From a virus (taxonomy: Duplodnaviria > Caudoviricetes): a stretch of 64,000 nt of DNA. The stretch spans positions 14,932-78,931 of IMG/VR virus record IMGVR_UViG_3300037453_000168. One strand, given 5' to 3'. Numbering within the stretch: the stretch's first letter is position 1; the number at the start of each line of letters is the position of its first letter. A program made the position numbers and the translations under genes. Below the pieces are notes generated by a model. The model saw nothing but the letters and a program-made list of their open reading frames with translations, was not told the DNA's origin and made no database searches. This document shows, piece by piece, positions 1 through 64,000 of this stretch.

Positions 1-87
1 GGAATCGTCAGAGGATTCGAGACATTCCCCAATGAGATACAGCCTACGATGAAACGTACAGGCGGTACGGGTTCCACAGGAATTTAA
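1..87 (+). CDS. C-terminal end of a probable dUTPase/dCTP-deaminase family protein (5'-truncated by window)
   Basis: Frame 1 translates to GIVRGFETFPNEIQPTMKRTGGTGSTGI*; the RxGGxGSTG ending matches trimeric dUTPase motif V. Confidence 0.6.
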   Translation, partial: GIVRGFETFPNEIQPTMKRTGGTGSTGI

Positions 88-169
88 GTAGTTATTTAAA
101 GCGATTTCAGGATTTACCATCGTAGGGTTCTGGTACATCCTTCCTATTCTGAACCCTACACCATTCAGA

Positions 170-555
170 AATTATAGAATATTTGCAGATATTATATAGA
201 ATCCGAATCTTATACAATATCTTGAGAATTTGTATAATATTCTCTATATATCAATAATCAATGTTTTTTTTCAAGATTATAATATTATTAATATGTTTAT
301 AATATTATTAATTTGTTTGAATTAAATCGTTTTATTATTATTATACGGATTTTATATAATATTTCGAGAAATTATATAATATCGTGGTTCTTTAATTTTA
401 TATATATATAGATACATGATGAATTGGTAGGCATACTATATCATATCCTACCGCTTATTTTTACAAGATTATGTTATAATCTTGTAAAATATGTTATAAT
501 CATATTTATCGTGTAAATATTATTAAATACATTTTATTGAATATATCACTCGATA
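170..555. other. Very AT-rich non-coding region with inverted and direct repeats (candidate origin/regulatory hub)
   Basis: No ORF; almost entirely A/T against a genome of roughly half GC; 14-bp perfect IR at 459-472/476-489; GGTAGG/CCTACC IR at 426-452; duplicated TATAATATTATTAAT. Confidence 0.55.
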
Positions 556-559
556 TAGT

Positions 560-907
560 ATGCCGACCATCAAAAGGGATTACCATCACGGGTCTGGTAA
601 GCACTCGGTTCAGTACCCGTCTACTGTTTCGCAGGAACAGTATGATAGATTAGAGGAATTCCGCAAGAAGGTGTCAGAACGTAAGGGCATTCCTATCTCC
701 AGAGGGCAGTTCATAATGTGGATGTTCTATCGTACATTCACGACCTTCGAGGATTGCGTTGCGATAGACGATTTCTGTGACAAGCAGATTTCGGACATAG
801 CGGATGCCGTCGATAAGCTCAACGAGGTCATGCGGAATGCTGGTTTTTTCAAAAATACCTGTCTGATTTTTGAGGATGGAGAGGACAATGAAGAAAAAGA
901 CAACTAA
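560..907 (+). CDS. Hypothetical protein, possible RHH-like DNA-binding N-terminus
   Basis: ORF right after the AT-rich block; pattern STVSQEQYDRLEEFRKKVSERKGIPISRGQFI. Confidence 0.55.
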   Translation: MPTIKRDYHHGSGKHSVQYPSTVSQEQYDRLEEFRKKVSERKGIPISRGQFIMWMFYRTFTTFEDCVAIDDFCDKQISDIADAVDKLNEVMRNAGFFKNTCLIFEDGEDNEEKDN

Positions 908-1046
908 GACAGTTTCATTGCGCAACGATACAGTCGATAAGCTCAACGAGTTATCGGCTCTTATGGGCGTCCCAATGAGTTCGGTGATTGATTTCGCAAT
1001 CGAGGTCTACTATATCAAAAAGACGGAGGGATACAGTGAGAATTAA
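888..1046 (+). CDS. Ribbon-helix-helix (CopG-like) regulator, 52 aa, missed by ORF track
   Basis: MKKKTTKTVSLRNDTVDKLNELSALMGVPMSSVIDFAIEVYYIKKTEGYSEN; GGAGAGG upstream. Confidence 0.7.
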   Translation: MKKKTTKTVSLRNDTVDKLNELSALMGVPMSSVIDFAIEVYYIKKTEGYSEN

Positions 1047-1707
1047 CACAGATGCTCTGGACGATGTTGAACAGGAACAAGAGGAAGAACACGACCGTGA
1101 CCCCCTTCTCAGGGATTACCGTCGTAGGAACAAGGCGTACACCCACTTGGATAATTCGCAGTTCAAACGTTGCATATTGAGAGAGGACTTGGTAAGATTG
1201 GCATACACGGATAGGAAATCCGCAGTAGCGTTCCTCAGAGCGCACGAGGATGATTTCAGACGTGCAAGGTTCGATTCACAGGCCAAGGCGGATATGCATA
1301 GCGCATTGTCAAAGGACTACTACGGCATCCTGAACAACTCGGACATAGAGTACATCAAATCGGTCCTCGGACCGAACGTACCGCCCAAGCGCACCGTTGC
1401 GAACACCCAATACTGCACATCCCATGAGTATTACGCCGACCCCAAGGATTTCCGTGGATGGATGGCGGAGTTGCATGATTCTACATTCGTCAGATTCCGC
1501 AAGTGGATGAACGACTCGAAGAATCTGGAACGGTATATGAAGAACCTATCGGATGTGGATAGGGACGTGTTGTGCGAGGTATTCGAGTATCAGCTACAGC
1601 GCAGATACGTGATGGGTTTCCAAGTCAAGGAGGGCCTCGATTTCAACGAGGAAACGGACAGACCTTGGATTGACCGCATATAGAACGATTACGGGTTGAA
1701 GGCATGA
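1037..1707 (+). CDS. Hypothetical protein (GTG start; TAG at 1681 probably read through to TGA 1705-1707)
   Basis: GGAGGG precedes GTG 1037; ORF track gives 988..1683 ending in TAG. Confidence 0.6.
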
Positions 1708-1744
1708 GAACGGGTATATACCCCGAACCCCTGTCAGGTTCGTC

Positions 1745-2146
1745 ATGGTAGAGTTCAAGGTCGAGGGCCATCCACAGCCAGAGGGTTCCCATACCGCCCA
1801 CATCATAGGCGGTCGTGCCGTGGTGCATCATGTCCGTTCGGACAGATTGACAGCATGGAGGGAATCGGTCGCGGATGCTTTCAGGAGGTCGGGTGCGAAC
1901 TACCTCCATGACGAGCCTATCAGAATCAGCATCGAGTTCCATCTTCTAAGACCCAAATCGGTATCCGTGAGGAAACGTCCGTACATGACCGTCAAGCCAG
2001 ACATAGACAAGCTGTGCCGTTCCACGATAGACGGCCTGTCGATGGGCACGGCTTTCGACGATGATTCGCAGATAGTGGAGTTGCACGCATCCAAAATCTA
2101 TTCCGATTGGGAAGGTGCGGTAATCGATATAGAAAGGTTCGAGTGA
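1745..2146 (+). CDS. rusA: RusA-family Holliday junction resolvase
   Basis: KPDIDKLCRSTIDGL...FDDDSQIVELHASKIY pattern. Confidence 0.85.
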   Translation: MVEFKVEGHPQPEGSHTAHIIGGRAVVHHVRSDRLTAWRESVADAFRRSGANYLHDEPIRISIEFHLLRPKSVSVRKRPYMTVKPDIDKLCRSTIDGLSMGTAFDDDSQIVELHASKIYSDWEGAVIDIERFE

Positions 2147-2150
2147 TTGC

Positions 2151-2441
2151 ATGGTGACCAAGATTGAGATAAAACTGCTGTCATTGGATTACAGACTGCG
2201 CATGCAGGTTCAGGACGAGATAAACGCTCGCTACGTCGCACTCATACATCCTGACAGAGGATACATCGTCAGGATGGATTTGGACGATGACGGGGTATCG
2301 AGGGAATCAATCATATCCTCGTTATCCGAGGGTTCGCTGGAATTCATAGACACAATCAAGGTGATAGACGGGGACAGGCCCGTGGAAAAGCCATCCAGAC
2401 AGGTGTCCGATTTCGTCACCGCAGATACTCTGATTCGCTGA
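2151..2441 (+). CDS. Hypothetical protein
   Basis: ORF packed after rusA. Confidence 0.6.
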   Translation: MVTKIEIKLLSLDYRLRMQVQDEINARYVALIHPDRGYIVRMDLDDDGVSRESIISSLSEGSLEFIDTIKVIDGDRPVEKPSRQVSDFVTADTLIR

Positions 2442-2460
2442 AATAATATATTTTATATAC
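2441..2460 (+). promoter_or_regulatory. Archaeal BRE/TATA-type promoter, 'early' class
   Basis: AAATAATATATTTTATATAC, ending about 21 nt before ATG 2482; same motif recurs across the window. Confidence 0.7.
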
Positions 2461-2481
2461 TTCCATATTATATTTTAGTAC

Positions 2482-2712
2482 ATGGAAGGACATATTTCAA
2501 CATTGAACATCGGACTTCTTTACGAAATCCATCAAAAGACGTTCAATCCGCAGAGGTACGAGCCTAAGGATTTGGACGTGGATTTGCTCAATCTCGAATC
2601 GGTAGGATACATCGTCTACAACGGCAATCCCTCCGAGGTCGCTATAACGGAGAAGGGCGCCGAGGATTTGAAGGCGATTATCACGGAAATGATGGAGGGA
2701 GTGGATGGATAA
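2482..2712 (+). CDS. Small winged-helix-like protein
   Basis: LLNLESVGYIVYNG...VAITEKG wing pattern. Confidence 0.55.
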   Translation: MEGHISTLNIGLLYEIHQKTFNPQRYEPKDLDVDLLNLESVGYIVYNGNPSEVAITEKGAEDLKAIITEMMEGVDG

Positions 2713-2716
2713 AGAT

Positions 2717-3634
2717 ATGGAAACGGTGCTTGTGAGCCATTCGGATTTGGACGGCTACGGCAACAACATCATAATATAGACCTATCTCGGGCATATACGT
2801 TCTTTCAATATCGGATACAGTGATTTGGAGACCGTGTTGGTTGCGTTGCCCGACAACATACAGCTAATCATCACGGACCTGTCGATTCCAGAGCGCACAT
2901 CCCCGATGCTGGAACGTTTCGCCCATGTGATAATAATAGACCACCATATCACGACCCAATGGGCGGTGGGATGGGCGGAGAGCACGGGCAACGAGGCCAT
3001 CGTGGATACGTCGAGGTGTGCCACATGGCTGACATACGAGTACATGAAATCGGTCTACGGGTTCGGCTCGGAGAAGATGACCTGTTGGGCCAGACTCATA
3101 GACGATTACGACAGATATGTTCTGCAATATCCCGAATCAAGACGTCTTAACGTGCTTTTCAACATAACGGCCGACCCGATAAGGTTCGTGAGGGACGGCA
3201 TGGAGAAACATCCCGAGACATTGCTGAACCGTGAGTCCGATGATATTGATTACTATCTCGAACAGCAGAGGAAGTACATAGACAAATCGACGATGTTCGT
3301 TCTCAACTACAAGCCGTAGGTCGTGATGACCTTCGCTGAAAGGCACAAATCCGCTATGGCGGAGATAGCGATTGCCGAGGGGGGTGTGGATTTGTTCTAC
3401 GGTGTAGACCTGCATTCGATGACGGTCTCGATACGTTCGTCTGTGAAATCCAAGATTGATTGCACCAAGGTGGCGAAGATGATTAATCCCGATGGCGGAG
3501 GCCATCGCAATGCCAGCGGTGCATCCATATCCAACTGGTGCGTCGGATGGAACAATGTGGAGGTCGGGACATTCTGTATGCCCCTGTCGTTCCCGTCGAG
3601 GGACCTGCCTACCTATTCGGAGGAATCGGAATGA
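2717..3634 (+). CDS. DHH/DHHA1 phosphoesterase with two internal TAG codons (2777-2779, 3317-3319)
   Basis: One frame joins SHSDLDG (motif I), IIIDHHI (DHH), LIDDYDRY and DHHA1 ISIRS...GGGHRNASG; the track fragments 2825..3319 and 3323..3634 share that frame; TGA overlaps next ATG 3631. Confidence 0.85.
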
Positions 3635-3822
3635 GAGCCATGCGCATAAACGGACACATAGTGAAATGCAAGATGTGCAGGAAATACAATGCATCTATGA
3701 TTTATTTGGGTGTGCCCGTATGCAATCGCTGTCTAAGGCCGTTCCTCATGGGATATCTATGCGGTAGGGCGAAAGCACTCGATTCAGATGAATCGGAGGA
3801 TTCCCGATGGTAGATGCGATAA
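3631..3822 (+). CDS. Small CxxC zinc-finger protein (TAG 3811 possibly read through)
   Basis: CKMC...CNRC; ATGA coupling with the DHH gene. Confidence 0.55.
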
Positions 3823-4115
3823 TCCGCAGATAGGAGATAATCCTGTTCCTGTATGACCACTCCCCGTTCGATTCATACACCGCACCATGGTCCACCACTC
3901 TGCTGGGATTGTCGGCTCATTACAAGTTGAATCGTACAACCATCAGCAACATCCTGAAATCCCTCATGGACAAGGGCCTGGTGGAACGCTCATTCAAGCA
4001 TACGATGGATAAGGGCATGGTCTCGGACAGGAAACGTAGGACCTGCTATTCTCTGACCAGCGATGGCAAGGAGATTGCAAAGCGTATAAAGGATATTAGG
4101 AGGGATTTGGAATGA
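3807..4115 (+). CDS. Winged-helix (MarR/ArsR-like) protein with internal TAG at 3831-3833
   Basis: GGAGGA 6 nt before ATG 3807; MVDAIIRR(TAG)EIILFLY runs in frame into TTISNILKSLMDKGLVER...YSLTSDG. Confidence 0.75.
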
Positions 4116-4423
4116 CCGAATACCTATGCAACATAAACAGGATTCTGGATACATTCGAGGCCATAATCAAGCATGATGGGAAGAATCTCGCTGACATCGT
4201 GAAGGACGAGGGATGGCAACCGTTGCGTTACCATATCGACGAGTTAATAGACAACGGACTCGCAAAGAAGTACCGCTACGGATACCGTGAGGTACATCTT
4301 ACACGCAAGGGATACGAGGTCTACGAACTTCTGAGACAGGCGAAGGAGCGCATGGACGATGACGATGGTGCCGACGAGTACCATATATTCGTGGATGCAG
4401 GCAAGAGAGGGTATGAGAGATGA
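4112..4423 (+). CDS. Winged-helix protein
   Basis: LRYHIDELIDNGLAKK...VHLTRKG; ATGA overlap. Confidence 0.7.
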   Translation: MTEYLCNINRILDTFEAIIKHDGKNLADIVKDEGWQPLRYHIDELIDNGLAKKYRYGYREVHLTRKGYEVYELLRQAKERMDDDDGADEYHIFVDAGKRGYER

Positions 4424-4445
4424 CCTTCGAGATGGAGGGGACGGT

Positions 4446-4985
4446 ATGACTGGCAGGCCTACGGACCTCACAGGGATGCGCTTCGGCAGGCTGACCGTCG
4501 TTGCATACGACGGACACAGGGGCAAGAGGAATTATTGGACGTGCGCTTGCGACTGTGGGGGGACGGCCGTCACCAGCTCAGGTTCCCTCATGCAAGGGCA
4601 TTCCCAATCATGCGGATGTCTTCGTCACGCGCCCCGTCCGAACAAGTGCAAACGGCTGGAGCACGACGGGGAATCACTGACCTATGACGAATGGGCGGAC
4701 CGTCTCGGAATGAATAGGGACACTATACGCACCTACGTCCGCTCGGGCATCCCTCTCGGCCATCTGGTAGAGAACGAAGGCCATGTGCGTATGGGGAGGT
4801 CGGGATTTCCACCGAGGGTATATTATCACGGCGACGTCGGATAGACCAGAACTGGATGGGCTGGATGTCTGGGCATCAGCACTACGTCTTTAAATCATCG
4901 CATACAGAAGGGCCAGTCCATCGGGGACATCATCGAGGACAGGATGAGGGAGCGCATCGTGCTCACGGTGGGGAGACCGGAATGA
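4446..4985 (+). CDS. Protein with HNH/AP2-endonuclease-associated N-terminal Cys domain plus two HTH-like repeats; internal TAG 4842-4844
   Basis: DLTGMRFGRLTV...WTCACDCG...SQSCGC; repeat 1 TYDEWADRLGMNRDTIRTYVRSG, repeat 2 after the TAG TRTGWAGCLGISTTSLNHRIQKG; readthrough TGA overlaps ATG 4982. Confidence 0.75.
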
Positions 4986-5188
4986 TACTTCACAATCAGA
5001 TACCAGATAAGACCGCCCTGACCATTGAGAAGGTGGATGAGGGCGAGGTCTATGTCGAGTGCACCATCAAGGCGATAATCAAAGCCTCGGAGATCCAGGA
5101 ACTATATGATACACTTGATGCGTGTTGTATCCAGATATTCGATTATGACCACAACGACGGAGACGATGAAGAGGAGGAAGAGGAATGA
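4982..5188 (+). CDS. Hypothetical protein
   Basis: ATGA-coupled; ends EEEEEE. Confidence 0.6.
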   Translation: MILHNQIPDKTALTIEKVDEGEVYVECTIKAIIKASEIQELYDTLDACCIQIFDYDHNDGDDEEEEEE

Positions 5189-5412
5189 AGACCCTCGGAA
5201 GGATTTACGGAACAGAGGGGACTTTCCTCGATAGGAATCCTCATTTCAAGGGGTATAATGACAGGATGGACCATATCGTGAAATGTCCAGAGTGCGGTCA
5301 GGGAATGGCATTCACAGACATTCTCAGAGTCAATCATAAATGGGGATGCCCACTCTGCAACAGATATATCAGTCATGTAACGGAGATTGTGAGAAGGGAG
5401 GAAGAAGAATGA
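5185..5412 (+). CDS. Zinc-ribbon protein
   Basis: CPECG...CPLC. Confidence 0.65.
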   Translation: MKTLGRIYGTEGTFLDRNPHFKGYNDRMDHIVKCPECGQGMAFTDILRVNHKWGCPLCNRYISHVTEIVRREEEE

Positions 5413-5768
5413 GCGGATACACAGGGCCGATAGGAGATGGGTACGGCTGGCAACCATGCCCTAAATGTGGGAGGGATGCCTTCATCTCATATAATGGGAT
5501 GAAATGCAATCATTGCGGATACAACACTTTTCCGAATATAACCACCAGCGACAGAAGTACAGGCTCCAATAGGGTCAATCTACCTCTTATAATCGACACT
5601 CCCGAACAATACGGCAGGATTGTGACAGGAGAGCAATCCGTATTGGAGGATTTGGTGCATATCGTAGCAAGGATTGCAATAAAATACCATGCAGACACGG
5701 ATTGCAGTGACATTTTCGACATGATAGATGCTTGCAGGAAGAAATTGAACATGGAGGGAGAGGAATGA
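5409..5768 (+). CDS. Zinc-ribbon protein
   Basis: PCPKCG...CNHCG; ATGA coupling. Confidence 0.65.
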   Translation: MSGYTGPIGDGYGWQPCPKCGRDAFISYNGMKCNHCGYNTFPNITTSDRSTGSNRVNLPLIIDTPEQYGRIVTGEQSVLEDLVHIVARIAIKYHADTDCSDIFDMIDACRKKLNMEGEE

Positions 5769-5986
5769 CTGAAAAATCAATACAGAGCATTAATTTGATG
5801 CTACTTGCTGGTAAATGTTTCGAGGAAATGGGCGTATATAAACAGGCTCTGACGTTTGTGAGCGATGGTGATGGCGTGAATGCTTATCTTGTGCTGACAT
5901 TCGATAAGAACCATCCAACTCCTCCCGAACTGTCTAAACCTATGATGAAGTATAGATTAGAACTATATGCGGAGGTAGAGGAATGA
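5765..5986 (+). CDS. Hypothetical protein
   Basis: GAGGAATGA junctions at both ends. Confidence 0.6.
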   Translation: MTEKSIQSINLMLLAGKCFEEMGVYKQALTFVSDGDGVNAYLVLTFDKNHPTPPELSKPMMKYRLELYAEVEE

Positions 5987-6168
5987 CCGAACTGAAACCG
6001 TGCCCCTTCTGCGGTTCAAACAATATAATCTGTCCATTGCCTTGGATAATTTCTTGCGATTCATGTGGGTTCGATTTCAGACCACCGAGCCATTTTGGAG
6101 AGGGCCTTACGGACAAGCAGAGATAGGGGCTCACAATCGAATATTGGAACAGGAGGGCGTCAGAATGA
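5983..6168 (+). CDS. Lar (restriction-alleviation)-like Zn protein with internal TAG 6124-6126; missed by ORF track
   Basis: MTELKPCPFCGS...CDSCG...DKQR(TAG)GLTIEYWNRRASE*; the family's WNRR motif lies after the TAG; TGA overlaps ATG 6165. Confidence 0.8.
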
Positions 6169-6344
6169 CATTCGTGAAACCCTGTCCGTTCTGCGGTGCA
6201 GAGGTCTCGATATACGACAGGAATGGGCGCACCAAGATAGACCACCCGGACGGAATCGAGTGCATCCTGAACGTGATGGAGAGCCAATGGTACGGCCCTA
6301 TTGGGGATTTTATCAGGGAATGGAACAGGAGGGTGGAGGAATGA
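6165..6344 (+). CDS. Lar-like protein
   Basis: VKPCPFCG...IREWNRR. Confidence 0.75.
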   Translation: MTFVKPCPFCGAEVSIYDRNGRTKIDHPDGIECILNVMESQWYGPIGDFIREWNRRVEE

Positions 6345-6517
6345 TAGTCACAGGTTATGAGATTAGAGACGAGATGAAAGGTTCGGCGGACAGGAAGAAC
6401 GTACAGGCCTGCATTGAAATCAAGGTGGTATCGTCGCTCGAGGAATACCAGCGTTTCATGCTGGCCTTGTCCGACGGGGCTTTCATTTTCAAAAGGATAT
6501 CGGAGGAGAAGGAATGA
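6341..6517 (+). CDS. Small hypothetical protein
   Basis: GGAGGAATGA coupling. Confidence 0.55.
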   Translation: MIVTGYEIRDEMKGSADRKNVQACIEIKVVSSLEEYQRFMLALSDGAFIFKRISEEKE

Positions 6518-6729
6518 CCAGACGCTACATCATACGCATCGGGGAACTCGGCCCGATGGAGGTCCTCGCCAAGCATCCGAGGGCGGTGGTCAACAGGTAC
6601 GTCACAGAGCCCGACACGGTGGCCATCGTCAGAGAGTCCATGTCTGACACGGGCAGGATGATGCTGTGGAGGGCCAACCGTACAGGGCTGACGGAACGCA
6701 TCGGCTGGATAATGGAGGCGGACGAATGA
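6514..6729 (+). CDS. Small hypothetical protein
   Basis: ATGA coupling. Confidence 0.55.
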   Translation: MTRRYIIRIGELGPMEVLAKHPRAVVNRYVTEPDTVAIVRESMSDTGRMMLWRANRTGLTERIGWIMEADE

Positions 6730-6905
6730 AGATATACGCTATATGTGAGATTTACCCCAATGAACCAGACATCATAATCAGGTACTATAAGACCAAGGAG
6801 GATGCGAAGTGGGGTCTGAACAAGCTGATGGCTGGTGAGGACGAGAGCTACGAATGGAATGAGTATGGCGAGTATGAGATAATCGAAATCGAGGTGGAGG
6901 AATGA
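6726..6905 (+). CDS. Small hypothetical protein
   Basis: MKIYAICE...YEIIEIEVEE; ATGA coupling. Confidence 0.6.
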   Translation: MKIYAICEIYPNEPDIIIRYYKTKEDAKWGLNKLMAGEDESYEWNEYGEYEIIEIEVEE

Positions 6906-7114
6906 CTGCTATTCAGGAGTATCGTGCATGGGTCAGAGCGATAACGAGATTATCAATCGCCATCAGTGCAATGGATACTGTCCCGTTCTTAGGAATCGGC
7001 CCAGAGTTTAGGGCGGAGTGTGAGGAATTATGGGAGAGGATGGATTCTCTGAAATCTAAGATGGAAACGAGGATAGAAGAAATGGAAAAAGAGCTAGAGG
7101 GGTGCAAGGAATGA
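6902..7114 (+). CDS. Small coiled-coil hypothetical protein
   Basis: ATGA coupling. Confidence 0.55.
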   Translation: MTAIQEYRAWVRAITRLSIAISAMDTVPFLGIGPEFRAECEELWERMDSLKSKMETRIEEMEKELEGCKE

Positions 7115-7311
7115 CAACCAAGATAACTTACTTCAATGCCAAGGTGAATAACACCGAGGATTATGGAACGCACATAAACATGGAGATTGGCATGAGATTG
7201 GAGGAAGAACAGTCGGTACAGTACCTTCTAACCGTGACCAAGCATGGATGCCAGATAGAGGAATACTGGAGGAAGAGGAATGATTTACACGAAGATGCTC
7301 GTGATGTGTGA
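7111..7311 (+). CDS. Small hypothetical protein
   Basis: ATGA coupling. Confidence 0.5.
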   Translation: MTTKITYFNAKVNNTEDYGTHINMEIGMRLEEEQSVQYLLTVTKHGCQIEEYWRKRNDLHEDARDV

Positions 7312-7522
7312 CGGATGCGGTGCAGAGATAGATATCGATGTGGCTCTTAGAGAACGTTCGTATGAAATCGACGGTTTCTCATTCTATTACCAGTTGCGCA
7401 AGCGTGGGTGGGGTAGAGTGGATGAGGGCATGTGCGATATGAAGCACTATTGTCCGCTTTGTCTGGCAAAAAAGAACTCGGCATCCGCAAACTGTTTGGA
7501 TAATGCGGAGGCGGAGGAATGA
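7280..7522 (+). CDS. Zinc-finger protein
   Basis: CDGCG...RKRGW...HYCPLC; GAGGAATG start. Confidence 0.65.
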   Translation: MIYTKMLVMCDGCGAEIDIDVALRERSYEIDGFSFYYQLRKRGWGRVDEGMCDMKHYCPLCLAKKNSASANCLDNAEAEE

Positions 7523-7728
7523 CCGAGAAACACAGATTCTACCTCAAGGTAGGATTCGACGTCTACGCCGATTGCGAGGACAATGCGGAGAACATCCTGT
7601 ACACGATGCTCGACCATATGCTCCTCGACCCGTTGAACAAGGATGGGGATGTGGAGGTCAGGAATTACTGGCCCGACATACTGGTGAGGGATTGCAACAA
7701 GGTAGGCAGACAGGAGGAAAAGGAATGA
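7519..7728 (+). CDS. Small hypothetical protein
   Basis: ATGA coupling. Confidence 0.55.
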   Translation: MTEKHRFYLKVGFDVYADCEDNAENILYTMLDHMLLDPLNKDGDVEVRNYWPDILVRDCNKVGRQEEKE

Positions 7729-7895
7729 CTGAATATGTTTGCTACGGCTGTAATAACTGTTGCTATCTGAATGAAGAGGACATGAGGGAGCATGGTATGA
7801 TGGATGAATGGGATGAGGATTATTCGGAGATTAATGACATCTGGTGTCCCTGTGGCGGATGTCGCACTTAGGTATGTAAGGAGGAAGAGGAATGA
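7725..7895 (+). CDS. Cys-rich microprotein with internal TAG 7869-7871
   Basis: CYGCNNCC...CPCGGCRT(TAG)VCKEEEE*; readthrough restores the usual EE*/GAGGAATGA junction. Confidence 0.65.
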
Positions 7896-8032
7896 AATGT
7901 TCCGAATGCGCTAATCTGATACGCACTCCATTGGGTCTAAGGTGCAGGTACGAGTGGGAACTATTGAGTAATCCCAGAGGCGGAGCTTGTGCGAGAGGAG
8001 AGAGGTTCGTACAGAAGGAGGCGGAGGAATGA
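7892..8032 (+). CDS. Cys-containing microprotein (46 aa), missed by ORF track
   Basis: MKCSECANLIRTPLGLRCRY...KEAEE*; coupled at both ends. Confidence 0.55.
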   Translation: MKCSECANLIRTPLGLRCRYEWELLSNPRGGACARGERFVQKEAEE

Positions 8033-8208
8033 CCGAATTGAAACCCTGTCCGTTCTGCGGTTCGTCAGATGTACACATGCGCGAAATAACCGACTACTGC
8101 CATTTTGCATTCAAGGGCATATTCTGCGACGGATGTTCAACCTTCCATGTAGCATGGATAAGCGACGAGAACAGGATAGAATCATGGAATAAGAGGGTGG
8201 AAGAATGA
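8029..8208 (+). CDS. Lar-like protein
   Basis: MTELKPCPFCGS...CDGC...IESWNKR. Confidence 0.75.
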   Translation: MTELKPCPFCGSSDVHMREITDYCHFAFKGIFCDGCSTFHVAWISDENRIESWNKRVEE

Positions 8209-8627
8209 CCATAAAGTGCAGCACACCGCTCTTCCATCCGCGCCACAGGTATTGCCCGTTATGCGGAGTGTTCACCGAAGAAGCGGTATTAGATCCGACA
8301 CGTCCAGAAGTGACCGTACACTGCAAGAACTGCGGGTACACCACGATAATGACATCGACACTTTGGCCCGAAAAGGAGAGCGAAGACAATGGAGGAGAAC
8401 GAATGACCGCTATTGTTCGTATATGCCCCAAAAGAGACACAGGATACTACACTAATGACCTTTGTGTAACGGTCACTCATACAGAGACACAGAGTTTGGA
8501 TAGGACATATACTGTGAGGAATGGCGACCTATGCTTAAAAAAAGGGATGCTTGTCTTAAAGACAGCGAGCGAGACGGTTTACATCTTTCCCACGGAAATT
8601 CTTGATTATGCAGGGGTGTTAGAGTGA
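8205..8627 (+). CDS. Zinc-ribbon-containing hypothetical protein
   Basis: CPLCG...CKNCG. Confidence 0.55.
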   Translation: MTIKCSTPLFHPRHRYCPLCGVFTEEAVLDPTRPEVTVHCKNCGYTTIMTSTLWPEKESEDNGGERMTAIVRICPKRDTGYYTNDLCVTVTHTETQSLDRTYTVRNGDLCLKKGMLVLKTASETVYIFPTEILDYAGVLE

Positions 8628-8649
8628 CCTATGAGATGGAGGGCGAGGA

Positions 8650-9006
8650 ATGACATTGAGCCGTAGAGCAAGGGATTTCTGTCATGATGGCGGTGTCCTG
8701 ATTATATTGATATGCCTTTTTTTAGTGATACCCATGTCATGTATCTGGGTGGTCACGGAGGGGTGGGCTTACGATGACTGCCATGCACCGTTGCATGATG
8801 AAATCGTGTGCATAGTCGATGATGTTGAGACACATATCTCGACCGCTGGAAAGGATTTGCGGAACGAGGTCTTTGCGTTCATATCCGAGAACAGAGGACA
8901 GTTCGTATCTATCTGTTTTACGGATGGTTCGCATGGGCATGACCGCACGATATTGGTATGTTGGGTCAAAGAAATAAAGAACCAAATCGAGGGGGTGAGC
9001 GAATGA
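8650..9006 (+). CDS. Protein with N-terminal transmembrane segment
   Basis: Hydrophobic GGVLIILICLFLVIPMSCIWVV. Confidence 0.55.
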   Translation: MTLSRRARDFCHDGGVLIILICLFLVIPMSCIWVVTEGWAYDDCHAPLHDEIVCIVDDVETHISTAGKDLRNEVFAFISENRGQFVSICFTDGSHGHDRTILVCWVKEIKNQIEGVSE

Positions 9007-9374
9007 CTGAATCAATCAACAAGCCATGCCCTAAATGCGGTCGGCCGATGACGTGCATGGAGAAGGGCAGATATTGGTGTGCCGACTGTCGCATCAACTA
9101 TTATGATGATGACTATGCCTCGGTCAAGTTCATTCCAACCCACGACGACACAGAGGAGGAACTGGTCGACCATCCGGCCCATTACGGCGGCAAGGATGAC
9201 CCGTACGAGGCCATCAAGGTCATCGAGGCGTGGGGATTGGGATTCCACCTTGGCAACGCCGTCAAGTACATAGCACGCGCCGGGAAGAAGAACCCCGATA
9301 CGGAGATTGAGGATTTACGCAAGGCAGTTTGGTACATCAACCGTTTTATCGAGTTGAAGGAGGGGAAGGAATGA
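9003..9374 (+). CDS. Zn-ribbon fused to DUF3310 (T7 gp1.7/SaV-like) domain
   Basis: VDHPAHY...EAIKVIE...FHLGNAVKYIARAGKK...EDLRKAVWYINR. Confidence 0.8.
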   Translation: MTESINKPCPKCGRPMTCMEKGRYWCADCRINYYDDDYASVKFIPTHDDTEEELVDHPAHYGGKDDPYEAIKVIEAWGLGFHLGNAVKYIARAGKKNPDTEIEDLRKAVWYINRFIELKEGKE

Positions 9375-9841
9375 CCTCCCAGCGTAAGGACAGGAAGATG
9401 CACAGGAACACCGCCGACAGATTGCTGGAGGGGGTGAGGGAGCGCATCGCAGAGGTCAACAGCAACGAAGATTACTGTTATTCTATAACCGAGGCGTATG
9501 TGTTCGGCTCATACGTCAACTCCGACAGGGACATGATATCCGACCTCGACATAGCGTTGAGGGTCGAGCGTCGCTGTTCGACGGATTCAGAGCAGTACCG
9601 TCGCAGACAGGCGGAATGCCCCTACGGAGACGTGTTCCTCCAGCTGGTTTGGCCCAAGGAGGAGGTATTGAGGTTCATCCGCAACCGTTCGGGCTACATC
9701 AGCATCCACACCCTCGGCGACGTGGAGCAGGATGCGATAATATTCTCCGACAGGACGATTAGGCTGGAGGTCGAGCGATATGGCGATAGAGGTATTAGAT
9801 TTGACAGACAAGGCAACTGTTTCCGAAATGGAAAAAGTTGA
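9371..9841 (+). CDS. Minimal nucleotidyltransferase (MNT/Pol-beta superfamily)
   Basis: YVFGSY...SDLDIAL motif. Confidence 0.7.
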   Translation: MTSQRKDRKMHRNTADRLLEGVRERIAEVNSNEDYCYSITEAYVFGSYVNSDRDMISDLDIALRVERRCSTDSEQYRRRQAECPYGDVFLQLVWPKEEVLRFIRNRSGYISIHTLGDVEQDAIIFSDRTIRLEVERYGDRGIRFDRQGNCFRNGKS

Positions 9842-10085
9842 AAAGTCAAGAAAAGTCAATGAACTAAAGATTGACTTTTTGAAACCGTGTCCGAGATGCC
9901 ACACCGCTTTTGTGATTCCGTTCGAGGGGGAATGGGTGGCCGTCTGCGACTGCAACCCTTGGAGCCTTATGAAAGAGGATGCGATAGACCTCTGGAACAG
10001 GAGGATAGAGTCTTGGATGGAGACCAATAAGTCGGTCAAAGCACACATTGAAAGGGAGTTTAAAGAGTATCATTGGGAGGGATGA
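9780..10085 (+). CDS. Lar-like protein (divergent)
   Basis: LKPCPRC...CDC...EDAIDLWNRR. Confidence 0.65.
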   Translation: MAIEVLDLTDKATVSEMEKVEKSRKVNELKIDFLKPCPRCHTAFVIPFEGEWVAVCDCNPWSLMKEDAIDLWNRRIESWMETNKSVKAHIEREFKEYHWEG

Positions 10086-10372
10086 ATATGAGAACAAAGA
10101 AACATTGGATTCTAAATTATCTGAGATATCACAACGGAGTAAGTCGTAGGGATATAGTGAGGTCCTGCGGTCTTGCATCCGTAGACAATACTCTGCGCGA
10201 TACAAGACGCATGATTGACAGCAACCATATAGCGAAGAACGAATCGGGCGGATTGTATATCACGGAGGATGGGCTTGCGTACCGCGATTATGTAAGGAGT
10301 GCGATGTTCGACGAGGCGGTAGAATGGGCGGAACATCGAAAAAAGTCATATATATGCTCGACCACGGCCTGA
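10082..10372 (+). CDS. Winged-helix protein
   Basis: WILNYLRYHNGVSRRDI...LYITEDG. Confidence 0.65.
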   Translation: MNMRTKKHWILNYLRYHNGVSRRDIVRSCGLASVDNTLRDTRRMIDSNHIAKNESGGLYITEDGLAYRDYVRSAMFDEAVEWAEHRKKSYICSTTA

Positions 10373-10581
10373 TTGTGATGTATATCTATCCGACGGTACT
10401 ACCTAATGAGAAGGAGAAGGTCGTTCGCATCATGATATTCGGTGGCACTCATGAACGCAGATTGTCCATATCGCTGTATAGAAGGGATGTGTTGGAACTC
10501 TACAATGCTCTCGGAAGATACCTTGAGGATACCGAACGCAAAACGGGAGAGGATTATGAGATTATCGAGGATGAACCATGA
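10324..10581 (+). CDS. Hypothetical protein (start uncertain)
   Basis: ORF track; coupled to next gene. Confidence 0.5.
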   Translation: MGGTSKKVIYMLDHGLIVMYIYPTVLPNEKEKVVRIMIFGGTHERRLSISLYRRDVLELYNALGRYLEDTERKTGEDYEIIEDEP

Positions 10582-10820
10582 CCGAGTATCACAGGGACGG
10601 CAGAAGATTCATCAGAGAGAACTGCGAGATATGCTCTGCAAAAGACGATTGCGACGGCATAGTGGTCTATCTCGGTAATGAATTGAAGGAATCAGGGGAA
10701 TATGCGGATGCCGACCCTACCAGATTCTATTTCAGCGACAACTGTCCTTTGAGGATGATGTACGAGGGCAAGATGAAAGATGGCGAGTCGAACGACAGGC
10801 TATGGGGGATGCTCCGATGA
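10578..10820 (+). CDS. Cys-containing hypothetical protein
   Basis: CEIC...C...CPL; ATGA coupling. Confidence 0.55.
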   Translation: MTEYHRDGRRFIRENCEICSAKDDCDGIVVYLGNELKESGEYADADPTRFYFSDNCPLRMMYEGKMKDGESNDRLWGMLR

Positions 10821-11032
10821 CCGATTGCAGGACACCGATATTGAATGCCCTCGAATCGGGACCCAAGACAACCCCCGTGCTGGCTGAACTATTCGTAACG
10901 GATTGCATAGGCCATCTGTCTGCGAGGAACAAGGCATACCATCATCTTCACAAGATGATGGAGGACGGGAAGATTATCTGCATAAGGGAAGTCGGAAAGC
11001 CCAACACATGGATGCTTAACAGAGAGGGGTGA
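10817..11032 (+). CDS. Winged-helix protein
   Basis: ILNALESGPKTTPVLAE...LHKMMEDGKI...WML. Confidence 0.6.
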   Translation: MTDCRTPILNALESGPKTTPVLAELFVTDCIGHLSARNKAYHHLHKMMEDGKIICIREVGKPNTWMLNREG

Positions 11033-11033
11033 T

Positions 11034-11426
11034 ATGCCTATGGGATTATTGGATGAACCCGTGAAAGTCGGGGAATGGAACGGTCTGGAATTCTACAAGG
11101 ATTCCTTGACCGAGAGTCTGACCAGACACGCCCGTAAAATGAGCTTGCAAGGAATAGAACTCAGAGGATGGTCGGTCTATGTCGTAAAAGACATCAAGAC
11201 GGGGAACAGGGCATTCGTGCTGTTCGATGATAAGGGCATGGCATTCCGCGATTCCAATTCGATGGAGGGCATGGCCTATGAGATTGATTTCCTGAAGTCG
11301 GCCATGTCGATGGAGAACAACATAGTGGATATGGCGGAAAAGAGGAATGCGGAATCAAAGAAGAATAAAAAGAGGAAGAAAAAAGATAAGGAGCGATATC
11401 ATGGGTTTCAGGAACGGAGTAACTGA
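11034..11426 (+). CDS. Hypothetical protein
   Basis: ORF track; GAGAGGGG upstream. Confidence 0.55.
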   Translation: MPMGLLDEPVKVGEWNGLEFYKDSLTESLTRHARKMSLQGIELRGWSVYVVKDIKTGNRAFVLFDDKGMAFRDSNSMEGMAYEIDFLKSAMSMENNIVDMAEKRNAESKKNKKRKKKDKERYHGFQERSN

Positions 11427-11670
11427 ACGCTATTGTTCGGAATGCAAGAAATGGTACGAGGTAGAGGATTCGGAGGGCTTGTTCACCTGTCCTCATTGCG
11501 AGAGGAAACAGCGCATAGCGAAATGCAACAGGTGCGGATACGAGTGGAGATTGCATAGGACACGCTATCCTGATAACTGTCCGTCGTGCAAGAACCCCTA
11601 TTTCAACACCAAGCGCACGCAGACAAGGAAGGAGACGGCAAAGCTGTACATCGACAAGGTGAAATCATGA
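11401..11670 (+). CDS. Double zinc-ribbon protein
   Basis: CSEC..CPHC..CNRCG..CPSC. Confidence 0.65.
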   Translation: MGFRNGVTERYCSECKKWYEVEDSEGLFTCPHCERKQRIAKCNRCGYEWRLHRTRYPDNCPSCKNPYFNTKRTQTRKETAKLYIDKVKS

Positions 11671-11882
11671 AGTACAAAGCGATAGTCAGGAAAGATGACG
11701 GGGAATGCCTGTCGTTGGTGAAGTTCGATTCCCTTGAAGGATTGAACGAGTACATATCCAACATCAGGGAGTCGTCGGAGCAGATGCTCATACGCTTGAA
11801 CGGAACCTATCTGAAATTAACCGTCTATAAATTGCAGGACGATGAATGGAAGGAGGATATGTAGGAGACTTTGTTCCGTTGA
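11667..11882 (+). CDS. Hypothetical protein (TAG 11862 possibly read through)
   Basis: ATGA coupling at the start. Confidence 0.5.
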
Positions 11883-11930
11883 GTACCGATTATACGGTAC
11901 TTATTTAATAAAGTGCGGAGATATCTTGAC

Positions 11931-12542
11931 ATGGTGTTCAGTACATCGGGCAACAGCAGTCCGAGGATTCAGCCCGACAGATGGGAGCGTGAGATTGAGT
12001 TGCAGAAGACGTCCAACCTCACCCCGTCCGAAGCATCCATATACGTCGCAAGGGAGAGCGGACTATCCCTCTCGGACATAGCCGACGTTCAGGGTCTTAG
12101 CATCCAGACTGTGAAGAACACGCTAACGACCGCACGCAAGAAGATAAACGGAGAGGGTACGATGGAGTTCTATATCTCTAAGACGAATCAATCGAACAAC
12201 GATAGTTCGATGAACAAGCTGAATCTGTCACAGGTTCTGTCCTATCTCTGCAGAGAATTGGGATACGACGTCCTGATGATGTCGCATACAATCGTAATCA
12301 AGGGATTCGATAGGACGGTGCCAGGGGATTACAGCTGGTTCAAGGACAATGTGGAGCGCATGGTCGATATGATAGGCACTCGCAACGATGCTATGGCATC
12401 GGAGAGGGCAAAGCGCATGGTCGCAGTCTATAAACAGCGCATGATGGAGCAGGAGGTAAAGACCCCTATGTTCGGACATGCGGTACTGAAATACTATCTG
12501 GATAGATACTATATCCCCTATGACGTGAACGAGGTGGATTGA
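11931..12542 (+). CDS. Protein with sigma70-region-4/LuxR-like HTH
   Basis: LTPSEASIYVARESGLSLSDIADVQGLSIQTVKNTLTTARKKI. Confidence 0.65.
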   Translation: MVFSTSGNSSPRIQPDRWEREIELQKTSNLTPSEASIYVARESGLSLSDIADVQGLSIQTVKNTLTTARKKINGEGTMEFYISKTNQSNNDSSMNKLNLSQVLSYLCRELGYDVLMMSHTIVIKGFDRTVPGDYSWFKDNVERMVDMIGTRNDAMASERAKRMVAVYKQRMMEQEVKTPMFGHAVLKYYLDRYYIPYDVNEVD

Positions 12543-12543
12543 A

Positions 12544-13107
12544 ATGGGCAGGAAATCGAAGATACAGGAGGCAATCGAAATGGAGAACAGGACGATAGAG
12601 GAAACGACCACAGGACAGACCGAGACGTCCGACGATATGATATACCAACCCGATACCGAATCGTCGGCAGAGTCGATAGCAGACGTCGGGAAGAAACCGT
12701 CCACGGACTTCCAGCGCACGCTCACTCCCGACAGCGATTCACTCGTTGCAAAGGAATTGAGGGAGCATCCCTTCGAGTCCGATTCAGGCTCATACGTAAA
12801 GAATCTGAGATTGTCGAACACGCAGAAGGACATGATTGTGACAGAGGAACTTCGCAGAATCATCAATTCCGATAATGAGCTGTACGGGGTGCAGGTACGC
12901 ACGCTCATAGACTATCCCTACGACAAGGACGGATTCACGGTCGTATCCATGTTCGTCAACCGCGACCCCCGTTTAATCTCGATGGCTTGGGACTATTACA
13001 GGGATAACGTCGCAGACCCGACCGTGGAGAAGTTCGCCTACAAGGTGGAATCAATCATAGGCGCATCCGAGAAGTTCCGCAGAGTGGTGCATCTGAAACT
13101 GAATTAA
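12544..13107 (+). CDS. Hypothetical protein
   Basis: ORF track, 187 aa. Confidence 0.6.
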   Translation: MGRKSKIQEAIEMENRTIEETTTGQTETSDDMIYQPDTESSAESIADVGKKPSTDFQRTLTPDSDSLVAKELREHPFESDSGSYVKNLRLSNTQKDMIVTEELRRIINSDNELYGVQVRTLIDYPYDKDGFTVVSMFVNRDPRLISMAWDYYRDNVADPTVEKFAYKVESIIGASEKFRRVVHLKLN

Positions 13108-13130
13108 GCAATCATTTTAACCGAGTACCG

Positions 13131-13154
13131 CCCTCATTCGTCATCGAGTGAGGG
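13131..13154 (+). other. 10-bp stem/4-nt loop hairpin in intergenic leader
   Basis: CCCTCATTCG-TCAT-CGAGTGAGGG (one G-U pair). Confidence 0.5.
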
Positions 13155-13191
13155 TCCTCATACTTCCTGACCTCACTCACGGAGCATCGAT

Positions 13192-14076
13192 ATGGCCGAA
13201 ATCAGAAAATACAAGAAGATTCCAGAGGGAACACAGCGTATGATAGACGGTCGTATGCACACCCGTCATAACGGGGAATGGATACCCAACGATTCCAAGC
13301 CGATGGATGTAAGGAACGCTCCGAACGGAGGACGTCAGTACCGCAGACAGGGGGATAAGGAATGGCGCAACGTCGATGATTCCAAAGAGGGCATCATCGC
13401 ACAGGATGCCGATGTGAACACCCGTAATTCCGATGCGATAGCCGACAGATTGGGTGCCAGAAGACCGAGGAATGCACCGTCGAGGAGTCAGGACAAGAAG
13501 ATTATGGCATTCGGTTCGAACGGGATGGTCGGCAAACCCTGGTCGTACAAATCCCCTCTCGACTATCTGAAAGCGTATGCCCTCAGAAGTCCCAAGACCA
13601 AGGCTGGAAGATTGCTGTTCGATACAATCAATACCACCAACTGGTTCGTAACGTGGTCTAGGAACAAATCCCGTGCCAAGGCGGAGAATGAGCAGATTAA
13701 GGCCGTCGATGACGGATACGAGGATGCTATGAGGAACGTCTATGAATGGACGGACAACATAGACCCGTCGCAGTCGGTAGACAGCATATCCTCCGTCCAA
13801 CTGAACAGGATGTATAAGGAACTCAACAAGAAACTGTCCGAAATGGAAGACCAGTATGAGGACATGAGAGGTCGTACAGACCCCGATGCGCTCAGATTCA
13901 AGACGGAATACAAGGCATACCGCGATATGTATGGGACGCTCGACAGGATGGCCCGTGACGAGGAATCAAGGCGCAGGGCATTCGACGAATCGGAACGCAG
14001 AGCCAATGAACAAAGGGACAGGGCAAGGCAGAAAGCCGAGGAAATACGTCAGCGTTACAAACAAAACAACCCTTGA
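13192..14076 (+). CDS. Hypothetical basic/helical protein (possible virion-internal)
   Basis: 294 aa; N-terminal PEGTQRMIDG...GEW motif. Confidence 0.6.
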   Translation: MAEIRKYKKIPEGTQRMIDGRMHTRHNGEWIPNDSKPMDVRNAPNGGRQYRRQGDKEWRNVDDSKEGIIAQDADVNTRNSDAIADRLGARRPRNAPSRSQDKKIMAFGSNGMVGKPWSYKSPLDYLKAYALRSPKTKAGRLLFDTINTTNWFVTWSRNKSRAKAENEQIKAVDDGYEDAMRNVYEWTDNIDPSQSVDSISSVQLNRMYKELNKKLSEMEDQYEDMRGRTDPDALRFKTEYKAYRDMYGTLDRMARDEESRRRAFDESERRANEQRDRARQKAEEIRQRYKQNNP

Positions 14077-14118
14077 AAATATATTGAATAAAATCTTTTA
14101 TATAATTCAATATATTTT
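14076..14118 (+). promoter_or_regulatory. TATA box flanked by a perfect 14-bp inverted repeat (candidate operator)
   Basis: AAAATATATTGAAT-15 nt containing TTTTATATA-ATTCAATATATTTT, directly upstream of the AbrB-like gene. Confidence 0.65.
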
Positions 14119-14126
14119 TATCGAGT

Positions 14127-14414
14127 ATGGTTAGCAGTCTGCACAAACTACAATTCCTCGGTAAGATATCCAAAAGCCCAGGCGGTGGATACAAGATTTG
14201 GATTCCGAAGGACGTATCCGAGAAGATACCGCCCGAACTATGGGTTTTCGATGTCGTATATATCAGGGCGGAGGGATTCAAGCAGACCTTGAAGAATCCG
14301 CCTTGCTCTCACGCAACGGAGATTAAGAAGTACATCCCGATATACAGCGAGTTCGTGGAAACGGATTATACTAAACTCGGCAAGGTCACGGTCGAGATGG
14401 TGTACGAGATATAA
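14127..14414 (+). CDS. AbrB/SpoVT-like DNA-binding protein
   Basis: GKISKSPGGGYKIWIPKDV pattern. Confidence 0.5.
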   Translation: MVSSLHKLQFLGKISKSPGGGYKIWIPKDVSEKIPPELWVFDVVYIRAEGFKQTLKNPPCSHATEIKKYIPIYSEFVETDYTKLGKVTVEMVYEI

Positions 14415-14448
14415 GGCATGTAAGAATCTATCGAATGGAGGAAATGAA

Positions 14449-15577
14449 ATGAGCGAAACAGAAGACAGGTACAAGTGGCAAAACGAGATATACCCGAAGT
14501 GGGCTAACCAGAACTACGTCGGTCTTGTGAAAGCGTCGACAGGAGCAGGTTAACGGCAAGACCATAGCGACATGTAAGACCTTGCAACAGTTCCAGCAAG
14601 ACCATCCGTTCGATGATATACTCGTGGTAACACCATCGTCCAAACTCAACAGGATGTGGGAGGACGAACTGAAAAGGTATATGATTACCAATTTCAAAGT
14701 GATGACCTATCAGACCGCAGTCAACCGTATGCAGAGGAACGGGCTGACCTGCCGTTGTCTTATCTGTGACGAATGCCACCGTCTGGCCACACCTGTCCAA
14801 GGCCGTGTCCTCGAAATGCAACCGAGATACGTCCTCGGACTGTCGGCCACGCCAGAGGGTGCGCTGGATATCCTCGGAAAGCCGTTGGTCGATATAGACG
14901 TGAATCAGGCCAATCTGTGCGAGTTCACGGTACACTACACATCGTTCCCCATGTCCGCATCCGAGAGGGCGGAATATGATGATATAACACGTCGCATGAG
15001 GTCGAGGGCATCGCAGGTGACGGACGGCATGGCCACATCCCTACCTCCTGGCAGAGATTCATACGGCTGGGGCTCATACGATGCTCTCGCTCGCAAGAGA
15101 AGGGATATAGTCTATAAGCAGACCTCACGCATACCCTACACGGTCGCACTCGTCAAGAGGTACATCACATCGCGCATCATAATCTATACGGAACGTAGGG
15201 AAACGATGCACCGCATAGTACAGGCTCTGATGGACGAGGGGATACAATCGGTGGATGATTCCAATATACAAGCCTACGAGGACGAACGTGTCAATGTGAT
15301 GGTCCTATGCGGAAGGCTCCGTGAGGGTTTCAACAGCGTAACGACCAACATAGTCATAATGGCATCCATCAATACAGGGGTCATAAAGAACGTTCAGACA
15401 ATCGGAAGGGCATTGAGGGTAGACCCGAACAATCCTGATAAGAGGGCGCATATATTCCTGCTCATAGCACAGGGGACATCGGACGAATCGGTCATCAGGA
15501 ATACGGGCGCATATTACAAAGGGCATTCGAAGGTATCGACTATACAGCAGGAACTCGGACAGAACGTGATAGCATGA
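14449..15577 (+). pseudogene. SF2 (DExH, ResIII/XPB-like) helicase interrupted by a frameshift in Walker A
   Basis: Frame 1: MSETEDRYKWQ...GLVKASTGAG then TAA 14551; frame 2 carries GKTIA...ICDECHR...GLSATP...QTIGRALR. Net +1 shift near 14550. Confidence 0.7.
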
Positions 15578-16035
15578 GCGACGGTCAGGAAGTGAAAGAG
15601 GAAATCAGGAAGGAAGTGAGATTCAAACTCGACGACCACATCCGTACATCCCCTACATCGAAGATAGGTCGTTTCGTGGACGGTCAGGAGTTGGAGAAAT
15701 GTGTGGTATCCCAATACGCACAGTACAACAACAATCTCCGCAAGGTCGCCAACGAACAGGACGATATAGAGAAGAACAGAGGAAGGTACGGCTCTGGCTA
15801 TCATCCAGCCGAGATAGAGCTTAACCGTCCGTTCGAGCAGATTTACTTCGAATTGATGGGTCACGGATACAACGGCTCCCCGTTCCCCAACCGTATAGGG
15901 GAGCTGTATGTCTGCCGTTGCGGATTGAAGTACGAGACATCGCACAAGCTCGCACCAGAACGCTGTCCGATATGCGGAACATTGACTCCGAGAGGGGAAT
16001 TGAACCAATATTTCCCTAATTGGTATAAAAAATAA
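15574..16035 (+). CDS. Hypothetical protein with C-terminal Zn ribbon
   Basis: YVCRCG...CPICG. Confidence 0.6.
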   Translation: MSDGQEVKEEIRKEVRFKLDDHIRTSPTSKIGRFVDGQELEKCVVSQYAQYNNNLRKVANEQDDIEKNRGRYGSGYHPAEIELNRPFEQIYFELMGHGYNGSPFPNRIGELYVCRCGLKYETSHKLAPERCPICGTLTPRGELNQYFPNWYKK

Positions 16036-16037
16036 AG

Positions 16038-16071
16038 TATTATTCAATATACCGTAGTATATTGAATAATA
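16038..16071. promoter_or_regulatory. Perfect 15-bp inverted repeat with 4-nt spacer
   Basis: TATTATTCAATATAC-CGTA-GTATATTGAATAATA, upstream of ORF 16117. Confidence 0.65.
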
Positions 16072-16116
16072 TTTTATTTAATTATCAATTATATACTTGC
16101 TTTGTAATTTACACAC

Positions 16117-17712
16117 ATGGTTATCAAGAAGGAGGGTAAACGTCAGTTCCAAGATTATACCGTCGATGAACGGCAGATAATCTGGGACACTCTGGTCGAT
16201 GCTCTTGACGAAGGCGGTCACGATATCTATTCCAAAGATATTATGCCGAATCTTATCGAATCCGAGAAGGAATACATGGAGCGTGAGCAGTTCTATGGAA
16301 TAAAGTTCGACCGCAACAATTTCAAGGACTTGTATGTAATCTCGATTCTGGATGGTAATTCGATTGACCCTACCGAATCCGTTGATTTCGACAAGATTCT
16401 TAGCGATGCGAAGAACAACGGGAAACAGCAGGGGGTTCTCGACGATACGCCTATGGACAAGTCGAGGACGAAGAAGGGCGGTATGTCAATAGATGACCCC
16501 GATTTCGATGAGGTCGAGGAAAGGCTGTTCGATTTGGAGCAGGCCCTTTATAACAAGCCCACATCGTCCGTCGATTGGGATTCTCTTATCGAATATGATG
16601 AATTATACAACAGGTTTCATGGTTCGCATTATGTCTCCGACTATCAACTGCTGACAGACAGCAATGCAAGGAACGTCGTGGACAACTATCTGGACTTCGT
16701 AGCTTGGAACAATCACGGCAACGAATCGCATTGGATGGAGTACCCCGAGTTCCTGTTCCAGCCCTACACCGAGCCACAGGATATACTTCGCCATATGGAG
16801 GAACAGGGCGATATGGATTATTACGAATCCAATGATAATGTAAGGAGAGTTGTAGATATGCTACGTTCTGTGAATAAATCGAAGAAATCCAAGACTAAGA
16901 AGGCTCAGATTCTCACAGGCATGTTCGGGGATGACGATAGATTCTACAAGAGGATTCTGGAACTCGCAGAGCAGTACGCACCGCATTGCACGAAGATTTA
17001 TGCTGATATGGCAACGGATATCGTATGGGACTTGCCGTCTGGAAACCACCCAGGATTGTTCCTGTCCTATCATGAGCATGAGGGTGAATCGTTCTTCACA
17101 GGCTCTGTCACGGCTTGGAGACACCTTGAGTTCCCTGAGAACACAGCCGACGGGGAAATGCCCGAGCAGATGGGCATTCTCGCAAGGACGATGATAGACC
17201 AGTCCAATAGCGGAGGAATCTCCGAGAGCAATCTCATAGCCTACATGCAGGAGATGGATATCATGTGTGCGGAATTACAGAACATGACGAAATCCAAGAC
17301 CAAGAAGGACGAGAAGAAGATTCCTGTCTCCGATGATGATACCGTGGAGATTGAGGAAATGGACGGGAAGAGGTACGTCGAAATCGAACCCAAAGAGGAA
17401 CACGCAGAGGAAGTCCAGACAGGTTACGAGAAGGAATCTGATGACCTCAATACCGAGGACAACATCACGCATCCAGATACATCCAAACCGAAGAAGTCCA
17501 AGACCAAAGAAGTCGTGAAGATGAACCAGTCGCAGTCGATGGAGGTCTGCATGGACTATCAGTTAAGGAACAACCGCATAGGGCTCACCAAGTCCGAGAT
17601 TATCCAGATGACTGGAAACGACCCCGAGCAGATATTCAGGCCGTTCATATCGTCAGGCAGGATAGCGAAGGTGAAGTGCTCTGACGGATACATATACAGA
17701 TTCAGGATGTGA
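16117..17712 (+). CDS. Acidic modular protein with repeated KS(R/K)TKK linkers (candidate internal head polyprotein)
   Basis: Linkers DKSRTKKG, KSKKSKTKKA, TKSKTKKD and KKSKTKE separate acidic blocks. Confidence 0.6.
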   Translation: MVIKKEGKRQFQDYTVDERQIIWDTLVDALDEGGHDIYSKDIMPNLIESEKEYMEREQFYGIKFDRNNFKDLYVISILDGNSIDPTESVDFDKILSDAKNNGKQQGVLDDTPMDKSRTKKGGMSIDDPDFDEVEERLFDLEQALYNKPTSSVDWDSLIEYDELYNRFHGSHYVSDYQLLTDSNARNVVDNYLDFVAWNNHGNESHWMEYPEFLFQPYTEPQDILRHMEEQGDMDYYESNDNVRRVVDMLRSVNKSKKSKTKKAQILTGMFGDDDRFYKRILELAEQYAPHCTKIYADMATDIVWDLPSGNHPGLFLSYHEHEGESFFTGSVTAWRHLEFPENTADGEMPEQMGILARTMIDQSNSGGISESNLIAYMQEMDIMCAELQNMTKSKTKKDEKKIPVSDDDTVEIEEMDGKRYVEIEPKEEHAEEVQTGYEKESDDLNTEDNITHPDTSKPKKSKTKEVVKMNQSQSMEVCMDYQLRNNRIGLTKSEIIQMTGNDPEQIFRPFISSGRIAKVKCSDGYIYRFRM

Positions 17713-17716
17713 TTAT

Positions 17717-18697
17717 ATGGCCGAGGAAACCGAGAAGATTGAGAAGTCGGATTATTTCACGAATCCCAAGAAGGATACGGGCAAACGCCGTGGAAGACCC
17801 CCAGGAAGTAAGAACAAGAAGACAATCGAGGCGGAGCAGAAATCGAAGTCCGAGGATACGAAGAAGTCCAAGGTCGTCAAGGATTACGATATCGCCGATT
17901 GGGGCGGATTGGGATTCATGAGGTCTGAACTCCCCACAAGGTGCGAAAATATAAGGGACTTGACCGACATATTCTCCAAGGACCGCATATCTGACAGCGA
18001 ATACCTCCAAGCCCTCGGAATACTGACGACTCTGCGCGATTGGGCGGAGAAGTCGGTGAACTGGATGAGAACCTGCGAGAGCATCGGCAAGTCCGAGAAA
18101 CCCGTTGTCCTCAAGGGATACAGAGGACATTGGACACCTATCGCCAAATCGGGATATTACACGATGTGGGAGTCCGTCGAGATGGGCGACAAGGCATACA
18201 ATGTAATCACGAAGACGATGAAGAACCGCAAGACGGGAAAACTCGTCGAGAAGATGGCATTCGAGGATGTGGACGGATTCAACGATGCGAAAGTGCAGAG
18301 CATTTTCAAATCGAAGTCCGAGGTCGCAGGAGAGGAGGTCGCATCCCGTAAGCGTGCTATGGAGCAGAAAGAGGGATACAAAAGGATAAGCGGACCTGTA
18401 ATCCCCAAGAGGATATTCGATGAACTTGTGGATATGCACAAACAGAAGTATTTATCGCAGGGTCTCTCTGAGGAGGAGGCTGTTGCCAAAGCAACCGTCG
18501 AACCGACGGCGCAGGGTACATACCGTATATTGAATTCGGCGGAGTCGATTGCTGACTTGGAGATAAAAATCAGACAGGATTTAATCGAAGAGGGATTCTA
18601 CTCTGATTCCCAGATAGATGAAATCGTAGACTACATAACAGACCATACATCAGTCGATTCTGATGGGAATTACATTTTCGAGGCGGAGGAATATTAA
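17717..18697 (+). CDS. Protein with AT-hook motif
   Basis: KRRGRPPGSKNKK at aa ~23-35. Confidence 0.6.
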   Translation: MAEETEKIEKSDYFTNPKKDTGKRRGRPPGSKNKKTIEAEQKSKSEDTKKSKVVKDYDIADWGGLGFMRSELPTRCENIRDLTDIFSKDRISDSEYLQALGILTTLRDWAEKSVNWMRTCESIGKSEKPVVLKGYRGHWTPIAKSGYYTMWESVEMGDKAYNVITKTMKNRKTGKLVEKMAFEDVDGFNDAKVQSIFKSKSEVAGEEVASRKRAMEQKEGYKRISGPVIPKRIFDELVDMHKQKYLSQGLSEEEAVAKATVEPTAQGTYRILNSAESIADLEIKIRQDLIEEGFYSDSQIDEIVDYITDHTSVDSDGNYIFEAEEY

Positions 18698-19836
18698 TGG
18701 CAAAGATTAGCTTGAAGAAAAGCGATGCAAAGGCAATAGGAACTAAGAAATCGAACGACGAGGTTGAAGAATATCCTCCCTATGTTCGTAATTATGAAAC
18801 ACTCAAAGAAGGGCTATTTAGGTATCTGAACAGGTATGACAGTTCAGAGTATCTTGCTCTTATCTTCTCAGCATTGGCGGTCGATTCTTTTGAATACAAA
18901 TCGCTGTGGGATGAATTCGAGAGAACATACAAGTCCAAGGTCAAGAAGGGAGAACCTTGGAATCTGGCATTCAATTTCTCAGCAAGGGGTACGCTTGGAA
19001 TAGATGAACCACAGCGTTTCTTTGTATATGCTATTGAACCGATAGATTCGGAGTTTGCCAGACAGGAACTTCTTGGAGAGTTCGAGATGACTCCGAGGGA
19101 ATTCATGAAGGAATTTGTCATAGATGATTTGATGCGTCAGGCAGAGAGATTCTCCAAATCTACCGACTCCATGACAACCAAGGACATGATTAAGACCCTC
19201 AAATCCAAGGGTTATATCGTGTTCAAGGCGGAGGACGAGGTTTCCGATGAAACGACCGAGGAAGACATGGAGGAATCCTCAGAGGTCGAGGAAGTCGGAG
19301 AGACCACCGAGGACACCGAGGACGATTCCGATGTAGAGGTCGAAATCGACGTTGATAAGAAATCGAGGAAGTCCAAGAGGAAATCTGGTGCGGATATCCT
19401 GAAATCCAAGGGCTGGGTCAGGAAGACCGATGACAAGGGTCCCGATTCCGAGGACGTAGAGGACGGTGCAATCGACGAGAAGGCCGTTACCGTACCCGAT
19501 ACGAAAGAACCATCGGACAATGTAGAGGACGCGGACACAGGCGTTCCCGAGGACGATGAACTTCACGAGGACTCTAAGTCATCGCAGAAGGTCGGAGATA
19601 AGGAGGGCAACGATATCGACGAACTCAAAGAGGGTCCGCAGAATTCCGAGGACATAGCGAACATGGATATAGGCGACCTTATCGAGTCCAAGAAGATGAA
19701 GAAGGAGGAACAGAAACCGCCAGCATCGTTCCAGCCTTTCTCGAACAATTACCGCACCACGCAGATGGGCGAGGGGAAGATGAGCATATCCAATGCAATC
19801 ACACCCAAAGGGTCTGTCGGAAAAGGGAGGAAATGA
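18697..19836 (+). CDS. Acidic low-complexity protein with KS motifs (candidate internal head protein)
   Basis: KSKVKKG, KKSRKSKRKSG, long D/E tracts. Confidence 0.6.
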   Translation: MAKISLKKSDAKAIGTKKSNDEVEEYPPYVRNYETLKEGLFRYLNRYDSSEYLALIFSALAVDSFEYKSLWDEFERTYKSKVKKGEPWNLAFNFSARGTLGIDEPQRFFVYAIEPIDSEFARQELLGEFEMTPREFMKEFVIDDLMRQAERFSKSTDSMTTKDMIKTLKSKGYIVFKAEDEVSDETTEEDMEESSEVEEVGETTEDTEDDSDVEVEIDVDKKSRKSKRKSGADILKSKGWVRKTDDKGPDSEDVEDGAIDEKAVTVPDTKEPSDNVEDADTGVPEDDELHEDSKSSQKVGDKEGNDIDELKEGPQNSEDIANMDIGDLIESKKMKKEEQKPPASFQPFSNNYRTTQMGEGKMSISNAITPKGSVGKGRK

Positions 19837-19837
19837 G

Positions 19838-20200
19838 ATGACGGACTCATTCGTTATAAAGAAACTGAAAGAGAACGGTATGGATGAATCGGGTCAGAAA
19901 CTCGTGAAATTCGAGAAATCCAAGGTCAAGAAGGGAGATAACCCCATGTCGACCATCGGATATCTCAAAGACGCATTATCCCGTCTCGAACAGAAGGTAG
20001 CGGAATTCGATGAGAAGGAATCCTCCAACTCTCCCCGTATCGGCATCGCTCATGACATCATCAATCTATGCAATGAAATCAAGGAGAACGCCGAGATTGT
20101 CGGCAACTATGCATCCGCCAATATGATGCGCGATATGAATAAGTCCAAAGTCGATAAGGCTCCTATCGGAACCGATAATAAAGGAATCAGAAGAATATGA
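19838..20200 (+). CDS. Small protein with shared N-terminal leader
   Basis: MTDSFVIKKLKENG...KFEKSKVKKG. Confidence 0.6.
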   Translation: MTDSFVIKKLKENGMDESGQKLVKFEKSKVKKGDNPMSTIGYLKDALSRLEQKVAEFDEKESSNSPRIGIAHDIINLCNEIKENAEIVGNYASANMMRDMNKSKVDKAPIGTDNKGIRRI

Positions 20201-20204
20201 TTTC

Positions 20205-20225
20205 GGAGGGATTCATATCCCTCCA
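20205..20225 (+). terminator. Hairpin terminator candidate
   Basis: GGAGGGGAT-TCAT-ATCCCTCC followed by a T-rich tract. Confidence 0.45.
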
Positions 20226-20245
20226 AACTCTTTATTAGTTTATTA

Positions 20246-20319
20246 AAGAATATATTTTATATACTTATATGTGTTATTCAATTCTGTAAACCGATGGGTT
20301 TACAGGTGTGAATGGAATG
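20246..20319 (+). promoter_or_regulatory. Promoter + leader hairpin + SD module, copy 1
   Basis: AAGAATATATTTTATATAC...GTGTTATTCAATT-CTGTAAACC-GATG-GGTTTACAG-GTGTGA...ATG. Confidence 0.8.
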
Positions 20320-20487
20320 AGCGAAGTACACGGATACATACTTGGAGAGAAGATTATCGCAGGTTCTTGGATAGAACTCTACGATATCGCACAGGAGAAA
20401 TCAGATATCCTCGGCATGACCCTTACCGTCAAGAACGACAGGGAAGAGGAAATCCACAGATGCCACCCTCACAAGGGGGTGGCCTGA
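20317..20487 (+). CDS. Small hypothetical protein (56 aa), missed by ORF track
   Basis: First gene after module 1; MSEVHGYILG...HKGVA*. Confidence 0.6.
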   Translation: MSEVHGYILGEKIIAGSWIELYDIAQEKSDILGMTLTVKNDREEEIHRCHPHKGVA

Positions 20488-20658
20488 ATGGTCTACGTAG
20501 GATTACAGAACTCGCACACGCTCGACGAATGCTATCTCAACATAGATTCCGAAATCAAGAGGACGTTGCGCTCGATTTAGCTCGACAACGGATGGAAGGA
20601 GATATACAGCATTTCATCCGAGCCGATTGTGACCAATCACTCCAAAGAGGTGGCTTGA
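20488..20658 (+). CDS. Small protein with internal TAG 20578-20580
   Basis: Readthrough ends GAGGTGGCT-TGA-ATG, abutting ORF 20659 just as the preceding gene abuts this one. Confidence 0.6.
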
Positions 20659-20904
20659 ATGGACTTCTGGCAAGCGATAAAGGAGATGGACAAGGGCAAG
20701 GTCGTTCAGATGTGCGTCAACCCCGAACGCTACTATCGTCTTGCATCCGATGGATGCACCATCGTCAATAAGCCCATACATGAGGATTGGGCGTACAAGG
20801 GCGAGGAATACGGAGGGGAATGGCGCAATGCCATCTTCACATCCACTCACATCAGGGGGAGTTGGATGGTCGTGGGAGAATGGAGGGATGGTCGCATATA
20901 CTAA
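20659..20904 (+). CDS. Small hypothetical protein
   Basis: MDFWQAIKEMDKGKVV; GAGGTG upstream. Confidence 0.6.
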   Translation: MDFWQAIKEMDKGKVVQMCVNPERYYRLASDGCTIVNKPIHEDWAYKGEEYGGEWRNAIFTSTHIRGSWMVVGEWRDGRIY

Positions 20905-20984
20905 ATTCTGGGTATCTTTGAGGTATATTCCGACATATAATTTATATACCTCAATATCCTCGAATTAAAATAGGGGGAAACGAA

Positions 20985-21182
20985 ATGAGTACGACTGTTG
21001 GCTCATTCATAAGGAACGGCAAAGGTATCAATAACTTCGAGATAGCGGATTCAAAGGGTAACGTGCTCTGCGATTCCAACGACTATAACAACGTCATATC
21101 CTATTTCGACAGGCTCGTCAAGACCTCTGTGGTAGAGGACAGGGGTAACTATGGTTTCGTGGCCACTCTGGTGGTATCATGA
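20985..21182 (+). CDS. Small hypothetical protein
   Basis: TATA (ATTTATATAC ~20940) and GGGGG SD upstream. Confidence 0.55.
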   Translation: MSTTVGSFIRNGKGINNFEIADSKGNVLCDSNDYNNVISYFDRLVKTSVVEDRGNYGFVATLVVS

Positions 21183-21388
21183 GCGAGTTCGAGATTGGAA
21201 GGACATACAAGCCGAGATATGGCGGAAAGGATGATATCATCACAATCGTCGATAAGGACGATACTTATATCTATTTCACCAAGGAATGGGTGCAGAACAA
21301 GGTGTTCCGTGAGAAATACATCAAACATCCGAATTCCGAAACGGCTCTTACCAATGTCTGGACTTCATCCAATGATTCGATAGACTGA
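21179..21388 (+). CDS. Small hypothetical protein
   Basis: FEIGRTY start; ATGA overlap. Confidence 0.55.
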   Translation: MSEFEIGRTYKPRYGGKDDIITIVDKDDTYIYFTKEWVQNKVFREKYIKHPNSETALTNVWTSSNDSID

Positions 21389-21439
21389 AAACATCTTAAA
21401 TAATATATATCCTCATTTTAATGCAACGACCGTGATATT

Positions 21440-22051
21440 TTGGTCGTTGTCGATAATGTCAGGTTGGAGAAGATTCCCATCGAGAAACTGATTCCCCATC
21501 CGAAGAATCCCCGTGTGGCTCTTACCAAAGGGAACCCCATCTATGAGAAACTATACACATCCATCCAGCATCACACATACATAGACCCGATTGTATGGAA
21601 CGAGCGTACAGGATACATCGTGGCTGGTCATCAGAGATTCCAAGTCCTGAAAGATATGGCGGACGAGGACGGAACGGTTCTGAAAGAGATTCCTGTCGTT
21701 GTCGTGAATCTATCGGACAAGGACGAATTGACTTATCTCACAGCCGATAACAAGATTCAGGGTCTATGGGACCCCGATAAGCTGTCCGCCCTGTTCAGAG
21801 AGTTGGAGGACGATGATTACGCCTATACGGGGTTCGACGATTTCGAGATTGCATCCCTTATAGACGATGAGGAACCCGATGTAGGCGACGATGTGATTAT
21901 CGACGATATAGAACCCAAGGGGTTCTCCGTAACGGTCGTGTGCGAATCGGATGACGATAAGGAATTCATGAAAAAGCTTTTCAACGAGGCGGTCAAGCTG
22001 AAAAGAAGATACACGGTATCCGAACTCAGGCTTGCAATCCCGAAGGAGTGA
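21440..22051 (+). CDS. ParB/Srx-like N-terminal domain protein
   Basis: LIPHPKNPR...DPIVWNERTGYIVAGHQR...DNK...WD. Confidence 0.8.
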   Translation: MVVVDNVRLEKIPIEKLIPHPKNPRVALTKGNPIYEKLYTSIQHHTYIDPIVWNERTGYIVAGHQRFQVLKDMADEDGTVLKEIPVVVVNLSDKDELTYLTADNKIQGLWDPDKLSALFRELEDDDYAYTGFDDFEIASLIDDEEPDVGDDVIIDDIEPKGFSVTVVCESDDDKEFMKKLFNEAVKLKRRYTVSELRLAIPKE

Positions 22052-22055
22052 TAAT

Positions 22056-22868
22056 ATGGCTAACAATGAAGATATAAAAGTGAACATCCAGACCGTGATG
22101 AAGAAACTGTCCGATATACACCCTTATGAGAACAATCCCCGTAACAACAAGGTCGCAGTCGATAAGGTCATCAGGTCCATCCAGCAGTTCGGATTCAAAG
22201 TACCCATCATCATAGACAATGACGGCACAATCGTGACAGGGCATACCCGTTATCTCGCATCCAAGAAACTCGGATTGAAGGAAGTGCCCTGCATCCTCGC
22301 AGACGATTTGACCCCCGAACAGATTAAAGCCTATCGCCTTGTCGATAACAAGGTATCCGAATATGCAACATGGGACGTACAGATGTTACAGAAGGAATTG
22401 AAGGATTTGGAGGACTTCGACCTGTCGGAGTATGATTTCGATGAGACATTGCAATCCGTCATAGATACGTCCGAAGAAGCGATACAGGAAGTCCAGCCAG
22501 AGAACCCCTATACATTCAAGATTCAGTTGCCTGAATATGAGGTGCAGGGTTGGGACGTCAATGCATCGGACCTTGTGAATACGGCACAGAGGGACAAACT
22601 TCTCAAAGAGATTAAGGGTGCGGACATACCCGACGATGTACGCATATTCCTCGAACTCGCATCGCAACGCCATCTTATCTTCGATTATACCAAGATTGCC
22701 GAGTTCTATGCACAGGCCGATGAAACGGTACAGGATTTGATGGAACGCTCAGGTCTTGTAATCATAGATTACGATAAGGCAATCCAATACGGATACATGA
22801 ACCTCGTCAAGGAAATCGAGGAATTGAGAGAGAACGATACCGAGGATGATGAGGACAATGAGGGATGA
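22056..22868 (+). CDS. ParB-like protein fused to a conserved C-terminal domain
   Basis: PYENNPR...GFKVPIIID...TGHTR...RLVDNK; C-terminus FLELASQRHLIFDYTKIAEFYA...SGLVIIDYDKAI. Confidence 0.8.
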   Translation: MANNEDIKVNIQTVMKKLSDIHPYENNPRNNKVAVDKVIRSIQQFGFKVPIIIDNDGTIVTGHTRYLASKKLGLKEVPCILADDLTPEQIKAYRLVDNKVSEYATWDVQMLQKELKDLEDFDLSEYDFDETLQSVIDTSEEAIQEVQPENPYTFKIQLPEYEVQGWDVNASDLVNTAQRDKLLKEIKGADIPDDVRIFLELASQRHLIFDYTKIAEFYAQADETVQDLMERSGLVIIDYDKAIQYGYMNLVKEIEELRENDTEDDEDNEG

Positions 22869-23757
22869 CTTCGCTGTATTCATCCTCACACACGGCAGAG
22901 CCGACCATGTGGTTACATACAATACTCTGAAACGTATGAACTATACAGGTAAGATAATCATACTCATAGATGACGAGGATTCCCAAGCCGACAGATACCG
23001 CCTCAATTTCTCCAATATGCCCAATACAGAGGTCGTACAGTTCGACAAGAAGGCTCGTGCGAGATTGACGCAGACCGCCGACAACCTCGACGAGAGGAAC
23101 TCGGTGATATATGCCCGTAACGAGTGTTTTGCCGTCGCACAGGAACGTGGGTTGTCGTATTTCCTTGAATTGGATGACGATTACGGCGGAATATATTTCC
23201 GCTATCCCAAGGACGGCATACTCAAAGCCGATTTCGTACAAGATTTCGATTCCGTATGCGAGTCTATGATTAGATTCTTGGATTCCTCCAAGGCTTGCAC
23301 CGTATGTTTCGCACAGGGAGGGGATTTCATCGGAGGTCTTGAAAAATACAACAATTGGGGAAATAAATCCCGTAAAGCTATGAACTCCTTCTTCTGTTGT
23401 ACCGCAAGACCGTTCAATTTCCTCGGTAGGATGAACGACGATGTGAACTCATACGTCACGCTCGGTTCGAGAGGCCACCTGTTCTGGACGATAAAGGAGA
23501 TATCTGTCAATCCAGCGCAGACACAGGCCGTAGAAGGGGGATTGACAGACATGTATCTGAAATATGGTACGTATGTCAAGTCTTATTATGCTGTCATATT
23601 CAACCCATCCTGTGTCAAGGTGGATTCGATGGGATGGACGAGAAGGAGGATACATCACAAAGTCTATTTTGATAATGCGGTCCCTAAGATTCTGTCGGAG
23701 AATATCAAGAAATCAGACAACATCGTCACTCCGATTTGCAAGGAGTATATGGTATGA
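22846..23757 (+). CDS. GT-A fold glycosyltransferase, GREB1/TET-associated (TAGT)-like, paralog 1
   Basis: FILTHGRAD, LELDDDY, QGGD, GRMNDDVNSY, QAVEGGLTDMY. Confidence 0.7.
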   Translation: MMRTMRDDFAVFILTHGRADHVVTYNTLKRMNYTGKIIILIDDEDSQADRYRLNFSNMPNTEVVQFDKKARARLTQTADNLDERNSVIYARNECFAVAQERGLSYFLELDDDYGGIYFRYPKDGILKADFVQDFDSVCESMIRFLDSSKACTVCFAQGGDFIGGLEKYNNWGNKSRKAMNSFFCCTARPFNFLGRMNDDVNSYVTLGSRGHLFWTIKEISVNPAQTQAVEGGLTDMYLKYGTYVKSYYAVIFNPSCVKVDSMGWTRRRIHHKVYFDNAVPKILSENIKKSDNIVTPICKEYMV

Positions 23758-24662
23758 CATCAGACGATATGTTCGCCATATTCATCCTCACATACAAACG
23801 TGCGGATAACCAGCTAACGCTCGAACATCTTAGGGAGGATTTGGGATACGAGGGCAAGATAATATTGCTGATAGGCGACGATGACCCCCAACAGGAGGAA
23901 TACAGGGCCACAGCATCCAGATATCCGAACACGGATGTATTCGTATTCGATAAATCGAAATCGATTCAGCATTCGGACGTATGCGACAACATCCAGAGAT
24001 TCAATACGGTCGTATTCGTCCGTTCCGAGGTATTCTATGTGGCAAGGGAACTCGGATACACATACTTCATGATTCTGGAAGATGATTACAGCAGTTATCT
24101 GTACCGTTATCCTGAGGATGGGATGCTGAGAAGTCGGAAGGTGCATGATATGGACGGAGTGATTTCCGCTATGCGCAGATTCTATGAATCCACAGATGTG
24201 ACCTCAATATCGTTCTCCATGGGAGGGGATTATATCGGGGGTCTTAGCAAGTATCTGAATTGGGGATACAAGCAGAGGAAGGTATGCAATTCGTTCTTCC
24301 ATTCCACAGACAGGCCGATGCGTTTCATAGCACGCATGAACGACGATATAGCCACTCAGGTCAATATGTCGCAGAGAGGGCATTGTTTCCTGTCTGTCCG
24401 TGAGATAGCCATACCTCAGCCTGAGACCATGACGCAGGAAGGAGGTCTTACAGATATGTACAACGCGAACGGAGAGTATCAAAAAGCATTCTATACCCTC
24501 ATAGCACAGCCATCATGTGTCAAGATAAGATATATGAGACATCTGAAACAGCCGATACATCATTCGGTATCGTACAATAACTGCACACCATGTATCCTGT
24601 CCGATGATATCAAGAAATCCAAGACCAGGATTACACCTATTTGCAAGGAGTATATAGCATGA
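23754..24662 (+). CDS. GT-A fold glycosyltransferase, GREB1/TAGT-like, paralog 2
   Basis: Collinear with paralog 1 (FILTYKRAD, ILEDDY, RMNDD, GGLTDMY, TPICKEY). Confidence 0.7.
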   Translation: MTSDDMFAIFILTYKRADNQLTLEHLREDLGYEGKIILLIGDDDPQQEEYRATASRYPNTDVFVFDKSKSIQHSDVCDNIQRFNTVVFVRSEVFYVARELGYTYFMILEDDYSSYLYRYPEDGMLRSRKVHDMDGVISAMRRFYESTDVTSISFSMGGDYIGGLSKYLNWGYKQRKVCNSFFHSTDRPMRFIARMNDDIATQVNMSQRGHCFLSVREIAIPQPETMTQEGGLTDMYNANGEYQKAFYTLIAQPSCVKIRYMRHLKQPIHHSVSYNNCTPCILSDDIKKSKTRITPICKEYIA

Positions 24663-25387
24663 AAGGAGTCGTACTGGCGGCTGGCGACGGCAAGCGTATA
24701 TCGGGATACCATGATTTCGCATCGAAGGTGCTGATAGAGATAGATGGTCAGCCTTTGATAATGTTGAATATGGAACGTATCTCCCCGTATGTCGATTCTT
24801 TCGTGGTCGTGGTAGGTAAAGCGAAGAAGGAGATTGTATCAAAGGTCGGATATGTATATGATGACAAACCTGTCTACTATGTGGAACAGGAGGTCAGAGA
24901 TGGACCTCTCGGTGCTTTGAGATGCGCCTACGACCTCATAAAGAACGATGATTGCATAATCGTGCTTGCGGACGAATATATCATAGGCGATAGGATTCGC
25001 CAGACAGTAGAGATATTCAACAGACGTTATCCCGATGCCATACTCGGAGTCATACCTGATTCCAAAAAGGAGGATATCGCTCAGACATACTCCATAGAAT
25101 ATCTGTCGGACAATTACGGCAACCCCCACAAAGGGGATTGCGTCAAGAGATTGGTCGAGAAACCCAAGACGTTCCCGAACTCGATAAGAGGTACAGGATA
25201 TTATTTCGTATCCGAATATGTGATTCGCAAGATTCCCCATGTCAAGGCGAGGAAGAACGGCCAGTATGAGATTACCGACCTGTTCAGCTATGTCCTGAAA
25301 GGCGGAGGTACAATCATAACCCGTACAATCGCAGAGAAGGCATACAATATAAATTCGATTGAAGTATTGAACGAGTTGATAGGTTGA
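24659..25387 (+). CDS. Sugar-phosphate nucleotidyltransferase (RmlA/GalU-like)
   Basis: VVLAAGDGKR, LVEKP, GQYEITD. Confidence 0.85.
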   Translation: MKGVVLAAGDGKRISGYHDFASKVLIEIDGQPLIMLNMERISPYVDSFVVVVGKAKKEIVSKVGYVYDDKPVYYVEQEVRDGPLGALRCAYDLIKNDDCIIVLADEYIIGDRIRQTVEIFNRRYPDAILGVIPDSKKEDIAQTYSIEYLSDNYGNPHKGDCVKRLVEKPKTFPNSIRGTGYYFVSEYVIRKIPHVKARKNGQYEITDLFSYVLKGGGTIITRTIAEKAYNINSIEVLNELIG

Positions 25388-25788
25388 GGACGAACAAGCC
25401 AGTATTCGAACCGATGAATCCCAAGGGCTGGGATAAGCATTTCATCGTGGCAATAGATTACGACGGTACTCTGACCTCTAAACGTGACGGCAGTATAGAT
25501 AAGGTCGCAATCCAATACGTCAAGAACATCCGTGACCTCGGATGCGTAATCATCCTATGGACGTCGAGATATGACGAACTTCTCGACAAGGCTATTGCGG
25601 AATGTTCCAAGAGAGGTTTGGAGTTCGATTATGTCAATTCCAATCCTCTACGCCATTCATCGGACAAGGTATCCGCCGACATATATATAGATGACAAATC
25701 CGAGATAGGCCCGATACCTTGGATAAAATGGATTGATTTCATTCAAAAACAGCTTTCACTCAAAGAATATATCCTGATGGAGAGGTAA
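25384..25788 (+). CDS. Cap-less HAD-family phosphatase
   Basis: IVAIDYDGT, IILWTSR, ADIYIDDK. Confidence 0.8.
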   Translation: MRTNKPVFEPMNPKGWDKHFIVAIDYDGTLTSKRDGSIDKVAIQYVKNIRDLGCVIILWTSRYDELLDKAIAECSKRGLEFDYVNSNPLRHSSDKVSADIYIDDKSEIGPIPWIKWIDFIQKQLSLKEYILMER

Positions 25789-25789
25789 T

Positions 25790-26740
25790 ATGGCCGACAA
25801 CATTTCTTCGGATAAACTGATGTATCACATGGCTCATGTGGTCGAAGGACTCCCCATAACCTGCAATTGGTTTCTGAACGATGTATGCAACAACAGATGC
25901 ACCTATTGTAATTTCGCACGTCACATGAACAGGGATGGCAACAATATATCGTATCTTGATTTTGTGAAGTATGCGAACAGATTGAAGGAAATCGGTGTGA
26001 AGGGAATCATACTCGAGGGCGGAGGGGAACCTACTATATGTCCCGACTTCGAGAAGATGACCCAATATCTGGATTGTATCTCCATACCGTACATCATTCT
26101 GACCAACTTCAATGAATACAGAGAGGTAAAGCCAGAGGTTCTGAGGGTGTCCCTCGATGCTTGGTCGGAGGACACATACAAGGCGAAGAGAGGGGTCAGC
26201 AGATACAATAAGGTCAGGGACAATATAATCCGCTATGCTAAATGGAGGGATGAGCATTCACCCGATACAGAGATAGGCATCCAACTTGTCACCTGCGATA
26301 CGTCGGAGATATTGCCGTTCTACGAGGGCAACAAGGATTTACCTGTCGATTACATAACGATAAAGCCGTATGAGTCCACCAACTGCACGTTCTACGATGG
26401 CAAGGACGATGCAATCGCCGAGCAGAACGCCATAATCAAGGCTCTGTCGGAGAAGGATTCCCGTATAGTCTATAATTACAAGTGGCGTGACCTCAACCAT
26501 CGTTTCTCGGAATGCTACGCTCATGCGAATCAAATCGGACTAAGGTGGGACGGTGCGGTCATGTGCTGTTGCCATCGTCCCTACGATGTGCTGGGGAATA
26601 TAATGGACGAGGATATCCTTGTGAAGAACCGTCAGACCAGATTCGATATGTCCAAATGCGACGTTCCGTGCAGACTGACTGGGCCTAACACATTATTGGA
26701 GAATCTGAACAGAGGATGCAAGAATCAGAACTTCATCTAA
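25790..26740 (+). CDS. Radical SAM protein with Cys-rich SPASM/twitch-like C-terminus
   Basis: CNNRCTYC, EGGGEPT, C-terminal C...DGAVMCCCH...C...C. Confidence 0.85.
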   Translation: MADNISSDKLMYHMAHVVEGLPITCNWFLNDVCNNRCTYCNFARHMNRDGNNISYLDFVKYANRLKEIGVKGIILEGGGEPTICPDFEKMTQYLDCISIPYIILTNFNEYREVKPEVLRVSLDAWSEDTYKAKRGVSRYNKVRDNIIRYAKWRDEHSPDTEIGIQLVTCDTSEILPFYEGNKDLPVDYITIKPYESTNCTFYDGKDDAIAEQNAIIKALSEKDSRIVYNYKWRDLNHRFSECYAHANQIGLRWDGAVMCCCHRPYDVLGNIMDEDILVKNRQTRFDMSKCDVPCRLTGPNTLLENLNRGCKNQNFI

Positions 26741-26771
26741 ATATTAAATAATATAAATCAAATGAATCCGT

Positions 26772-27269
26772 ATGCCTAAATCGTATAAGACCGACGAATT
26801 ACAGGAGTATCTTCAATCCAAGAAGGGATTGAACGAGATTACCGAGCAGTCCCGTAGCGGTAAGACCCTCGCAGAGATATCCGAGCATTTCGGGATTGCC
26901 CGTACCACACTATACACATGGTCCAAGAAATATCCTGAGATTCAATCGGCATTATCCGAGGGAAAGCACGTTGCGGATGACCGTGTGGAGCAATCCCTGT
27001 ACGAATCCTGTTTCGGACGTACCGAGAAGGAGGTCACGGTGGAGAAGGACAGGGACGGCAATGTGATTAAATCCATAGTCCGCACCCGTTACATCCCTCC
27101 GAACATCACGGCAATCCAATATTGGTTATCTAATCGTCGCAACGACACATGGAAGGCAAGACAGCAGTTGGAGTTCGCACCCGATACCAAACTGCCTGTG
27201 ATGTTCGTAGAGGATATACCAAACCCGTTCATCAAGAAAGATGTCGAAGAAAAAGACGCATCCGAATGA
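26772..27269 (+). CDS. terS: Terminase small subunit
   Basis: HTH (EISEHFGIARTTLYTWSKKYPE), PPNITAIQYWLSNRR; directly before the large subunit. Confidence 0.8.
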   Translation: MPKSYKTDELQEYLQSKKGLNEITEQSRSGKTLAEISEHFGIARTTLYTWSKKYPEIQSALSEGKHVADDRVEQSLYESCFGRTEKEVTVEKDRDGNVIKSIVRTRYIPPNITAIQYWLSNRRNDTWKARQQLEFAPDTKLPVMFVEDIPNPFIKKDVEEKDASE

Positions 27270-28638
27270 CCTCGAAAGCGAGAACGCATTGGAAGTGCCA
27301 CAGTTCAGGCAATTCAACATATCAAAGCTGATAGGTCAGGGTTATGACGAGTACTGGTGGTGGCACGGCAGATATGCGGTATGCAAGGGCAGTCGTGCCA
27401 GCAAGAAGTCGTTCACAACAGCGTATTGGATAATACTCAATATGATGAAATACCCCCTTGCGAACACGCTCGTGGTCCGCAAGGTTTCGGGTACTAACAA
27501 GGACTCCACATTCGCTCTGTTGATGCAGATTATATACTCGCTCGGTCTGGATGACGAATGGTACGCTCATATATCCCCTTTGGAGATAATATGCCGTAAG
27601 ACCCATCAGAAGATTCTGTTCAGGGGACTGGACGAACCTCAGAAACTATCGTCCATAACCGTGGAGAGAGGGGTCCTATGCTGGATGTGGGTGGAGGAGG
27701 CATATCAGATTACCAACGAGGCCGATTTCGACATTGTCGACCAGTCGATACGCGGTCAGATGCCAGAGGGATATTTCCCACACATAATGATTACATTCAA
27801 TCCTTGGCACAGGGAACATTGGCTCAAAAGAAGGTTCTTCGATACCCCGAACAAGGAGACCCTTGCCATGACTACGAACTATCTGATAAACGAGTTCATA
27901 TCTGATTTCGATAAGAGCTATTTCGAGGATTTGAAAGAACGCAATCCCCGTCTATATCAGGTCGCTGGATTGGGGGATTGGGGAGTGTCCGAGGGTCTGA
28001 TTTATTCCGATTGGGAGGAAAGGGAGTTCGATGTGGGCGAGATTATGAAACGCAACACCGTTCTCGCCCTGTTCGGGCTGGATTTCGGATTCACAGACCC
28101 GACAGCATTCGTCGCTCTGATGCTCGATACCGCAACCCGTACAATATACGTCTATGACGAATGGTATCAGACAGGAGTGCATAACATAGATATCGCCAAC
28201 AAATTGAAGGAAATGGGGTATCAGAACGAGCGTATCGTATGCGATTCGGCACAGCCTGAGTCGATATACGAATTGCAGACCCTTGGTCTTTCCAGAGTCA
28301 CAGGTGCGATAAAAGGTCAAGATTCGGTAGAGTGGGGCATCCAGAAATGCCAGCAGTACCATGTCGTGATTCTTCCCAAATGCGTCAATTTCCTCACAGA
28401 GATTTCGATGTATGCCTATGACCAGGACCGCATGGGTAAATTGATGAACAGGCCCTGTCATGATTTCAGCCACGGCATGGATGCTTGGAGATATGCCGTA
28501 TCCGAGATGCTGTATCGTACAGGACAGATAGAAGGGCTGGTTATCGGGCCGAAGGAAGATGCTCAATCAACGGTGTATCAAAGGAACAGGGCGGAATCAG
28601 AGCATCCAGAGGAATTTGTATCCAAATATGTATTTTAA
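27241..28638 (+). CDS. terL: Terminase large subunit, PBSX-like
   Basis: KGSRASKKS, WMWVEEA, TFNP, GLDFGF.DP, HGMDAWRY. Confidence 0.95.
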   Translation: MSKKKTHPNDLESENALEVPQFRQFNISKLIGQGYDEYWWWHGRYAVCKGSRASKKSFTTAYWIILNMMKYPLANTLVVRKVSGTNKDSTFALLMQIIYSLGLDDEWYAHISPLEIICRKTHQKILFRGLDEPQKLSSITVERGVLCWMWVEEAYQITNEADFDIVDQSIRGQMPEGYFPHIMITFNPWHREHWLKRRFFDTPNKETLAMTTNYLINEFISDFDKSYFEDLKERNPRLYQVAGLGDWGVSEGLIYSDWEEREFDVGEIMKRNTVLALFGLDFGFTDPTAFVALMLDTATRTIYVYDEWYQTGVHNIDIANKLKEMGYQNERIVCDSAQPESIYELQTLGLSRVTGAIKGQDSVEWGIQKCQQYHVVILPKCVNFLTEISMYAYDQDRMGKLMNRPCHDFSHGMDAWRYAVSEMLYRTGQIEGLVIGPKEDAQSTVYQRNRAESEHPEEFVSKYVF

Positions 28639-28656
28639 AGAATATATTTTATATAC
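28638..28656 (+). promoter_or_regulatory. Early-class promoter with no adjacent ORF
   Basis: AAGAATATATTTTATATAC, identical to modules 1 and 3. Confidence 0.6.
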
Positions 28657-28783
28657 TTCAATATTTATTACATCATTGGGATATCCGAACCCGTGTGAAG
28701 TACATCCCATTCCATCTCGCTTTTACATGACGGGTATCCCTTTTACCAGCCTGATAATTTAAAGAAATCTTATAAGGGAGTAG

Positions 28784-30559
28784 ATGGATTGTCGAGGTAT
28801 GCTATCCACCACACATCTGTCGAAATCGAAGAATAAGCCGAAATCGTCAGAGGTCGCATCGCCCAATCTTCCGAAGAGCGTCATGGGTCTTTCGACCGCT
28901 GAATCATTCGATAAGGGTGTGGTGCAAGAGGTGGAAGTGGTCGGAAGACCATCGAACATCATCTGGAGATTGAATAACCGTTCGTTCTGGTGGCAATTCT
29001 ATTCCCTTATGGATTTCTACCGTTCCGAGGTATCAATACTCGACACCATCATCTCTCGTTCCGTGACCGAGATATTCAGATACGGGATAGATTTCGAGCC
29101 TGCGTTCGTAGTCAAATGTGTGGATTGCGGTAACGAATATCAGAACAACGTGAAGGTATGCCCCTACTGCAACTCCACGAGATTGGTAAAGCCAGAGGAA
29201 AAGCAGAAGGATTATTTCGTCAGACCTGACGGCACATCGTTCCTCGAAGAATGCAACGAGAACCAGCAATCCCTCAAAGACCTGTGCAGAATGTATGCCG
29301 AATCCCAATACCAGAACAATCAGGCATATCTTCTCGTAATAACAGGTGATGTGATTGACAATGAGACCAAGCAGTTGAAACATTCCTATCCGTTGGAATT
29401 CATCTGCATCGACCCTAAATTCGTCCGTTATCTGTATGACGAGCATGCCGAGCCAGGAGAGTTATATGGGTTCACAATGAACGACAGACGCACTCTGATT
29501 ACCCTACCTCATGACGGGGATTTGGTCACTACGACACCAGACGGGGAGGTAATCTATCCAGCATACTGGCAGGTCGGAGACTCCTTCGGTGCTGGCGGAC
29601 CGTATATATCGTACACGAAGGACGAGATATACCAGAACCATTGGTTCAGGCAGTCCATGACCTACGGGATACCCCATTGGCTCTCAATCGAGGACGATTT
29701 GCTCACCTATCATTACATCGAGAAACATAACCTGAAGAAATACAAGTACGGATACGTCCGTAAGATTGTGGTTCTCCCAGGATACGATGTGAATGTAATC
29801 AAGGATGTAGCACAGGGGATACAGAACGTTCTGGCGAAGAACGACAACTCCGTTCCGATAGTCGGATTACCGCCAGCACCCCCAGGCACGAGTCCACAGC
29901 CAGCATCCACCCTCGAAATGGGTGCGGAATCGGGTTCAGACCTCATACAGACCAAGAACGACATCCGTGACAGGCTATGCGCCCATGCTGGTGTCCCCAA
30001 TCTGTTCGCTGGCGACGTGGAGAACGGCGGAGGACTCAACAACGAGTCACAGCAGATTACGACCTTCGACCGTTATCTAATGGACAAATATGATTACACG
30101 GATGATATGCTGGATTGGATTCTTTCGTGGTTCCCCAAGATTACGGATTGGAAACTGAGAGTCAAAAGACCCTCAAAGGCCGACCAAGCCAATAAGCAAC
30201 TTCAAGAGGAAATCCAGATTGCACAGGGCATGAAGAACCTCGGATTCCAAATCACATACACCAACGGAGAGTTCACATACTCCGAGAAACCCGTCGATAT
30301 GGGCATGGGGATGGGCGGAATGGGCGGAGGTATGGACCCTGCGCAGAACACGGATATAGGATTCAGAGGCATGCTTGGGGCTGGCGGACTCGGTAACGAT
30401 ACCGAGCAGATGGATACGAAAGGAGAGGTCGGAGAATATGAGGACGATGCCTATCAGCAGTACCAAGCATCCAAGGATGCAAAGCTAAGGAAGGCTGGTA
30501 GTTCCTTTCGCCTATCTCAAGGGGACCTCAGAAGAGCAATATCTCAAATACATCGGTAA
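28784..30559 (+). CDS. Portal protein
   Basis: Position after terL, 591 aa, RDRLCAHAGVP near the C-terminal third; Zn-ribbon insert CVDCG...CPYC. Confidence 0.8.
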   Translation: MDCRGMLSTTHLSKSKNKPKSSEVASPNLPKSVMGLSTAESFDKGVVQEVEVVGRPSNIIWRLNNRSFWWQFYSLMDFYRSEVSILDTIISRSVTEIFRYGIDFEPAFVVKCVDCGNEYQNNVKVCPYCNSTRLVKPEEKQKDYFVRPDGTSFLEECNENQQSLKDLCRMYAESQYQNNQAYLLVITGDVIDNETKQLKHSYPLEFICIDPKFVRYLYDEHAEPGELYGFTMNDRRTLITLPHDGDLVTTTPDGEVIYPAYWQVGDSFGAGGPYISYTKDEIYQNHWFRQSMTYGIPHWLSIEDDLLTYHYIEKHNLKKYKYGYVRKIVVLPGYDVNVIKDVAQGIQNVLAKNDNSVPIVGLPPAPPGTSPQPASTLEMGAESGSDLIQTKNDIRDRLCAHAGVPNLFAGDVENGGGLNNESQQITTFDRYLMDKYDYTDDMLDWILSWFPKITDWKLRVKRPSKADQANKQLQEEIQIAQGMKNLGFQITYTNGEFTYSEKPVDMGMGMGGMGGGMDPAQNTDIGFRGMLGAGGLGNDTEQMDTKGEVGEYEDDAYQQYQASKDAKLRKAGSSFRLSQGDLRRAISQIHR

Positions 30560-30671
30560 GGATGTCTACGGATTCCTCCGCAATCACAAGGAGGACATCG
30601 CCCAAGTCCTCGCAGTCGGATTCGATGTTGCAGATACGATACTGCCCAACGGCACGCATCCGTTCGTCGAT

Positions 30672-31730
30672 ATGACCTTCGATGAGGTCAAGGAGATGTA
30701 CATCGGTATGATTGAGGTATTGCAGAAACCCCAATGGTCGGTGCAGGAGATTAGGGACGTAGTTTACAATTCATGCGCCAAGTACCGTGATGCGGAGAGA
30801 GGGGATGCCGAGATACGTAACATGGTCAAGCGTATCGCTCAGACCGAGATGAACCGCATACTTTTCTATGCGAAGGAGCAGGAGGCCATCGAGTCGGGAG
30901 CGACGGATTCATACTTCATCTGGGCTGGCCCGATAGACAGGCGCATGACCCCTATGTGCCGTTTCCTGCAAACGGGGGAATTGAAAGGGGAGAACAACAG
31001 GGGCGAACCTTACGATTACGAGGAACTCCGTAGCGAACTCCCCGAATGGAGGGAGGAAGGATGGACTCTGCCCGAATTGAAGGTGATTTGCCGTCAGGTG
31101 CATGATGTGTTCTATGCTCACGATGTGGTCAAGACCCCGATGCTATCCGATTGGCAGATGCACATAAACTGCCGTCACACGTTCGGATACTCGATGAAAG
31201 CACCCAAGCTCGATGCACCGATAGAGGTCGATGGATGGATACAGGTGGATAACGCACAGGAATCGCCTGCAAGCGACGAGAAACCCCCCGAATATGTAGG
31301 CATACCTCCATCGTTGCAAACCCCCTCAGAACCGAAGGAATACGCTTGGGATGGACCGTTGCAGATTGAGTTCGTAGGGGATGCCGTCATGCAAGCCGAC
31401 GATACCGATGACATAGACATCTTCGAGACGCCTTTGGCTCAATACACGTTCGGGATAGAGCATCCTATGAGGAACGTACCCCTGTTCATACTTCCCGAAT
31501 CGACGGAGAACGACGAATCCGCCATCTTCCAATTCTCCACCGTGAACGAGTTCCAGTTGGGCTCATGGCTCAGATTCGTCATAGAGGAATTGGATGCTGG
31601 ATTGGATATGCCTGTGATAGTGGATGTGCTGAACAGCGAATCGGGTATGACCTATCAGGAGATAGGATACATACAGAGACATTGGGATTGGCTGTTCGAC
31701 GTCGCCCTCGATATGGGATGGATACTATGA
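30672..31730 (+). CDS. Head morphogenesis (Mu gpF/SPP1 gp7-like) protein; frame open back to 30489
   Basis: DRRMTPMCR...HINCRH motifs after portal. Confidence 0.75.
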   Translation: MTFDEVKEMYIGMIEVLQKPQWSVQEIRDVVYNSCAKYRDAERGDAEIRNMVKRIAQTEMNRILFYAKEQEAIESGATDSYFIWAGPIDRRMTPMCRFLQTGELKGENNRGEPYDYEELRSELPEWREEGWTLPELKVICRQVHDVFYAHDVVKTPMLSDWQMHINCRHTFGYSMKAPKLDAPIEVDGWIQVDNAQESPASDEKPPEYVGIPPSLQTPSEPKEYAWDGPLQIEFVGDAVMQADDTDDIDIFETPLAQYTFGIEHPMRNVPLFILPESTENDESAIFQFSTVNEFQLGSWLRFVIEELDAGLDMPVIVDVLNSESGMTYQEIGYIQRHWDWLFDVALDMGWIL

Positions 31731-32446
31731 CCGTAGCGACCCTCAACATCCAATGGAAGGTCGAAATAAGCACCAAGGATTTGAGGGACTATATGAAGTC
31801 GCAGAAACGTCTACAGCCTTGGTGCTGTGTCATAGGCACGAAACAGGCCGAGTGGATGGAGTTCGGGACATCCCCTGCGACAAGGGCGGATTGCGAGTAC
31901 CCGAGCATGAGCGACCCCCAGTTCTATGTGATGAAGGGCAGGGGCAAGAACAGGAAACCCACGTTCGACCCTGTTCTCTATTATAAGGAAGTGTATCGCC
32001 GTTCGGAGTTCTACCGCAACATATACGATTGGGTCAATCTGAAAGGCGCACCCAACGTAAGCCAGAAGGAGAAATACGAGATTGCTTGGAGGATGTGCCG
32101 TATAATCGCAAAGAACGGGTTGAAACCCCGTCCGTTCTTCCGTCCAGCATTCTATTACATGTGCGCACATATACAGGAATGGTGGAATGACGGATAGAGC
32201 ATCGAGCAGATGGTATATTGCATGGAGAAGAAGGTGGACCAGTTCATAAGGGAGAACCCTACCGACGGGCTTTCGGATTTACAGCGCAACCTCAACTTCT
32301 CTGGTGCCATGAGGATGTCGTTGCATTCGTTCGCAATACCCGACGAGGATGTGCCGAGGGCGTTGAATCCGCCCGTCAATCCGAGGCCGATAGCCAACGA
32401 CTTATCAGAGGATAGGGCGAGGGCTACGGGAGAGAGATACCGATGA
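31727..32446 (+). CDS. HK97 gp10-like neck/tail-completion protein with internal TAG 32195-32197
   Basis: EFGT...KPRPFFRPAF; track ORFs 31565..32197 and 32210..32446 share a frame; readthrough TGA overlaps ATG 32443. Confidence 0.65.
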
Positions 32447-32580
32447 AGGTCGTTCTAAGGCACAGGGTCAAGGATGATTCCAATGTCATTCTAATCGACG
32501 AATCCCTGTATTTCGAACCTCAGATGTTGGAAATCGACAAATCCGATGAAACACACGACGGACAAGAGTTTACGGAATAA
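32443..32580 (+). CDS. Small hypothetical protein (45 aa)
   Basis: ATGA overlap; MKVVLRHRVKDD... Confidence 0.45.
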   Translation: MKVVLRHRVKDDSNVILIDESLYFEPQMLEIDKSDETHDGQEFTE

Positions 32581-32649
32581 TATAAATTATATACTTACAT
32601 GTGTTATTCAATTATGTAAACCTTCGGGTTTGCAGGAGTGAGTGGAATG
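32575..32649 (+). promoter_or_regulatory. Promoter + leader hairpin + SD module, copy 2
   Basis: GAATAATATAAATTATATAC...GTGTTATTCAATTA-TGTAAACC-TTCG-GGTTTGCA-GGAGTGA...ATG. Confidence 0.8.
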
Positions 32650-32997
32650 TCGGTAAGCAGATACCTCGAATCGGCGATAAAGGACGAATTGAAATATCAC
32701 ATCGGGAAACTCGGTCTTTCAAGGGCGAAGACCATGTATGTGGATGTAGTGGATGCCCTCGGTTGCATAAGGAACATCCATGTGTTGGTAAAGCACAAGG
32801 CATTGTCGGACGGTAGCAACTGCTCGATATTCAGCATCCTGTCGTACCCCGACTGGTACATATCCTCCGCTGATTTGATAGGCCATGCGATACTCGACGG
32901 CAACGGAATCCGCTACGTCGGAGAGGACTACGGGGATTATACCAAGGACAGGATTTCCGCATGGCTTGACAAGGCATTGGAGGAATGGAATCAATGA
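32647..32997 (+). CDS. Hypothetical protein
   Basis: First gene after module 2. Confidence 0.6.
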   Translation: MSVSRYLESAIKDELKYHIGKLGLSRAKTMYVDVVDALGCIRNIHVLVKHKALSDGSNCSIFSILSYPDWYISSADLIGHAILDGNGIRYVGEDYGDYTKDRISAWLDKALEEWNQ

Positions 32998-33152
32998 GGT
33001 ACATCGTCAAGGCGAGCAAGCTGAACGAATACGAAACCCTCGTATTCCCGTTCAGATATACCGTGTATGACGGGGATTCGTTCAAGAAGGCCAAGCAGGT
33101 GTTCCTCGAATATGCTCAGTTCACAGGCGTGTCCTTCGAGTCAAGACTGTGA
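32994..33152 (+). CDS. Small hypothetical protein (52 aa)
   Basis: ATGA overlap; MRYIVKASKLNEYE... Confidence 0.5.
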   Translation: MRYIVKASKLNEYETLVFPFRYTVYDGDSFKKAKQVFLEYAQFTGVSFESRL

Positions 33153-33197
33153 TTTCATATCAGATAAATAGCAACGATAGGATACAAGGGCGATAAC

Positions 33198-33500
33198 ATG
33201 AGAAGCGCAGATAAGCTATATCTCGACGTCCCCTACAATTCATGCAGAATCATAGGCTCTGTATGCGAGAGAGGGGACTGTCGCAACTGCTCGATACCTA
33301 TAGTGATGCCTGAGAGGGCGAGGCAGATAATAGAACAGGATTCATATTACCGAGCGAGGGATTGGAAGGATGCTCTGGATGGGAACGGTCGAGCGTCCAT
33401 TATGTCCTATATGCACCTCGTCGAGGCCGATGTCAAGGGTCTCCTTGCTTTCATCGGACAGAACGAGGGACAGGGAGTATTGGATTTGCAAGGACTGTAA
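33198..33500 (+). CDS. Cys-containing hypothetical protein
   Basis: ORF track; C..C...C..C cluster. Confidence 0.5.
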   Translation: MRSADKLYLDVPYNSCRIIGSVCERGDCRNCSIPIVMPERARQIIEQDSYYRARDWKDALDGNGRASIMSYMHLVEADVKGLLAFIGQNEGQGVLDLQGL

Positions 33501-33562
33501 GCGCAGATTCCCCGTCAGGGAATTAAAGAAACGATATAAATGATTAGAAGGATGGCGATAAC

Positions 33563-33739
33563 ATGATATTAAAGCCGGTATGGTATGATTTCCTCATATG
33601 GGATACCTCGGACCCCATGTTCCCTGTTGCAAAAGGGTTCAAGAAGGGTACTCCGCCAGAGATAATCAAGGCCTATAAGAAGGATTTGAAGGACTATCAA
33701 AGGCGCAGAGAGGAAGACCCCTATGAAAGACTCATCTGA
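33563..33739 (+). CDS. 58-aa protein, possible immunity-type partner
   Basis: MILKPVWYDFLIWD...TPPEIIKAYKKD; overlaps the start of the zincin gene. Confidence 0.5.
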   Translation: MILKPVWYDFLIWDTSDPMFPVAKGFKKGTPPEIIKAYKKDLKDYQRRREEDPYERLI

Positions 33740-35876
33740 GCAGATAGAGAAGAAGGACTGCCCTGGCGGTATGCACGCCCATACGGGCTATACAGCATGC
33801 CATCCGTTGGATAAGCCCCATCGCCCTGGTTCTTCCGCAGACCTGTACCATCAGCAGACGGGCATAGAGAACACATGGTATCGCAATCACGGAACGACCC
33901 GTGAGGATTACGAGAAGGAACATCCCAAGGACAGCACCCCTAAGGCCCCCGAATCCACGGGCGAACCCTCGGAACCAGAATCCGAATCAAAGCCCAAGCC
34001 AGAGCCTGAATCGGATTACAGGGACGAGAAGGTGCCTGGCGTACACCAATGGGATTCCATGAGGGAGATTAAGGCGACCAATCCCAAGCTATACAAGAAC
34101 GTGAGTTCAGCCCGCGAGGTATTGAGGAAGTACGAGGGGAAGGAGGGCGTGAAGTCATCACAGATATACAAGCAGTTCGCAAGGGCTCTCCTGAAAGACG
34201 TCAAGGACGGATACGGCAAACCCGTAGAACCTCATATAAACCCTCAGCTGTTCAACAGGGTCGAACCGAGATACGCAATCCAATTCCTCAACGACATATT
34301 GAAATCGGCGGAGGAATGCCCGATAGGATGCAGAGCGGTGAAGGACATCAGACTGTATTCGAATAAGGGTTCCTCTACGCTCATGGCATATCGCTATTAC
34401 GGTATCGGGTTCGAAGTGAATACGGCGCACAATCTCAAAGACCGCAAAATCGGTTCCAAAGCCACCCTGACCAACCTCAAAGGAGAGGAAACGGAATGGG
34501 ACTTCCACTTCAAAGGACAGGATACGACGAACTCCATAGACCACGAATACGGTCATTCCGTATCCAGAGAGATATCCGCGCTCAGAATGATGTCCGACGA
34601 GGTGATACCAAGGAAGTTCATCGCATCGGAATTGAGGGAATATGCATCCAAGAAATATGATGAGGATGACAACAGACCCTCGAAGGAGAGATGGGGCATG
34701 TACATCGGCGAATACATCCTACCTCTGTCTGGGCATAAATACGGCGAACCCGAATATTACAAGTACGGGGAGATTAGAATATCTAGGTGCGACGAGAGCA
34801 TCGTATCGGATATACAGAAGATTGCGGAAAGATACGGATGCGAGGTAAAGATTGACAAGAAGGAGAAACACTACAAATCTCTCGATTCCGAACGTCCCGA
34901 CCTATATAAATTCACACTCAGGTTTGAGAAGTCGAAGAAGGGCATACCCGATGCAATCAAGGAGAAGTTCAAGGAAGACCCCCTCAGCACGCTCGATAAG
35001 ATGGAATACGAACTCGACTATGCGGACAAGATTGCGACAGAACGTGTGAAGGATTGCGAGGAACTCTATAAGAAGATATACAACGTGGACAGAATCGACC
35101 CTACCGACGTATATTCTGGATACGGTTTCTCCGCAACATCGGGATTCGATAAGAAGATATCCGCAGACAGCATGAAGGGCAGGTCATGCGAGGAGAGGTT
35201 CGCAGAGGCCTATGCGGATTTCGTCATCCGTGGGGAGAACGCCAACTCCATGTCGAAACTCCTTGTCGCTCATTCCCAATACACCTATCACAGATGCATG
35301 CTGGATTACGAAGGCTCGTTCGAGGATTTCGTGAAGGACAAGATAGGCATGGACAAGTTCGAAAGGCTGATTACGAAGTCCATCGACAGGATAGAGGACG
35401 TCAATCTAAGATTCGTAGATTCTATCAAGAAGGGTATCGAAAACAGACAAAACGACACCATCCGCAAGCATCAGGCATTCATCGAGTCCGTCAGAAAGCA
35501 GTTCGATATGAGAACGACGAAATACAGAGTGCCTAAGAGATTGATAGCATTCGGACAGGAATATACCTTGGATAATGGGTATCTCCAACCCGAAGACGAT
35601 TCGGACACGGCATCGGGAACACAATACAGATTCGTCACGAAGCACGATTTTTGGAAGGAATACGATGAAGGCGAGGGTCAGAATCCCGATAGCACCACGA
35701 TAATCCTCTACGACAACGGTCGTACTTGGGCGAGCTATATGGATTCCAAGCCAGATAAGTCCGATATGAGGTCGGGAGTAATCTGCACCGAATGGGGTTT
35801 CATCTGTTACAACTGCACTCCCACAAGGGATGATGACGGGCATGGGGATTACATATACGATGTAGAACTCAATTGA
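33723..35876 (+). CDS. Large protein with zincin metallopeptidase motifs (lethal-factor/MuF-toxin-like)
   Basis: IDHEYGH plus downstream ERFAEAYA. Confidence 0.65.
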   Translation: MKDSSEQIEKKDCPGGMHAHTGYTACHPLDKPHRPGSSADLYHQQTGIENTWYRNHGTTREDYEKEHPKDSTPKAPESTGEPSEPESESKPKPEPESDYRDEKVPGVHQWDSMREIKATNPKLYKNVSSAREVLRKYEGKEGVKSSQIYKQFARALLKDVKDGYGKPVEPHINPQLFNRVEPRYAIQFLNDILKSAEECPIGCRAVKDIRLYSNKGSSTLMAYRYYGIGFEVNTAHNLKDRKIGSKATLTNLKGEETEWDFHFKGQDTTNSIDHEYGHSVSREISALRMMSDEVIPRKFIASELREYASKKYDEDDNRPSKERWGMYIGEYILPLSGHKYGEPEYYKYGEIRISRCDESIVSDIQKIAERYGCEVKIDKKEKHYKSLDSERPDLYKFTLRFEKSKKGIPDAIKEKFKEDPLSTLDKMEYELDYADKIATERVKDCEELYKKIYNVDRIDPTDVYSGYGFSATSGFDKKISADSMKGRSCEERFAEAYADFVIRGENANSMSKLLVAHSQYTYHRCMLDYEGSFEDFVKDKIGMDKFERLITKSIDRIEDVNLRFVDSIKKGIENRQNDTIRKHQAFIESVRKQFDMRTTKYRVPKRLIAFGQEYTLDNGYLQPEDDSDTASGTQYRFVTKHDFWKEYDEGEGQNPDSTTIILYDNGRTWASYMDSKPDKSDMRSGVICTEWGFICYNCTPTRDDDGHGDYIYDVELN

Positions 35877-36012
35877 AACGGTGCTAAGAAACTGAAGGAT
35901 TGAATTTTCCTGAAAGTACAAACCGCCCGTGTATGATTTGTACTTTCGTACAAACCTCTTCCTCATTTTCCAATTAAAATAGTTATATAACTGATAATCA
36001 AGGTTAAGGTTC

Positions 36013-37338
36013 ATGTACTCCAATATCTCCGAACTCCCCACAGAGGTCAAGAACGCATTGGACGAGGACGATTGCAAAATATTCCTTGAAAAATTCAATG
36101 AGAAGAACCCTCAGACCGAAGAAGAATATAGGGACGCTATGAGGTACGCATGGGAATGTTGCAAGAACCTGCCCTCGTCGTTCTCGTTCGATATAATCGC
36201 ATCGGTCGAGGATGTAGATTCGGACGGGGAGCTAATCACAATCAAATCGTTATCCGACCAGATGGATAAGTTCATCGAGCAGGGCGGTGTCGTTCAATCG
36301 GAGCATGGGGACTATCGCACAGCGCATATATGGGGGTGGGATGAGTACACCGACCCCGACACAGGATATCCTGGGGTGCTTGTCCATGGCAACGTGTTCG
36401 GGGGTCGTGGGGAGAACTCGGAATATGCGAAGGCCAGACAGGACTTCCTGAACGGTAAGAACAACCTGTCAATCGCTGGCGATGCATCAATCGAAGGCTA
36501 CGAATGCGACAAGGGAAGATGTTTCGTCAGGAGGAATCTGACTCAGCTTATGGAGATTTCTCTGGTAGACAGCCCAGCGAACCCCTATGCTAAAATGCTC
36601 TGGTACAACGACAAGGCCATCGTGAAAGGGAACACGAATCTCAAAGTCAAGAACGTAGGCATCCACAAATCCTACAATGAATGCGATTTGGAAATGCTGA
36701 GGAAGAAACTCTCCGATTTCGATACAAAGATTACCTCGAAGGGACTGATAGTCAAGGATAAGGTTTCCGTAGGGATTTCTGCGGAATCCGTAGAAATCGT
36801 CAAATCAAAAATCAAAACACTCGGGCAACTTGTCGAGGTGTCTTCGGATTCCGTAGTAATCGATACGAATAAGCGCATCTTGGAGCGTGAATTCAAGAAG
36901 TCCTTCGACAATAAGGAATGCGATACCGACGGCATTCTGACCAAGAACGTCGGAAAAGGAAGGTTCACAGAACTTTTCAACCGCTCGCTGATAAGACCGA
37001 ACAAGGACGGTATATGGGCATTCGACGGTTCGATATTGAAGAACCGTGACGAGGATTGGGATGATAACGGCAATTACATAGGCCCGAAGAACACGATTTA
37101 CGTCTGGGATGCCAACGGGAACGAGATTCTGTGTTTCGCTCCCGTCGACGAGCACGATACCTCCGACGGCTGGTCCATATCGAATGTCGGTTCGGAGAGA
37201 TACTGGAAGTCCGATTCATGGGGCAGTCATTGGGATTCGATAGATGAAGTGGTCGATGCAATCAGACGGCATAAGCGCAACGTGACGATTAAGAGAGGGG
37301 TCTATTGGGACGATGCCAATTACCTTGAGGATATCTAA
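36013..37338 (+). CDS. Prohead protease (HK97-type) with N-terminal ChaB-like domain and extra C-terminal module
   Basis: YSNISELPTEVKNAL; ASVEDVDSDGELI...EH...LSIAG...EISLVDSPANP. Confidence 0.75.
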   Translation: MYSNISELPTEVKNALDEDDCKIFLEKFNEKNPQTEEEYRDAMRYAWECCKNLPSSFSFDIIASVEDVDSDGELITIKSLSDQMDKFIEQGGVVQSEHGDYRTAHIWGWDEYTDPDTGYPGVLVHGNVFGGRGENSEYAKARQDFLNGKNNLSIAGDASIEGYECDKGRCFVRRNLTQLMEISLVDSPANPYAKMLWYNDKAIVKGNTNLKVKNVGIHKSYNECDLEMLRKKLSDFDTKITSKGLIVKDKVSVGISAESVEIVKSKIKTLGQLVEVSSDSVVIDTNKRILEREFKKSFDNKECDTDGILTKNVGKGRFTELFNRSLIRPNKDGIWAFDGSILKNRDEDWDDNGNYIGPKNTIYVWDANGNEILCFAPVDEHDTSDGWSISNVGSERYWKSDSWGSHWDSIDEVVDAIRRHKRNVTIKRGVYWDDANYLEDI

Positions 37339-37391
37339 TAAAATGAAATATATACTTCAATATATATTTACAATCAAAAACAGGTGGTAGG

Positions 37392-38042
37392 ATGTACGAA
37401 TTTCAGATAAAGAAGATGAGAAACATACAGAAATCGAGGTACACGTTCAAGGTAGATACATCTTCTGCGACGATAGGACAGCCCGTCAAAGGCGGTCAGT
37501 TCGACAGCAGAGATTACGTCATACCCCTCTCGAACCTGTCGGTAAAGTTCGGGAGGGAGGTCATCGCAAGCGGTCTGTCTGGAGAAATCTACATAAACGA
37601 ATCCGATTTGATGGATACGGCCGAGGAAGACGGACTGTACGAGAGGATGTACGCAGAACTCATAACGTCCCGTGAGAGGAAACTCGAAGAGGAACACGGG
37701 AACGATGATGACTTCGGCGAACTCGAAGAACAGCTATGGGATGAACTCATAAAGGTGAACCGCAGACTCGATGATGCGTTCGACAACATATCCTATGAGC
37801 TACTGTCAATCGGCAGGATTCCTGCGATATCGTTCAAGGGATTCGTCTACGACGGGGATTCGGAGTTGGAGGACGAGTATGTAGATGAACTCAAAATGAA
37901 ATTCACTTGCAGACTGTCGATACCCGACTTCGGGGAACACGAAATCACGGCGGAGACAGATTCCGCATCCTTCGTCCCGTCCGACGGGATGATTGACGAG
38001 ATGATTTCCTATATGGAAATGGAGAACGAGGAAACGGAGTGA
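37392..38042 (+). CDS. Acidic protein with shared N-terminal leader
   Basis: MYEFQIKKMRNIQKS. Confidence 0.6.
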   Translation: MYEFQIKKMRNIQKSRYTFKVDTSSATIGQPVKGGQFDSRDYVIPLSNLSVKFGREVIASGLSGEIYINESDLMDTAEEDGLYERMYAELITSRERKLEEEHGNDDDFGELEEQLWDELIKVNRRLDDAFDNISYELLSIGRIPAISFKGFVYDGDSELEDEYVDELKMKFTCRLSIPDFGEHEITAETDSASFVPSDGMIDEMISYMEMENEETE

Positions 38043-38061
38043 CGATTCGCATTGAACTATT

Positions 38062-39000
38062 ATGAGGGATACTATGGAAGATATAGGCAAGATGATAGGG
38101 GACAGACGCTGGTTCAGGGAGAGGGGTCAAATCTTCAAGGAAATGGCACCCGACATGACGGCGCAGATGAATGACTATGCCTTTATGATAGACGAAATCA
38201 TAACGGATTTCGGTCTTAAAGGCGGATACGCATTATCCGAAGAGGACGGACATACGACGATGATATTCAACGTCAACGACTGCACGAAACCCTGCGACAA
38301 GTATCAGACATCGCAGGACGGGGATTGGCTGTCCGTTCAGTTGGATTCGATATCGAAGGAGTGCGGTTCTGCTGGTGTAGGCGGAGGGTACTCACAGGCG
38401 AGATATTCCGATAAGACCGAGAAATCGGATTTGACTCCCGATGATGACCTATACAGGGATATCAAGAGTAGCGGTAACCTGGTAAGGGAAATCGATAACG
38501 GTGACGGCACCCGTACCGAACTCTACGGTTGGCAATCCGAATATGAGTCGGGGTACAGCCCATGCATATATAGGTTCGTGCTTATCGGAGACTCTATGGT
38601 AGATGGAGAGATATATGTCACTCCGAGAGCGGTCAGAGATGCATGCGACCAATTCAGTCTAGCATATCCGTTCCTTCTCAAATCCAAGAAGTCCAAGGTC
38701 AAGAAGTCCACCGATGCCCTGCTCCATCTCAAACCGCTCGGTCAATGGTATCACATGACTTCCGACGGATATCCCGATTACGTCACCGAAGAGTTCGCAA
38801 TCCGCATGGAGGATTATGGGGACACACCGCAGGACAATGCGGATTATCTCGCAGACTATTGCGAGAGGGTCTATGACGGCTCCCGTTGGATTGGCAACGT
38901 GGACCATTACTACATCGTTGAGGACAACGATATCAAGGAGATAAGCAGGGATGATGCGAAAGCCCTTGCAAAATCCAAGACCAATAAGAATGGAAGATGA
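38062..39000 (+). CDS. Acidic modular protein with KS linkers
   Basis: DKTEKS, KSKKSKVKKS, KSKTNK. Confidence 0.6.
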   Translation: MRDTMEDIGKMIGDRRWFRERGQIFKEMAPDMTAQMNDYAFMIDEIITDFGLKGGYALSEEDGHTTMIFNVNDCTKPCDKYQTSQDGDWLSVQLDSISKECGSAGVGGGYSQARYSDKTEKSDLTPDDDLYRDIKSSGNLVREIDNGDGTRTELYGWQSEYESGYSPCIYRFVLIGDSMVDGEIYVTPRAVRDACDQFSLAYPFLLKSKKSKVKKSTDALLHLKPLGQWYHMTSDGYPDYVTEEFAIRMEDYGDTPQDNADYLADYCERVYDGSRWIGNVDHYYIVEDNDIKEISRDDAKALAKSKTNKNGR

Positions 39001-39234
39001 GAGGACATCGAGAGGTTAAATACTACAAACCCGTTACTAAATCTGTCTTGGATAGGTAAATCTACCTTGATGACTTGGACCATAGGCCCGAACCGTGCCT
39101 ACGAAAGTGAAACGGTTCACATATTCTCATACATTTTATGATATTACGGATACCGTCGTTATGGTACTCCGACCTGTTCAATTCAAAAAGGCTTATAAGC
39201 GTTAATCAGAATCTCTTGCCAAAGAGGTCTATAA

Positions 39235-40167
39235 ATGGATAGTGATACCGCATGGGCGCAATTCAAGAAGAACAATCAGACCTCGGTAGAGGATAAACTC
39301 GACGTCATCCTTGCACAGCAACAGGAGATTATCACCGATACATCCCGTGTCGCTGACCTCGTTCCCCTCGTTACGGGGGACAAGGCGGAGGAGGACGCTT
39401 TGGAGGAAACGGGCGATTTGGAAGAGGTGCCTGACGAATCCATTGACGAGGATGCCCCTCTCGAAGATTCGGGAGAGATATCCGAGGACGAGGACAATCC
39501 ATTCGCTTTCCTCGATGAATCCGACGATTCAGGCGACGAGAACCAAGAGTATGATGGGGAATACCTATCAGACGATGGAATCGCCGAGGATGACGGAGAA
39601 TACGAGGAAACTGACGAGGATTCGGATGTCGAGGACTTCGACTATCCCGAAGAGGATGAATCCGAAGAGGATTACGAATCCTCAGAGGAATCCGACGAGC
39701 CGTATGAAAGCGACGAGTCCGACGAGGAAACTGACGAGGACGGTCATCAGAGCCAATCCGAGGAATCCGATGAAGAGGAATCATACGACGAATCGGAGGA
39801 TGTTGAATCGGAGGACGAATCCGAAGAGGATGAATCCGATGAAGAGGACTACATCTCATTCGACGAGATTGACGAGGACGAAGAATCCGACGAGATTGAC
39901 GAGGACGATAAGGCGAAGAAATCCGCCCGTCCAGACACAAAGACCATCAAATCCGTGTCGGACAAGGCACGCATGACGGTGATATCGAGAGTCCAAAGAC
40001 CCGATGATTCCCTATCGTTCGGAAGGTCGAGCAATTCCGACCAGATTGCCGATGCTCTTTTCAAATCCGCAAAGGAGTTCGAGATAGGGTTCGGCATAGA
40101 CCCCCATAAGGTAGTCGAGAAGGATTGGGCGGATTACCGCATGATGAAGAAACTAAACTCATTCTGA
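39235..40167 (+). CDS. Highly acidic scaffolding-like protein
   Basis: ESDEE/ESEE low-complexity tract; immediately upstream of the capsid gene. Confidence 0.65.
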   Translation: MDSDTAWAQFKKNNQTSVEDKLDVILAQQQEIITDTSRVADLVPLVTGDKAEEDALEETGDLEEVPDESIDEDAPLEDSGEISEDEDNPFAFLDESDDSGDENQEYDGEYLSDDGIAEDDGEYEETDEDSDVEDFDYPEEDESEEDYESSEESDEPYESDESDEETDEDGHQSQSEESDEEESYDESEDVESEDESEEDESDEEDYISFDEIDEDEESDEIDEDDKAKKSARPDTKTIKSVSDKARMTVISRVQRPDDSLSFGRSSNSDQIADALFKSAKEFEIGFGIDPHKVVEKDWADYRMMKKLNSF

Positions 40168-40182
40168 TTTCAAAGTGATAAC

Positions 40183-41406
40183 ATGACTGGAGATATTTCA
40201 AGGGGAATCACTCAGATTGGCGGAGAACTCGTTACCATCGGGTACTCCAACAACGGAGCTGGAACCAAAGCGCTTATCAATGACTTCTATGACGAACAGC
40301 TCCGTATCGGAAAGTCGGCTGGATTCACAGGATACGGCACGGCTGGCGTATTCAACGCAATCATGGGAAAGGAGATTACGGCTGGCATGTTCGCATCCAA
40401 CAACATCCTCACCGCCATCGGTGCAAGGCCCTACGACCATGAGGGAATGCGTATCGCATACGACCTCGCTCAGAAGGGCGGAATCGGAACAAGGAGGGAG
40501 GGACACATCCCCGACTCCGTGAAGATGCCCATCAAGCAGGTGCGCCAGCCCTACAAGGAGCTTCCGTTCTCGTTCAACTACGGACTCGGACTGAAAGCCC
40601 TTGAATCCAAGGACGATACCATCGCATACCAGCAGTACATCGACATGATGACCGCCAACTACTCCGATGCGCTCGACTACGACCTTCTCCGTCCGATTAC
40701 CGAGGCCCAGCCCGTGGACAACGGAGAGGAAATCTGCCTGACTGGAATCGAGAGGGCAATCGCATCCTCCGTAGAGGTCGGAGAGACCTACGGAACCGTG
40801 GCAATCACAGGCGATATGGTCTCCCCCTACGGCGGAGTCGCATCCGACCTGTACGACGTCCGTACCGCCAGCACTCAGAACAACTTCGACGGATACGTCA
40901 ACAACGTCGAGGGAGTCCTCTCGCTGGATGACATGAACGGCCTGTATTCTGGATGCGCACCCTATTGGGCGGACCAGGCGAACCCCAACAACAAGATATT
41001 CGGAATGTCCGTCGTGGCATTGGAGAAGATTTCTGGACTGATGAACTCTCAGAACCTCTGGCTCGAGTCCGTGTTCGTGCAGAGGGACTTCAACGGCGTC
41101 AAGACCATGCCTGGAAGGGAGGTCGGAGGTATCCTCGCATCCGCATATAGGAACATCCCTATCATCATGGACGGTAACTACAACTACGATGCGACCACCA
41201 AGAGGATTGGGGGCTCGCTCGGAACAATCGGACTCTACGACCTCGACAACCTCTATATGAGACTGCTCACTCCTGTCGAGTTCCGCAGTACCGAGGACTA
41301 TTCCATCACAAGGGAACTTCAGGAGTTCAATGTGATGCAGTCCCGTATGGAAACTGGAATCTCCAAGTTCCTCGGACAGGGAAGGATAGTCAACAAGACC
41401 GCTTGA
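40183..41406 (+). CDS. Major capsid protein (HK97-fold expected)
   Basis: Position after protease and scaffold, 407 aa, strongest codon bias in the window, hairpin terminator after it. Confidence 0.8.
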   Translation: MTGDISRGITQIGGELVTIGYSNNGAGTKALINDFYDEQLRIGKSAGFTGYGTAGVFNAIMGKEITAGMFASNNILTAIGARPYDHEGMRIAYDLAQKGGIGTRREGHIPDSVKMPIKQVRQPYKELPFSFNYGLGLKALESKDDTIAYQQYIDMMTANYSDALDYDLLRPITEAQPVDNGEEICLTGIERAIASSVEVGETYGTVAITGDMVSPYGGVASDLYDVRTASTQNNFDGYVNNVEGVLSLDDMNGLYSGCAPYWADQANPNNKIFGMSVVALEKISGLMNSQNLWLESVFVQRDFNGVKTMPGREVGGILASAYRNIPIIMDGNYNYDATTKRIGGSLGTIGLYDLDNLYMRLLTPVEFRSTEDYSITRELQEFNVMQSRMETGISKFLGQGRIVNKTA

Positions 41407-41412
41407 AAACAA

Positions 41413-41431
41413 GAGGGGGCCTATACCCCTC
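41413..41431 (+). terminator. Hairpin terminator candidate
   Basis: GAGGGG...CCCCTC then a T-rich tract. Confidence 0.5.
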
Positions 41432-41487
41432 AATTTTCCCTAATTTTATATTATTTCCAGATTATCACTTGTTCAAAGTGATAAATC

Positions 41488-43032
41488 ATGGCCAATGAGT
41501 TCGCACTTAAAAAACTGCAACAGCACGGTTTCGTACCCAAGTTCGCAGTTACAAAGACGAAGAAATCCAAGATTAAGAAGTTCGAGGACGTCTACTATGT
41601 TCCTCTCGCATACATCGGTATGGCGGAACTCAGAGCACACTCTCCGACAAAGAATTACAATAGAGAATATTCCTGCAATATTCCGTTTTCCACAGAGGCT
41701 GGCGATGGACATGTTGTAATATATATGCATATCTACAATGATAATGCATATTCCTATTCAAACTCTGACTACGACGTCTATCGTGAAATGGAGGATAGAT
41801 TCGACCGCGACCCCAACGATACCGAGGCCGAGACATATCTTCAAAATTATAATCTCCGTAGAGAGAACACATCCGATGTAGTCAATATCAAAGTCACAGG
41901 TGCTATGAAATACTATATCTCGGGATTGCTCGGTGCTGGAACAGAATGTGTTTATAATATATCCCTCAAAGAACGTTATGATGTTCAAGAGGCCCTCGAC
42001 CAATTCGCTCAATCTTCCGAAACAGGATGGAGCAAAGTGATGGAGAAAGTGAACGAGGCCCTTGCTGGTCAGGAGGTATTCGAGCAGGCTGGAGAGTCCC
42101 TGCCTACCGAGATTTCCATATCTACAGGTTTCGGAGACCTGTTATTGAAGATAGATGAGGTCTATTACGCTACATACGGTGCATACATGGGTGAAGTTAT
42201 GGGCGTAGAGGATAAAGTACAGGCCGACGTGTCTGTAATCCTTCAGCCTATCAAAGATGATGAGACTAGATACGAAGGTCAAAGGTACGGGCGTGAGTCC
42301 AGTATAAGGGAGAGGTCGTTCACACCGAAAGGATATGATATATCCGTCATAGGACGCATCACGGACTATAACACGCAACTCAGTACGGGCCATGAACCTA
42401 AAAGGGAGTCTTGGACGAGGGATTTCGGACACGAGGGTGCATCCACTCTCGACGAGGCGAAATCCATTATCGGACAGAACATCAAGGAAATCTATGACGA
42501 GTGGACCGCTTTCGTAGAATCCGAGAGAAACTATGAGAGGGAGGGACACGGCAGAGGTCGTTCCGCAACCTATGAGAATACTGCTGAATGGGCATGGAAC
42601 TACGGAGATACAAAGGATGATGTGAATTACGAAGAATTCCAAGACAGGGAGATGGCAGATAGGGTCGAATCCGAAGTCAAATCACTTGTTCCAGAGCTAT
42701 ACAGATTCGTATATATTTCTGCGAATGATGATTACAACGACAGAGGATATTCTTATTTCATTTTGAATCTGAGAGAACGTAGTACAGATTCGGATAAAGT
42801 GAATGCTGTTAAGACCATCCTTGAAATGAATGGTTATCAGATATTGGATGTATTAAGTGGCTATGGCGGTTATGTGAACATCTTGTTCTATCCATCCGTC
42901 TATAAGACCAAGAAGATGAAGAAATCCATCAAGCAGACCTACATGAACCTCGTCAAGTCCCTCTCCAAAACGAGGAACACGACCAAAGCAGAATCATCAA
43001 TAAAAAACAAAGTCGCCAATCAAAGGAAGTGA
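41488..43032 (+). CDS. Modular acidic protein with shared N-terminal leader
   Basis: MANEFALKKLQQHG...KTKKSKIKK; C-terminal KTKKMKKS. Confidence 0.6.
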   Translation: MANEFALKKLQQHGFVPKFAVTKTKKSKIKKFEDVYYVPLAYIGMAELRAHSPTKNYNREYSCNIPFSTEAGDGHVVIYMHIYNDNAYSYSNSDYDVYREMEDRFDRDPNDTEAETYLQNYNLRRENTSDVVNIKVTGAMKYYISGLLGAGTECVYNISLKERYDVQEALDQFAQSSETGWSKVMEKVNEALAGQEVFEQAGESLPTEISISTGFGDLLLKIDEVYYATYGAYMGEVMGVEDKVQADVSVILQPIKDDETRYEGQRYGRESSIRERSFTPKGYDISVIGRITDYNTQLSTGHEPKRESWTRDFGHEGASTLDEAKSIIGQNIKEIYDEWTAFVESERNYEREGHGRGRSATYENTAEWAWNYGDTKDDVNYEEFQDREMADRVESEVKSLVPELYRFVYISANDDYNDRGYSYFILNLRERSTDSDKVNAVKTILEMNGYQILDVLSGYGGYVNILFYPSVYKTKKMKKSIKQTYMNLVKSLSKTRNTTKAESSIKNKVANQRK

Positions 43033-43036
43033 TGCT

Positions 43037-43582
43037 ATGTATGAGTTCATGGTAAAAAAATTGAAAGAAAGGAATTATGTCCCCCTATCTAAAACTGAGA
43101 AGTCAAAAACCGAGAAGGATAGGGCTGTCGGACCAGGCTATGAGCTGGATTATGATAGGATTGCCGACGAGATATTCCAGATAATGCTCGAGTCCAGACA
43201 GCGCAATGGCGATTTTGGGATGGACGCATTTAAAGCATATGAGGAATGGGAATCGAGGAACTATTCTATCATCAGGTTCGATGAGCATGGCTATGAGGAT
43301 TATGATTTCAAACTCATCGACATGGTTGAGAACAAAGTCATAGACTACGACAGACAGATGCAGAGGGAGACTATGGATAAGGTATTCGACCTTGAATACA
43401 ACGACCTTGTTAAATTCAAGGATGGAGAGTACTACGTTAAATCCACCAACGACAAGCGTTCATACAACGGTTGTATGATTTGGGCAGGTCCAGAAAAAGA
43501 CAGCGAACACGGCTGGTATATCTCTGTTTCTGATTTCATAAAAATCATTGAACGGTCAAACAGCGGCGAAAGGCTCTTTTAA
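43037..43582 (+). CDS. Acidic protein with shared N-terminal leader
   Basis: MYEFMVKKLKERN...KTEKSKTEK. Confidence 0.6.
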   Translation: MYEFMVKKLKERNYVPLSKTEKSKTEKDRAVGPGYELDYDRIADEIFQIMLESRQRNGDFGMDAFKAYEEWESRNYSIIRFDEHGYEDYDFKLIDMVENKVIDYDRQMQRETMDKVFDLEYNDLVKFKDGEYYVKSTNDKRSYNGCMIWAGPEKDSEHGWYISVSDFIKIIERSNSGERLF

Positions 43583-43592
43583 ACTGCATTAA

Positions 43593-43610
43593 AGGGGGAG
43601 ATTCCCCCCT
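43593..43610 (+). terminator. Hairpin terminator candidate
   Basis: AGGGGG-AGATTC-CCCCCT. Confidence 0.4.
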
Positions 43611-43624
43611 CTAAATATATACAT

Positions 43625-43699
43625 AAGAATATATTTTATATACTTCAATGTGTTATTCGATTCTGTAAACCTTCGGGTTTACAGGAGTGAATTGAAATG
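43625..43699 (+). promoter_or_regulatory. Promoter + leader hairpin + SD module, copy 3
   Basis: AAGAATATATTTTATATAC...GTGTTATTCGATT-CTGTAAACC-TTCG-GGTTTACAG-GAGTGA...ATG. Confidence 0.8.
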
Positions 43700-43804
43700 C
43701 AGACTTGGATTCTTGACCCGAAATCGGGCAGATACGAACCTCACGAGGTCGTATCGGAGAACAGCACGAAACAGACCACCCTCGATTTCTCGGAGGACGA
43801 TTGA
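43697..43804 (+). CDS. 35-aa microprotein
   Basis: MQTWILDPKSGRYEPHEVVSENSTKQTTLDFSEDD directly after module 3. Confidence 0.5.
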   Translation: MQTWILDPKSGRYEPHEVVSENSTKQTTLDFSEDD

Positions 43805-43806
43805 GA

Positions 43807-43964
43807 TGTACCATGACACCCCAATCACTCAGGACGAATGCAGAGCATCCGAGAGGGCATTCCTCCGTTCTATCGGAGTGAGGGACATGAACGCACTTCA
43901 AAGGATATTCGAGGAGTGCGACTACGATATCGACAGAATCAACAGAAGGCTCGGAAGGTGCTGA
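43807..43964 (+). CDS. Small hypothetical protein
   Basis: CGGAGG upstream of ATG 43807. Confidence 0.5.
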
Positions 43965-43966
43965 AC

Positions 43967-44281
43967 ATGGGATACAAGAAAGTCATCGGGGAATGGCCGA
44001 ACATCCCCCTCTCCAAAGAGGATGCGAAGAAACTGGTGCTAATCAGTAACAATCCCGTCTACGAATCCGTTGTGAGGGACTATCACGGACGTAGCAGATA
44101 CGACAACAATCCGCCAGAGGATTTGGGATTCGGAGACATCTGCTATTGGCTGGACTACGAGGCCAATATGGACGATGCGCAGGACGTACCCCTCGAAGAG
44201 AGGATGTTCACCCGTCAGGCGGTTTCTGGAATCAACAGATGGCTGGATAAATATAACACCAATCCAATCCGCCCGTGGTGA
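43967..44281 (+). CDS. Hypothetical protein
   Basis: AAGGTG upstream; MGYKKVIGEW... Confidence 0.55.
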   Translation: MGYKKVIGEWPNIPLSKEDAKKLVLISNNPVYESVVRDYHGRSRYDNNPPEDLGFGDICYWLDYEANMDDAQDVPLEERMFTRQAVSGINRWLDKYNTNPIRPW

Positions 44282-44286
44282 TAGGG

Positions 44287-44427
44287 ATGACGAAGAAATA
44301 CATCGTAGGATGGGTCGATTACGAGAACAAAACGAAGGTGGAGGAGTTCATCGATGTCAAAGAGGCCCTGCAATTCATCGAGAACGGACTTCACTTCATA
44401 CAGGAGTTCACGATTAGGAGGGAATGA
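44287..44427 (+). CDS. 46-aa microprotein
   Basis: MTKKYIVGWVD...RRE*; ATGA overlap with next gene. Confidence 0.45.
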   Translation: MTKKYIVGWVDYENKTKVEEFIDVKEALQFIENGLHFIQEFTIRRE

Positions 44428-44675
44428 GGATGGCCCCGTTGTTCAAGACGCTTGAAGCACCCATAGTCGGGGTGCGTTGTTCCAAATGCGGTGCGGAGAG
44501 CACCACGATTGTACCCATCAGAATGTCGGAATCATACGACTATGAATCTGGCATCTATACGTTCATAGATGCGACCGAATGCGGTGGCTGTGGCCATATC
44601 GTGTTTGTGGAAAGGAGGATGAAGATAGTGGAGCAGAGGTCGATGGATACCATCGAGGGGAAGAAGGAGGAATGA
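44424..44675 (+). CDS. Zinc-finger protein
   Basis: CSKCG...CGGCG. Confidence 0.6.
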   Translation: MRMAPLFKTLEAPIVGVRCSKCGAESTTIVPIRMSESYDYESGIYTFIDATECGGCGHIVFVERRMKIVEQRSMDTIEGKKEE

Positions 44676-44679
44676 GGGC

Positions 44680-45075
44680 ATGGCGGATGCGAGGGAGATT
44701 GTATCTTCCCCTCTTAAAAACCGTTTCATGCCTGTGTTCAAGGCGTACTGTGATGCATGCGGTACGACGAACGATGCTCCGAACACTACGAGGATGCTCG
44801 AACGCTACGATTACGACAAGGGGACATACATCTTGTTCGATATCGTGACCTGCGAATCGTGCGGAACATCGTTCATCGTCAAGAGGGAATTTCAGATGCT
44901 GAAACAGGAATCATCAAGGAAGGTGGATAATGATGCACAGCGACGATATCAAAGACAGAATCGAGGAACTGAACAAGCAACTCGACACGTTCGAATCCGA
45001 TTCCAGCATACCGAGGGAAACGCTGGAGGTCATACGCACAAGGGCGATACTGCTGAACGTCCTCGCTCTCAATGA
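44680..45075 (+). CDS. Zinc-finger protein (3' end uncertain)
   Basis: CDACG...CESCG; overlaps ORF 44930. Confidence 0.5.
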   Translation: MADAREIVSSPLKNRFMPVFKAYCDACGTTNDAPNTTRMLERYDYDKGTYILFDIVTCESCGTSFIVKREFQMLKQESSRKVDNDAQRRYQRQNRGTEQATRHVRIRFQHTEGNAGGHTHKGDTAERPRSQ

Positions 45076-45166
45076 GCTGAACTGGTCGTTCTTCTATACC
45101 AAGGAGGAATTGAAGAAGATTAATCAGTCTTTGGACCTCCTTATCAGGACGATACAGAGGAAGTAA
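44930..45166 (+). CDS. Small helical hypothetical protein
   Basis: AAGGTGG upstream. Confidence 0.5.
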   Translation: MMHSDDIKDRIEELNKQLDTFESDSSIPRETLEVIRTRAILLNVLALNELNWSFFYTKEELKKINQSLDLLIRTIQRK

Positions 45167-45167
45167 T

Positions 45168-45425
45168 ATGTACGATTGGAATTGTGTATCATGCGGTTCG
45201 AAGGTACAGGCCTTCAACACGATAAAATGGCCTATGATTCCCCGTATCTTCGGCAGTCCGACAAAGGGGGTCAAGGTCTATCGTACCTATCGCTGTGACA
45301 GATGCGGAATAAGATACATGGAGAGGGTGCGATGCCGACACATGTTGTCCGTTATTCCTGCAAGGATTCGAGCAGACAGGAGTTCAGGACGCTCGAAAGC
45401 AGATATTACTCCAACAGCAAGGTGA
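45168..45425 (+). CDS. Zinc-finger protein
   Basis: CVSCG...CDRCG. Confidence 0.55.
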   Translation: MYDWNCVSCGSKVQAFNTIKWPMIPRIFGSPTKGVKVYRTYRCDRCGIRYMERVRCRHMLSVIPARIRADRSSGRSKADITPTAR

Positions 45426-45730
45426 TGTACGAGAAATGCTTGGAATGGGCGGAGCATCACGGATTCGACCAAGTGGAATTGTTCCGTCGCACGATTGCCA
45501 ACACCGAGACAAAGGACAATCAATCCGATACGTCCCCCGTCGTTCCTAAGTCGGTTCGGGACGATGAACATATATCCATACCGACCGATAAGAAGAAATC
45601 GCCCAGGAACGATTTGATAACGACCTCCGACGATATGCTCAGGATACTGTTGAAGACCTCGCATAGAAACTCGGAGATATATGCAAGAGCGGTGGCGGAG
45701 ATTAAATGGAGAGGACTGGAACGAATATAA
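45332..45730 (+). CDS. Hypothetical protein
   Basis: GGAGAGGGTG upstream of ATG 45332. Confidence 0.55.
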   Translation: MPTHVVRYSCKDSSRQEFRTLESRYYSNSKVMYEKCLEWAEHHGFDQVELFRRTIANTETKDNQSDTSPVVPKSVRDDEHISIPTDKKKSPRNDLITTSDDMLRILLKTSHRNSEIYARAVAEIKWRGLERI

Positions 45731-45738
45731 TCCGTGTG

Positions 45739-45840
45739 ATGATTGAACATGAGATATTCTGGGAGTCCATACTTCCAGACGTCATGTAGGCAATCGAACT
45801 CAATCAGGTTTGGAACGACATACGCAGAGAACGTTTTTAA
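45739..45840 (+). CDS. Possible 33-aa microprotein with internal TAG 45787
   Basis: Fills the gap between genes only if TAG is read as sense. Confidence 0.3.
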
Positions 45841-45861
45841 GGGCAATCAAACCTATCGGTC

Positions 45862-46716
45862 ATGGGAAGGAGCATGACCGATATATTCCATTCATTCTTG
45901 AAGACGGTAGGCGGTGGAGAGGGGGACAGATGCCTGTACCCCACGAGATTGGACGTATATGGCAAGGGCTGTCAGCATAACTGCGCCTATTGCTATGCCC
46001 AATCCTTATTGGATTTCAGAGGCAATTGGAATCCAGAAGACCCCTCCGTCGCCGATAAGGATGATGTATCGAAAGCATTGGATTCTATCGAGAAGGGTAC
46101 GATACTTCGCCTTGGAGGTCTTACAGACCCGTTCCAGCCATGCGAGGACAGGCATCACATGAATCGTTGGCTCATACAGGAATTGAACGACAGGGGTATA
46201 GGATACCTCATCGTCACCAAGGGTGCGAACATCCTCGAGAAGAACATGGACGTATTGGATACTGGATTATGCCATGTGCAGATTTCATACACTCATTCCG
46301 ATGGCATGGCACCGCCTGATTTCGAGAACGCATCCCCTCCGCATGACCGTATAAGAGTGGGCGAGATATTGCAGGACAACGGATTCGACATAGCCCTCCG
46401 CCTGTCCCCGTATATGCCACAGTATATAGATATGGATAGAATCAGAGATTGCAGGATTGATAAGATTCTCGTCGAGTTCCTGAGAGCGAATGCTATGATT
46501 AGGAAGAAGATGCCGTATTACGATTTCACGGCATGGAACCGTAAACAGGACGGCTATCAGCAATTATCCCTGTCCGCTAAGAAGATGCTGTTGAGACCGT
46601 TGCTATCCACGGGAAAGAGGATTTCCGTATGCGAGGATTACACCCCTCATTATCTATGGTTCAAGGAAAATGTGAACTTCGATAAGGATGATTGCTGTAT
46701 GCTGAGGAAACCGTAA
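45862..46716 (+). CDS. Spore-photoproduct-lyase-like radical SAM protein
   Basis: LDVYGKGCQHNCAYCYA, GGLTDPFQPCE, LIVTKG. Confidence 0.8.
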   Translation: MGRSMTDIFHSFLKTVGGGEGDRCLYPTRLDVYGKGCQHNCAYCYAQSLLDFRGNWNPEDPSVADKDDVSKALDSIEKGTILRLGGLTDPFQPCEDRHHMNRWLIQELNDRGIGYLIVTKGANILEKNMDVLDTGLCHVQISYTHSDGMAPPDFENASPPHDRIRVGEILQDNGFDIALRLSPYMPQYIDMDRIRDCRIDKILVEFLRANAMIRKKMPYYDFTAWNRKQDGYQQLSLSAKKMLLRPLLSTGKRISVCEDYTPHYLWFKENVNFDKDDCCMLRKP

Positions 46717-46731
46717 TGGATTTAGTATATT

Positions 46732-46801
46732 GAATAATATATTTTATATACATACATTTGTTATTCAATTCTGTAAACCGATGGGTTTACAGGCGTGAAT
46801 G
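46732..46801 (+). promoter_or_regulatory. Promoter + leader hairpin + SD module, copy 4
   Basis: GAATAATATATTTTATATAC...TTGTTATTCAATT-CTGTAAACC-GATG-GGTTTACAG-GCGTGAATG. Confidence 0.8.
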
Positions 46802-47191
46802 GAAATGGGCAACTACGAAGTAGTACAAGCGACGGACAAGGACTTGGATTTCTTTTACGAGGATTGGTCGTTGACCGTCGAGGGTCTTAGCACCGAACAG
46901 GAATCTCTGGACGATTATTACGACGTCCTCTCGGAATTTACCGCACTCAAACCAGATTTCAAGTTCTTCGTCATCGAGGGATGGCTGATGAATCTGAAAT
47001 ACGGACTGACTGGAACGAACGCCTATCCCGACCACTGCCATATCGTGGTCGCACCCAACGGGCAGTTCGAGGATATCGGCAAGGTCGCCATCCCGAGGTT
47101 CGCTTGGGGTGGCAGATGGTTCAATGATATCGTTGACAACAATGCGGTACGTCAGAGGGAGATTAGGGGATGGGTATATGGCGAGTGTTGA
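46799..47191 (+). CDS. Hypothetical protein
   Basis: First gene after module 4. Confidence 0.6.
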   Translation: MEMGNYEVVQATDKDLDFFYEDWSLTVEGLSTEQESLDDYYDVLSEFTALKPDFKFFVIEGWLMNLKYGLTGTNAYPDHCHIVVAPNGQFEDIGKVAIPRFAWGGRWFNDIVDNNAVRQREIRGWVYGEC

Positions 47192-47366
47192 CCAGATTCG
47201 CCAATGGATGGAAATCATCGGATTATCTGTGGGATGGTATCGTGACAGACTCGAAGAGTGGGATGACCACCCCCAATCCGAGGTCATCTGGGAGGACTTG
47301 GCCGAACAGACGGAACTCAATCACATAGAAACGATTGAGGATTTCATAGGATTCATGGAGAACTAA
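47178..47366 (+). CDS. Small acidic hypothetical protein
   Basis: MASVDQIRQW... Confidence 0.5.
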   Translation: MASVDQIRQWMEIIGLSVGWYRDRLEEWDDHPQSEVIWEDLAEQTELNHIETIEDFIGFMEN

Positions 47367-47373
47367 GGAGAGA

Positions 47374-47568
47374 TTGGAAATGACAGATGTGGAAACGGTC
47401 AAGGGGTGGGTTCATACGCTCGCCCACGGACAGGGTTCATACGGGCGTATGCTCGCCAGTATAGAGGAATCGGAGAATCCCGACGGTATGTGGCAAAATC
47501 TGACCGATGCAGTCAACGGTTCGGGAGTGACGGATATCGTCGGATTCGTGATGCTCATAGAGGGATGA
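47374..47568 (+). CDS. Small hypothetical protein
   Basis: AAGGAG upstream. Confidence 0.5.
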   Translation: MEMTDVETVKGWVHTLAHGQGSYGRMLASIEESENPDGMWQNLTDAVNGSGVTDIVGFVMLIEG

Positions 47569-47705
47569 ATATGGAGATAGAGATAAGGGTGCATTGCAAT
47601 GAGTTTCCTGATGACGGCGACCCCGACTATGACCGCATCACGAGGGAGTGCATAGAGCGTGCAGTAGCCAACGGAGATTGGGAAGAAATCGGAGATGATG
47701 AATGA
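47565..47705 (+). CDS. Microprotein
   Basis: ATGA coupling at both ends. Confidence 0.45.
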   Translation: MNMEIEIRVHCNEFPDDGDPDYDRITRECIERAVANGDWEEIGDDE

Positions 47706-48022
47706 TGGACCTTGATGAGTTAGCAGGGAAGATAGGCGTAAGCATAATGACGCAGGATGATGTGAACGAACTGATAGATAAGACGTTCGCTCTCGGCACC
47801 GTCATAGCGACCATCCGCACGACATACGTCATAGCAGTCAATTCGCTGTCGGAGATGGTGGATGACATGAAGGAGAAGGGATTCCCCCAGGATGCAATCG
47901 AGACCGTGGAGAGGGATATCAAGGCATTGCGCAGGAGCAAGAACGAAGTCCTGGATGCCGTAATGGAGCATGAATCAGGAAGAAAGAACGATGAGGAATA
48001 CAAGATAGTGGAGGATGAGTGA
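47702..48022 (+). CDS. Helical hypothetical protein
   Basis: ORF track; ATGA overlap. Confidence 0.55.
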   Translation: MMDLDELAGKIGVSIMTQDDVNELIDKTFALGTVIATIRTTYVIAVNSLSEMVDDMKEKGFPQDAIETVERDIKALRRSKNEVLDAVMEHESGRKNDEEYKIVEDE

Positions 48023-48769
48023 ATGGGGAACAGAGGAGTAATCTGCACGAGAGAGGCATTCGAGAACAACGGCATAGGAATCTACGGTCATTGGCAGATG
48101 GGCATGGATTCGATAAAGCCGATGTTCGCATACATGAAACTGAGGAACATATCTGGTCCGAGGGAGGGGGAGAACAGCGAATACAGTAAAACGACGGGAT
48201 ACGCCGATTTCGTATGGATATTCGGCAATTTCGCCAACTCCGCTGGATATTCCAACTTCTCGATAGACTGTATCGGCAATCTCGATTGCGATAACTACGA
48301 CAACGGGGTCTACATCATAGACGAGGATTGGAACATCATGGGCAGGGAGCATTTCGATGGAGAAGAACAGGACAGCTACGACTTCAAGGAGTTCATATAT
48401 GCTCTGGACGATGCACAGCCAGAATACTATCGCCTTGGGCATGATATGATAGACGATTTGCTCATATCCAATGCCAACATAGACTATGTATCTTCCCAAT
48501 ACTATTATACGATGAGCATACAGAAGGGGAAGGTCAAGGCATTCCCCGAACGTTTTGAAACGACGGTCAATATGTTCGGCAGAATCTCACATATACGCAT
48601 AGAGGAACGCAAGACCGCAGACGGATTCGTATATCTCAACGGTTCGGAGAATCGCAACGGGGGAAGAATACCCTGTTCTTGGAGGGTCTATCGTTGGAGG
48701 GACGGCTCGGAGTCGATAGTCGTATCGGACGGCAAGGATAGCAGGGTCATCCATTCGTCGGATATCTGA
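48023..48769 (+). CDS. Hypothetical protein
   Basis: MGNRGVI...IYGHW...DNYDNGVYII; 248 aa. Confidence 0.65.
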   Translation: MGNRGVICTREAFENNGIGIYGHWQMGMDSIKPMFAYMKLRNISGPREGENSEYSKTTGYADFVWIFGNFANSAGYSNFSIDCIGNLDCDNYDNGVYIIDEDWNIMGREHFDGEEQDSYDFKEFIYALDDAQPEYYRLGHDMIDDLLISNANIDYVSSQYYYTMSIQKGKVKAFPERFETTVNMFGRISHIRIEERKTADGFVYLNGSENRNGGRIPCSWRVYRWRDGSESIVVSDGKDSRVIHSSDI

Positions 48770-48829
48770 AATGATTTAAAATCCGAGGGCGATTGGGATA
48801 CATCGTCCTCGGACTATGGAAGGGATGGG

Positions 48830-49087
48830 ATGATTTGTCAGACTTGCATATACTGTGCCGATACGGTCAATTCTTGGAGATACTGCTTTAAGGATACCGA
48901 ACCCGTCTGGGTCGGTCATCTGTCGGAGGAACGTAAGAACAGATGCCCGTTCTATCGTGAGTCCTCGATACCCTCGTATCGCAAATCGTCGGTTCAGGTA
49001 TGTCCGAATTGCGGTAGAATCGCTTGTGAATTGAGGAAAGGCGATGGGCATATATGGTTCTGTGAGTTCTGTGGTTATACGGAATAA
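48830..49087 (+). CDS. Cys-rich zinc-ribbon protein
   Basis: CQTCIYC...CPNCG...CEFCG. Confidence 0.6.
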   Translation: MICQTCIYCADTVNSWRYCFKDTEPVWVGHLSEERKNRCPFYRESSIPSYRKSSVQVCPNCGRIACELRKGDGHIWFCEFCGYTE

Positions 49088-49101
49088 TATAAATTATATA
49101 C
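49082..49101 (+). promoter_or_regulatory. Early-class promoter
   Basis: GAATAATATAAATTATATAC; GGAGTGA SD before 49145. Confidence 0.65.
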
Positions 49102-49144
49102 TTCAAAGAGAATATACAATCAAACAAATTCGGAGTGAATCGAA

Positions 49145-49633
49145 ATGAGTGGCACGAAAGAGGTCTGTTGGAGTTGTCAGGGCGAATACCAAGCCCACGA
49201 TAGGATTGTGAACGGATACAGGGTGTCCGTAGGCTGGTGTCCCGAATGCAATCAGGCAAGGCTCGTATGGGAGGACAAGGCATACGAGGACCCGAACATG
49301 GATGTTGATTCGGAATCCGCTGTAATCGGCAAGGAACTATACGATAGGATGTATAATTCCAAGCCGTTCTATGATTACAGGCTTATAGACGTACCTACAT
49401 CCGACTGTCGCCAATGCATACATGCGTACAAGGGCGAGAAGGGAATCGTCTGCCGTTACGGAAAGCCTGTGGTCATAAGGAAATGGAAGGACGTATGCGA
49501 GGATTACAAATCGCATCATATATGGGCATTCGAGAGGACTGGATACAAGGTCTGTCCCAAATGCGGTCATGATGCATTCATCATGAAGAAAAGGACAAAA
49601 TGCTACGAATGTGGATGGGTAGAGTCCGAATGA
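49145..49633 (+). CDS. Multi-zinc-finger protein
   Basis: CWSC..CPEC..CRQC..CPKCG..CYECG. Confidence 0.65.
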   Translation: MSGTKEVCWSCQGEYQAHDRIVNGYRVSVGWCPECNQARLVWEDKAYEDPNMDVDSESAVIGKELYDRMYNSKPFYDYRLIDVPTSDCRQCIHAYKGEKGIVCRYGKPVVIRKWKDVCEDYKSHHIWAFERTGYKVCPKCGHDAFIMKKRTKCYECGWVESE

Positions 49634-49701
49634 CTCTCATTCGTTTCTCCTTAAACCTTTTATCAAACCTCTTTTTTATATCCCCGATTCGATAGCGTAG
49701 C

Positions 49702-50028
49702 ATGAACAGTATTTTCAAGGATGCGGTCAAGAGAGCGATTAAGCAGAACATATCCTCTCCTACCAAGTTCGAGCTTATCTCGGTCAGAGGATTCCGCATA
49801 AACAAGGATTCCCATGATTTCCGTGCCATCATCATGCACAAGCCCGATTCGGACGGATGCAACACCACGGTGTATGACATACGTTTGATGGATGACGGTT
49901 CGTCCATGGACGCCTATTATATGGCGAAAGCCCGTGTGAACAACGGTGTCATAGAGCATATCGTAATTGAGAACCGTAAAGAGGACAGGGAATTCTTCTT
50001 AGAGATTGTTCAGGATGCATTTCAGTAA
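49702..50028 (+). CDS. Hypothetical protein
   Basis: ORF track, 108 aa. Confidence 0.55.
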   Translation: MNSIFKDAVKRAIKQNISSPTKFELISVRGFRINKDSHDFRAIIMHKPDSDGCNTTVYDIRLMDDGSSMDAYYMAKARVNNGVIEHIVIENRKEDREFFLEIVQDAFQ

Positions 50029-50042
50029 GCCTATATAATCCG

Positions 50043-51236
50043 ATGGGGTACAATCTTCCGATGACCATGACTATCAATGAGCAGATAAACGCAGATGTAT
50101 CTGTAATCGAGCACATCGTGCTGTCTACGGATACGACGGAGAACGTCGTCATCCCCAACGGCAAGAATGTGACGATAGACCTTAACGGGCATACGTTGCA
50201 GAACGATACCACGGGCGATAAGAATGAATATACGATAACCAATCTGGGGTCGCTCAGAATCGTGGATAGCATAGGCGGAGGGAACGTCTATAACGCTGGA
50301 ACGAAGAACAAGGGATGCCTTGTGAATCTCAAAGGCGGTAATGTCGTAATCGACAAGGGGAGGTTCTGGACGGATGCGCCCCGTACAACGGGCGCATGGT
50401 ACTATATCGTCAACATGGGTCAGAGCATGATTATCAACGATGCGGAAGTCCCTGGTGTCGCACCCAACGCATCCACGGTGCGCAACGGATTCTATACCGA
50501 CCAAGAGAGGGCGGAGAACTACGTCGAGGGGCATTACCCCGCACTCATAATCAACGGAGGAACCTTCACAGGACAACTGATTCCTGTCAAGAACGACGAG
50601 GGCGGATATCTGGAAATCAACGGGGGAAGATTCGAGGGTCCTTCGGAGTCCGTTCTGAATTGGAACGTGGCGAGAATCACGGGCGGTACCTTCATAGCAC
50701 CCGACAACAAGTATGTGATTTACTCGGGAGCATACACCACGGACATATCCGAGGGTAAATTGGATATATCTGGCGGTACGTTCACGGGCGGTTCGGGAAT
50801 CTACGACCTCACACCGCAGTACGCACCAGACAAGTCCGATACCGCATATAATTACATCACGGGCGGAAAGTGGGAGGTCGCCAACAAGTATACCGTCACG
50901 GAGTTCATCAAGCCTGGGTACGAGTACGAGATGGACGAAGAAGGCAACATCATCATACAGAAGGAACTGGAATGGACGTTCCCCGAGGGCGGTAGCATGG
51001 CTCTCGGAATGGTCGGCAATTCCCGTGTATATGTGCATAACGACTCCGTGGAATACGAGGAAGGGGGTTTCGATGTGCCTGTAAGGGGGTTCACACCCAA
51101 GATTGTCCTCGCCACGGCACAGGGCGGATGCGACGGATACTACAACTCCAAGACCAAGAAGATTCAGCTATTCAGGAACGGGGTCGAAATTTCCGAAAGA
51201 TTATATGATGTTACCCTTCTAATGTTCGGTAACTGA
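50043..51236 (+). CDS. Beta-helix adhesin-like protein, possibly a capsid decoration/receptor-binding fusion
   Basis: VTIDLNGHTL and repeated IxGGxF turns; compact C-terminal domain GGCDGYYNSKTKKIQLF. Confidence 0.55.
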   Translation: MGYNLPMTMTINEQINADVSVIEHIVLSTDTTENVVIPNGKNVTIDLNGHTLQNDTTGDKNEYTITNLGSLRIVDSIGGGNVYNAGTKNKGCLVNLKGGNVVIDKGRFWTDAPRTTGAWYYIVNMGQSMIINDAEVPGVAPNASTVRNGFYTDQERAENYVEGHYPALIINGGTFTGQLIPVKNDEGGYLEINGGRFEGPSESVLNWNVARITGGTFIAPDNKYVIYSGAYTTDISEGKLDISGGTFTGGSGIYDLTPQYAPDKSDTAYNYITGGKWEVANKYTVTEFIKPGYEYEMDEEGNIIIQKELEWTFPEGGSMALGMVGNSRVYVHNDSVEYEEGGFDVPVRGFTPKIVLATAQGGCDGYYNSKTKKIQLFRNGVEISERLYDVTLLMFGN

Positions 51237-51245
51237 GGTGTTTGA

Positions 51246-51569
51246 ATGGAATTCGACATTTGGACAATCGTGTGCGTTGCAGTGGCTCTGCTGATTGGTT
51301 TCGGTATCTGCTATCTCTATAACAGATACAACAAGGAGGCCGTCAACAAGGTCTATACGACGCTCAAAACGATGATGAACCTCTATGGTCCTACCTTGGA
51401 GAAGGAGAACCCCGAACTCTATGCAGAGGTGGTTTCTGCAATGGCGACTATGGAACAGGCCATGTCCGACGAGAAGATTTCGTTGGAGGAGGCCTTCGAC
51501 ATAGCACAGAAGATGCTACCTCTAATCAAGAGACTGGAGAAGTTCGTCAAAGAGAAGTATGAGGCTTGA
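51246..51569 (+). CDS. Small membrane-anchored protein
   Basis: N-terminal TM IVCVAVALLIGFGICYLY. Confidence 0.55.
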   Translation: MEFDIWTIVCVAVALLIGFGICYLYNRYNKEAVNKVYTTLKTMMNLYGPTLEKENPELYAEVVSAMATMEQAMSDEKISLEEAFDIAQKMLPLIKRLEKFVKEKYEA

Positions 51570-51725
51570 ACATGGCACCCAATGTCCGTGAGAACGATTC
51601 GGGTCAGCCCGAAGAGTTCTGAATCCGAGGTACAGTCCTCGGATGCCTTAAAACCCCTTAATTCTGATTCTTCATATCGAAAACACGGCATACCCACCTT
51701 TTTCCACGACGGATGTGAGTTTATA

Positions 51726-51745
51726 GAATAATACAAATTATATAC
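51726..51745 (+). promoter_or_regulatory. Early-class promoter
   Basis: GAATAATACAAATTATATAC; GGAGTGA SD downstream. Confidence 0.65.
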
Positions 51746-51780
51746 TTTCATATATTATACATCCTTAAACATATTCGGGA

Positions 51781-52041
51781 GTGAATCGAATGGAAAAGAC
51801 AGAATTCGACAAAAAAATCAAGAATTTCGATTATGCGCTGAACGAACTCTGTGACGCATCGCATCATATCTTCGAGGCCCATTGTTTCTTGGAATACACA
51901 AGGGACGATAAAGCCGAGACCCTATCGGAGATTCTCAGATACCAGTCGATTATGATTGATGCGCAGATAAAGATGGTCAAGGACCAGAGGGAATCGTTCT
52001 ATTCGGAGAACTACGACAGATCGTGGGAGGAATCGGAATGA
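51781..52041 (+). CDS. Helical hypothetical protein
   Basis: After promoter 51726. Confidence 0.55.
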   Translation: MNRMEKTEFDKKIKNFDYALNELCDASHHIFEAHCFLEYTRDDKAETLSEILRYQSIMIDAQIKMVKDQRESFYSENYDRSWEESE

Positions 52042-52424
52042 CCAGACCTCACCCAGACTTCGTTAAGGTCATCGAGACCGAGAATGCGGTGGTCGCAATC
52101 GACTCTGCCCTTCTCTCCGACCCTGTACGCACGGCGAATGCGCTGGATGCCCTCAACAAGCAGATTCAGGAGAAGATTCGGGATATTTCTTACGAGTATC
52201 ATCGCAGATTCCCCCCGTTCGTCATCGACAACGGCGAAATCGGAGACCAGGATGGCAGGACCAGAGGACAGGTCTACTATGTCCAGCAATATGGGGCTTA
52301 TGAAGGCTACTATGTGCCTGAGGGATACCCCATAGTGGACCGTGTGAGAGCCGTATCCGACAAAGATTTCGAGACCTGCATAGAGAAACTGTGCGATTTC
52401 ATCAAGAAGACGGACGGGATATGA
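52038..52424 (+). CDS. Hypothetical protein
   Basis: ATGA overlap. Confidence 0.55.
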   Translation: MTRPHPDFVKVIETENAVVAIDSALLSDPVRTANALDALNKQIQEKIRDISYEYHRRFPPFVIDNGEIGDQDGRTRGQVYYVQQYGAYEGYYVPEGYPIVDRVRAVSDKDFETCIEKLCDFIKKTDGI

Positions 52425-52433
52425 AAGGGAGGA

Positions 52434-52655
52434 ATGAAGATGACCGAGATAGAAAGGACTTTTGAAGACGCCCGTATCCAGTTCAGGGATGCGATTGACA
52501 ACGCAAGGATGGTCAGAACGAAACTCATAGAGGAATCCGAGAACTACCCTGTACTCGGCTATCTCGCATCCGTCATGGAGGATATGATTCTCGATGCGGA
52601 GTCGTTCTACGAGTATTCCATCAAGGAGCATAACCGCAGAATGGAATCAGAGTGA
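52434..52655 (+). CDS. Helical hypothetical protein
   Basis: GGGAGGA upstream. Confidence 0.55.
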   Translation: MKMTEIERTFEDARIQFRDAIDNARMVRTKLIEESENYPVLGYLASVMEDMILDAESFYEYSIKEHNRRMESE

Positions 52656-52696
52656 TTTTAAAAACCCTAATAAACCACTTACTTCATTTTCGTTGT

Positions 52697-53515
52697 ATGG
52701 CGGAATCATTGGACGGCTCTATCGTAACCACATACTGTGAACCGATGGATATTATTCGGGCGATTAGGCTGGTCGATTATTACAGTATGGACGGCAACCT
52801 TCTCCAGCCATCCGATGCATCGCTCCCAGATTGGGACGAGCTATGTTTCCGTATAACGGTCGCTGAGAGATTCATAGACCGTTATACAGGCAGGTCTTGG
52901 AGGGAGAACCGTGTCAAGGACGAGGTATTCGACATAAACACCTACTGGCATGACGAGAATTCCAGACGTTACGAGTATTGGATACAGGGCGGATACAACG
53001 TGCAGTTGAACCGCAACGTGCTTCCGTTCGATACATCCAAAGGCGACAGGATAGAGATTCGCACTCTGTCGAACCAATGGATTGACATTTCTCCTTATTA
53101 CAATCTCACGACCGACATGCCACTCGAATCCCTCGGTTGCTTGGACGAACCAGAGCATCAGCCAGACAGGGCGCACCCTAATCTGAGACATACCGTCCCG
53201 TATGGAAGGTTCTGGATTGACAACAATCAGGGCCTGCTGTTCGTGAGATTGGGCTATTTCCAACCGAAACAGAACGCATTGCGCATAACGTACCGTTGGG
53301 GGAACGTGGGTGAGGTACCGCCCGACATAAAGAGGGCGACAGCCTTGAAGGTCGGATTGACGTTATTGAACGAGGAACTCTACATGACCAAGATTGGAAT
53401 GGGTGGCGATTTGGGTTCCAACAAATCGGATTTGAAACGTGCCATGCAGGATGAAATCAACGAAATCATCTATGCGAACCGCACGTTCACGCCGATGTAC
53501 TCCGCATACGATTGA
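52697..53515 (+). CDS. Head-tail adaptor/connector protein
   Basis: AERFIDRYTGR...ITYRWG...VPPDIKRA pattern. Confidence 0.7.
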   Translation: MAESLDGSIVTTYCEPMDIIRAIRLVDYYSMDGNLLQPSDASLPDWDELCFRITVAERFIDRYTGRSWRENRVKDEVFDINTYWHDENSRRYEYWIQGGYNVQLNRNVLPFDTSKGDRIEIRTLSNQWIDISPYYNLTTDMPLESLGCLDEPEHQPDRAHPNLRHTVPYGRFWIDNNQGLLFVRLGYFQPKQNALRITYRWGNVGEVPPDIKRATALKVGLTLLNEELYMTKIGMGGDLGSNKSDLKRAMQDEINEIIYANRTFTPMYSAYD

Positions 53516-53519
53516 TACC

Positions 53520-54047
53520 ATGCCCAACACACAGACCGAGCCAGATGCCGATTGGATGAATCCAGAGGTCTATTACACCGATGACGTGTTCATGGTCAGG
53601 AAACTCCTTGAAGACAACTGGTCGTATGAGGAATCCAGACCGAGGTTCTATCATGACCAGAACCAGCTTGCCCGTGAGAACAACCCTGGCTCGATATACG
53701 TCTATACGCTCGGAAAGAACATCCAGAAGGTGGGAATCAACTACGACGGTCAGAAATGGACTCACAGAATCTGCATAGACGTACAGAACCCCGTGAACAG
53801 GAAACGTCATTACGATTGGATGAACGAGGTCCACAGGATATGTAGCGAATACAGGAGGGCTGGCCGTGGTCAGTTGGGCGGTTGGGACTATCTGGAACTA
53901 TCCAACGAGACGTTCAAGCACAACTATACCTCGTATTATCACGATACAATAGAGATTTCTCTGGTAAGGGAGGTAAAGCCGTTCAAGCACTCTGGATTCG
54001 GCAAGGGTCTTGATACTTGGTGCGGAAAAAGATGCGAATTAGAATAA
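53520..54047 (+). CDS. Probable tail terminator/completion protein
   Basis: Position between adaptor and tube; 175 aa. Confidence 0.5.
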   Translation: MPNTQTEPDADWMNPEVYYTDDVFMVRKLLEDNWSYEESRPRFYHDQNQLARENNPGSIYVYTLGKNIQKVGINYDGQKWTHRICIDVQNPVNRKRHYDWMNEVHRICSEYRRAGRGQLGGWDYLELSNETFKHNYTSYYHDTIEISLVREVKPFKHSGFGKGLDTWCGKRCELE

Positions 54048-54087
54048 TCTTAAATCAAACAGACGATATGAAAGGAGCAGTGCTAAC

Positions 54088-55224
54088 ATGACAGGAGCAA
54101 GAGCAAGTGCGGTGTTCACACCAGAATCTGAATTTGGAAAGACCCCTTCCGATGCCGAGTGGTATGCTTTCCCGTCGGGATTGTCGTTCGACTTCACACC
54201 TACCAACAATATGTCAACATACTATGAGATAGGCAGTAAATTCCTCGCCAATGCAGTAGGTGGGAAATACAATGTATCATGGAGTGCGAAGTTCAAACTC
54301 GATTACAGATATATCGAGTTCATGGGGATGATTTTTGAAGGATACACCTATACAAGCGGTATCCATCTGTTCACTAAGGCCAACGGCAAACGTGTGAAAT
54401 CGTCAACAATCCGTGTGAAGAAACTAAACAGGTTCGTAGGCGGTAGTCATGACCAGACATATCTCCTGAAAGGCTGTGTGGTCAAATCGTTCGATTTCTC
54501 ACAAGGCTCTGGTGCGACCCTCGACTGTACTATCTCTGGAACGGCGATAATAGATTCCTGTGATTACTCCGACCTCGATTCTACCGATTGGTCTGGTGTG
54601 AATAGCGTACATTCCGATGAATCCGTAGGACCCGTGCCTATCGAGTGGACGTGCTTGCAAGTGGACGGGGAACCCGTGGCATACACCGAGTCCGTAAGGT
54701 TCGGAGTGGATAACGGTGTAGAGTTCTCATACGGATGCGGTTCAAGGTTCATCCAGAACTACAACGAGAAGAACACAAACATCACGATATCCACGTCCGT
54801 ATGGTCGGTCAATCCAGAGACGTACCAGAGAAGGATGTATTCGGGAGGATATCTGGACTCCCTTACAGAGCCTAAGAAGAAAGGACTGAAACCCCTATCT
54901 ACGGTCGCTCTTGTATCAGATTATACGTCGGTGCATAACAACTTCGAATACGAGTTCCTTCTGAGCATGAGGGATGTATTCGTGAACGGCAACGGTTCGA
55001 CCTCTCTGAATGCCAACGGCAAGATTATGGATTCGCCCAACCTGATACCCACTAACTTCGGTATAGTCATCAAATCGGATGCACCGAGCCTCGCATCTAT
55101 ATGGGGGTACACCAACACCAGGGATTCCAAGGATGCTTTGGATTTGCTGGCAGAGTGGGGATACCACCCGAAGACAACGAGGGGCATTACTGTTTTCGAT
55201 GATGAACAGGTAAACGACGAATGA
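54088..55224 (+). CDS. Tail tube (major tail) protein
   Basis: Position; beta-rich duplicated tube-like halves (YYEIGSKF / SYGCGSRF). Confidence 0.7.
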   Translation: MTGARASAVFTPESEFGKTPSDAEWYAFPSGLSFDFTPTNNMSTYYEIGSKFLANAVGGKYNVSWSAKFKLDYRYIEFMGMIFEGYTYTSGIHLFTKANGKRVKSSTIRVKKLNRFVGGSHDQTYLLKGCVVKSFDFSQGSGATLDCTISGTAIIDSCDYSDLDSTDWSGVNSVHSDESVGPVPIEWTCLQVDGEPVAYTESVRFGVDNGVEFSYGCGSRFIQNYNEKNTNITISTSVWSVNPETYQRRMYSGGYLDSLTEPKKKGLKPLSTVALVSDYTSVHNNFEYEFLLSMRDVFVNGNGSTSLNANGKIMDSPNLIPTNFGIVIKSDAPSLASIWGYTNTRDSKDALDLLAEWGYHPKTTRGITVFDDEQVNDE

Positions 55225-55278
55225 CATAATTCATATCGGATGAATGATATACTGCATGCAATAAAAGGAAGGATGTAA

Positions 55279-55689
55279 ATGGACGTAAGACCTCAGATTA
55301 CGGTGGATTTGAACGAGTACGGGTTCGATGGGCAGATTACCCTAGAACCCCTTGATTTCGTCAGGCGCAAGCGTTTACAGAACAATCTCGGCAGGGCGAC
55401 GCATTTCAAAGACCTCAACATGGATGAATTGAAGTCGCAGGACCTCGGAGATATCATAGTCTACAAGGTCATGGCATTCATGACCAGCGCACCGTTCAAA
55501 CTCGATTCGATAGAATCATTCTACGGGTTCATGGCGAGATTGGATAAGAACGAACTCGGTAGCGCAGATAGGCTGTTCAATAGGCTTGAGAATGAAATCA
55601 AGACCTTGAAGGAAGATAGCCCTTTACCGCAATCTCAGGACTCTCAGGAGAACCGAGTTTCGGAGCGAGGTTGCTGTCGGACGGTATAA
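55279..55689 (+). CDS. Tail assembly chaperone (G-like)
   Basis: Between tube and tape measure; contains slippery heptamer C-CCT-TTA at 55620-55626. Confidence 0.65.
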   Translation: MDVRPQITVDLNEYGFDGQITLEPLDFVRRKRLQNNLGRATHFKDLNMDELKSQDLGDIIVYKVMAFMTSAPFKLDSIESFYGFMARLDKNELGSADRLFNRLENEIKTLKEDSPLPQSQDSQENRVSERGCCRTV

Positions 55690-55895
55690 TCCACGGCAAC
55701 CTCTCCCACGATGCCGTATACCTGTATCTTTACGGACATTACCTTGCGAACGGGGGGAATCCAGACGATTTCCTCAGATTCACAGAGGACGATTTGCACA
55801 TAATGTATGTGGTCTTGGAGTCGGAGAAGGTCAGGGATATGAACACTCTATTGGAATCGCTTGCTAATATGCTCGGTGCGGAAAGGAGGAATTGA
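55620..55895 (+). CDS. -1 frameshift extension of the tail chaperone (GT-like)
   Basis: The -1 frame from CCCTTTA is open through ORF 55671..55895. Confidence 0.6.
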   Translation, partial: PFTAISGLSGEPSFGARLLSDGIIHGNLSHDAVYLYLYGHYLANGGNPDDFLRFTEDDLHIMYVVLESEKVRDMNTLLESLANMLGAERRN

Positions 55896-55896
55896 G

Positions 55897-58503
55897 TTGC
55901 CAGATGAAAGGACGTTGGTGGCGAATCTCGTCCCCGTGGTGGACGATAACGAATTGCAGTCATTCAAGGAGAAGTTGACGCAGAATCTATCGTCAGCATT
56001 CACCCTCGATGTATCTGGTGTCAATCCGCAAACCACTCAGGACAACGGGCTTGACCCCGATTTAGACAGACTGTTGAATGAGACAATCAATGCCGTCCGT
56101 TCGATACAGGGCGATTTAGCCGATTTGCAAGGCACAATTACGGATATATCGGAGAACGACAGCAAGGCTCAGATTGACTCCATAACGCAGACGGTCAATA
56201 ATGTCGGGGAAATCTTCGACAGAGGGGTTTCCGATATAGAGGTCGTGCTGAACGACGTCCATGAGGTGATGACGTTCATCGATTCGTCTATCTCCGATGC
56301 ATCTTCCAAGGTATCCGATTCTATGACCAGCATATCCGACAGGGTATCGGCTGTCGGTTCTTCGCTGTCCGAGATTTCGTCGGATATAACGGGGTCGATA
56401 AGCAGAGCGACCGACAGCATAGAGGATGTCTACGGTTACATCAATGAGCTTTCAGACGGCGTATCCGATTCTATGGATAGGATTCTGGATGGAATAGAGG
56501 ATAATACGGATGCATCGGAACGTACATCATACGAGATTGCCGAGTCGGTATCTGGTGTTGCTGTCGGATTGCAGAGCATATACGATTCGATAGACGATTT
56601 GCCAGATGGCATATCGGACGGATTCGGCAGACTGTACGAGGGCATATCGGATGTAATCGGCTCGATGGACGGGATATCTTCTGAGATTTCCGAATCGGTG
56701 TCCGAGGTCGCCGTTGGATTGCAGAATACCTATGATTCGATAGACGATTTACCAGAGACTGTTTCCGATGGGTTCAGCAGATTATATGAAAGTGCATCGG
56801 ACATAATCGGCTCAATAGATGGAATTTCGTCAGATATCTCTGATTCGACAGACACCGTATATAACGGGTTGCAAGGGTTCGATAGCACTATATCAAGCAT
56901 AGGGGATGCAATATCCGATTCCTCAAAAGGCTTATCTGACGTGATATATGGTTCGTATGATTCGATAGGCAGTATATCAGAAATTGTATCAGACGGTCTT
57001 AAAGGCATATCGGATGAGCAGAATATACTGAACGATTCCTTTAACGATGCATTCGATGACTTGAACGGCCATATCGTGAATGTATCGGACAGCATATCTT
57101 CGCTTACCGACGTTGCAAGCGACAGCCTATACGACCTGTCCGCATCAATCGAATCCGTTTCTGATAACGCATCGGACATAGGATACATCATGAACGACGG
57201 CATATCGGATTTGAGGGATGCAGTATCCGAAGTGAATCAGAGTGCGGTCAATACGCATGAGACTCTTGGAGAGATGCTTGCCCGTGTCCGTGACACCAAC
57301 GATGCCATAGGAGATATAGGGGACAGCATGGAGGATATCGCAAAGGAGGTATCCGACGGTTCTAACAGGAATGACAAGGATGCCGAGAATAAGGAGGATA
57401 AGACCGAATCGGCTATGACTCGGATGGTCGAACAGGTCAAATCGGCCATGAGCGATATAAAGACCTCCATAACGGACAGTTTCAAGGATTTCAAGGAGAA
57501 CCCAGGAGATTTGTTCCTCGGAATGATTGGCGGTGCGTTGCTAATCTTCGATATAATCAAAAAGACATTCGACAGATTGGTTTCCGCATCCCCTTTCCTG
57601 AAGAACATCCTCGGCATGTTCTCCGATGTGCTGGATTTGATTCTCGGCCCGTTGGGTACGGCTATCGGTATGGAACTCGTACCGATACTGAAAGACCTCT
57701 ATGAACGTGTGATGAAGGGGGTACAGGCGATTTGGAAAGCCTATGAGGAAGGAGGATTGGCAGGGATGGTCAAAGAGACCCTCCATGTCCTATGGGATGT
57801 GTTCTCTCCGTTGATACCCGAATTGTTGGAGATAGGTCTTACGATTGCAGATGCCATACTCGAAGGTCTTGTGGATTTCGTGTTCGGAGAGGGTACTTGG
57901 GACAGCATCAAGGATTTCCTCGGAACGATAGCATCCGCAGTATCGGATGTATTCGATAAATTGGTCGAGTTCGGCGGAGAGGTATGGGAGAACATCAAGG
58001 ACGGCATCGAGAAGATGTCCTCGGTCATATCCACGATATACAGCAAACTCGTCGAATTCGGCAGTCAGGTATGGGATAGGATAAGGGATGCCGTCAATAC
58101 GATAGCGGATTGGGTGAAGAGCATAGCCGATGCGTTCAACATCTTCGGAGGTTCGAACAATGCTCAGAACTCCAGCCCGACAGCATACATCGGAGGGGGA
58201 GGTCTTGCCAACGTCACAGGTCTGATTATCAACGCCCTGTCGGGCGTATTCGGGTTCGGGGACGGGGGTATGGTAGAGCCTACACCTGGGGGAAGATGGA
58301 TAAACGTTGCGGAGAAGGGCGAGAGGGAGTGGATAGTTCCGCAGTCCAAGGTACCGTCTTTCGTGCAGTCGCAGACCACCAGCAACGGAACCGTGAACAA
58401 TTACTATTATATCTCAGGCTACACGGACACCGACCTCACTCAGAAGATTGAGGCCACGATGGACCGCAGGATAGCGACGAGTTCCCTTAGAGGGGGATTG
58501 TGA
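55897..58503 (+). CDS. Tape measure protein
   Basis: ~870 aa; S/D/I-rich helical repeats, Trp-containing repeats near the C-terminus, FGDGGMV motif; TTG start after AGGAGG. Confidence 0.85.
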   Translation: MPDERTLVANLVPVVDDNELQSFKEKLTQNLSSAFTLDVSGVNPQTTQDNGLDPDLDRLLNETINAVRSIQGDLADLQGTITDISENDSKAQIDSITQTVNNVGEIFDRGVSDIEVVLNDVHEVMTFIDSSISDASSKVSDSMTSISDRVSAVGSSLSEISSDITGSISRATDSIEDVYGYINELSDGVSDSMDRILDGIEDNTDASERTSYEIAESVSGVAVGLQSIYDSIDDLPDGISDGFGRLYEGISDVIGSMDGISSEISESVSEVAVGLQNTYDSIDDLPETVSDGFSRLYESASDIIGSIDGISSDISDSTDTVYNGLQGFDSTISSIGDAISDSSKGLSDVIYGSYDSIGSISEIVSDGLKGISDEQNILNDSFNDAFDDLNGHIVNVSDSISSLTDVASDSLYDLSASIESVSDNASDIGYIMNDGISDLRDAVSEVNQSAVNTHETLGEMLARVRDTNDAIGDIGDSMEDIAKEVSDGSNRNDKDAENKEDKTESAMTRMVEQVKSAMSDIKTSITDSFKDFKENPGDLFLGMIGGALLIFDIIKKTFDRLVSASPFLKNILGMFSDVLDLILGPLGTAIGMELVPILKDLYERVMKGVQAIWKAYEEGGLAGMVKETLHVLWDVFSPLIPELLEIGLTIADAILEGLVDFVFGEGTWDSIKDFLGTIASAVSDVFDKLVEFGGEVWENIKDGIEKMSSVISTIYSKLVEFGSQVWDRIRDAVNTIADWVKSIADAFNIFGGSNNAQNSSPTAYIGGGGLANVTGLIINALSGVFGFGDGGMVEPTPGGRWINVAEKGEREWIVPQSKVPSFVQSQTTSNGTVNNYYYISGYTDTDLTQKIEATMDRRIATSSLRGGL

Positions 58504-61349
58504 TGGCTGGCTCAGATATGCTCAGAGCATACATCAAACTGTCCGACGATTCATCATCGACATTCGACCTTGGAATCATACAGTATATCACGCAGTCATA
58601 CGATATCAAATGCAATCCCAATGCGGTTCTTCTATGGGGATACAAGGGTGCGTTCTGCATGGATAAGGGGGTATCCCTGAGCATAAACATGTCCTATGAA
58701 CGTTCGAGTCCAGACAATCCAGACAACAGTTCCTCGGATTCTACGAGATGGAGCAATGCGGTATGGAAACAGAGGTTGAAGGACACATTCGGGAATTGGC
58801 AAGCCGAACATAACGGATGCACCCTAATCATAATGTCGAACGATACGGAACTATACGCATCAAGGAACTTCTATGGATATCTGTCGTCATTCACATCCCC
58901 TCAGACTTCGAGGGAGACGAGCAGGATTTCTGGTACGTTGAGATTCGACCTCGGAAGGGTATCTCTGACGTCGACATACAGCAGCGGTGCATCGGATATG
59001 CCCGTACCGACCTCGGGTCGCAGGGCATACCTGCAATACGGCAATATGCACGTCATGCTCGGCTCGATAACCGAGATTCAAGACCAGCTTTCGGTATCCA
59101 ACAATGCATCGTCCTGCGTCATGCCGATGCTGAGGGTGGACGAGCAGTTCGCTATGGACACAGGTGCGAAACTGAGCCTGATTGTATCGAGCGTACACGT
59201 ATCGGGGGACGATGGGGTGACCAATGCGAAATGGATGAACAACATAATCGCAGTGGTCAACCGCTGGCAAGCGGAAACGGACGGAAATTCGTTCGTATAT
59301 ATCCCAGACGATTCTCTGAAAGATTATGTTCAGGAATATTCCGAGAACGTGTATGTATCGAATCTGACTCTGACCTACTCGGCTGGAACACCAGACCTCG
59401 TATCCGCAAAGATGACTCTGAACGTAGGAAGCATCCAAGGCGGAGGTCAGGGGGAGGGAAGTTCCCTCAAAGGCATGAAGATTAGTGTGATAATAGGCAA
59501 TAGCACCTACATCCTCTGCGGTAAGAACTCTAGTGGTGTTTTCCATAACTATGTCGAGAACATGGAAGTCAAAGGCGGTATCAATCAGCCGTTCGAGGCT
59601 CTGACTCTGAACATACCTCGCAAGGCTATGGAGAGCATACTGTCCTCTGCGGTTTCCAAACTGAGTAGCGGAGTGGCGATAATCTCCTTGCAGAATGCTA
59701 TGGGGAACGGGGATTTCATTGTTTCCTCGGTGGATACGGATGATTTCAACTACACCATATACGCATACTCGGTAGCATATTACTTCTCAACGGTCACCAC
59801 AGTAGCGGATTATGGTGCGAAAGTGGTGGAGACATACGTCGGCGAACCGAAAGAATGCGTTGTTACTATAGAATCCAGCAACGAATCGCAAGGAACTGTT
59901 AATACCGAAATGATAATCGTCACAGAGGGTACATCCATATCTTCGGGAGGGAGATATCTCTACATCGGAGATAACACCGTCTATGCAACGGCTAAATATG
60001 GTTATGATTTTGATTATTGGTCGGTGTCATCAGGCATAGTCAATGGAAATATGACGATATATGCCTACTTCAAAAGCGCACCAGTAGTTACATACGATGT
60101 CACATTCAAACCCAATGACGAAAGCATGGGTTATGTATATCCCAATCCAATGACCGTACCGTCTGGTACGTCTTTTCAACAAGGTTCGAGTAGCAATACA
60201 CTCGTATTCACTTTGCCGTCGGGAGAGAAGAGGACTGCGACCGCAACCGCTTATGACGGATATAGATTCCTCATGTGGTTCCAATCATCGGGTATCATCA
60301 CATCCGATACATCCCTATCGCTTAATTTTACCAAATCAAATTCGAAATCAGCCGATTCATCGGATACGGAAGTGGAAGAACCGACCCGTGGAACAAGGGG
60401 GATTCAAGAAGAACCTGTCGTCATAAATGGTATTCAATACACCCCTATTCACGGCAGTATAACAGATATAAAAGATATTTTTGAGAGGATATTATCTTTA
60501 GGTTTCAAAATACAAGGCAGGCAATATTCATTCTCAGGTTCCAATCTGATATATGTCGGAGAACCTTGGGATATGGATACGATGTATTCCAGAACAGATA
60601 GCGGATTCAATACAAGCTCCTGTGCATATTTCCCAAGAGGTTCTAATGCATGGTACGTCCTACAGGTATGCGCTTACATAATGGGATGCAGAATCGTATT
60701 CTTCAATGGCAAATGCTATGTCATCGGACTTCAATATTCTGGCAGTCTTCCGCAAACCATAGATATCGACTTAGGTTCTGATAGCCCGTCCGATAATCTG
60801 TCGAGGATATTGATGGATGTACCGAGCATCGGTGCAAAGAAAGCCGACCAAGTTGTGAATAAGATTAATGCGAAATACGGCCAGATTGCAGAGGGGGACT
60901 ATCCGCAGATAACATATCAGACCCCCTATCCATACGATGAAAGTTCAGACTCGATAGATACATACGGTTCAAGGTCGGTATCCAAGGCATTATTAGGGGT
61001 AGAGGGTACGCTCGCACTTTCAAGACTATGCGCTGGTATGCTGTACTGGACGGAGTGGATAGGGCAATCCCTCACATTCACTCTGTCTGAGTCATCAAGC
61101 ACCAATCTCTGGTCGCCTAAATACACACCGATTACATTTGCGAGTTCGATTACCGATAAGACGAATAATATGACGATTTACAACAGAAGGGATAATTCCC
61201 CGAGCGGTAGAGTGCATCCCCCGTTGCTATGTCTATCCGAATATACGAGGTACTTCCCCGAATGCAAATCCAGATACACGTTCGGACCAGCGGAAATGAC
61301 GAGTCTGCCAAGCAAGATTTCGGGGATGGATAGCAACATCAACAACTGA
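58500..61349 (+). CDS. Distal tail/baseplate hub protein with tandem Dit-like domains and InlB-B-repeat-like inserts
   Basis: Two similar N-terminal modules (...NAVW...NWQAE / ...NAKW...RWQAE); ATAKYGYDFDYWS and ATAYDGYRFLMWF repeats. Confidence 0.65.
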   Translation: MMAGSDMLRAYIKLSDDSSSTFDLGIIQYITQSYDIKCNPNAVLLWGYKGAFCMDKGVSLSINMSYERSSPDNPDNSSSDSTRWSNAVWKQRLKDTFGNWQAEHNGCTLIIMSNDTELYASRNFYGYLSSFTSPQTSRETSRISGTLRFDLGRVSLTSTYSSGASDMPVPTSGRRAYLQYGNMHVMLGSITEIQDQLSVSNNASSCVMPMLRVDEQFAMDTGAKLSLIVSSVHVSGDDGVTNAKWMNNIIAVVNRWQAETDGNSFVYIPDDSLKDYVQEYSENVYVSNLTLTYSAGTPDLVSAKMTLNVGSIQGGGQGEGSSLKGMKISVIIGNSTYILCGKNSSGVFHNYVENMEVKGGINQPFEALTLNIPRKAMESILSSAVSKLSSGVAIISLQNAMGNGDFIVSSVDTDDFNYTIYAYSVAYYFSTVTTVADYGAKVVETYVGEPKECVVTIESSNESQGTVNTEMIIVTEGTSISSGGRYLYIGDNTVYATAKYGYDFDYWSVSSGIVNGNMTIYAYFKSAPVVTYDVTFKPNDESMGYVYPNPMTVPSGTSFQQGSSSNTLVFTLPSGEKRTATATAYDGYRFLMWFQSSGIITSDTSLSLNFTKSNSKSADSSDTEVEEPTRGTRGIQEEPVVINGIQYTPIHGSITDIKDIFERILSLGFKIQGRQYSFSGSNLIYVGEPWDMDTMYSRTDSGFNTSSCAYFPRGSNAWYVLQVCAYIMGCRIVFFNGKCYVIGLQYSGSLPQTIDIDLGSDSPSDNLSRILMDVPSIGAKKADQVVNKINAKYGQIAEGDYPQITYQTPYPYDESSDSIDTYGSRSVSKALLGVEGTLALSRLCAGMLYWTEWIGQSLTFTLSESSSTNLWSPKYTPITFASSITDKTNNMTIYNRRDNSPSGRVHPPLLCLSEYTRYFPECKSRYTFGPAEMTSLPSKISGMDSNINN

Positions 61350-61445
61350 TTTCAGTGTAAATGCTCGACCTAAACCTCTTACCTCAATATCTATCATAAT
61401 TTCTATATCATTATAAACCAAGCTTATGATGGTACGATAGATACA

Positions 61446-62090
61446 ATGGATGCGGTCATCACAGGGACTATGATAGGGCTTGCCACCGTAGGCGGTGCTA
61501 TTGCAACGCTGTTAGGCGGTGCCGATGTCCTTCTTGATGCCCTACTGCTTTTCATGTGTATCGACATCTTGTTAGGGGTTTACACATCTGTCAGACGTAA
61601 ATCTACCAAAACACCGACGGGGAGGTTCTCGTCCGAAGCACTATACAAGGGTCTGACCAAGAAATTCCTTATCTTCGTGGTAATCATCATAGCGGTATAT
61701 CTCGACAGACTAGTGGGGACATACATAGTTATAGGGGACTTGCAGTTCACACTATTACGTTCAGCCGTCATGCTCTTCTACATCTTCGAAGAGACCACGA
61801 GCATATTGGAGAATCTTGCTGTACTCGGAGTTCCGCTACCATATAGACTGAGATGCACGTTAGAGGTATTGAAGTTCACTAACGACGCATACCCTTGGGA
61901 TGAGAACTCCAGATATCCTATGGCGGTCATGCCGATGTATAAGGGCGACGAACCTCCCCAGCATAGGGATTATACCGACGATGGCGATGAACCTTCTCAG
62001 AAACGATGCAAACGTTATCCACCGAACGGAAAACGATTTATCCTATGTCGGCAATATATACCTCGTAGGAGAGTCGTCTGTCGCTCATAA
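61446..62090 (+). CDS. Holin, Phage_holin_4-like
   Basis: LLFMCIDILLG...SSEALYKGLTKK...FYIFEETTSILENLAVLGVPLP. Confidence 0.8.
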   Translation: MDAVITGTMIGLATVGGAIATLLGGADVLLDALLLFMCIDILLGVYTSVRRKSTKTPTGRFSSEALYKGLTKKFLIFVVIIIAVYLDRLVGTYIVIGDLQFTLLRSAVMLFYIFEETTSILENLAVLGVPLPYRLRCTLEVLKFTNDAYPWDENSRYPMAVMPMYKGDEPPQHRDYTDDGDEPSQKRCKRYPPNGKRFILCRQYIPRRRVVCRS

Positions 62091-62139
62091 GGGTCGGTTT
62101 GCGCATTTGCCGACCCTCCCTACACTTATTTTAGAATTT

Positions 62140-62160
62140 GAAATAATATATTTTATATAA
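62140..62160 (+). promoter_or_regulatory. Early-class promoter
   Basis: GAAATAATATATTTTATATA; GAGGT SD before 62197. Confidence 0.6.
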
Positions 62161-62196
62161 CTCCATGTTATCATAATTTCATCCGAGGTATGACCT

Positions 62197-62721
62197 ATGG
62201 ATATCACGCAAGCAAACAAACAAGCAATCGTAGACCCGTACATGATGTTCTATCAACAGGCGAGCAGGCTATACAAGGATGAACAGGCGATTCAATCCGC
62301 CACAGCATCCATGTATATTCGGTTCAACCAGCTATGCGACAGGAACCCGAAGTTCAACGAGATGATTTCAAAATTGAACGAACAGGTGAAGTCCAGCGAT
62401 ATCTCCTACAACGATATCGTGGCTTTTGTGTATGCGCCGTTGATGGCAAAGAGCATGAGGGCGAAGATGTATGTCGATAATGCTCTGAAATCCCCTATAA
62501 AGGACTTCTTCAAGTTCGACGAGGGACTTAAAGAGTATCTTCTACGCAATCAAATCGGAATGACGATGGATTTCTCGACATACGTTATAGAAGATGATGG
62601 AGGAAACCGATATGTACACCCCACCGATAGACGGAACAAACAAACAAACAAGCACAGGGAAATCGCTGGTCGAACTGTTCAAGACGGAATCGGCACAGGC
62701 GAACTACAAGAAACTGAATGA
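62197..62721 (+). CDS. Hypothetical protein (3' end overlaps next gene)
   Basis: ORF track. Confidence 0.55.
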   Translation: MDITQANKQAIVDPYMMFYQQASRLYKDEQAIQSATASMYIRFNQLCDRNPKFNEMISKLNEQVKSSDISYNDIVAFVYAPLMAKSMRAKMYVDNALKSPIKDFFKFDEGLKEYLLRNQIGMTMDFSTYVIEDDGGNRYVHPTDRRNKQTNKHREIAGRTVQDGIGTGELQETE

Positions 62722-63034
62722 GAACAAGGAGTACGTCAAGATGGAGGACCTGTACGACCGTCCTATCACAATCACATCTTTCAAGATTGTCAAGGAACCG
62801 TCGCAGTACCGTGACGAGGTGCAGGACTTCACGCGCATATTCTTCTATTACTCGGACGATTCGGAGAGGATACCCCATCAATGCAGAACACAGTCGGCAT
62901 CCCTTACCAAAGTCCTCGAATCAATCGGGAACGATATGATTGAGAGGGAGAACGGAGTATCCACTATGGTCTGCATGGAAAGGAAGGGCGCAAAGACACG
63001 GCTTTGGTTCGACGGACTGTCAGATATCTACTGA
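62612..63034 (+). CDS. Hypothetical protein, possibly OB-fold ssDNA-binding
   Basis: GGAGGA upstream; beta-rich RPITITSFKIV...RIFFY pattern. Confidence 0.45.
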   Translation: MYTPPIDGTNKQTSTGKSLVELFKTESAQANYKKLNENKEYVKMEDLYDRPITITSFKIVKEPSQYRDEVQDFTRIFFYYSDDSERIPHQCRTQSASLTKVLESIGNDMIERENGVSTMVCMERKGAKTRLWFDGLSDIY

Positions 63035-63074
63035 TAACCAACTGAAACGGCTTAGTCATGTTACCACTCCTCCT

Positions 63075-63106
63075 TGCCCGTCGGAGGTAAAAGACGGGCA
63101 TTTTTT
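63075..63106 (+). terminator. Hairpin + T-tract terminator
   Basis: TGCCCGTC-10 nt-GACGGGCA-TTTTTT. Confidence 0.65.
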
Positions 63107-63164
63107 ATGGTTTTTATTAAAAATCAATAGATATATTGGATTGTTACATAGGTTTGAGTATATG

Positions 63165-63184
63165 GAATAATATATTTTATATAC
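63165..63184 (+). promoter_or_regulatory. Early-class promoter
   Basis: GAATAATATATTTTATATAC. Confidence 0.7.
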
Positions 63185-63273
63185 TCTATCGTGTATTATC
63201 AATCATACCCGAAAACAAATGGGATTCCCCGAAGGCGAGGGAACCCGAATAGTAGGGTATAGGTGTGAAAGAA

Positions 63274-64000
63274 ATGGAACAGGAACTTAGCAGAGATGCA
63301 TTCTTCGGAATGGCTGGATTGACCGAGAACACCATCGAGAGCGAGATTGCTCCCTACACCCCAATCTCCCTCGGAAAGGGCCACAAGACCCGTAGCGGAA
63401 ACAGGGCTTGGATGAACTCACTCAAAAGGTGCGACTTCTTGGATGCGGACTCTCTCAGGGCATTGACCCCCGAACAGGTTTCCTCCACCCCCGTTTTCGT
63501 CAACAACGAGGAGCAGAAACAGTATCAGGCAATCGTAGGGGACAACACCCACAAGGTGTACTCAATCAGGTCGGACAAGTACAAGATTGTTCAGAACAGC
63601 CTTATGACCGAATCGCTCGCACAAGTATCCGAGAACACGGGCATTCAGGTGTTCGGGACCCTTCACGACGAGGGCGGAAAGATGGGGATAAATGCCTTCT
63701 TCGCAGACCCCGACTGCAACGTGGACTTCGGAACCCATCAGAAAGACCCCTACATGCTCGGAGTGAGAGCCTACAACTCCCACACGGGACAGACGGGATT
63801 CGGAGCGCAAATCATCGGGGTGCGTTGGCTCTGCTCGAACATGGTATCATTCGGTCAGACCCTCGGACACGAGCATTGGAAACACTACGTCGAGCAGAAG
63901 GACGTTGTTTCCAAGATTTCTGGCATGATAGAAAGCTACATGGATAAGGTACCCGTACTCAAGGACAGGATAGATGCTCTCATGCCAGAAATCTTGGAAA
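63274..64000 (+). CDS. DUF932-family protein (3'-truncated; absent from ORF track)
   Basis: SDKYKIVQN...AYNSHTGQT...VRWLCSNM. Confidence 0.75.
   Translation, partial: MEQELSRDAFFGMAGLTENTIESEIAPYTPISLGKGHKTRSGNRAWMNSLKRCDFLDADSLRALTPEQVSSTPVFVNNEEQKQYQAIVGDNTHKVYSIRSDKYKIVQNSLMTESLAQVSENTGIQVFGTLHDEGGKMGINAFFADPDCNVDFGTHQKDPYMLGVRAYNSHTGQTGFGAQIIGVRWLCSNMVSFGQTLGHEHWKHYVEQKDVVSKISGMIESYMDKVPVLKDRIDALMPEILE

Follow-up and report, generated by a model that had tools for sequence, protein, structure and literature searches.

Genome analysis of the tailed virus IMGVR_UViG_3300037453_000168 showed the presence of TAG codons within genes that continue in frame to TGA or TAA, and it is likely that this is a virus of Methanomassiliicoccales, the TAGs of which would be decoded by the pyrrolysine (Pyl) tRNA of the host, as in archaeal Code 34. 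The existence of in-frame, sense-like TAGs is confirmed. The first-pass annotation had interpreted TAG as a sense codon in a Pyl-decoding archaeal host, and this interpretation is supported by the results presented below. TAG lies inside at least six conserved genes, gene ends with TAG are rare, and no tRNA is encoded by the virus; therefore, the host probably reads TAG as Pyl. The residue inserted would then be Pyl, infection of a Pyl-decoding methanogen would apply to this particular virus as well as to its family, and read-through within this explanation may be either complete or ambiguous.

The contig is 78.9 kb long. The window, i.e., the whole stretch of DNA analysed, comprises positions 14,932 to 78,931 of the record (64,000 nt), and positions given below are those of the window, unless contig positions are indicated. 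The ends of the contig share a 126-bp overlap, and the genome is thus probably complete; it probably represents a circular genome of Caudoviricetes of roughly 78.8 kb. The classification of the record in IMG/VR and by CheckV is linear and 75% complete. Genes of tRNA were not found by ARAGORN in the window and in the whole contig, and a gene for PylS was not found on the contig. The TAG-bearing genes and the main genes of the head module are listed in Table 1.

Table 1. Positions of TAG-bearing genes and head-module genes in the window.
Feature	Positions	Strand	TAG and remarks
223-aa protein	1036..1707	+	TAG 1681, then 7 codons; short-extension case
DHH/DHHA1 phosphoesterase, 309 aa	2705..3634	+	TAG 2777 (codon 25), TAG 3317 (codon 205)
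Small zinc-ribbon protein	3631..3822	+	TAG 3811, two codons more, then TAA
Winged-HTH regulator, 102 aa	3807..4115	+	TAG 3831 (codon 9); ends with ATGA at 4112
Zinc-ribbon and HTH protein (gene 4446)	4446..4985	+	TAG 4842, then 46 codons; ends with ATGA at 4982
Lar-like restriction-alleviation protein, 61 aa	5983..6168	+	TAG 6124 (codon 48); ends with ATGA at 6165
Small Cys-rich protein	7725..7895	+	TAG 7869, then 7 codons; start inferred
71-aa protein	11667..11882	+	TAG 11862, then 5 codons
56-aa ORF	20488..20658	+	TAG 20578 (codon 31)
Large terminase subunit	27241..28638	+	Pfam Terminase_3, Terminase_3C; no TAG
Portal protein	28784..30559	+	43.9% identical to vir335 portal; no TAG
Head-region protein, about 239 aa	31727..32446	+	TAG 32195; start inferred from ATGA 31727; ends with ATGA at 32443
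Major capsid protein	40183..41406	+	45.2% identical to vir335 HK97-fold capsid protein; no TAG

All 12 positions listed in the first-pass annotation are indeed TAG and are in frame with an ORF continuing to TGA or TAA. Eight of them were regarded as the main ones (2777, 3317, 3831, 4842, 6124, 7869, 20578 and 32195) and four as weaker (1681, 3811, 11862 and 45787). Support by homologues or profiles across the TAG was obtained for seven TAGs, namely, 2777, 3317, 6124, 32195, 11862, 4842 (weaker) and one at contig nt 1556, beyond the window, in a gene (contig nt 1499-1789) aligned to three relatives with 51-60% identity. The TAGs at 1681, 3811, 7869, 20578 and 45787 are without homology support. 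The in-frame sequence after TAG that is supported by homology or profiles extends for 104, 82 and 13 codons. Sense codons are present in relatives at the columns of these TAGs, and the TAGs themselves are not conserved.

The Pfam domains DHH (aa 8-118) and DHHA1 (aa 239-277) were identified in the phosphoesterase. Read-through had been proposed to reunite the motifs of this enzyme in one protein, and this was verified: the motifs DLDGYG (aa 14-19), DHH (aa 79-81) and GGGH (aa 264-267) are located on three fragments of one protein when code 11 is applied. Both TAGs are spanned by 13 full-length homologues of 299-320 aa with 39-56% identity. The AlphaFold model of the protein has a pLDDT of 90.2, and its full-length matches in Foldseek are NrnA, PAP phosphatase and pGpG phosphodiesterases. 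A search of this protein against IMG/VR found no relative.

Of the other genes, the Lar-like one was likewise completed as claimed, with the start at 5983: the product of read-through covers the full profile PF14354 (Lar_restr_allev; positions 1-58 of 58) with 40.9 bits, whereas the product cut at TAG scores 27.2 bits and falls below the cut-off of 28.6 bits. The WNRR tail of this protein is common to homologues in L040 and L042. The alignment of the head-region protein with L007:4770-5567 passes through the TAG and continues for 80 residues after it (36% identity, E 8e-51), with Leu opposite the TAG. TAG 11862 can be moved from the weaker positions to the supported ones, since the 71-aa protein aligns with the product of the 70-aa gene L005:5221-5433 up to a common last residue; the homologue keeps the five post-TAG residues and has Arg opposite the TAG.

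In the winged-HTH gene, a strong ribosome-binding site and ATG were expected to be linked to the body of the regulator by read-through. This is the case: GGAGG lies 7 nt ahead of ATG 3807, and no in-frame start occurs from TAG 3831 until TTG 3909, which is already within the wHTH domain. Matches to TrmB, PadR, MarR and EarA-like proteins cover aa 8-99. A second HTH-like repeat after the TAG of gene 4446, which had also been claimed, is weakly supported. The post-TAG peptide is similar to the preceding HTH-like stretch over 28 aa (25% identity, 61% positives, E 3e-4 as a single comparison), which represents a weak internal repeat, but no homologue spans it, and the coverage of the homologues is limited to the N-terminal domain. 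An independent ENA assembly contains a 99% identical gene call, P0127 (132 aa), which stops at TAG 4842 too.

The remaining genes are small or are aligned with homologues only ahead of the TAG. The ATG of the small zinc-ribbon gene overlaps the TGA of the DHH gene as ATGA at 3631; its match to a double zinc ribbon is weak, and TAG 3811 is a short-extension case. For the 223-aa protein, the alignment with homologues in L003 and L004 stops at residue 179. The gene of the Cys-rich protein has ATGA coupling at 7725 and 7892, and its acidic post-TAG tail is similar to the tails of adjacent small genes; a homologue search with this protein found none. No homologue was found in the search with the 56-aa ORF either; its read-through closes with TGAATG, where gene 20659-20904 starts, and codon usage gives the extension a positive score.

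Coupling of gene ends was restored by read-through exactly as had been noted: ATGA at 4982, 6165, 7892 and 32443 and TGAATG at 20656-20661 are each associated with a real ORF downstream, as is the ATGA at 4112. An ATGA or TGAATG junction closes 9 of the 12 read-through ORFs. No long out-of-frame overlap arises upon read-through of the 5 TAG-ending calls and the 12 listed TAGs, and the extensions stop before the next gene or exactly at it. Five TAGs sit 0 to 7 codons ahead of TGA or TAA. The interruptions are all TAG and never TAA, TGA or a frameshift. The TAGs are clustered in early accessory genes, 8 of the 12 falling into an early block of 11 kb (binomial P 4e-5), and the large, highly expressed structural genes are free of TAG.

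Stop codons predicted with code 11 in the whole 78.9-kb contig are represented by TGA (76), TAA (25) and TAG (5). TAG accounts for 20.6% of stop trinucleotides in any frame, and the binomial P for five or fewer TAGs among 106 ends is 3e-6. Among the five TAG ends, one is an internal TAG of the DHH gene, and each of the rest is backed by a TGA located 0 to 25 codons on, so that true TAG gene ends number at most 3-4 of 106. The same avoidance of TAG as a terminator was found across the whole virus family, represented by vir335 and three relatives of 79-91 kb, where the share of TAG is 0-3%. The three relatives have one TAG end apiece among 72-81 genes, and two of these ends are internal, with 322 and 355 codons after them. 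The comparison of coding densities that had been suggested showed no gain upon re-calling genes with TAG as sense (0.855 with code 11 vs 0.847, one simple gene caller being used for both codes).

The portal protein has vir335 as its sole match among 50,697 phage records, and vir335 is also the sole close match of the major capsid protein. Caudoviricetes sp. vir335 (BK063680; host Methanomassiliicoccales; baboon faeces) is similar to the virus studied here in being tailed, in its size of about 80 kb, in the identity of its portal, capsid protein and terminase (44-45%) and in its TGA-dominated stops, which are annotated as TGA 95, TAA 9 and TAG 3 in 107 genes. However, it is distant, belonging to the same family at most, and differs in GC content (58% vs 48.5% here) and in its standard-code annotation. 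For the major capsid protein, 89 homologues were found and were used for tracing the virus family and its hosts. A tail protein contains the domain Flg_new, which was reported for viruses of gut Methanomassiliicoccales (PMC10673518). In relatives, a TAG was found inside a DNA primase, and no CUA tRNA was found on any relative examined. In L008 and L021, TAGs lying shortly before the start of the portal gene were set aside as probably non-coding.

The host lineage guessed in the first-pass annotation, Pyl-using Methanomassiliicoccales, is the same as that indicated by the portal and capsid relatives. Capsid relatives were found in contigs of five species genomes of one order with an alignment as the query, a single-sequence query giving none; all five genomes contain McrA, and all five contain PylS above the curated cut-off. 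This link to hosts is made through the binning of contigs into MAGs, a procedure that is unreliable for viral contigs. At the DNA level, about a dozen further genomes of Methanomassiliicoccales match the genes for the terminase, portal and capsid protein. A tRNA with the CUA anticodon is located directly upstream of pylS in all three loci examined; it was found by motif search and folding, has a cloverleaf-like fold, was not detected at these loci by ARAGORN and Rfam, and is taken by us to be tRNA-Pyl by its anticodon, position and fold and by comparison with the sequence of M. alvus. In 140 kb sampled from the genome G005, a naive caller gave the rough counts of TGA 94, TAA 11 and TAG 8, which, as an indication of stop usage in hosts, are only suggestive.

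Neither a CRISPR spacer nor an integrated copy was found when window positions 1-60000 were compared as DNA with 261 genomes of Methanomassiliicoccales. Seven short hits of high identity were rejected as spacers, none of them being located in a repeat array or flanked by repeats. Recurrent hits at window positions 27021-27059, 34950-34989, 8013-8077 and 5153-5196 look like purine-rich or low-complexity sequences or conserved gene ends and not like spacers. The most likely host is a gut or rumen representative of Methanomethylophilaceae.

In the proposed mechanism, the hosts would produce tRNA-Pyl (CUA), PylRS and the products of the Pyl synthesis genes constitutively, and some of them would decode UAG as pyrrolysine throughout (proposed Genetic Code 34). 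Having neither tRNA nor Pyl genes, the virus would be translated by the host machinery and would consequently be wholly dependent on the host for TAG decoding. With such decoding, TAG would be purged as a terminator and in-frame TAG mutations would be tolerated: genes would close with TGA or TAA, the few near-end TAGs would be backed by a second stop, and chance TAG mutations at tolerant positions, being non-lethal, would be retained as infrequent sense codons, chiefly in early or accessory genes of small size. In 'Ca. M. alvus', the share of TAG among stops is 1.6%, and amber mutations arising in frame are stably maintained (Borrel et al. 2014, PMC4153887). Code 34 was proposed for Methanomethylophilus, Methanogranum and Methanoplasma (Kivenson et al., bioRxiv 10.1101/2024.09.30.615893), and gut Methanomethylophilaceae are reported in the same work to read all TAGs as Pyl. 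The virus shares with Code 34 archaea the internal TAGs in conserved genes ('Category 1'), the short-extension TAGs ('Category 2'), read-through without long out-of-frame overlaps ('Category 4'), reliable stops represented by TGA and TAA only, and TAGs at variable positions. In contrast, those archaea are cells, whereas here a virus without its own Pyl machinery is concerned.

A variant of this explanation, which appears rather improbable, is ambiguous decoding, in which the Pyl-tRNA of the host and the release factor compete at TAG and termination prevails at most sites. Each TAG gene would then give truncated and full-length products, and the near-end TAGs would be leaky stops. The dual meaning of UAG in Methanosarcina acetivorans, a cellular organism in which decoding of UAG as Pyl requires no dedicated signal in the RNA (Shalvarjian et al. 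2025, PMC12626013), is consistent with such decoding, as are the five TAGs close to a second stop, the concentration of TAGs in the early block and their absence from structural genes. On the other hand, a stop at 2777 or 3317 would part the catalytic motifs of the DHH protein, a stop at 3831 would leave only an 8-residue peptide, the DNA primase of relatives has an internal TAG, and all TAGs are reportedly read as Pyl in gut Methanomethylophilaceae. By the precedent of M. acetivorans, each viral TAG gene may yield two products.

Decoding of TAG as Gln or another standard residue, known from phages with code 15, would involve a suppressor tRNA encoded either by the virus or by a host that does not use Pyl; this alternative is disfavoured and seems very improbable. 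In crAss-like and Lak recoded phages, suppressor tRNAs are usually present, it is mainly late genes that are recoded, the gain in density with code 15 is large, and the bacterial hosts use the standard code. In-frame TAGs in real genes are common to these phages and the virus studied here; in contrast, in the latter, the contig with overlapping ends has no tRNA, the relatives have no CUA tRNA, coding density does not rise, TAGs are located in early accessory genes and not in late ones, and the code would be that of the host. The reading of TAG as Gln is widespread in gut phages and validated by proteomics (10.1101/2022.01.06.475225), and the terminase shares about 45% identity with terminases of Firmicutes phages as well, but the relatives of the portal and capsid proteins are solely archaeal viruses. 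If TAG were read as Gln, this residue should prevail at the TAG columns of homologues; Gln was found at the first TAG column of the DHH protein in 3 of 12 homologues and is absent from the other columns. In an all-against-all comparison filtered for antisense shadow frames, the residues opposite TAGs were mixed (E, C, G, M, F, Q, K, L, A, R, L, L, G, D, H and others), with Gln occurring once. These mixed residues, taken from alignments, would argue solely against the dominance of Gln and exclude nothing else.

It is hardly credible that the TAGs are real stops, resulting from sequencing errors or from pseudogenes and split genes in a decaying accessory region, for, although they are concentrated in small early genes that are probably dispensable and are replaced by sense codons in relatives, the interruptions are exclusively TAG, the post-TAG sequence is conserved in frame, gene-end coupling is regained by read-through, TAG is avoided as a terminator family-wide, and TAG 4842 was seen again in an independent assembly.

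Decoding of UAG as Pyl, partial or genome-wide, is to our knowledge established or proposed solely for cells, and the viral recoding of stop codons known to us is limited to bacteriophages, with TAG read as Gln and TGA as Trp. Working viral TAGs relying on the Pyl system of the host would bring the 22nd amino acid into viral proteomes, and the pattern of in-frame TAGs would serve as a marker by which viruses could be assigned to Pyl-decoding hosts from sequence alone. A more far-reaching proposal, which is doubtful, is that the proteins of this lineage contain Pyl, that these are the first viruses in the archaeal Pyl code and that their early expression may hinge on charged tRNA-Pyl of the host. 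If this is true, the early clustering of TAGs, in regulators and anti-restriction genes, could couple infection to the methylamine metabolism of the host.

Viruses with TAG as sense are mentioned neither in 10.1101/2024.09.30.615893 nor in PMC4153887, and no paper on such a virus was found in a literature search that did not include the description of vir335 (Medvedeva et al. 2023, Nat Microbiol 8:2170). Among 3,708 archaeal viral genomes surveyed in 2026 with a required density gain of >5-10%, no alternative code was reported (PMC13465236). The genome studied here shows no such gain, and genomes of this kind are therefore overlooked by coding-density screens. In public gene calls, the genes of this virus are truncated or split at every TAG, as in the case of P0127.

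All twelve in-frame TAG codons on which the first-pass annotation based its proposal that TAG is a sense codon (1681, 2777, 3317, 3811, 3831, 4842, 6124, 7869, 11862, 20578, 32195 and 45787) are present, each in frame with an ORF running on to TGA or TAA. Genes were called with a simple codon-usage caller under the standard code 11; the 106 genes of the whole contig end in TGA (76), TAA (25) or TAG (5). Depletion of TAG as gene end is real (5/106 vs its 20.6% share of stop trinucleotides in all frames; binomial P 3e-6). Of the five TAG ends, one is the internal TAG of the DHH gene, one is a TAG directly followed by TGA outside the window (window -2673), and three are those at 1681, 11862 and 20578, where read-through adds 7, 5 and 25 codons, respectively. 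No long out-of-frame overlaps arise from TAG read-through. An ATGA or TGAATG junction is present at the end of 9 of the 12 read-through ORFs, and the predicted restoration of gene coupling was confirmed: real genes begin at junctions 4982, 6165, 7892, 20659 and 32443, as well as at 4112 and at one more outside the window.

Features of the viral genome (window coordinates unless marked as contig nt)
Feature	Coordinates	Strand	Remarks
Zinc-ribbon gene	contig nt 1499-1789		outside window; TAG at contig nt 1556
DHH protein	2705-3634	+	DLDGYG before first TAG, DHH between TAGs, GGGH after second
CxxC zinc-ribbon array	4982-8100		very small genes, acidic C-terminal tails
Array junction pieces	5153-5196, 8013-8077		
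Lar-like gene	5983-6168		
Gene with TAG 11862	11667-11882		71 aa
Hypermodification-like cassette	21515-26740		
TET-associated glycosyltransferases	22846-23757, 23754-24662		in cassette
Large terminase	27241-28638	+	tailed-virus gene
Portal	28784-30559	+	tailed-virus gene
Gene with TAG 32195	31727-32446		
Capsid protein	40183-41406	+	tailed-virus gene
Candidate ORF	45706-45840		44 codons, between two genes; TAG 45787; no homologue
Tape measure protein	55876-58503	+	tailed-virus gene
Tail protein	58500-61349		949 aa

The expected union of the DxDG, DHH and DHHA1 motifs in one protein is borne out by 13 homologues (299-320 aa, 39-56% identical), uninterrupted over both TAG positions. The read-through protein is predicted to fold as a single two-domain enzyme (pLDDT 90.2), and its model matches NrnA, PAP phosphatase and pGpG phosphodiesterases along its whole length. 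Read-through likewise completes the Lar-like gene, which scores 40.9 bits over the whole Pfam profile, vs 27.2 bits, under the 28.6 cut-off, when truncated at the TAG. The alignment with a homologous gene of another record, L007, crosses TAG 32195 and extends 80 residues past it (E 8e-51), and the gene with TAG 11862 shares five post-TAG residues and the end point with a 70-aa homologue. In the small zinc-ribbon gene outside the window, the TAG lies inside a block 51-60% identical to three relatives, including Caudoviricetes sp. vir335 (BK063680). The proposed link of a Shine-Dalgarno and ATG to a wHTH body across TAG 3831 also stands: the sole Shine-Dalgarno-bearing start precedes the TAG, and the next in-frame start lies only well within the wHTH domain. 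For TAG 4842, the second HTH-like repeat was upheld in part, by an internal HTH-like repeat and restored coupling, with weaker support than at the TAGs above; this TAG recurs in an independent assembly. No homology support was found for TAGs 1681, 3811, 7869, 20578 and 45787.

According to the best-supported reading, the virus would be translated in a cell whose pyrrolysine (Pyl)-tRNA(CUA) reads UAG efficiently; TAG would therefore be purged as terminator, with back-up stops, and internal TAGs would be tolerated. Eight of the 12 TAGs fall in one 11-kb block, made up of small early genes (P 4e-5) for regulators, zinc-ribbon proteins, the Lar-like protein and the DHH enzyme, and none in large structural genes, which suggests continuing selection against TAG in genes that are essential or highly expressed. 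Incomplete read-through, reported for UAG in Methanosarcina (PMC12626013), or Pyl as a bulky substitute are possible causes, and the early-gene bias may have a regulatory role. In phages using code 15, in which TAG encodes Gln, the distribution is the opposite.

The residues opposite the TAGs are M/Q/F/F/M/Q/M/Q/M/V/S/K and K/R/L/C/N/R/N/A/D/D/N/S in the first and second DHH columns, E/C/G at contig nt 1556, R at 11862 and L/L/G at 32195. Relatives have sense codons in these columns; the TAGs are therefore recent and occupy columns of low conservation. Several of these residues (Glu, Lys, Leu, Gln), as seen in the closest homologues, are one base change from TAG. This pattern agrees with amber mutations being fixed neutrally where the background suppresses them, a process proposed for 'Ca. 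M. alvus' (PMC4153887), and disagrees with code 15, under which Gln should dominate the columns. Such mixed residues would be compatible with several inserted amino acids, among them the predicted Pyl.

Of the 50,697 phage records searched, vir335, whose host belongs to Methanomassiliicoccales, is the sole match of the portal; it also matches the capsid protein, for which the one other match, a distant one, is a Methanofastidiosa virus. Terminase matches are less lineage-specific. When a capsid profile built from 18 homologues was run against 185,579 species genomes, five real relatives emerged: two Methanomethylophilaceae MAGs, a Methanomassiliicoccaceae MAG, and MAGs labelled Lachnospiraceae bacterium and Dialister hominis (records L013, CAVHQB010000113.1, and L015, CAVICI010000002.1). 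Each of the five encodes McrA and a PylS scoring over the curated cut-off, and all are listed in Methanomassiliicoccales, so the bacterial labels look wrong, or the bins mixed. In all three loci examined, a cloverleaf-like sequence of ~71 nt, with a CUA anticodon, lies directly upstream of pylS. At the DNA level, the terminase, portal or capsid genes are 64-83% identical to sequences in about a dozen more genomes of this order. Since no CRISPR spacer match to the virus was found (window 1-60000 vs 261 Methanomassiliicoccales genomes), the host assignment holds at the level of virus family and host order. The tail protein contains a Flg_new_2 repeat (PF18998, 31.4 bits), an adhesin-like domain that has been reported both for Methanomassiliicoccales of the gut and for viruses of this group (PMC10673518).

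That hosts decode Pyl and that phages recode stop codons is already known. The preprint proposing Code 34, in which some archaea read every TAG as Pyl, does not mention viruses (10.1101/2024.09.30.615893), and no alternative code emerged from a 2026 survey that applied a coding-density criterion to 3,708 archaeal viral genomes (PMC13465236); the genome studied here would fail that criterion.

Three relatives of 79-91 kb have one TAG-ending gene each, of 72-81 genes; two of the three TAGs are internal, one within DNA primase, and no CUA tRNA was found on these contigs. In vir335 as annotated, TAG ends 3 of 107 genes. Among methanogen MAGs, related viral contigs of 79-91 kb have internal TAGs at G005:C2 nt 61067 and G002:C199 nt 74291, one in DNA primase (His in vir335), another in a Tad2-like protein (Asp in record L005).

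The window covers bases 14932-78931 of a 78,931-bp IMG/VR record, and all credible genes are on the + strand. ARAGORN found no tRNA in the window or the whole contig, and no PylS is encoded on the contig. IMG/VR gives linear topology, and CheckV 75% completeness. Contig bases 1-126 recur exactly near its end, at -144 to -19 (window 63857-63982), and this repeat makes it probable that the genome is circular or terminally redundant and, at ~78.8 kb, essentially complete. Only the final 18 bases differ; they duplicate a stretch close by in inverted orientation and are probably an assembly artefact.

In the CxxC array, purine-rich tail codons also serve as the Shine-Dalgarno of the next ATGA-coupled gene, and its junction pieces match several Methanomassiliicoccales chromosome sites, e.g., five in genome G129 (C1, ~1.055-1.059 Mb). 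The cassette resembling DNA hypermodification also includes two ParB_N-like proteins, a sugar nucleotidyltransferase, a HAD-like protein and a radical SAM enzyme; none of its products was identified as a TET/JBP dioxygenase. Homologues of its last two enzymes, 39% and 59% identical, are located on a 202-kb Methanomassiliicoccales contig (G186:C1). Some palindromes are far below Markov expectation in the whole contig (GATC, 6 observed vs 531 expected; CCGG, 7 vs 273; CTAG, 10 vs 91; CGCG, 28 vs 162), and their rarity suggests that restriction systems have exerted strong pressure.

Follow-up and report, generated by a model that had tools for sequence, protein, structure and literature searches.

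A putative radical SAM and glycosyltransferase operon adjacent to the terminase genes of a virus probably infecting methanogens

Introduction

Phages decorate their DNA by several routes that combine base-modifying enzymes with glycosyltransferases (GTs). In hypermodification clusters built around ParB-dependent thymine dioxygenases (5mYOX, TET/JBP), a ParB homolog with a nucleotide-binding N domain and a C-terminal domain, but without an evident DNA-binding domain, is encoded next to DNA-modifying enzymes and activates the dioxygenase on double-stranded DNA (O'Toole et al., PNAS 2026, PMC13229309). These clusters follow a post-replicative logic and frequently also hold GTs (31%) and terminases (19%). 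The founding member of the TAGT family (PF20691), the beta-glucosyl-HMC-alpha-glucosyltransferase of phages T2 and T6, adds a second glucose to glucosyl-5hmC that is made pre-replicatively, and is the only characterised TAGT (PMC13216743, PMC13390438). "Solitary" TAGTs, lacking alpha/beta-GT, have been reported in 288 of 753 phage genomes. Phage MT/5mYOX/GT biosynthetic gene clusters put mono- to trisaccharides on 5hmC, starting from a C5-methylase plus TET and using host sugars; about 65% of the GT contigs in that study lack a 5mYOX or ThyS neighbour, and "annotated viperins" were noted nearby (Pyle et al., bioRxiv 10.1101/2023.12.21.572611). A precedent for a phage radical SAM enzyme that remodels a group already attached to a base in DNA is the SPL-like M6 gp53 from the thymidine hypermodification pathways (Lee et al., NAR 2021, PMC8989533). 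The radical SAM enzymes DesII, a TDP-4-amino-4,6-dideoxyglucose deaminase, and BlsE, a cytosylglucuronate decarboxylase, act on hexoses attached to a nucleotide or a nucleobase.

Here, a 64,000-nucleotide window (positions 14,932 to 78,931 of IMG/VR record IMGVR_UViG_3300037453_000168, Caudoviricetes) was analysed together with the rest of the 78.9-kb genome. A preliminary description, made from the sequence alone, had proposed that seven genes upstream of the terminase encode a pathway in which the virus activates a sugar, tailors it by radical SAM chemistry, and transfers it in two steps to DNA or, alternatively, to the capsid. The seven-gene operon described there is confirmed by our analysis. 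The interpretation given to it is only partly supported.

Organization of the operon

Seven genes on the plus strand, which overlap or abut by 1–23 nt, run straight into the packaging genes terS (26772–27269), terL (27241–28638), and portal (28784–30559), which were identified by phrog_309 (E 1e-31), Terminase_3 (E 4e-44) plus Terminase_3C, and portal phrog_18178. The same order, with the module followed by terS and then terL, occurs with several unrelated terminase types in other viruses.

The first gene (21440–22051) encodes ParB1, a ParB/Srx N-domain protein with an acidic tail (ParB_N 28.7 bits; phrog_620 E 2e-37), which also matches the N-terminus of the ParB-methyltransferase family phrog_498 (E 3e-35). 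A sequence alignment shows that ParB1 lacks the conserved C-terminal domain of ParB2. The second gene (22032–22868, with a likely ATG start at 22056) encodes ParB2 (ParB_N 27.2 bits; phrog_620 E 2e-58 over the full length), the ortholog of the ParB found next to TAGT in other viruses. The AlphaFold2 model of ParB2 contains a ParB CTPase-type N domain (pLDDT above 90), an acidic disordered linker (below 50), and a conserved helical C-terminal domain (about 80). A Foldseek search matched the N domain to Myxococcus ParB-CDP with 30–32% identity and an rmsd of 2.0. The motifs of the C-terminal domain occur only in ParBs that accompany a TAGT (3 of 3 against 0 of 24). ParB2 is very acidic, with a pI of 4.4, and has no recognisable DNA-binding domain.

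The next two genes encode GT-A glycosyltransferases of the TAGT family. TAGT1 (22846–23757; PF20691, 117.7 bits against a cut-off of 27.5, E 8.5e-34; phrog_842 E 3e-58) is the conserved copy and is 45–53% identical to ParB-linked TAGTs in hundreds of viral contigs. It retains the DxD motif (LDDDY) and the other invariant residues, and its pI is about 8. TAGT2 (23736–24662; PF20691, 96.5 bits, E 2.6e-27) is a fast-evolving tandem duplicate with the motif EDD, in which the two invariant Asp residues are kept. The preliminary description of the two genes as collinear paralogs holds, because they are each other's nearest relatives with a support of 98, although the branch of TAGT2 is 0.99 long compared with 0.30 for TAGT1.

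The fifth gene (24641–25387) encodes a sugar-1-phosphate nucleotidylyltransferase, an RmlA/AglF-like NDP-sugar pyrophosphorylase (NTP_transferase 58.9 bits; LAAGDGKR motif). Its best NCBIfam matches are AglF, archaeal GlmU-N, and RmlA, all far below their equivalog cut-offs, and it matches RmlA of PDB 3hl3 with E 5e-11. The sister virus L135 carries an 80% identical copy, and the identity to pyrophosphorylases paired with the radical SAM in archaeal loci is 34–41%. The sixth gene (25384–25788) encodes a small capless HAD-type phosphatase of the BT0820 family (NF046079 E 1.9e-16, below the cut-off; PDB 2obb E 1e-10; phrog_1238 E 6e-21) with DYDGT and DD motifs.

The seventh gene (25790–26740) encodes a radical SAM enzyme, rSAM1 (Radical_SAM 43.6 bits), with the CX3CX2C motif CNNRCTYC. 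Residues C242, C260, C261, C290, and C294 are invariant in 33 homologs. The preliminary label "SPASM-type" is partly right: the C-terminal cysteine set is SPASM/twitch-like, and relatives carry precomputed PF13186 hits.

Predicted structure and gene neighbourhoods of rSAM1

The AlphaFold2 model of rSAM1 has a pLDDT of 93, and in structure comparison its closest folds are DesII and BlsE, both with a VIA Z score of 21.4, over 297 and 277 aligned residues. The sequence identity is only 15–17%. By contrast, the DNA enzyme SPL has a score of 11.2. The fold ties are not exclusive, however, because SkfB, a peptide enzyme, has a score of 21.0, and other peptide-modifying SPASM enzymes score almost as high as DesII and BlsE. 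The rSAM1 family is acidic, with a median pI of 5.7.

rSAM1 belongs to a largely viral family with relatives on 269 IMG/VR contigs, of which 80 loci were fetched. TAGT is located at most 411 nt away (median 17) in 69 of the 80 loci, and ParB and TAGT are adjacent in 67 of these 69. In five more loci, rSAM1 lies between portal-MuF and the scaffold and capsid genes, with a GT2-family glycosyltransferase right after the capsid gene and no ParB. The remaining six loci showed no GT, but three of them are cut at the contig edge. In Methanomassiliicoccales RumEn M2 and four metagenome contigs, a radical SAM with 59–61% identity pairs with a GT1 and an adjacent pyrophosphorylase. rSAM1 therefore travels with three unrelated glycosyltransferase families, and it forms a conserved pair with a pyrophosphorylase in its closest archaeal relatives. 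Prophage copies sit in strict gut anaerobes, and all cellular carriers found are strict anaerobes. The host of the virus studied here is probably an oxygen-free gut methanogen of the Methanomassiliicoccales, in agreement with the archaeal host assumed previously.

The conserved core of the module is ParB-TAGT-radical SAM-terminase, but the seven genes are not one ancestral pathway. ParB-TAGT is widespread, the radical SAM is an add-on found in viruses of anaerobes, and the pyrophosphorylase and HAD genes are specific to this lineage. Of the 79 loci with the closest TAGT relatives (45–53% identity), 71 are ParB-TAGT pairs with neither a radical SAM nor an oxidase, and ParB and TAGT are adjacent in 77. 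ParB-TAGT sits either in front of the terminase or, in 13 loci, between DNA polymerase A and the sliding clamp.

Candidate acceptor-making enzymes and restriction sites

The preliminary description noted no TET or hydroxymethylase in the window, and this holds for the whole 78.9-kb record, in which no Tet_JBP, Thymidylat_synt, Thy1, or C5 DNA_methylase hit was found. Five complete (97–100%) ParB-TAGT-rSAM1 genomes also have no Tet_JBP or thymidylate-synthase-type hit. However, the window holds a candidate DNA-directed enzyme that had been missed, a second radical SAM, rSAM2 (45862–46716, plus strand), located 19 kb downstream among the structural genes. It was detected in the whole-genome Pfam screen (Radical_SAM/Fer4_12) and has the motif CQHNCAYC. 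Its atlas neighbours are automatically named "SPL family radical SAM", and a 56% homolog is named "DNA repair photolyase"; however, the Pfam SPL model gave no hit, and a profile search of the PDB found no SPL. The rSAM2 family is immediately followed by a ParB N-domain gene in 11 of 80 viral loci and forms rSAM2-ParB-TAGT cassettes in three (L261, L271, and L273). It is absent from the flanks of 159 TAGT or rSAM1 loci and from the five complete genomes, and its membership in the pathway is uncertain.

The genome strongly avoids the sites GATC (6 observed, 531 expected), CCGG (7 and 273), CTAG (10 and 91), and CGCG (28 and 162). Therefore, the DNA is evidently not shielded wholesale, which argues against genome-wide "hypermodification".

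Possible function of the operon

The gene content, the coupling of the genes, the family assignments, the duplication of TAGT, and the neighbourhood counts are results of the analysis, whereas the reactions, their order, and DNA as the target are inferred from sequence, predicted structure, and analogy, without biochemical evidence for any step. The explanation that we favour, tentatively, is that the genes form a late-expressed, self-sufficient glycosylation operon, which most likely decorates the DNA of the virus shortly before or during packaging. As follows from the family assignments, the HAD phosphatase and the pyrophosphorylase would turn a host sugar phosphate into an NDP-sugar. The DesII/BlsE-like rSAM1 would remodel the sugar by radical chemistry such as deoxygenation, oxidation, or decarboxylation, acting either on the nucleotide sugar or after transfer. 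The two TAGTs would transfer the sugar, and ParB2 would help them to work on duplex DNA, with its C-terminal domain as the TAGT-specific partner module, by analogy with the ParB-activated phage thymine dioxygenases. Transfer in two steps, as proposed previously, is only one option. The TAGTs are a recent duplication in this lineage, and there are also two ParB types; the TAGTs may build a disaccharide or serve two sites. The modification is probably sparse or site-specific.

The association of rSAM1 with glycosyl transfer irrespective of the GT type, its predicted fold, and its acidic character, which contrasts with the basic TAGT, indicate that it is best read as a sugar tailor; however, co-occurrence with GTs and a pyrophosphorylase would also be expected if it prepared the acceptor. 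DNA as the target remains an inference from the TAGT family, from the position of ParB-TAGT beside the terminase or replication genes, and from ParB, the N domain of which belongs to the same subfamily that is fused to phage DNA methyltransferases (phrog_498). Every characterised TAGT-type reaction uses a hydroxymethylated or already glycosylated base, and no enzyme making such an acceptor was found in the record. However, ParB-TAGT works in many viruses with neither an oxidase nor a radical SAM, so it probably needs no virus-made hydroxymethyl base.

It is less likely, but remains a live possibility, that rSAM1 is the oxygen-free counterpart of the ParB-dependent TET/JBP-type dioxygenase, abstracting a hydrogen from a base in DNA, for example from the thymine methyl group, to create the hydroxylated acceptor for the TAGTs, while the pyrophosphorylase and HAD would only supply the donor. 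rSAM1 occupies the place that 5mYOX holds in the published ParB-5mYOX-GT-terminase clusters (PMC13229309), an O2-dependent dioxygenase could not work in strict anaerobes, and no other acceptor maker is visible in the five complete genomes or in this genome. By contrast, the 71 ParB-TAGT loci and cultured phages without a radical SAM or oxidase, the predicted fold nearest to sugar-nucleotide enzymes and far from SPL, the acidity of the family, and the pairing of rSAM1 with a GT2 beside the capsid gene without any ParB, and with a pyrophosphorylase in an archaeal island, speak against this reading.

It is similarly unlikely that the operon glycosylates virion proteins (capsid, portal, or tail) or another macromolecule, with the ParB proteins serving packaging or partition. 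The five loci with a GT2 next to the capsid gene, the absence of a base-activating enzyme, the exposure of the DNA to restriction indicated by the site avoidance, and the acidic ParB2 without a DNA-binding domain favour this possibility. However, ParB and TAGT are adjacent in nearly all loci, the C-terminal domain of ParB2 co-varies with TAGT, the pair lies between replication genes in 13 viruses, the characterised TAGT acts on DNA (PMC13216743), and ParB homologs are proven activators of DNA base-modifying enzymes (PMC13229309).

A division of work in which rSAM2 prepares the base, perhaps with the N-domain-only ParB1, while rSAM1 tailors the sugar, is the least probable, because, despite its family's ParB-linked loci, its database names, the precedent of M6 gp53, and the two ParB types of this virus, rSAM2 is not matched by SPL profiles, is distant from the operon, and is absent from the TAGT and rSAM1 loci and complete genomes examined.

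Comparison with known systems

The operon shares with the ParB-dependent dioxygenase clusters (PMC13229309) a ParB with a nucleotide-binding N domain and a C-terminal domain, but without an evident DNA-binding domain, next to putative modifying enzymes, and an inferred post-replicative logic; however, no 5mYOX is present here or in any related locus examined, the ParB partner appears to be the TAGT itself, a radical SAM, a pyrophosphorylase, and a HAD are present, and the hosts are strict anaerobes. The TAGTs belong to the same Pfam family and PHROG (phrog_842) as the T2/T6 enzyme and share its GT-A fold and DxD motif, but they are linked to ParB and terminase, and the virus has no hydroxymethylase and no alpha/beta-GT. 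As in the MT/5mYOX/GT clusters, virus-encoded GT-A enzymes are located near ParB, terminase, and sugar-modifying genes, but the operon has its own sugar-activation genes and a radical SAM, and no methylase or TET. rSAM1 shares with DesII and BlsE the radical SAM core and a C-terminal auxiliary domain, whereas its substrate and reaction can only be inferred. The thymidine hypermodification pathways start from 5-hmdU made pre-replicatively, use a DNA kinase and amino-acid transfer, and involve no glycosyltransferase or ParB, and rSAM1, unlike M6 gp53, is not SPL-like. The cultured phages E. coli vB_EcoS-613R10, L. gasseri phi jlb1, Nocardia NTR1, and Haloarcula HHTV-2 carry ParB-TAGT pairs for which no function is annotated in the four records or was found in the papers searched. 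These phages have no Tet_JBP hit, radical SAM, pyrophosphorylase, or HAD; however, their ParB, with the conserved C-terminal domain, and TAGT are orthologous to those described here at 39–47% identity and are encoded in the same order and in the same place before terS and terL.

Gene content and family assignments of the operon

The window comprises bases 14932-78931 of an IMG/VR virus record that is 78,931 base pairs long, and all of its genes run on the + strand. The first 126 bases of the record (1-126) recur near its end at 78788-78913 (window 63857-63982), followed by an 18-base inverted tail that looks like an assembly artefact. The genome is therefore probably complete or nearly so, or terminally redundant, although IMG/VR labels it linear and CheckV estimates it to be 75% complete. 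The preliminary description reported seven coupled genes in front of the terminase, and this observation holds: the genes are real, each carries the domain that had been assigned to it, neighbouring genes overlap or abut, and the row continues into terS, terL and portal. A shared promoter motif upstream of ParB1 could not be established.

The first two genes encode ParB1 (21440-22051) and ParB2 (22032-22868, with a likely start at 22056). Both match the N-terminus of ParB-methyltransferase fusions (phrog_498, E 1e-35 to 1e-43). The N domain of ParB2 matches structures of CTP-binding ParB proteins (ParB-CDP) at 30-32% identity and an rmsd of 2.0. In its predicted structure, the N domain is followed by an acidic disordered linker and a helical C-terminal domain, which is conserved. 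The C-terminal domain has no match in the PDB, and the absence of a DNA-binding domain is not proven.

TAGT1 (22846-23757) and TAGT2 (23736-24662) score 117.7 and 96.5 bits against the PF20691 profile, above the curated cut-off of 27.5, and match phrog_842 with E values of 3e-58 and 6e-51. Both copies keep the DxD motif of GT-A enzymes; D111 and D112 are invariant in 12 sequences, with LDDDY in TAGT1 and LEDDY in TAGT2. The two were described as collinear paralogs, and they are each other's nearest relatives, with TAGT2 evolving fast. By contrast, second TAGTs in other viruses come from other clades.

The gene at 24641-25387 encodes an RmlA/AglF-like sugar-1-phosphate nucleotidylyltransferase. 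It scores 58.9 bits against PF00483, for which the cut-off is 21.2, has the G-x-G-x-R signature in the motif LAAGDGKR, and matches RmlA structures with an E value of 5e-11. However, its best match among the equivalog models, which would name the sugar and the nucleotide, is AglF at 98.9 bits against a cut-off of 400. The gene at 25384-25788 encodes a small HAD-type protein with the motifs DYDGT and DD. It matches PDB entry 2obb with an E value of 1e-10 and the BT0820 family model NF046079 with 60.7 bits, below the cut-off of 165.

The last of the seven genes (25790-26740) encodes a radical SAM enzyme, rSAM1, with the CX3CX2C motif CNNRCTYC, in which C33, C37 and C40 are invariant. It scores 43.6 bits against PF04055, and its predicted structure (pLDDT 93) matches many radical SAM structures with Z scores of 17-21. 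The enzyme was previously described as SPASM-type. Its C-terminal cysteines C242, C260, C261, C290 and C294 are invariant and some homologs carry PF13186, but these are fewer cysteines than in a full SPASM set, and binding of an auxiliary Fe-S cluster is a conjecture from the sequence. Public gene calls start the protein at Met46 (P0003, the public protein entry, is 271 residues long, and the Atlas record is the same), which cuts off the CX3CX2C motif (window 25790-25925). Homologs align from residue 1, and the ATG at 25790 is therefore the real start.

Conservation of the ParB-TAGT-radical SAM core

rSAM1 belongs to a compact, mostly viral family. Protein searches gave 130 clusters at 43-82% identity, and 87 representatives at E values up to 1e-30 among 1.84 billion proteins; the Atlas neighbours are viral. 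Single-protein scans of IMG/VR with rSAM1 and with TAGT1 found nothing, whereas an alignment-based profile scan with rSAM1 found 269 IMG/VR contigs. Of the 80 loci that were fetched, 69 have a TAGT within 411 nucleotides of rSAM1 (median 17 nucleotides), and 67 of those also have a ParB2-type gene. The usual order is ParB, then one or two TAGTs, then rSAM1, terS and terL, and it recurs with several unrelated terminase families. The trio is therefore a mobile module that keeps its place in front of the packaging genes. None of those loci has the pyrophosphorylase or the HAD gene, which are shared only with an 80%-identical sister virus (L135).

Probable host

The best match of rSAM1 in reference genomes (59%) is in Methanomassiliicoccales archaeon RumEn M2. 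All other good matches are ParB-TAGT-rSAM prophages of strict gut anaerobes: Blautia, Clostridia, Lachnospiraceae, Phascolarctobacterium and Bacteroidaceae. The capsid protein has 48-49% relatives in 2 of 151 genomes of the same order, and the terminase is 44% identical to that of a Methanomassiliicoccales virus. An archaeal, strictly anaerobic host is thus likely but not proven. The related Methanomassiliicoccales virus vir335 has no such cluster before its terminase. No TAGT was found in the 151 genomes of the host order, and rSAM1 was found only in RumEn M2.

Candidate role of the radical SAM enzyme

The interpretation given in the preliminary description, in which the virus activates its own sugar, tailors it by radical SAM chemistry and transfers it in two steps, is supported in part. 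The gene content, the family matches, the recurrence of the module and the outcomes of the searches are shown by this analysis. By contrast, the reaction of rSAM1, the transfer of a sugar to DNA by the TAGTs and the assistance of ParB are inferred from sequence, predicted structure, gene context and analogy, without biochemistry for any step.

The predicted structure of rSAM1 is closest to DesII and BlsE, both with a Z score of 21.4. These two radical SAM enzymes act on a hexose bound to a nucleotide or to cytosine. SkfB, MoaA and viperin follow, whereas the DNA enzyme SPL scores only 11.2. A possible action of rSAM1 on a nucleotide- or nucleobase-linked hexose is indicated only by this fold ranking and by gene context.

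rSAM1 travels with three unrelated glycosyltransferase families, of which TAGT is the first. The second is a GT2-type enzyme placed right after the major capsid gene in five viruses, which carry the radical SAM after portal-MuF and have no ParB (L016 5381-6043, L018, L035 and L081 are among these viral loci). This is a possible capsid-glycosylation variant of the pairing of a radical SAM with a glycosyltransferase. The GT2 enzyme is not a hidden TAGT (hhalign probability 0.3). The third family is a GT1 fused to Sel1/LRR repeats in RumEn M2 (L086 604-7655) and four metagenome contigs (L136-L139); the contexts of the closest rSAM1 homologs were seen only through a metagenome scan. The shared island comprises a GT1-Sel1-LRR_5 fusion, a 223-residue unknown protein, an AAA_14-LRR_5 protein, a radical SAM that is 59-61% identical to rSAM1, a pyrophosphorylase and a Sel1 protein. 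The radical SAM is always directly followed by the pyrophosphorylase, which is 34-41% identical to the viral one. Because rSAM1 relatives were found in only 1 of 151 genomes of the order, the island looks like a sporadic accessory or conflict-type island rather than a core host pathway.

Seen from the TAGT side, 71 of the 79 viral loci with the closest TAGTs (45-53% identity) are ParB-TAGT pairs with no radical SAM. Most of these stand before terS/terL. Thirteen lie inside the replication module, in the order primase, DNA polymerase A, short ParB, TAGT, sliding clamp, Cas4-like nuclease and RecU, and in six others a TagD-like cytidylyltransferase follows the TAGT (the viral loci L152, L170, L173, L178, L194, L199 and others). 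Cultured phages of E. coli, L. gasseri, Nocardia and Haloarcula have the same bare pair and no Tet_JBP hit. In Escherichia phage vB_EcoS-613R10 (L083 3265-4939), a lambdoid phage, the pair sits between trkG and the terminase, a layout that recalls the trkG-ynaK-ydaY region of the Rac prophage of K-12. On this evidence, the TAGT clade probably needs no virus-encoded oxidase, and the radical SAM is an accessory. Furthermore, the rSAM1 family is acidic, with a median pI of 5.7, whereas TAGT is basic at about 8.

The initial idea was that rSAM1 replaces the oxygen-dependent, ParB-activated thymine dioxygenases described in 2026 (PMC13229309). It was downgraded because most of the closest TAGT loci lack any radical SAM, rSAM1 pairs with other glycosyltransferase families, and its predicted fold is sugar-enzyme-like. 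However, none of this is proof, since a base-priming enzyme would also sit next to glycosyltransferases, and five complete ParB-TAGT-rSAM genomes show no Tet_JBP hit, no thymidylate-synthase-type enzyme and no second radical SAM of the type found in this virus. The idea is therefore retained as an unlikely alternative. In its broader form, which is also unlikely but not excluded, viruses of strict anaerobes would use a radical SAM enzyme, either rSAM1 of the trio or, in this virus, a second radical SAM called SPL-like, to do without oxygen what TET/JBP dioxygenases do with it, and so prime a DNA base for glycosylation. That would be an O2-independent route to hydroxylated or glycosylated DNA bases, found here in a likely archaeal virus with its own supply of a tailored sugar. 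The reading of rSAM1 as a viperin was rejected, because it scores 31.4 bits against the viperin model NF038283, for which the cut-off is 180, and viperin structures rank below DesII, BlsE, SkfB and MoaA.

Candidate target of the glycosyltransferases

DNA is the likely target of the operon. The ParB matches to CTP-binding structures and to methyltransferase fusions point this way. The motifs of the C-terminal domain of ParB2 occur only in ParBs that accompany a TAGT (3 of 3 against 0 of 24), which suggests that the domain is the TAGT-docking part. The one characterised TAGT glucosylates DNA (PMC13216743), and ParB homologs activate DNA base oxidation on duplex DNA (PMC13229309). The placement of the pair in the replication module of 13 viruses also fits DNA. 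By contrast, a blanket modification is disfavoured by the extreme avoidance of palindromic tetramers in the whole record. GATC occurs 6 times against 531 expected and CCGG 7 times against 273, and CTAG (10 against 91) and CGCG (28 against 162) are also avoided. This shows long-term exposure to restriction, and any modification is therefore probably sparse or site-specific.

Search for an acceptor-making enzyme and a second radical SAM

The preliminary description noted that no TET or hydroxymethylase was visible in the window and proposed a search of the rest of the genome. Over the whole record there is no Tet_JBP, Thymidylat_synt, Thy1 or C5 DNA_methylase hit, and a Pfam screen of 64 further ORFs showed no dioxygenase or methylase family among the 25 of 27 families that it listed. 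Accordingly, neither a 5-methylpyrimidine dioxygenase next to ParB nor an association of the TAGTs with a TET/JBP dioxygenase or a T-even alpha/beta-GT was found. There was no Tet_JBP hit in four cultured ParB-TAGT phages or in the five complete ParB-TAGT-rSAM genomes either; however, the Tet_JBP model misses divergent members, and the search had no positive control for divergent phage 5mYOX. The only nucleotide-pool enzyme found in the genome is a dUTPase-family protein (PF00692, E 5e-14), encoded just upstream of the window at 14611-15018 of L001, the sequence that together with the window makes up the record; the gene ends at window position 87.

The screen revealed a second radical SAM gene, rSAM2, at 45862-46716 on the + strand, among the structural genes. 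It encodes 284 residues with the motif CQHNCAYC. Its neighbours in the Atlas are automatically named 'SPL family', and a 56% homolog is named 'DNA repair photolyase', but the Pfam SPL model (PF20903) gave no hit and a profile search of the PDB found no SPL. The family, with more than 2300 homologs, is directly followed by a ParB N-domain gene in 11 of 80 viral loci and forms rSAM2-ParB-TAGT in three (L261, L271 and L273). It is absent from 159 TAGT or rSAM1 loci and from the five complete genomes. rSAM2 is a lead for the base-priming step in this virus, perhaps working with ParB1, but it is not a general partner of the module.

Implications and relation to known systems

Glycosylated phage DNA is known from T-even phages and, more recently, from TET-dependent pathways. 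All of those need a hydroxylated pyrimidine, and the post-replicative ones need oxygen. The operon and its roughly 270 viral relatives represent a putative ParB-assisted TAGT system in which no such enzyme was found, which gains a radical SAM, and which lives in strict anaerobes, including a likely methanogen virus. If the products are confirmed, the system would reveal either a new DNA-linked sugar made by radical chemistry or a new acceptor chemistry. It would give a function to the very common 'solitary' ParB-TAGT pairs of prophages, E. coli Rac-like ones included, and would add archaeal viruses to the organisms with sugar-modified DNA. It would also define a testable three-gene core for heterologous reconstitution.

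TAGT is reported to have been first named by Iyer et al. 2013 (NAR). Literature searches for the ParB-TAGT-radical SAM combination returned no paper describing it. Pyle et al. mention 'annotated viperins' near such glycosyltransferases, which may be the rSAM1 family, although rSAM1 itself fails the viperin model. The nearest described systems are the ParB-dependent 5mYOX clusters and the MT/5mYOX/GT clusters of the Saleh laboratory, and the T6 TAGT. The locus shares ParB, TAGT and the terminase position with them. However, no oxidase was found in it, it adds a radical SAM with a predicted DesII/BlsE-like fold and its own putative sugar-activation genes, and it sits in a probable archaeal virus.
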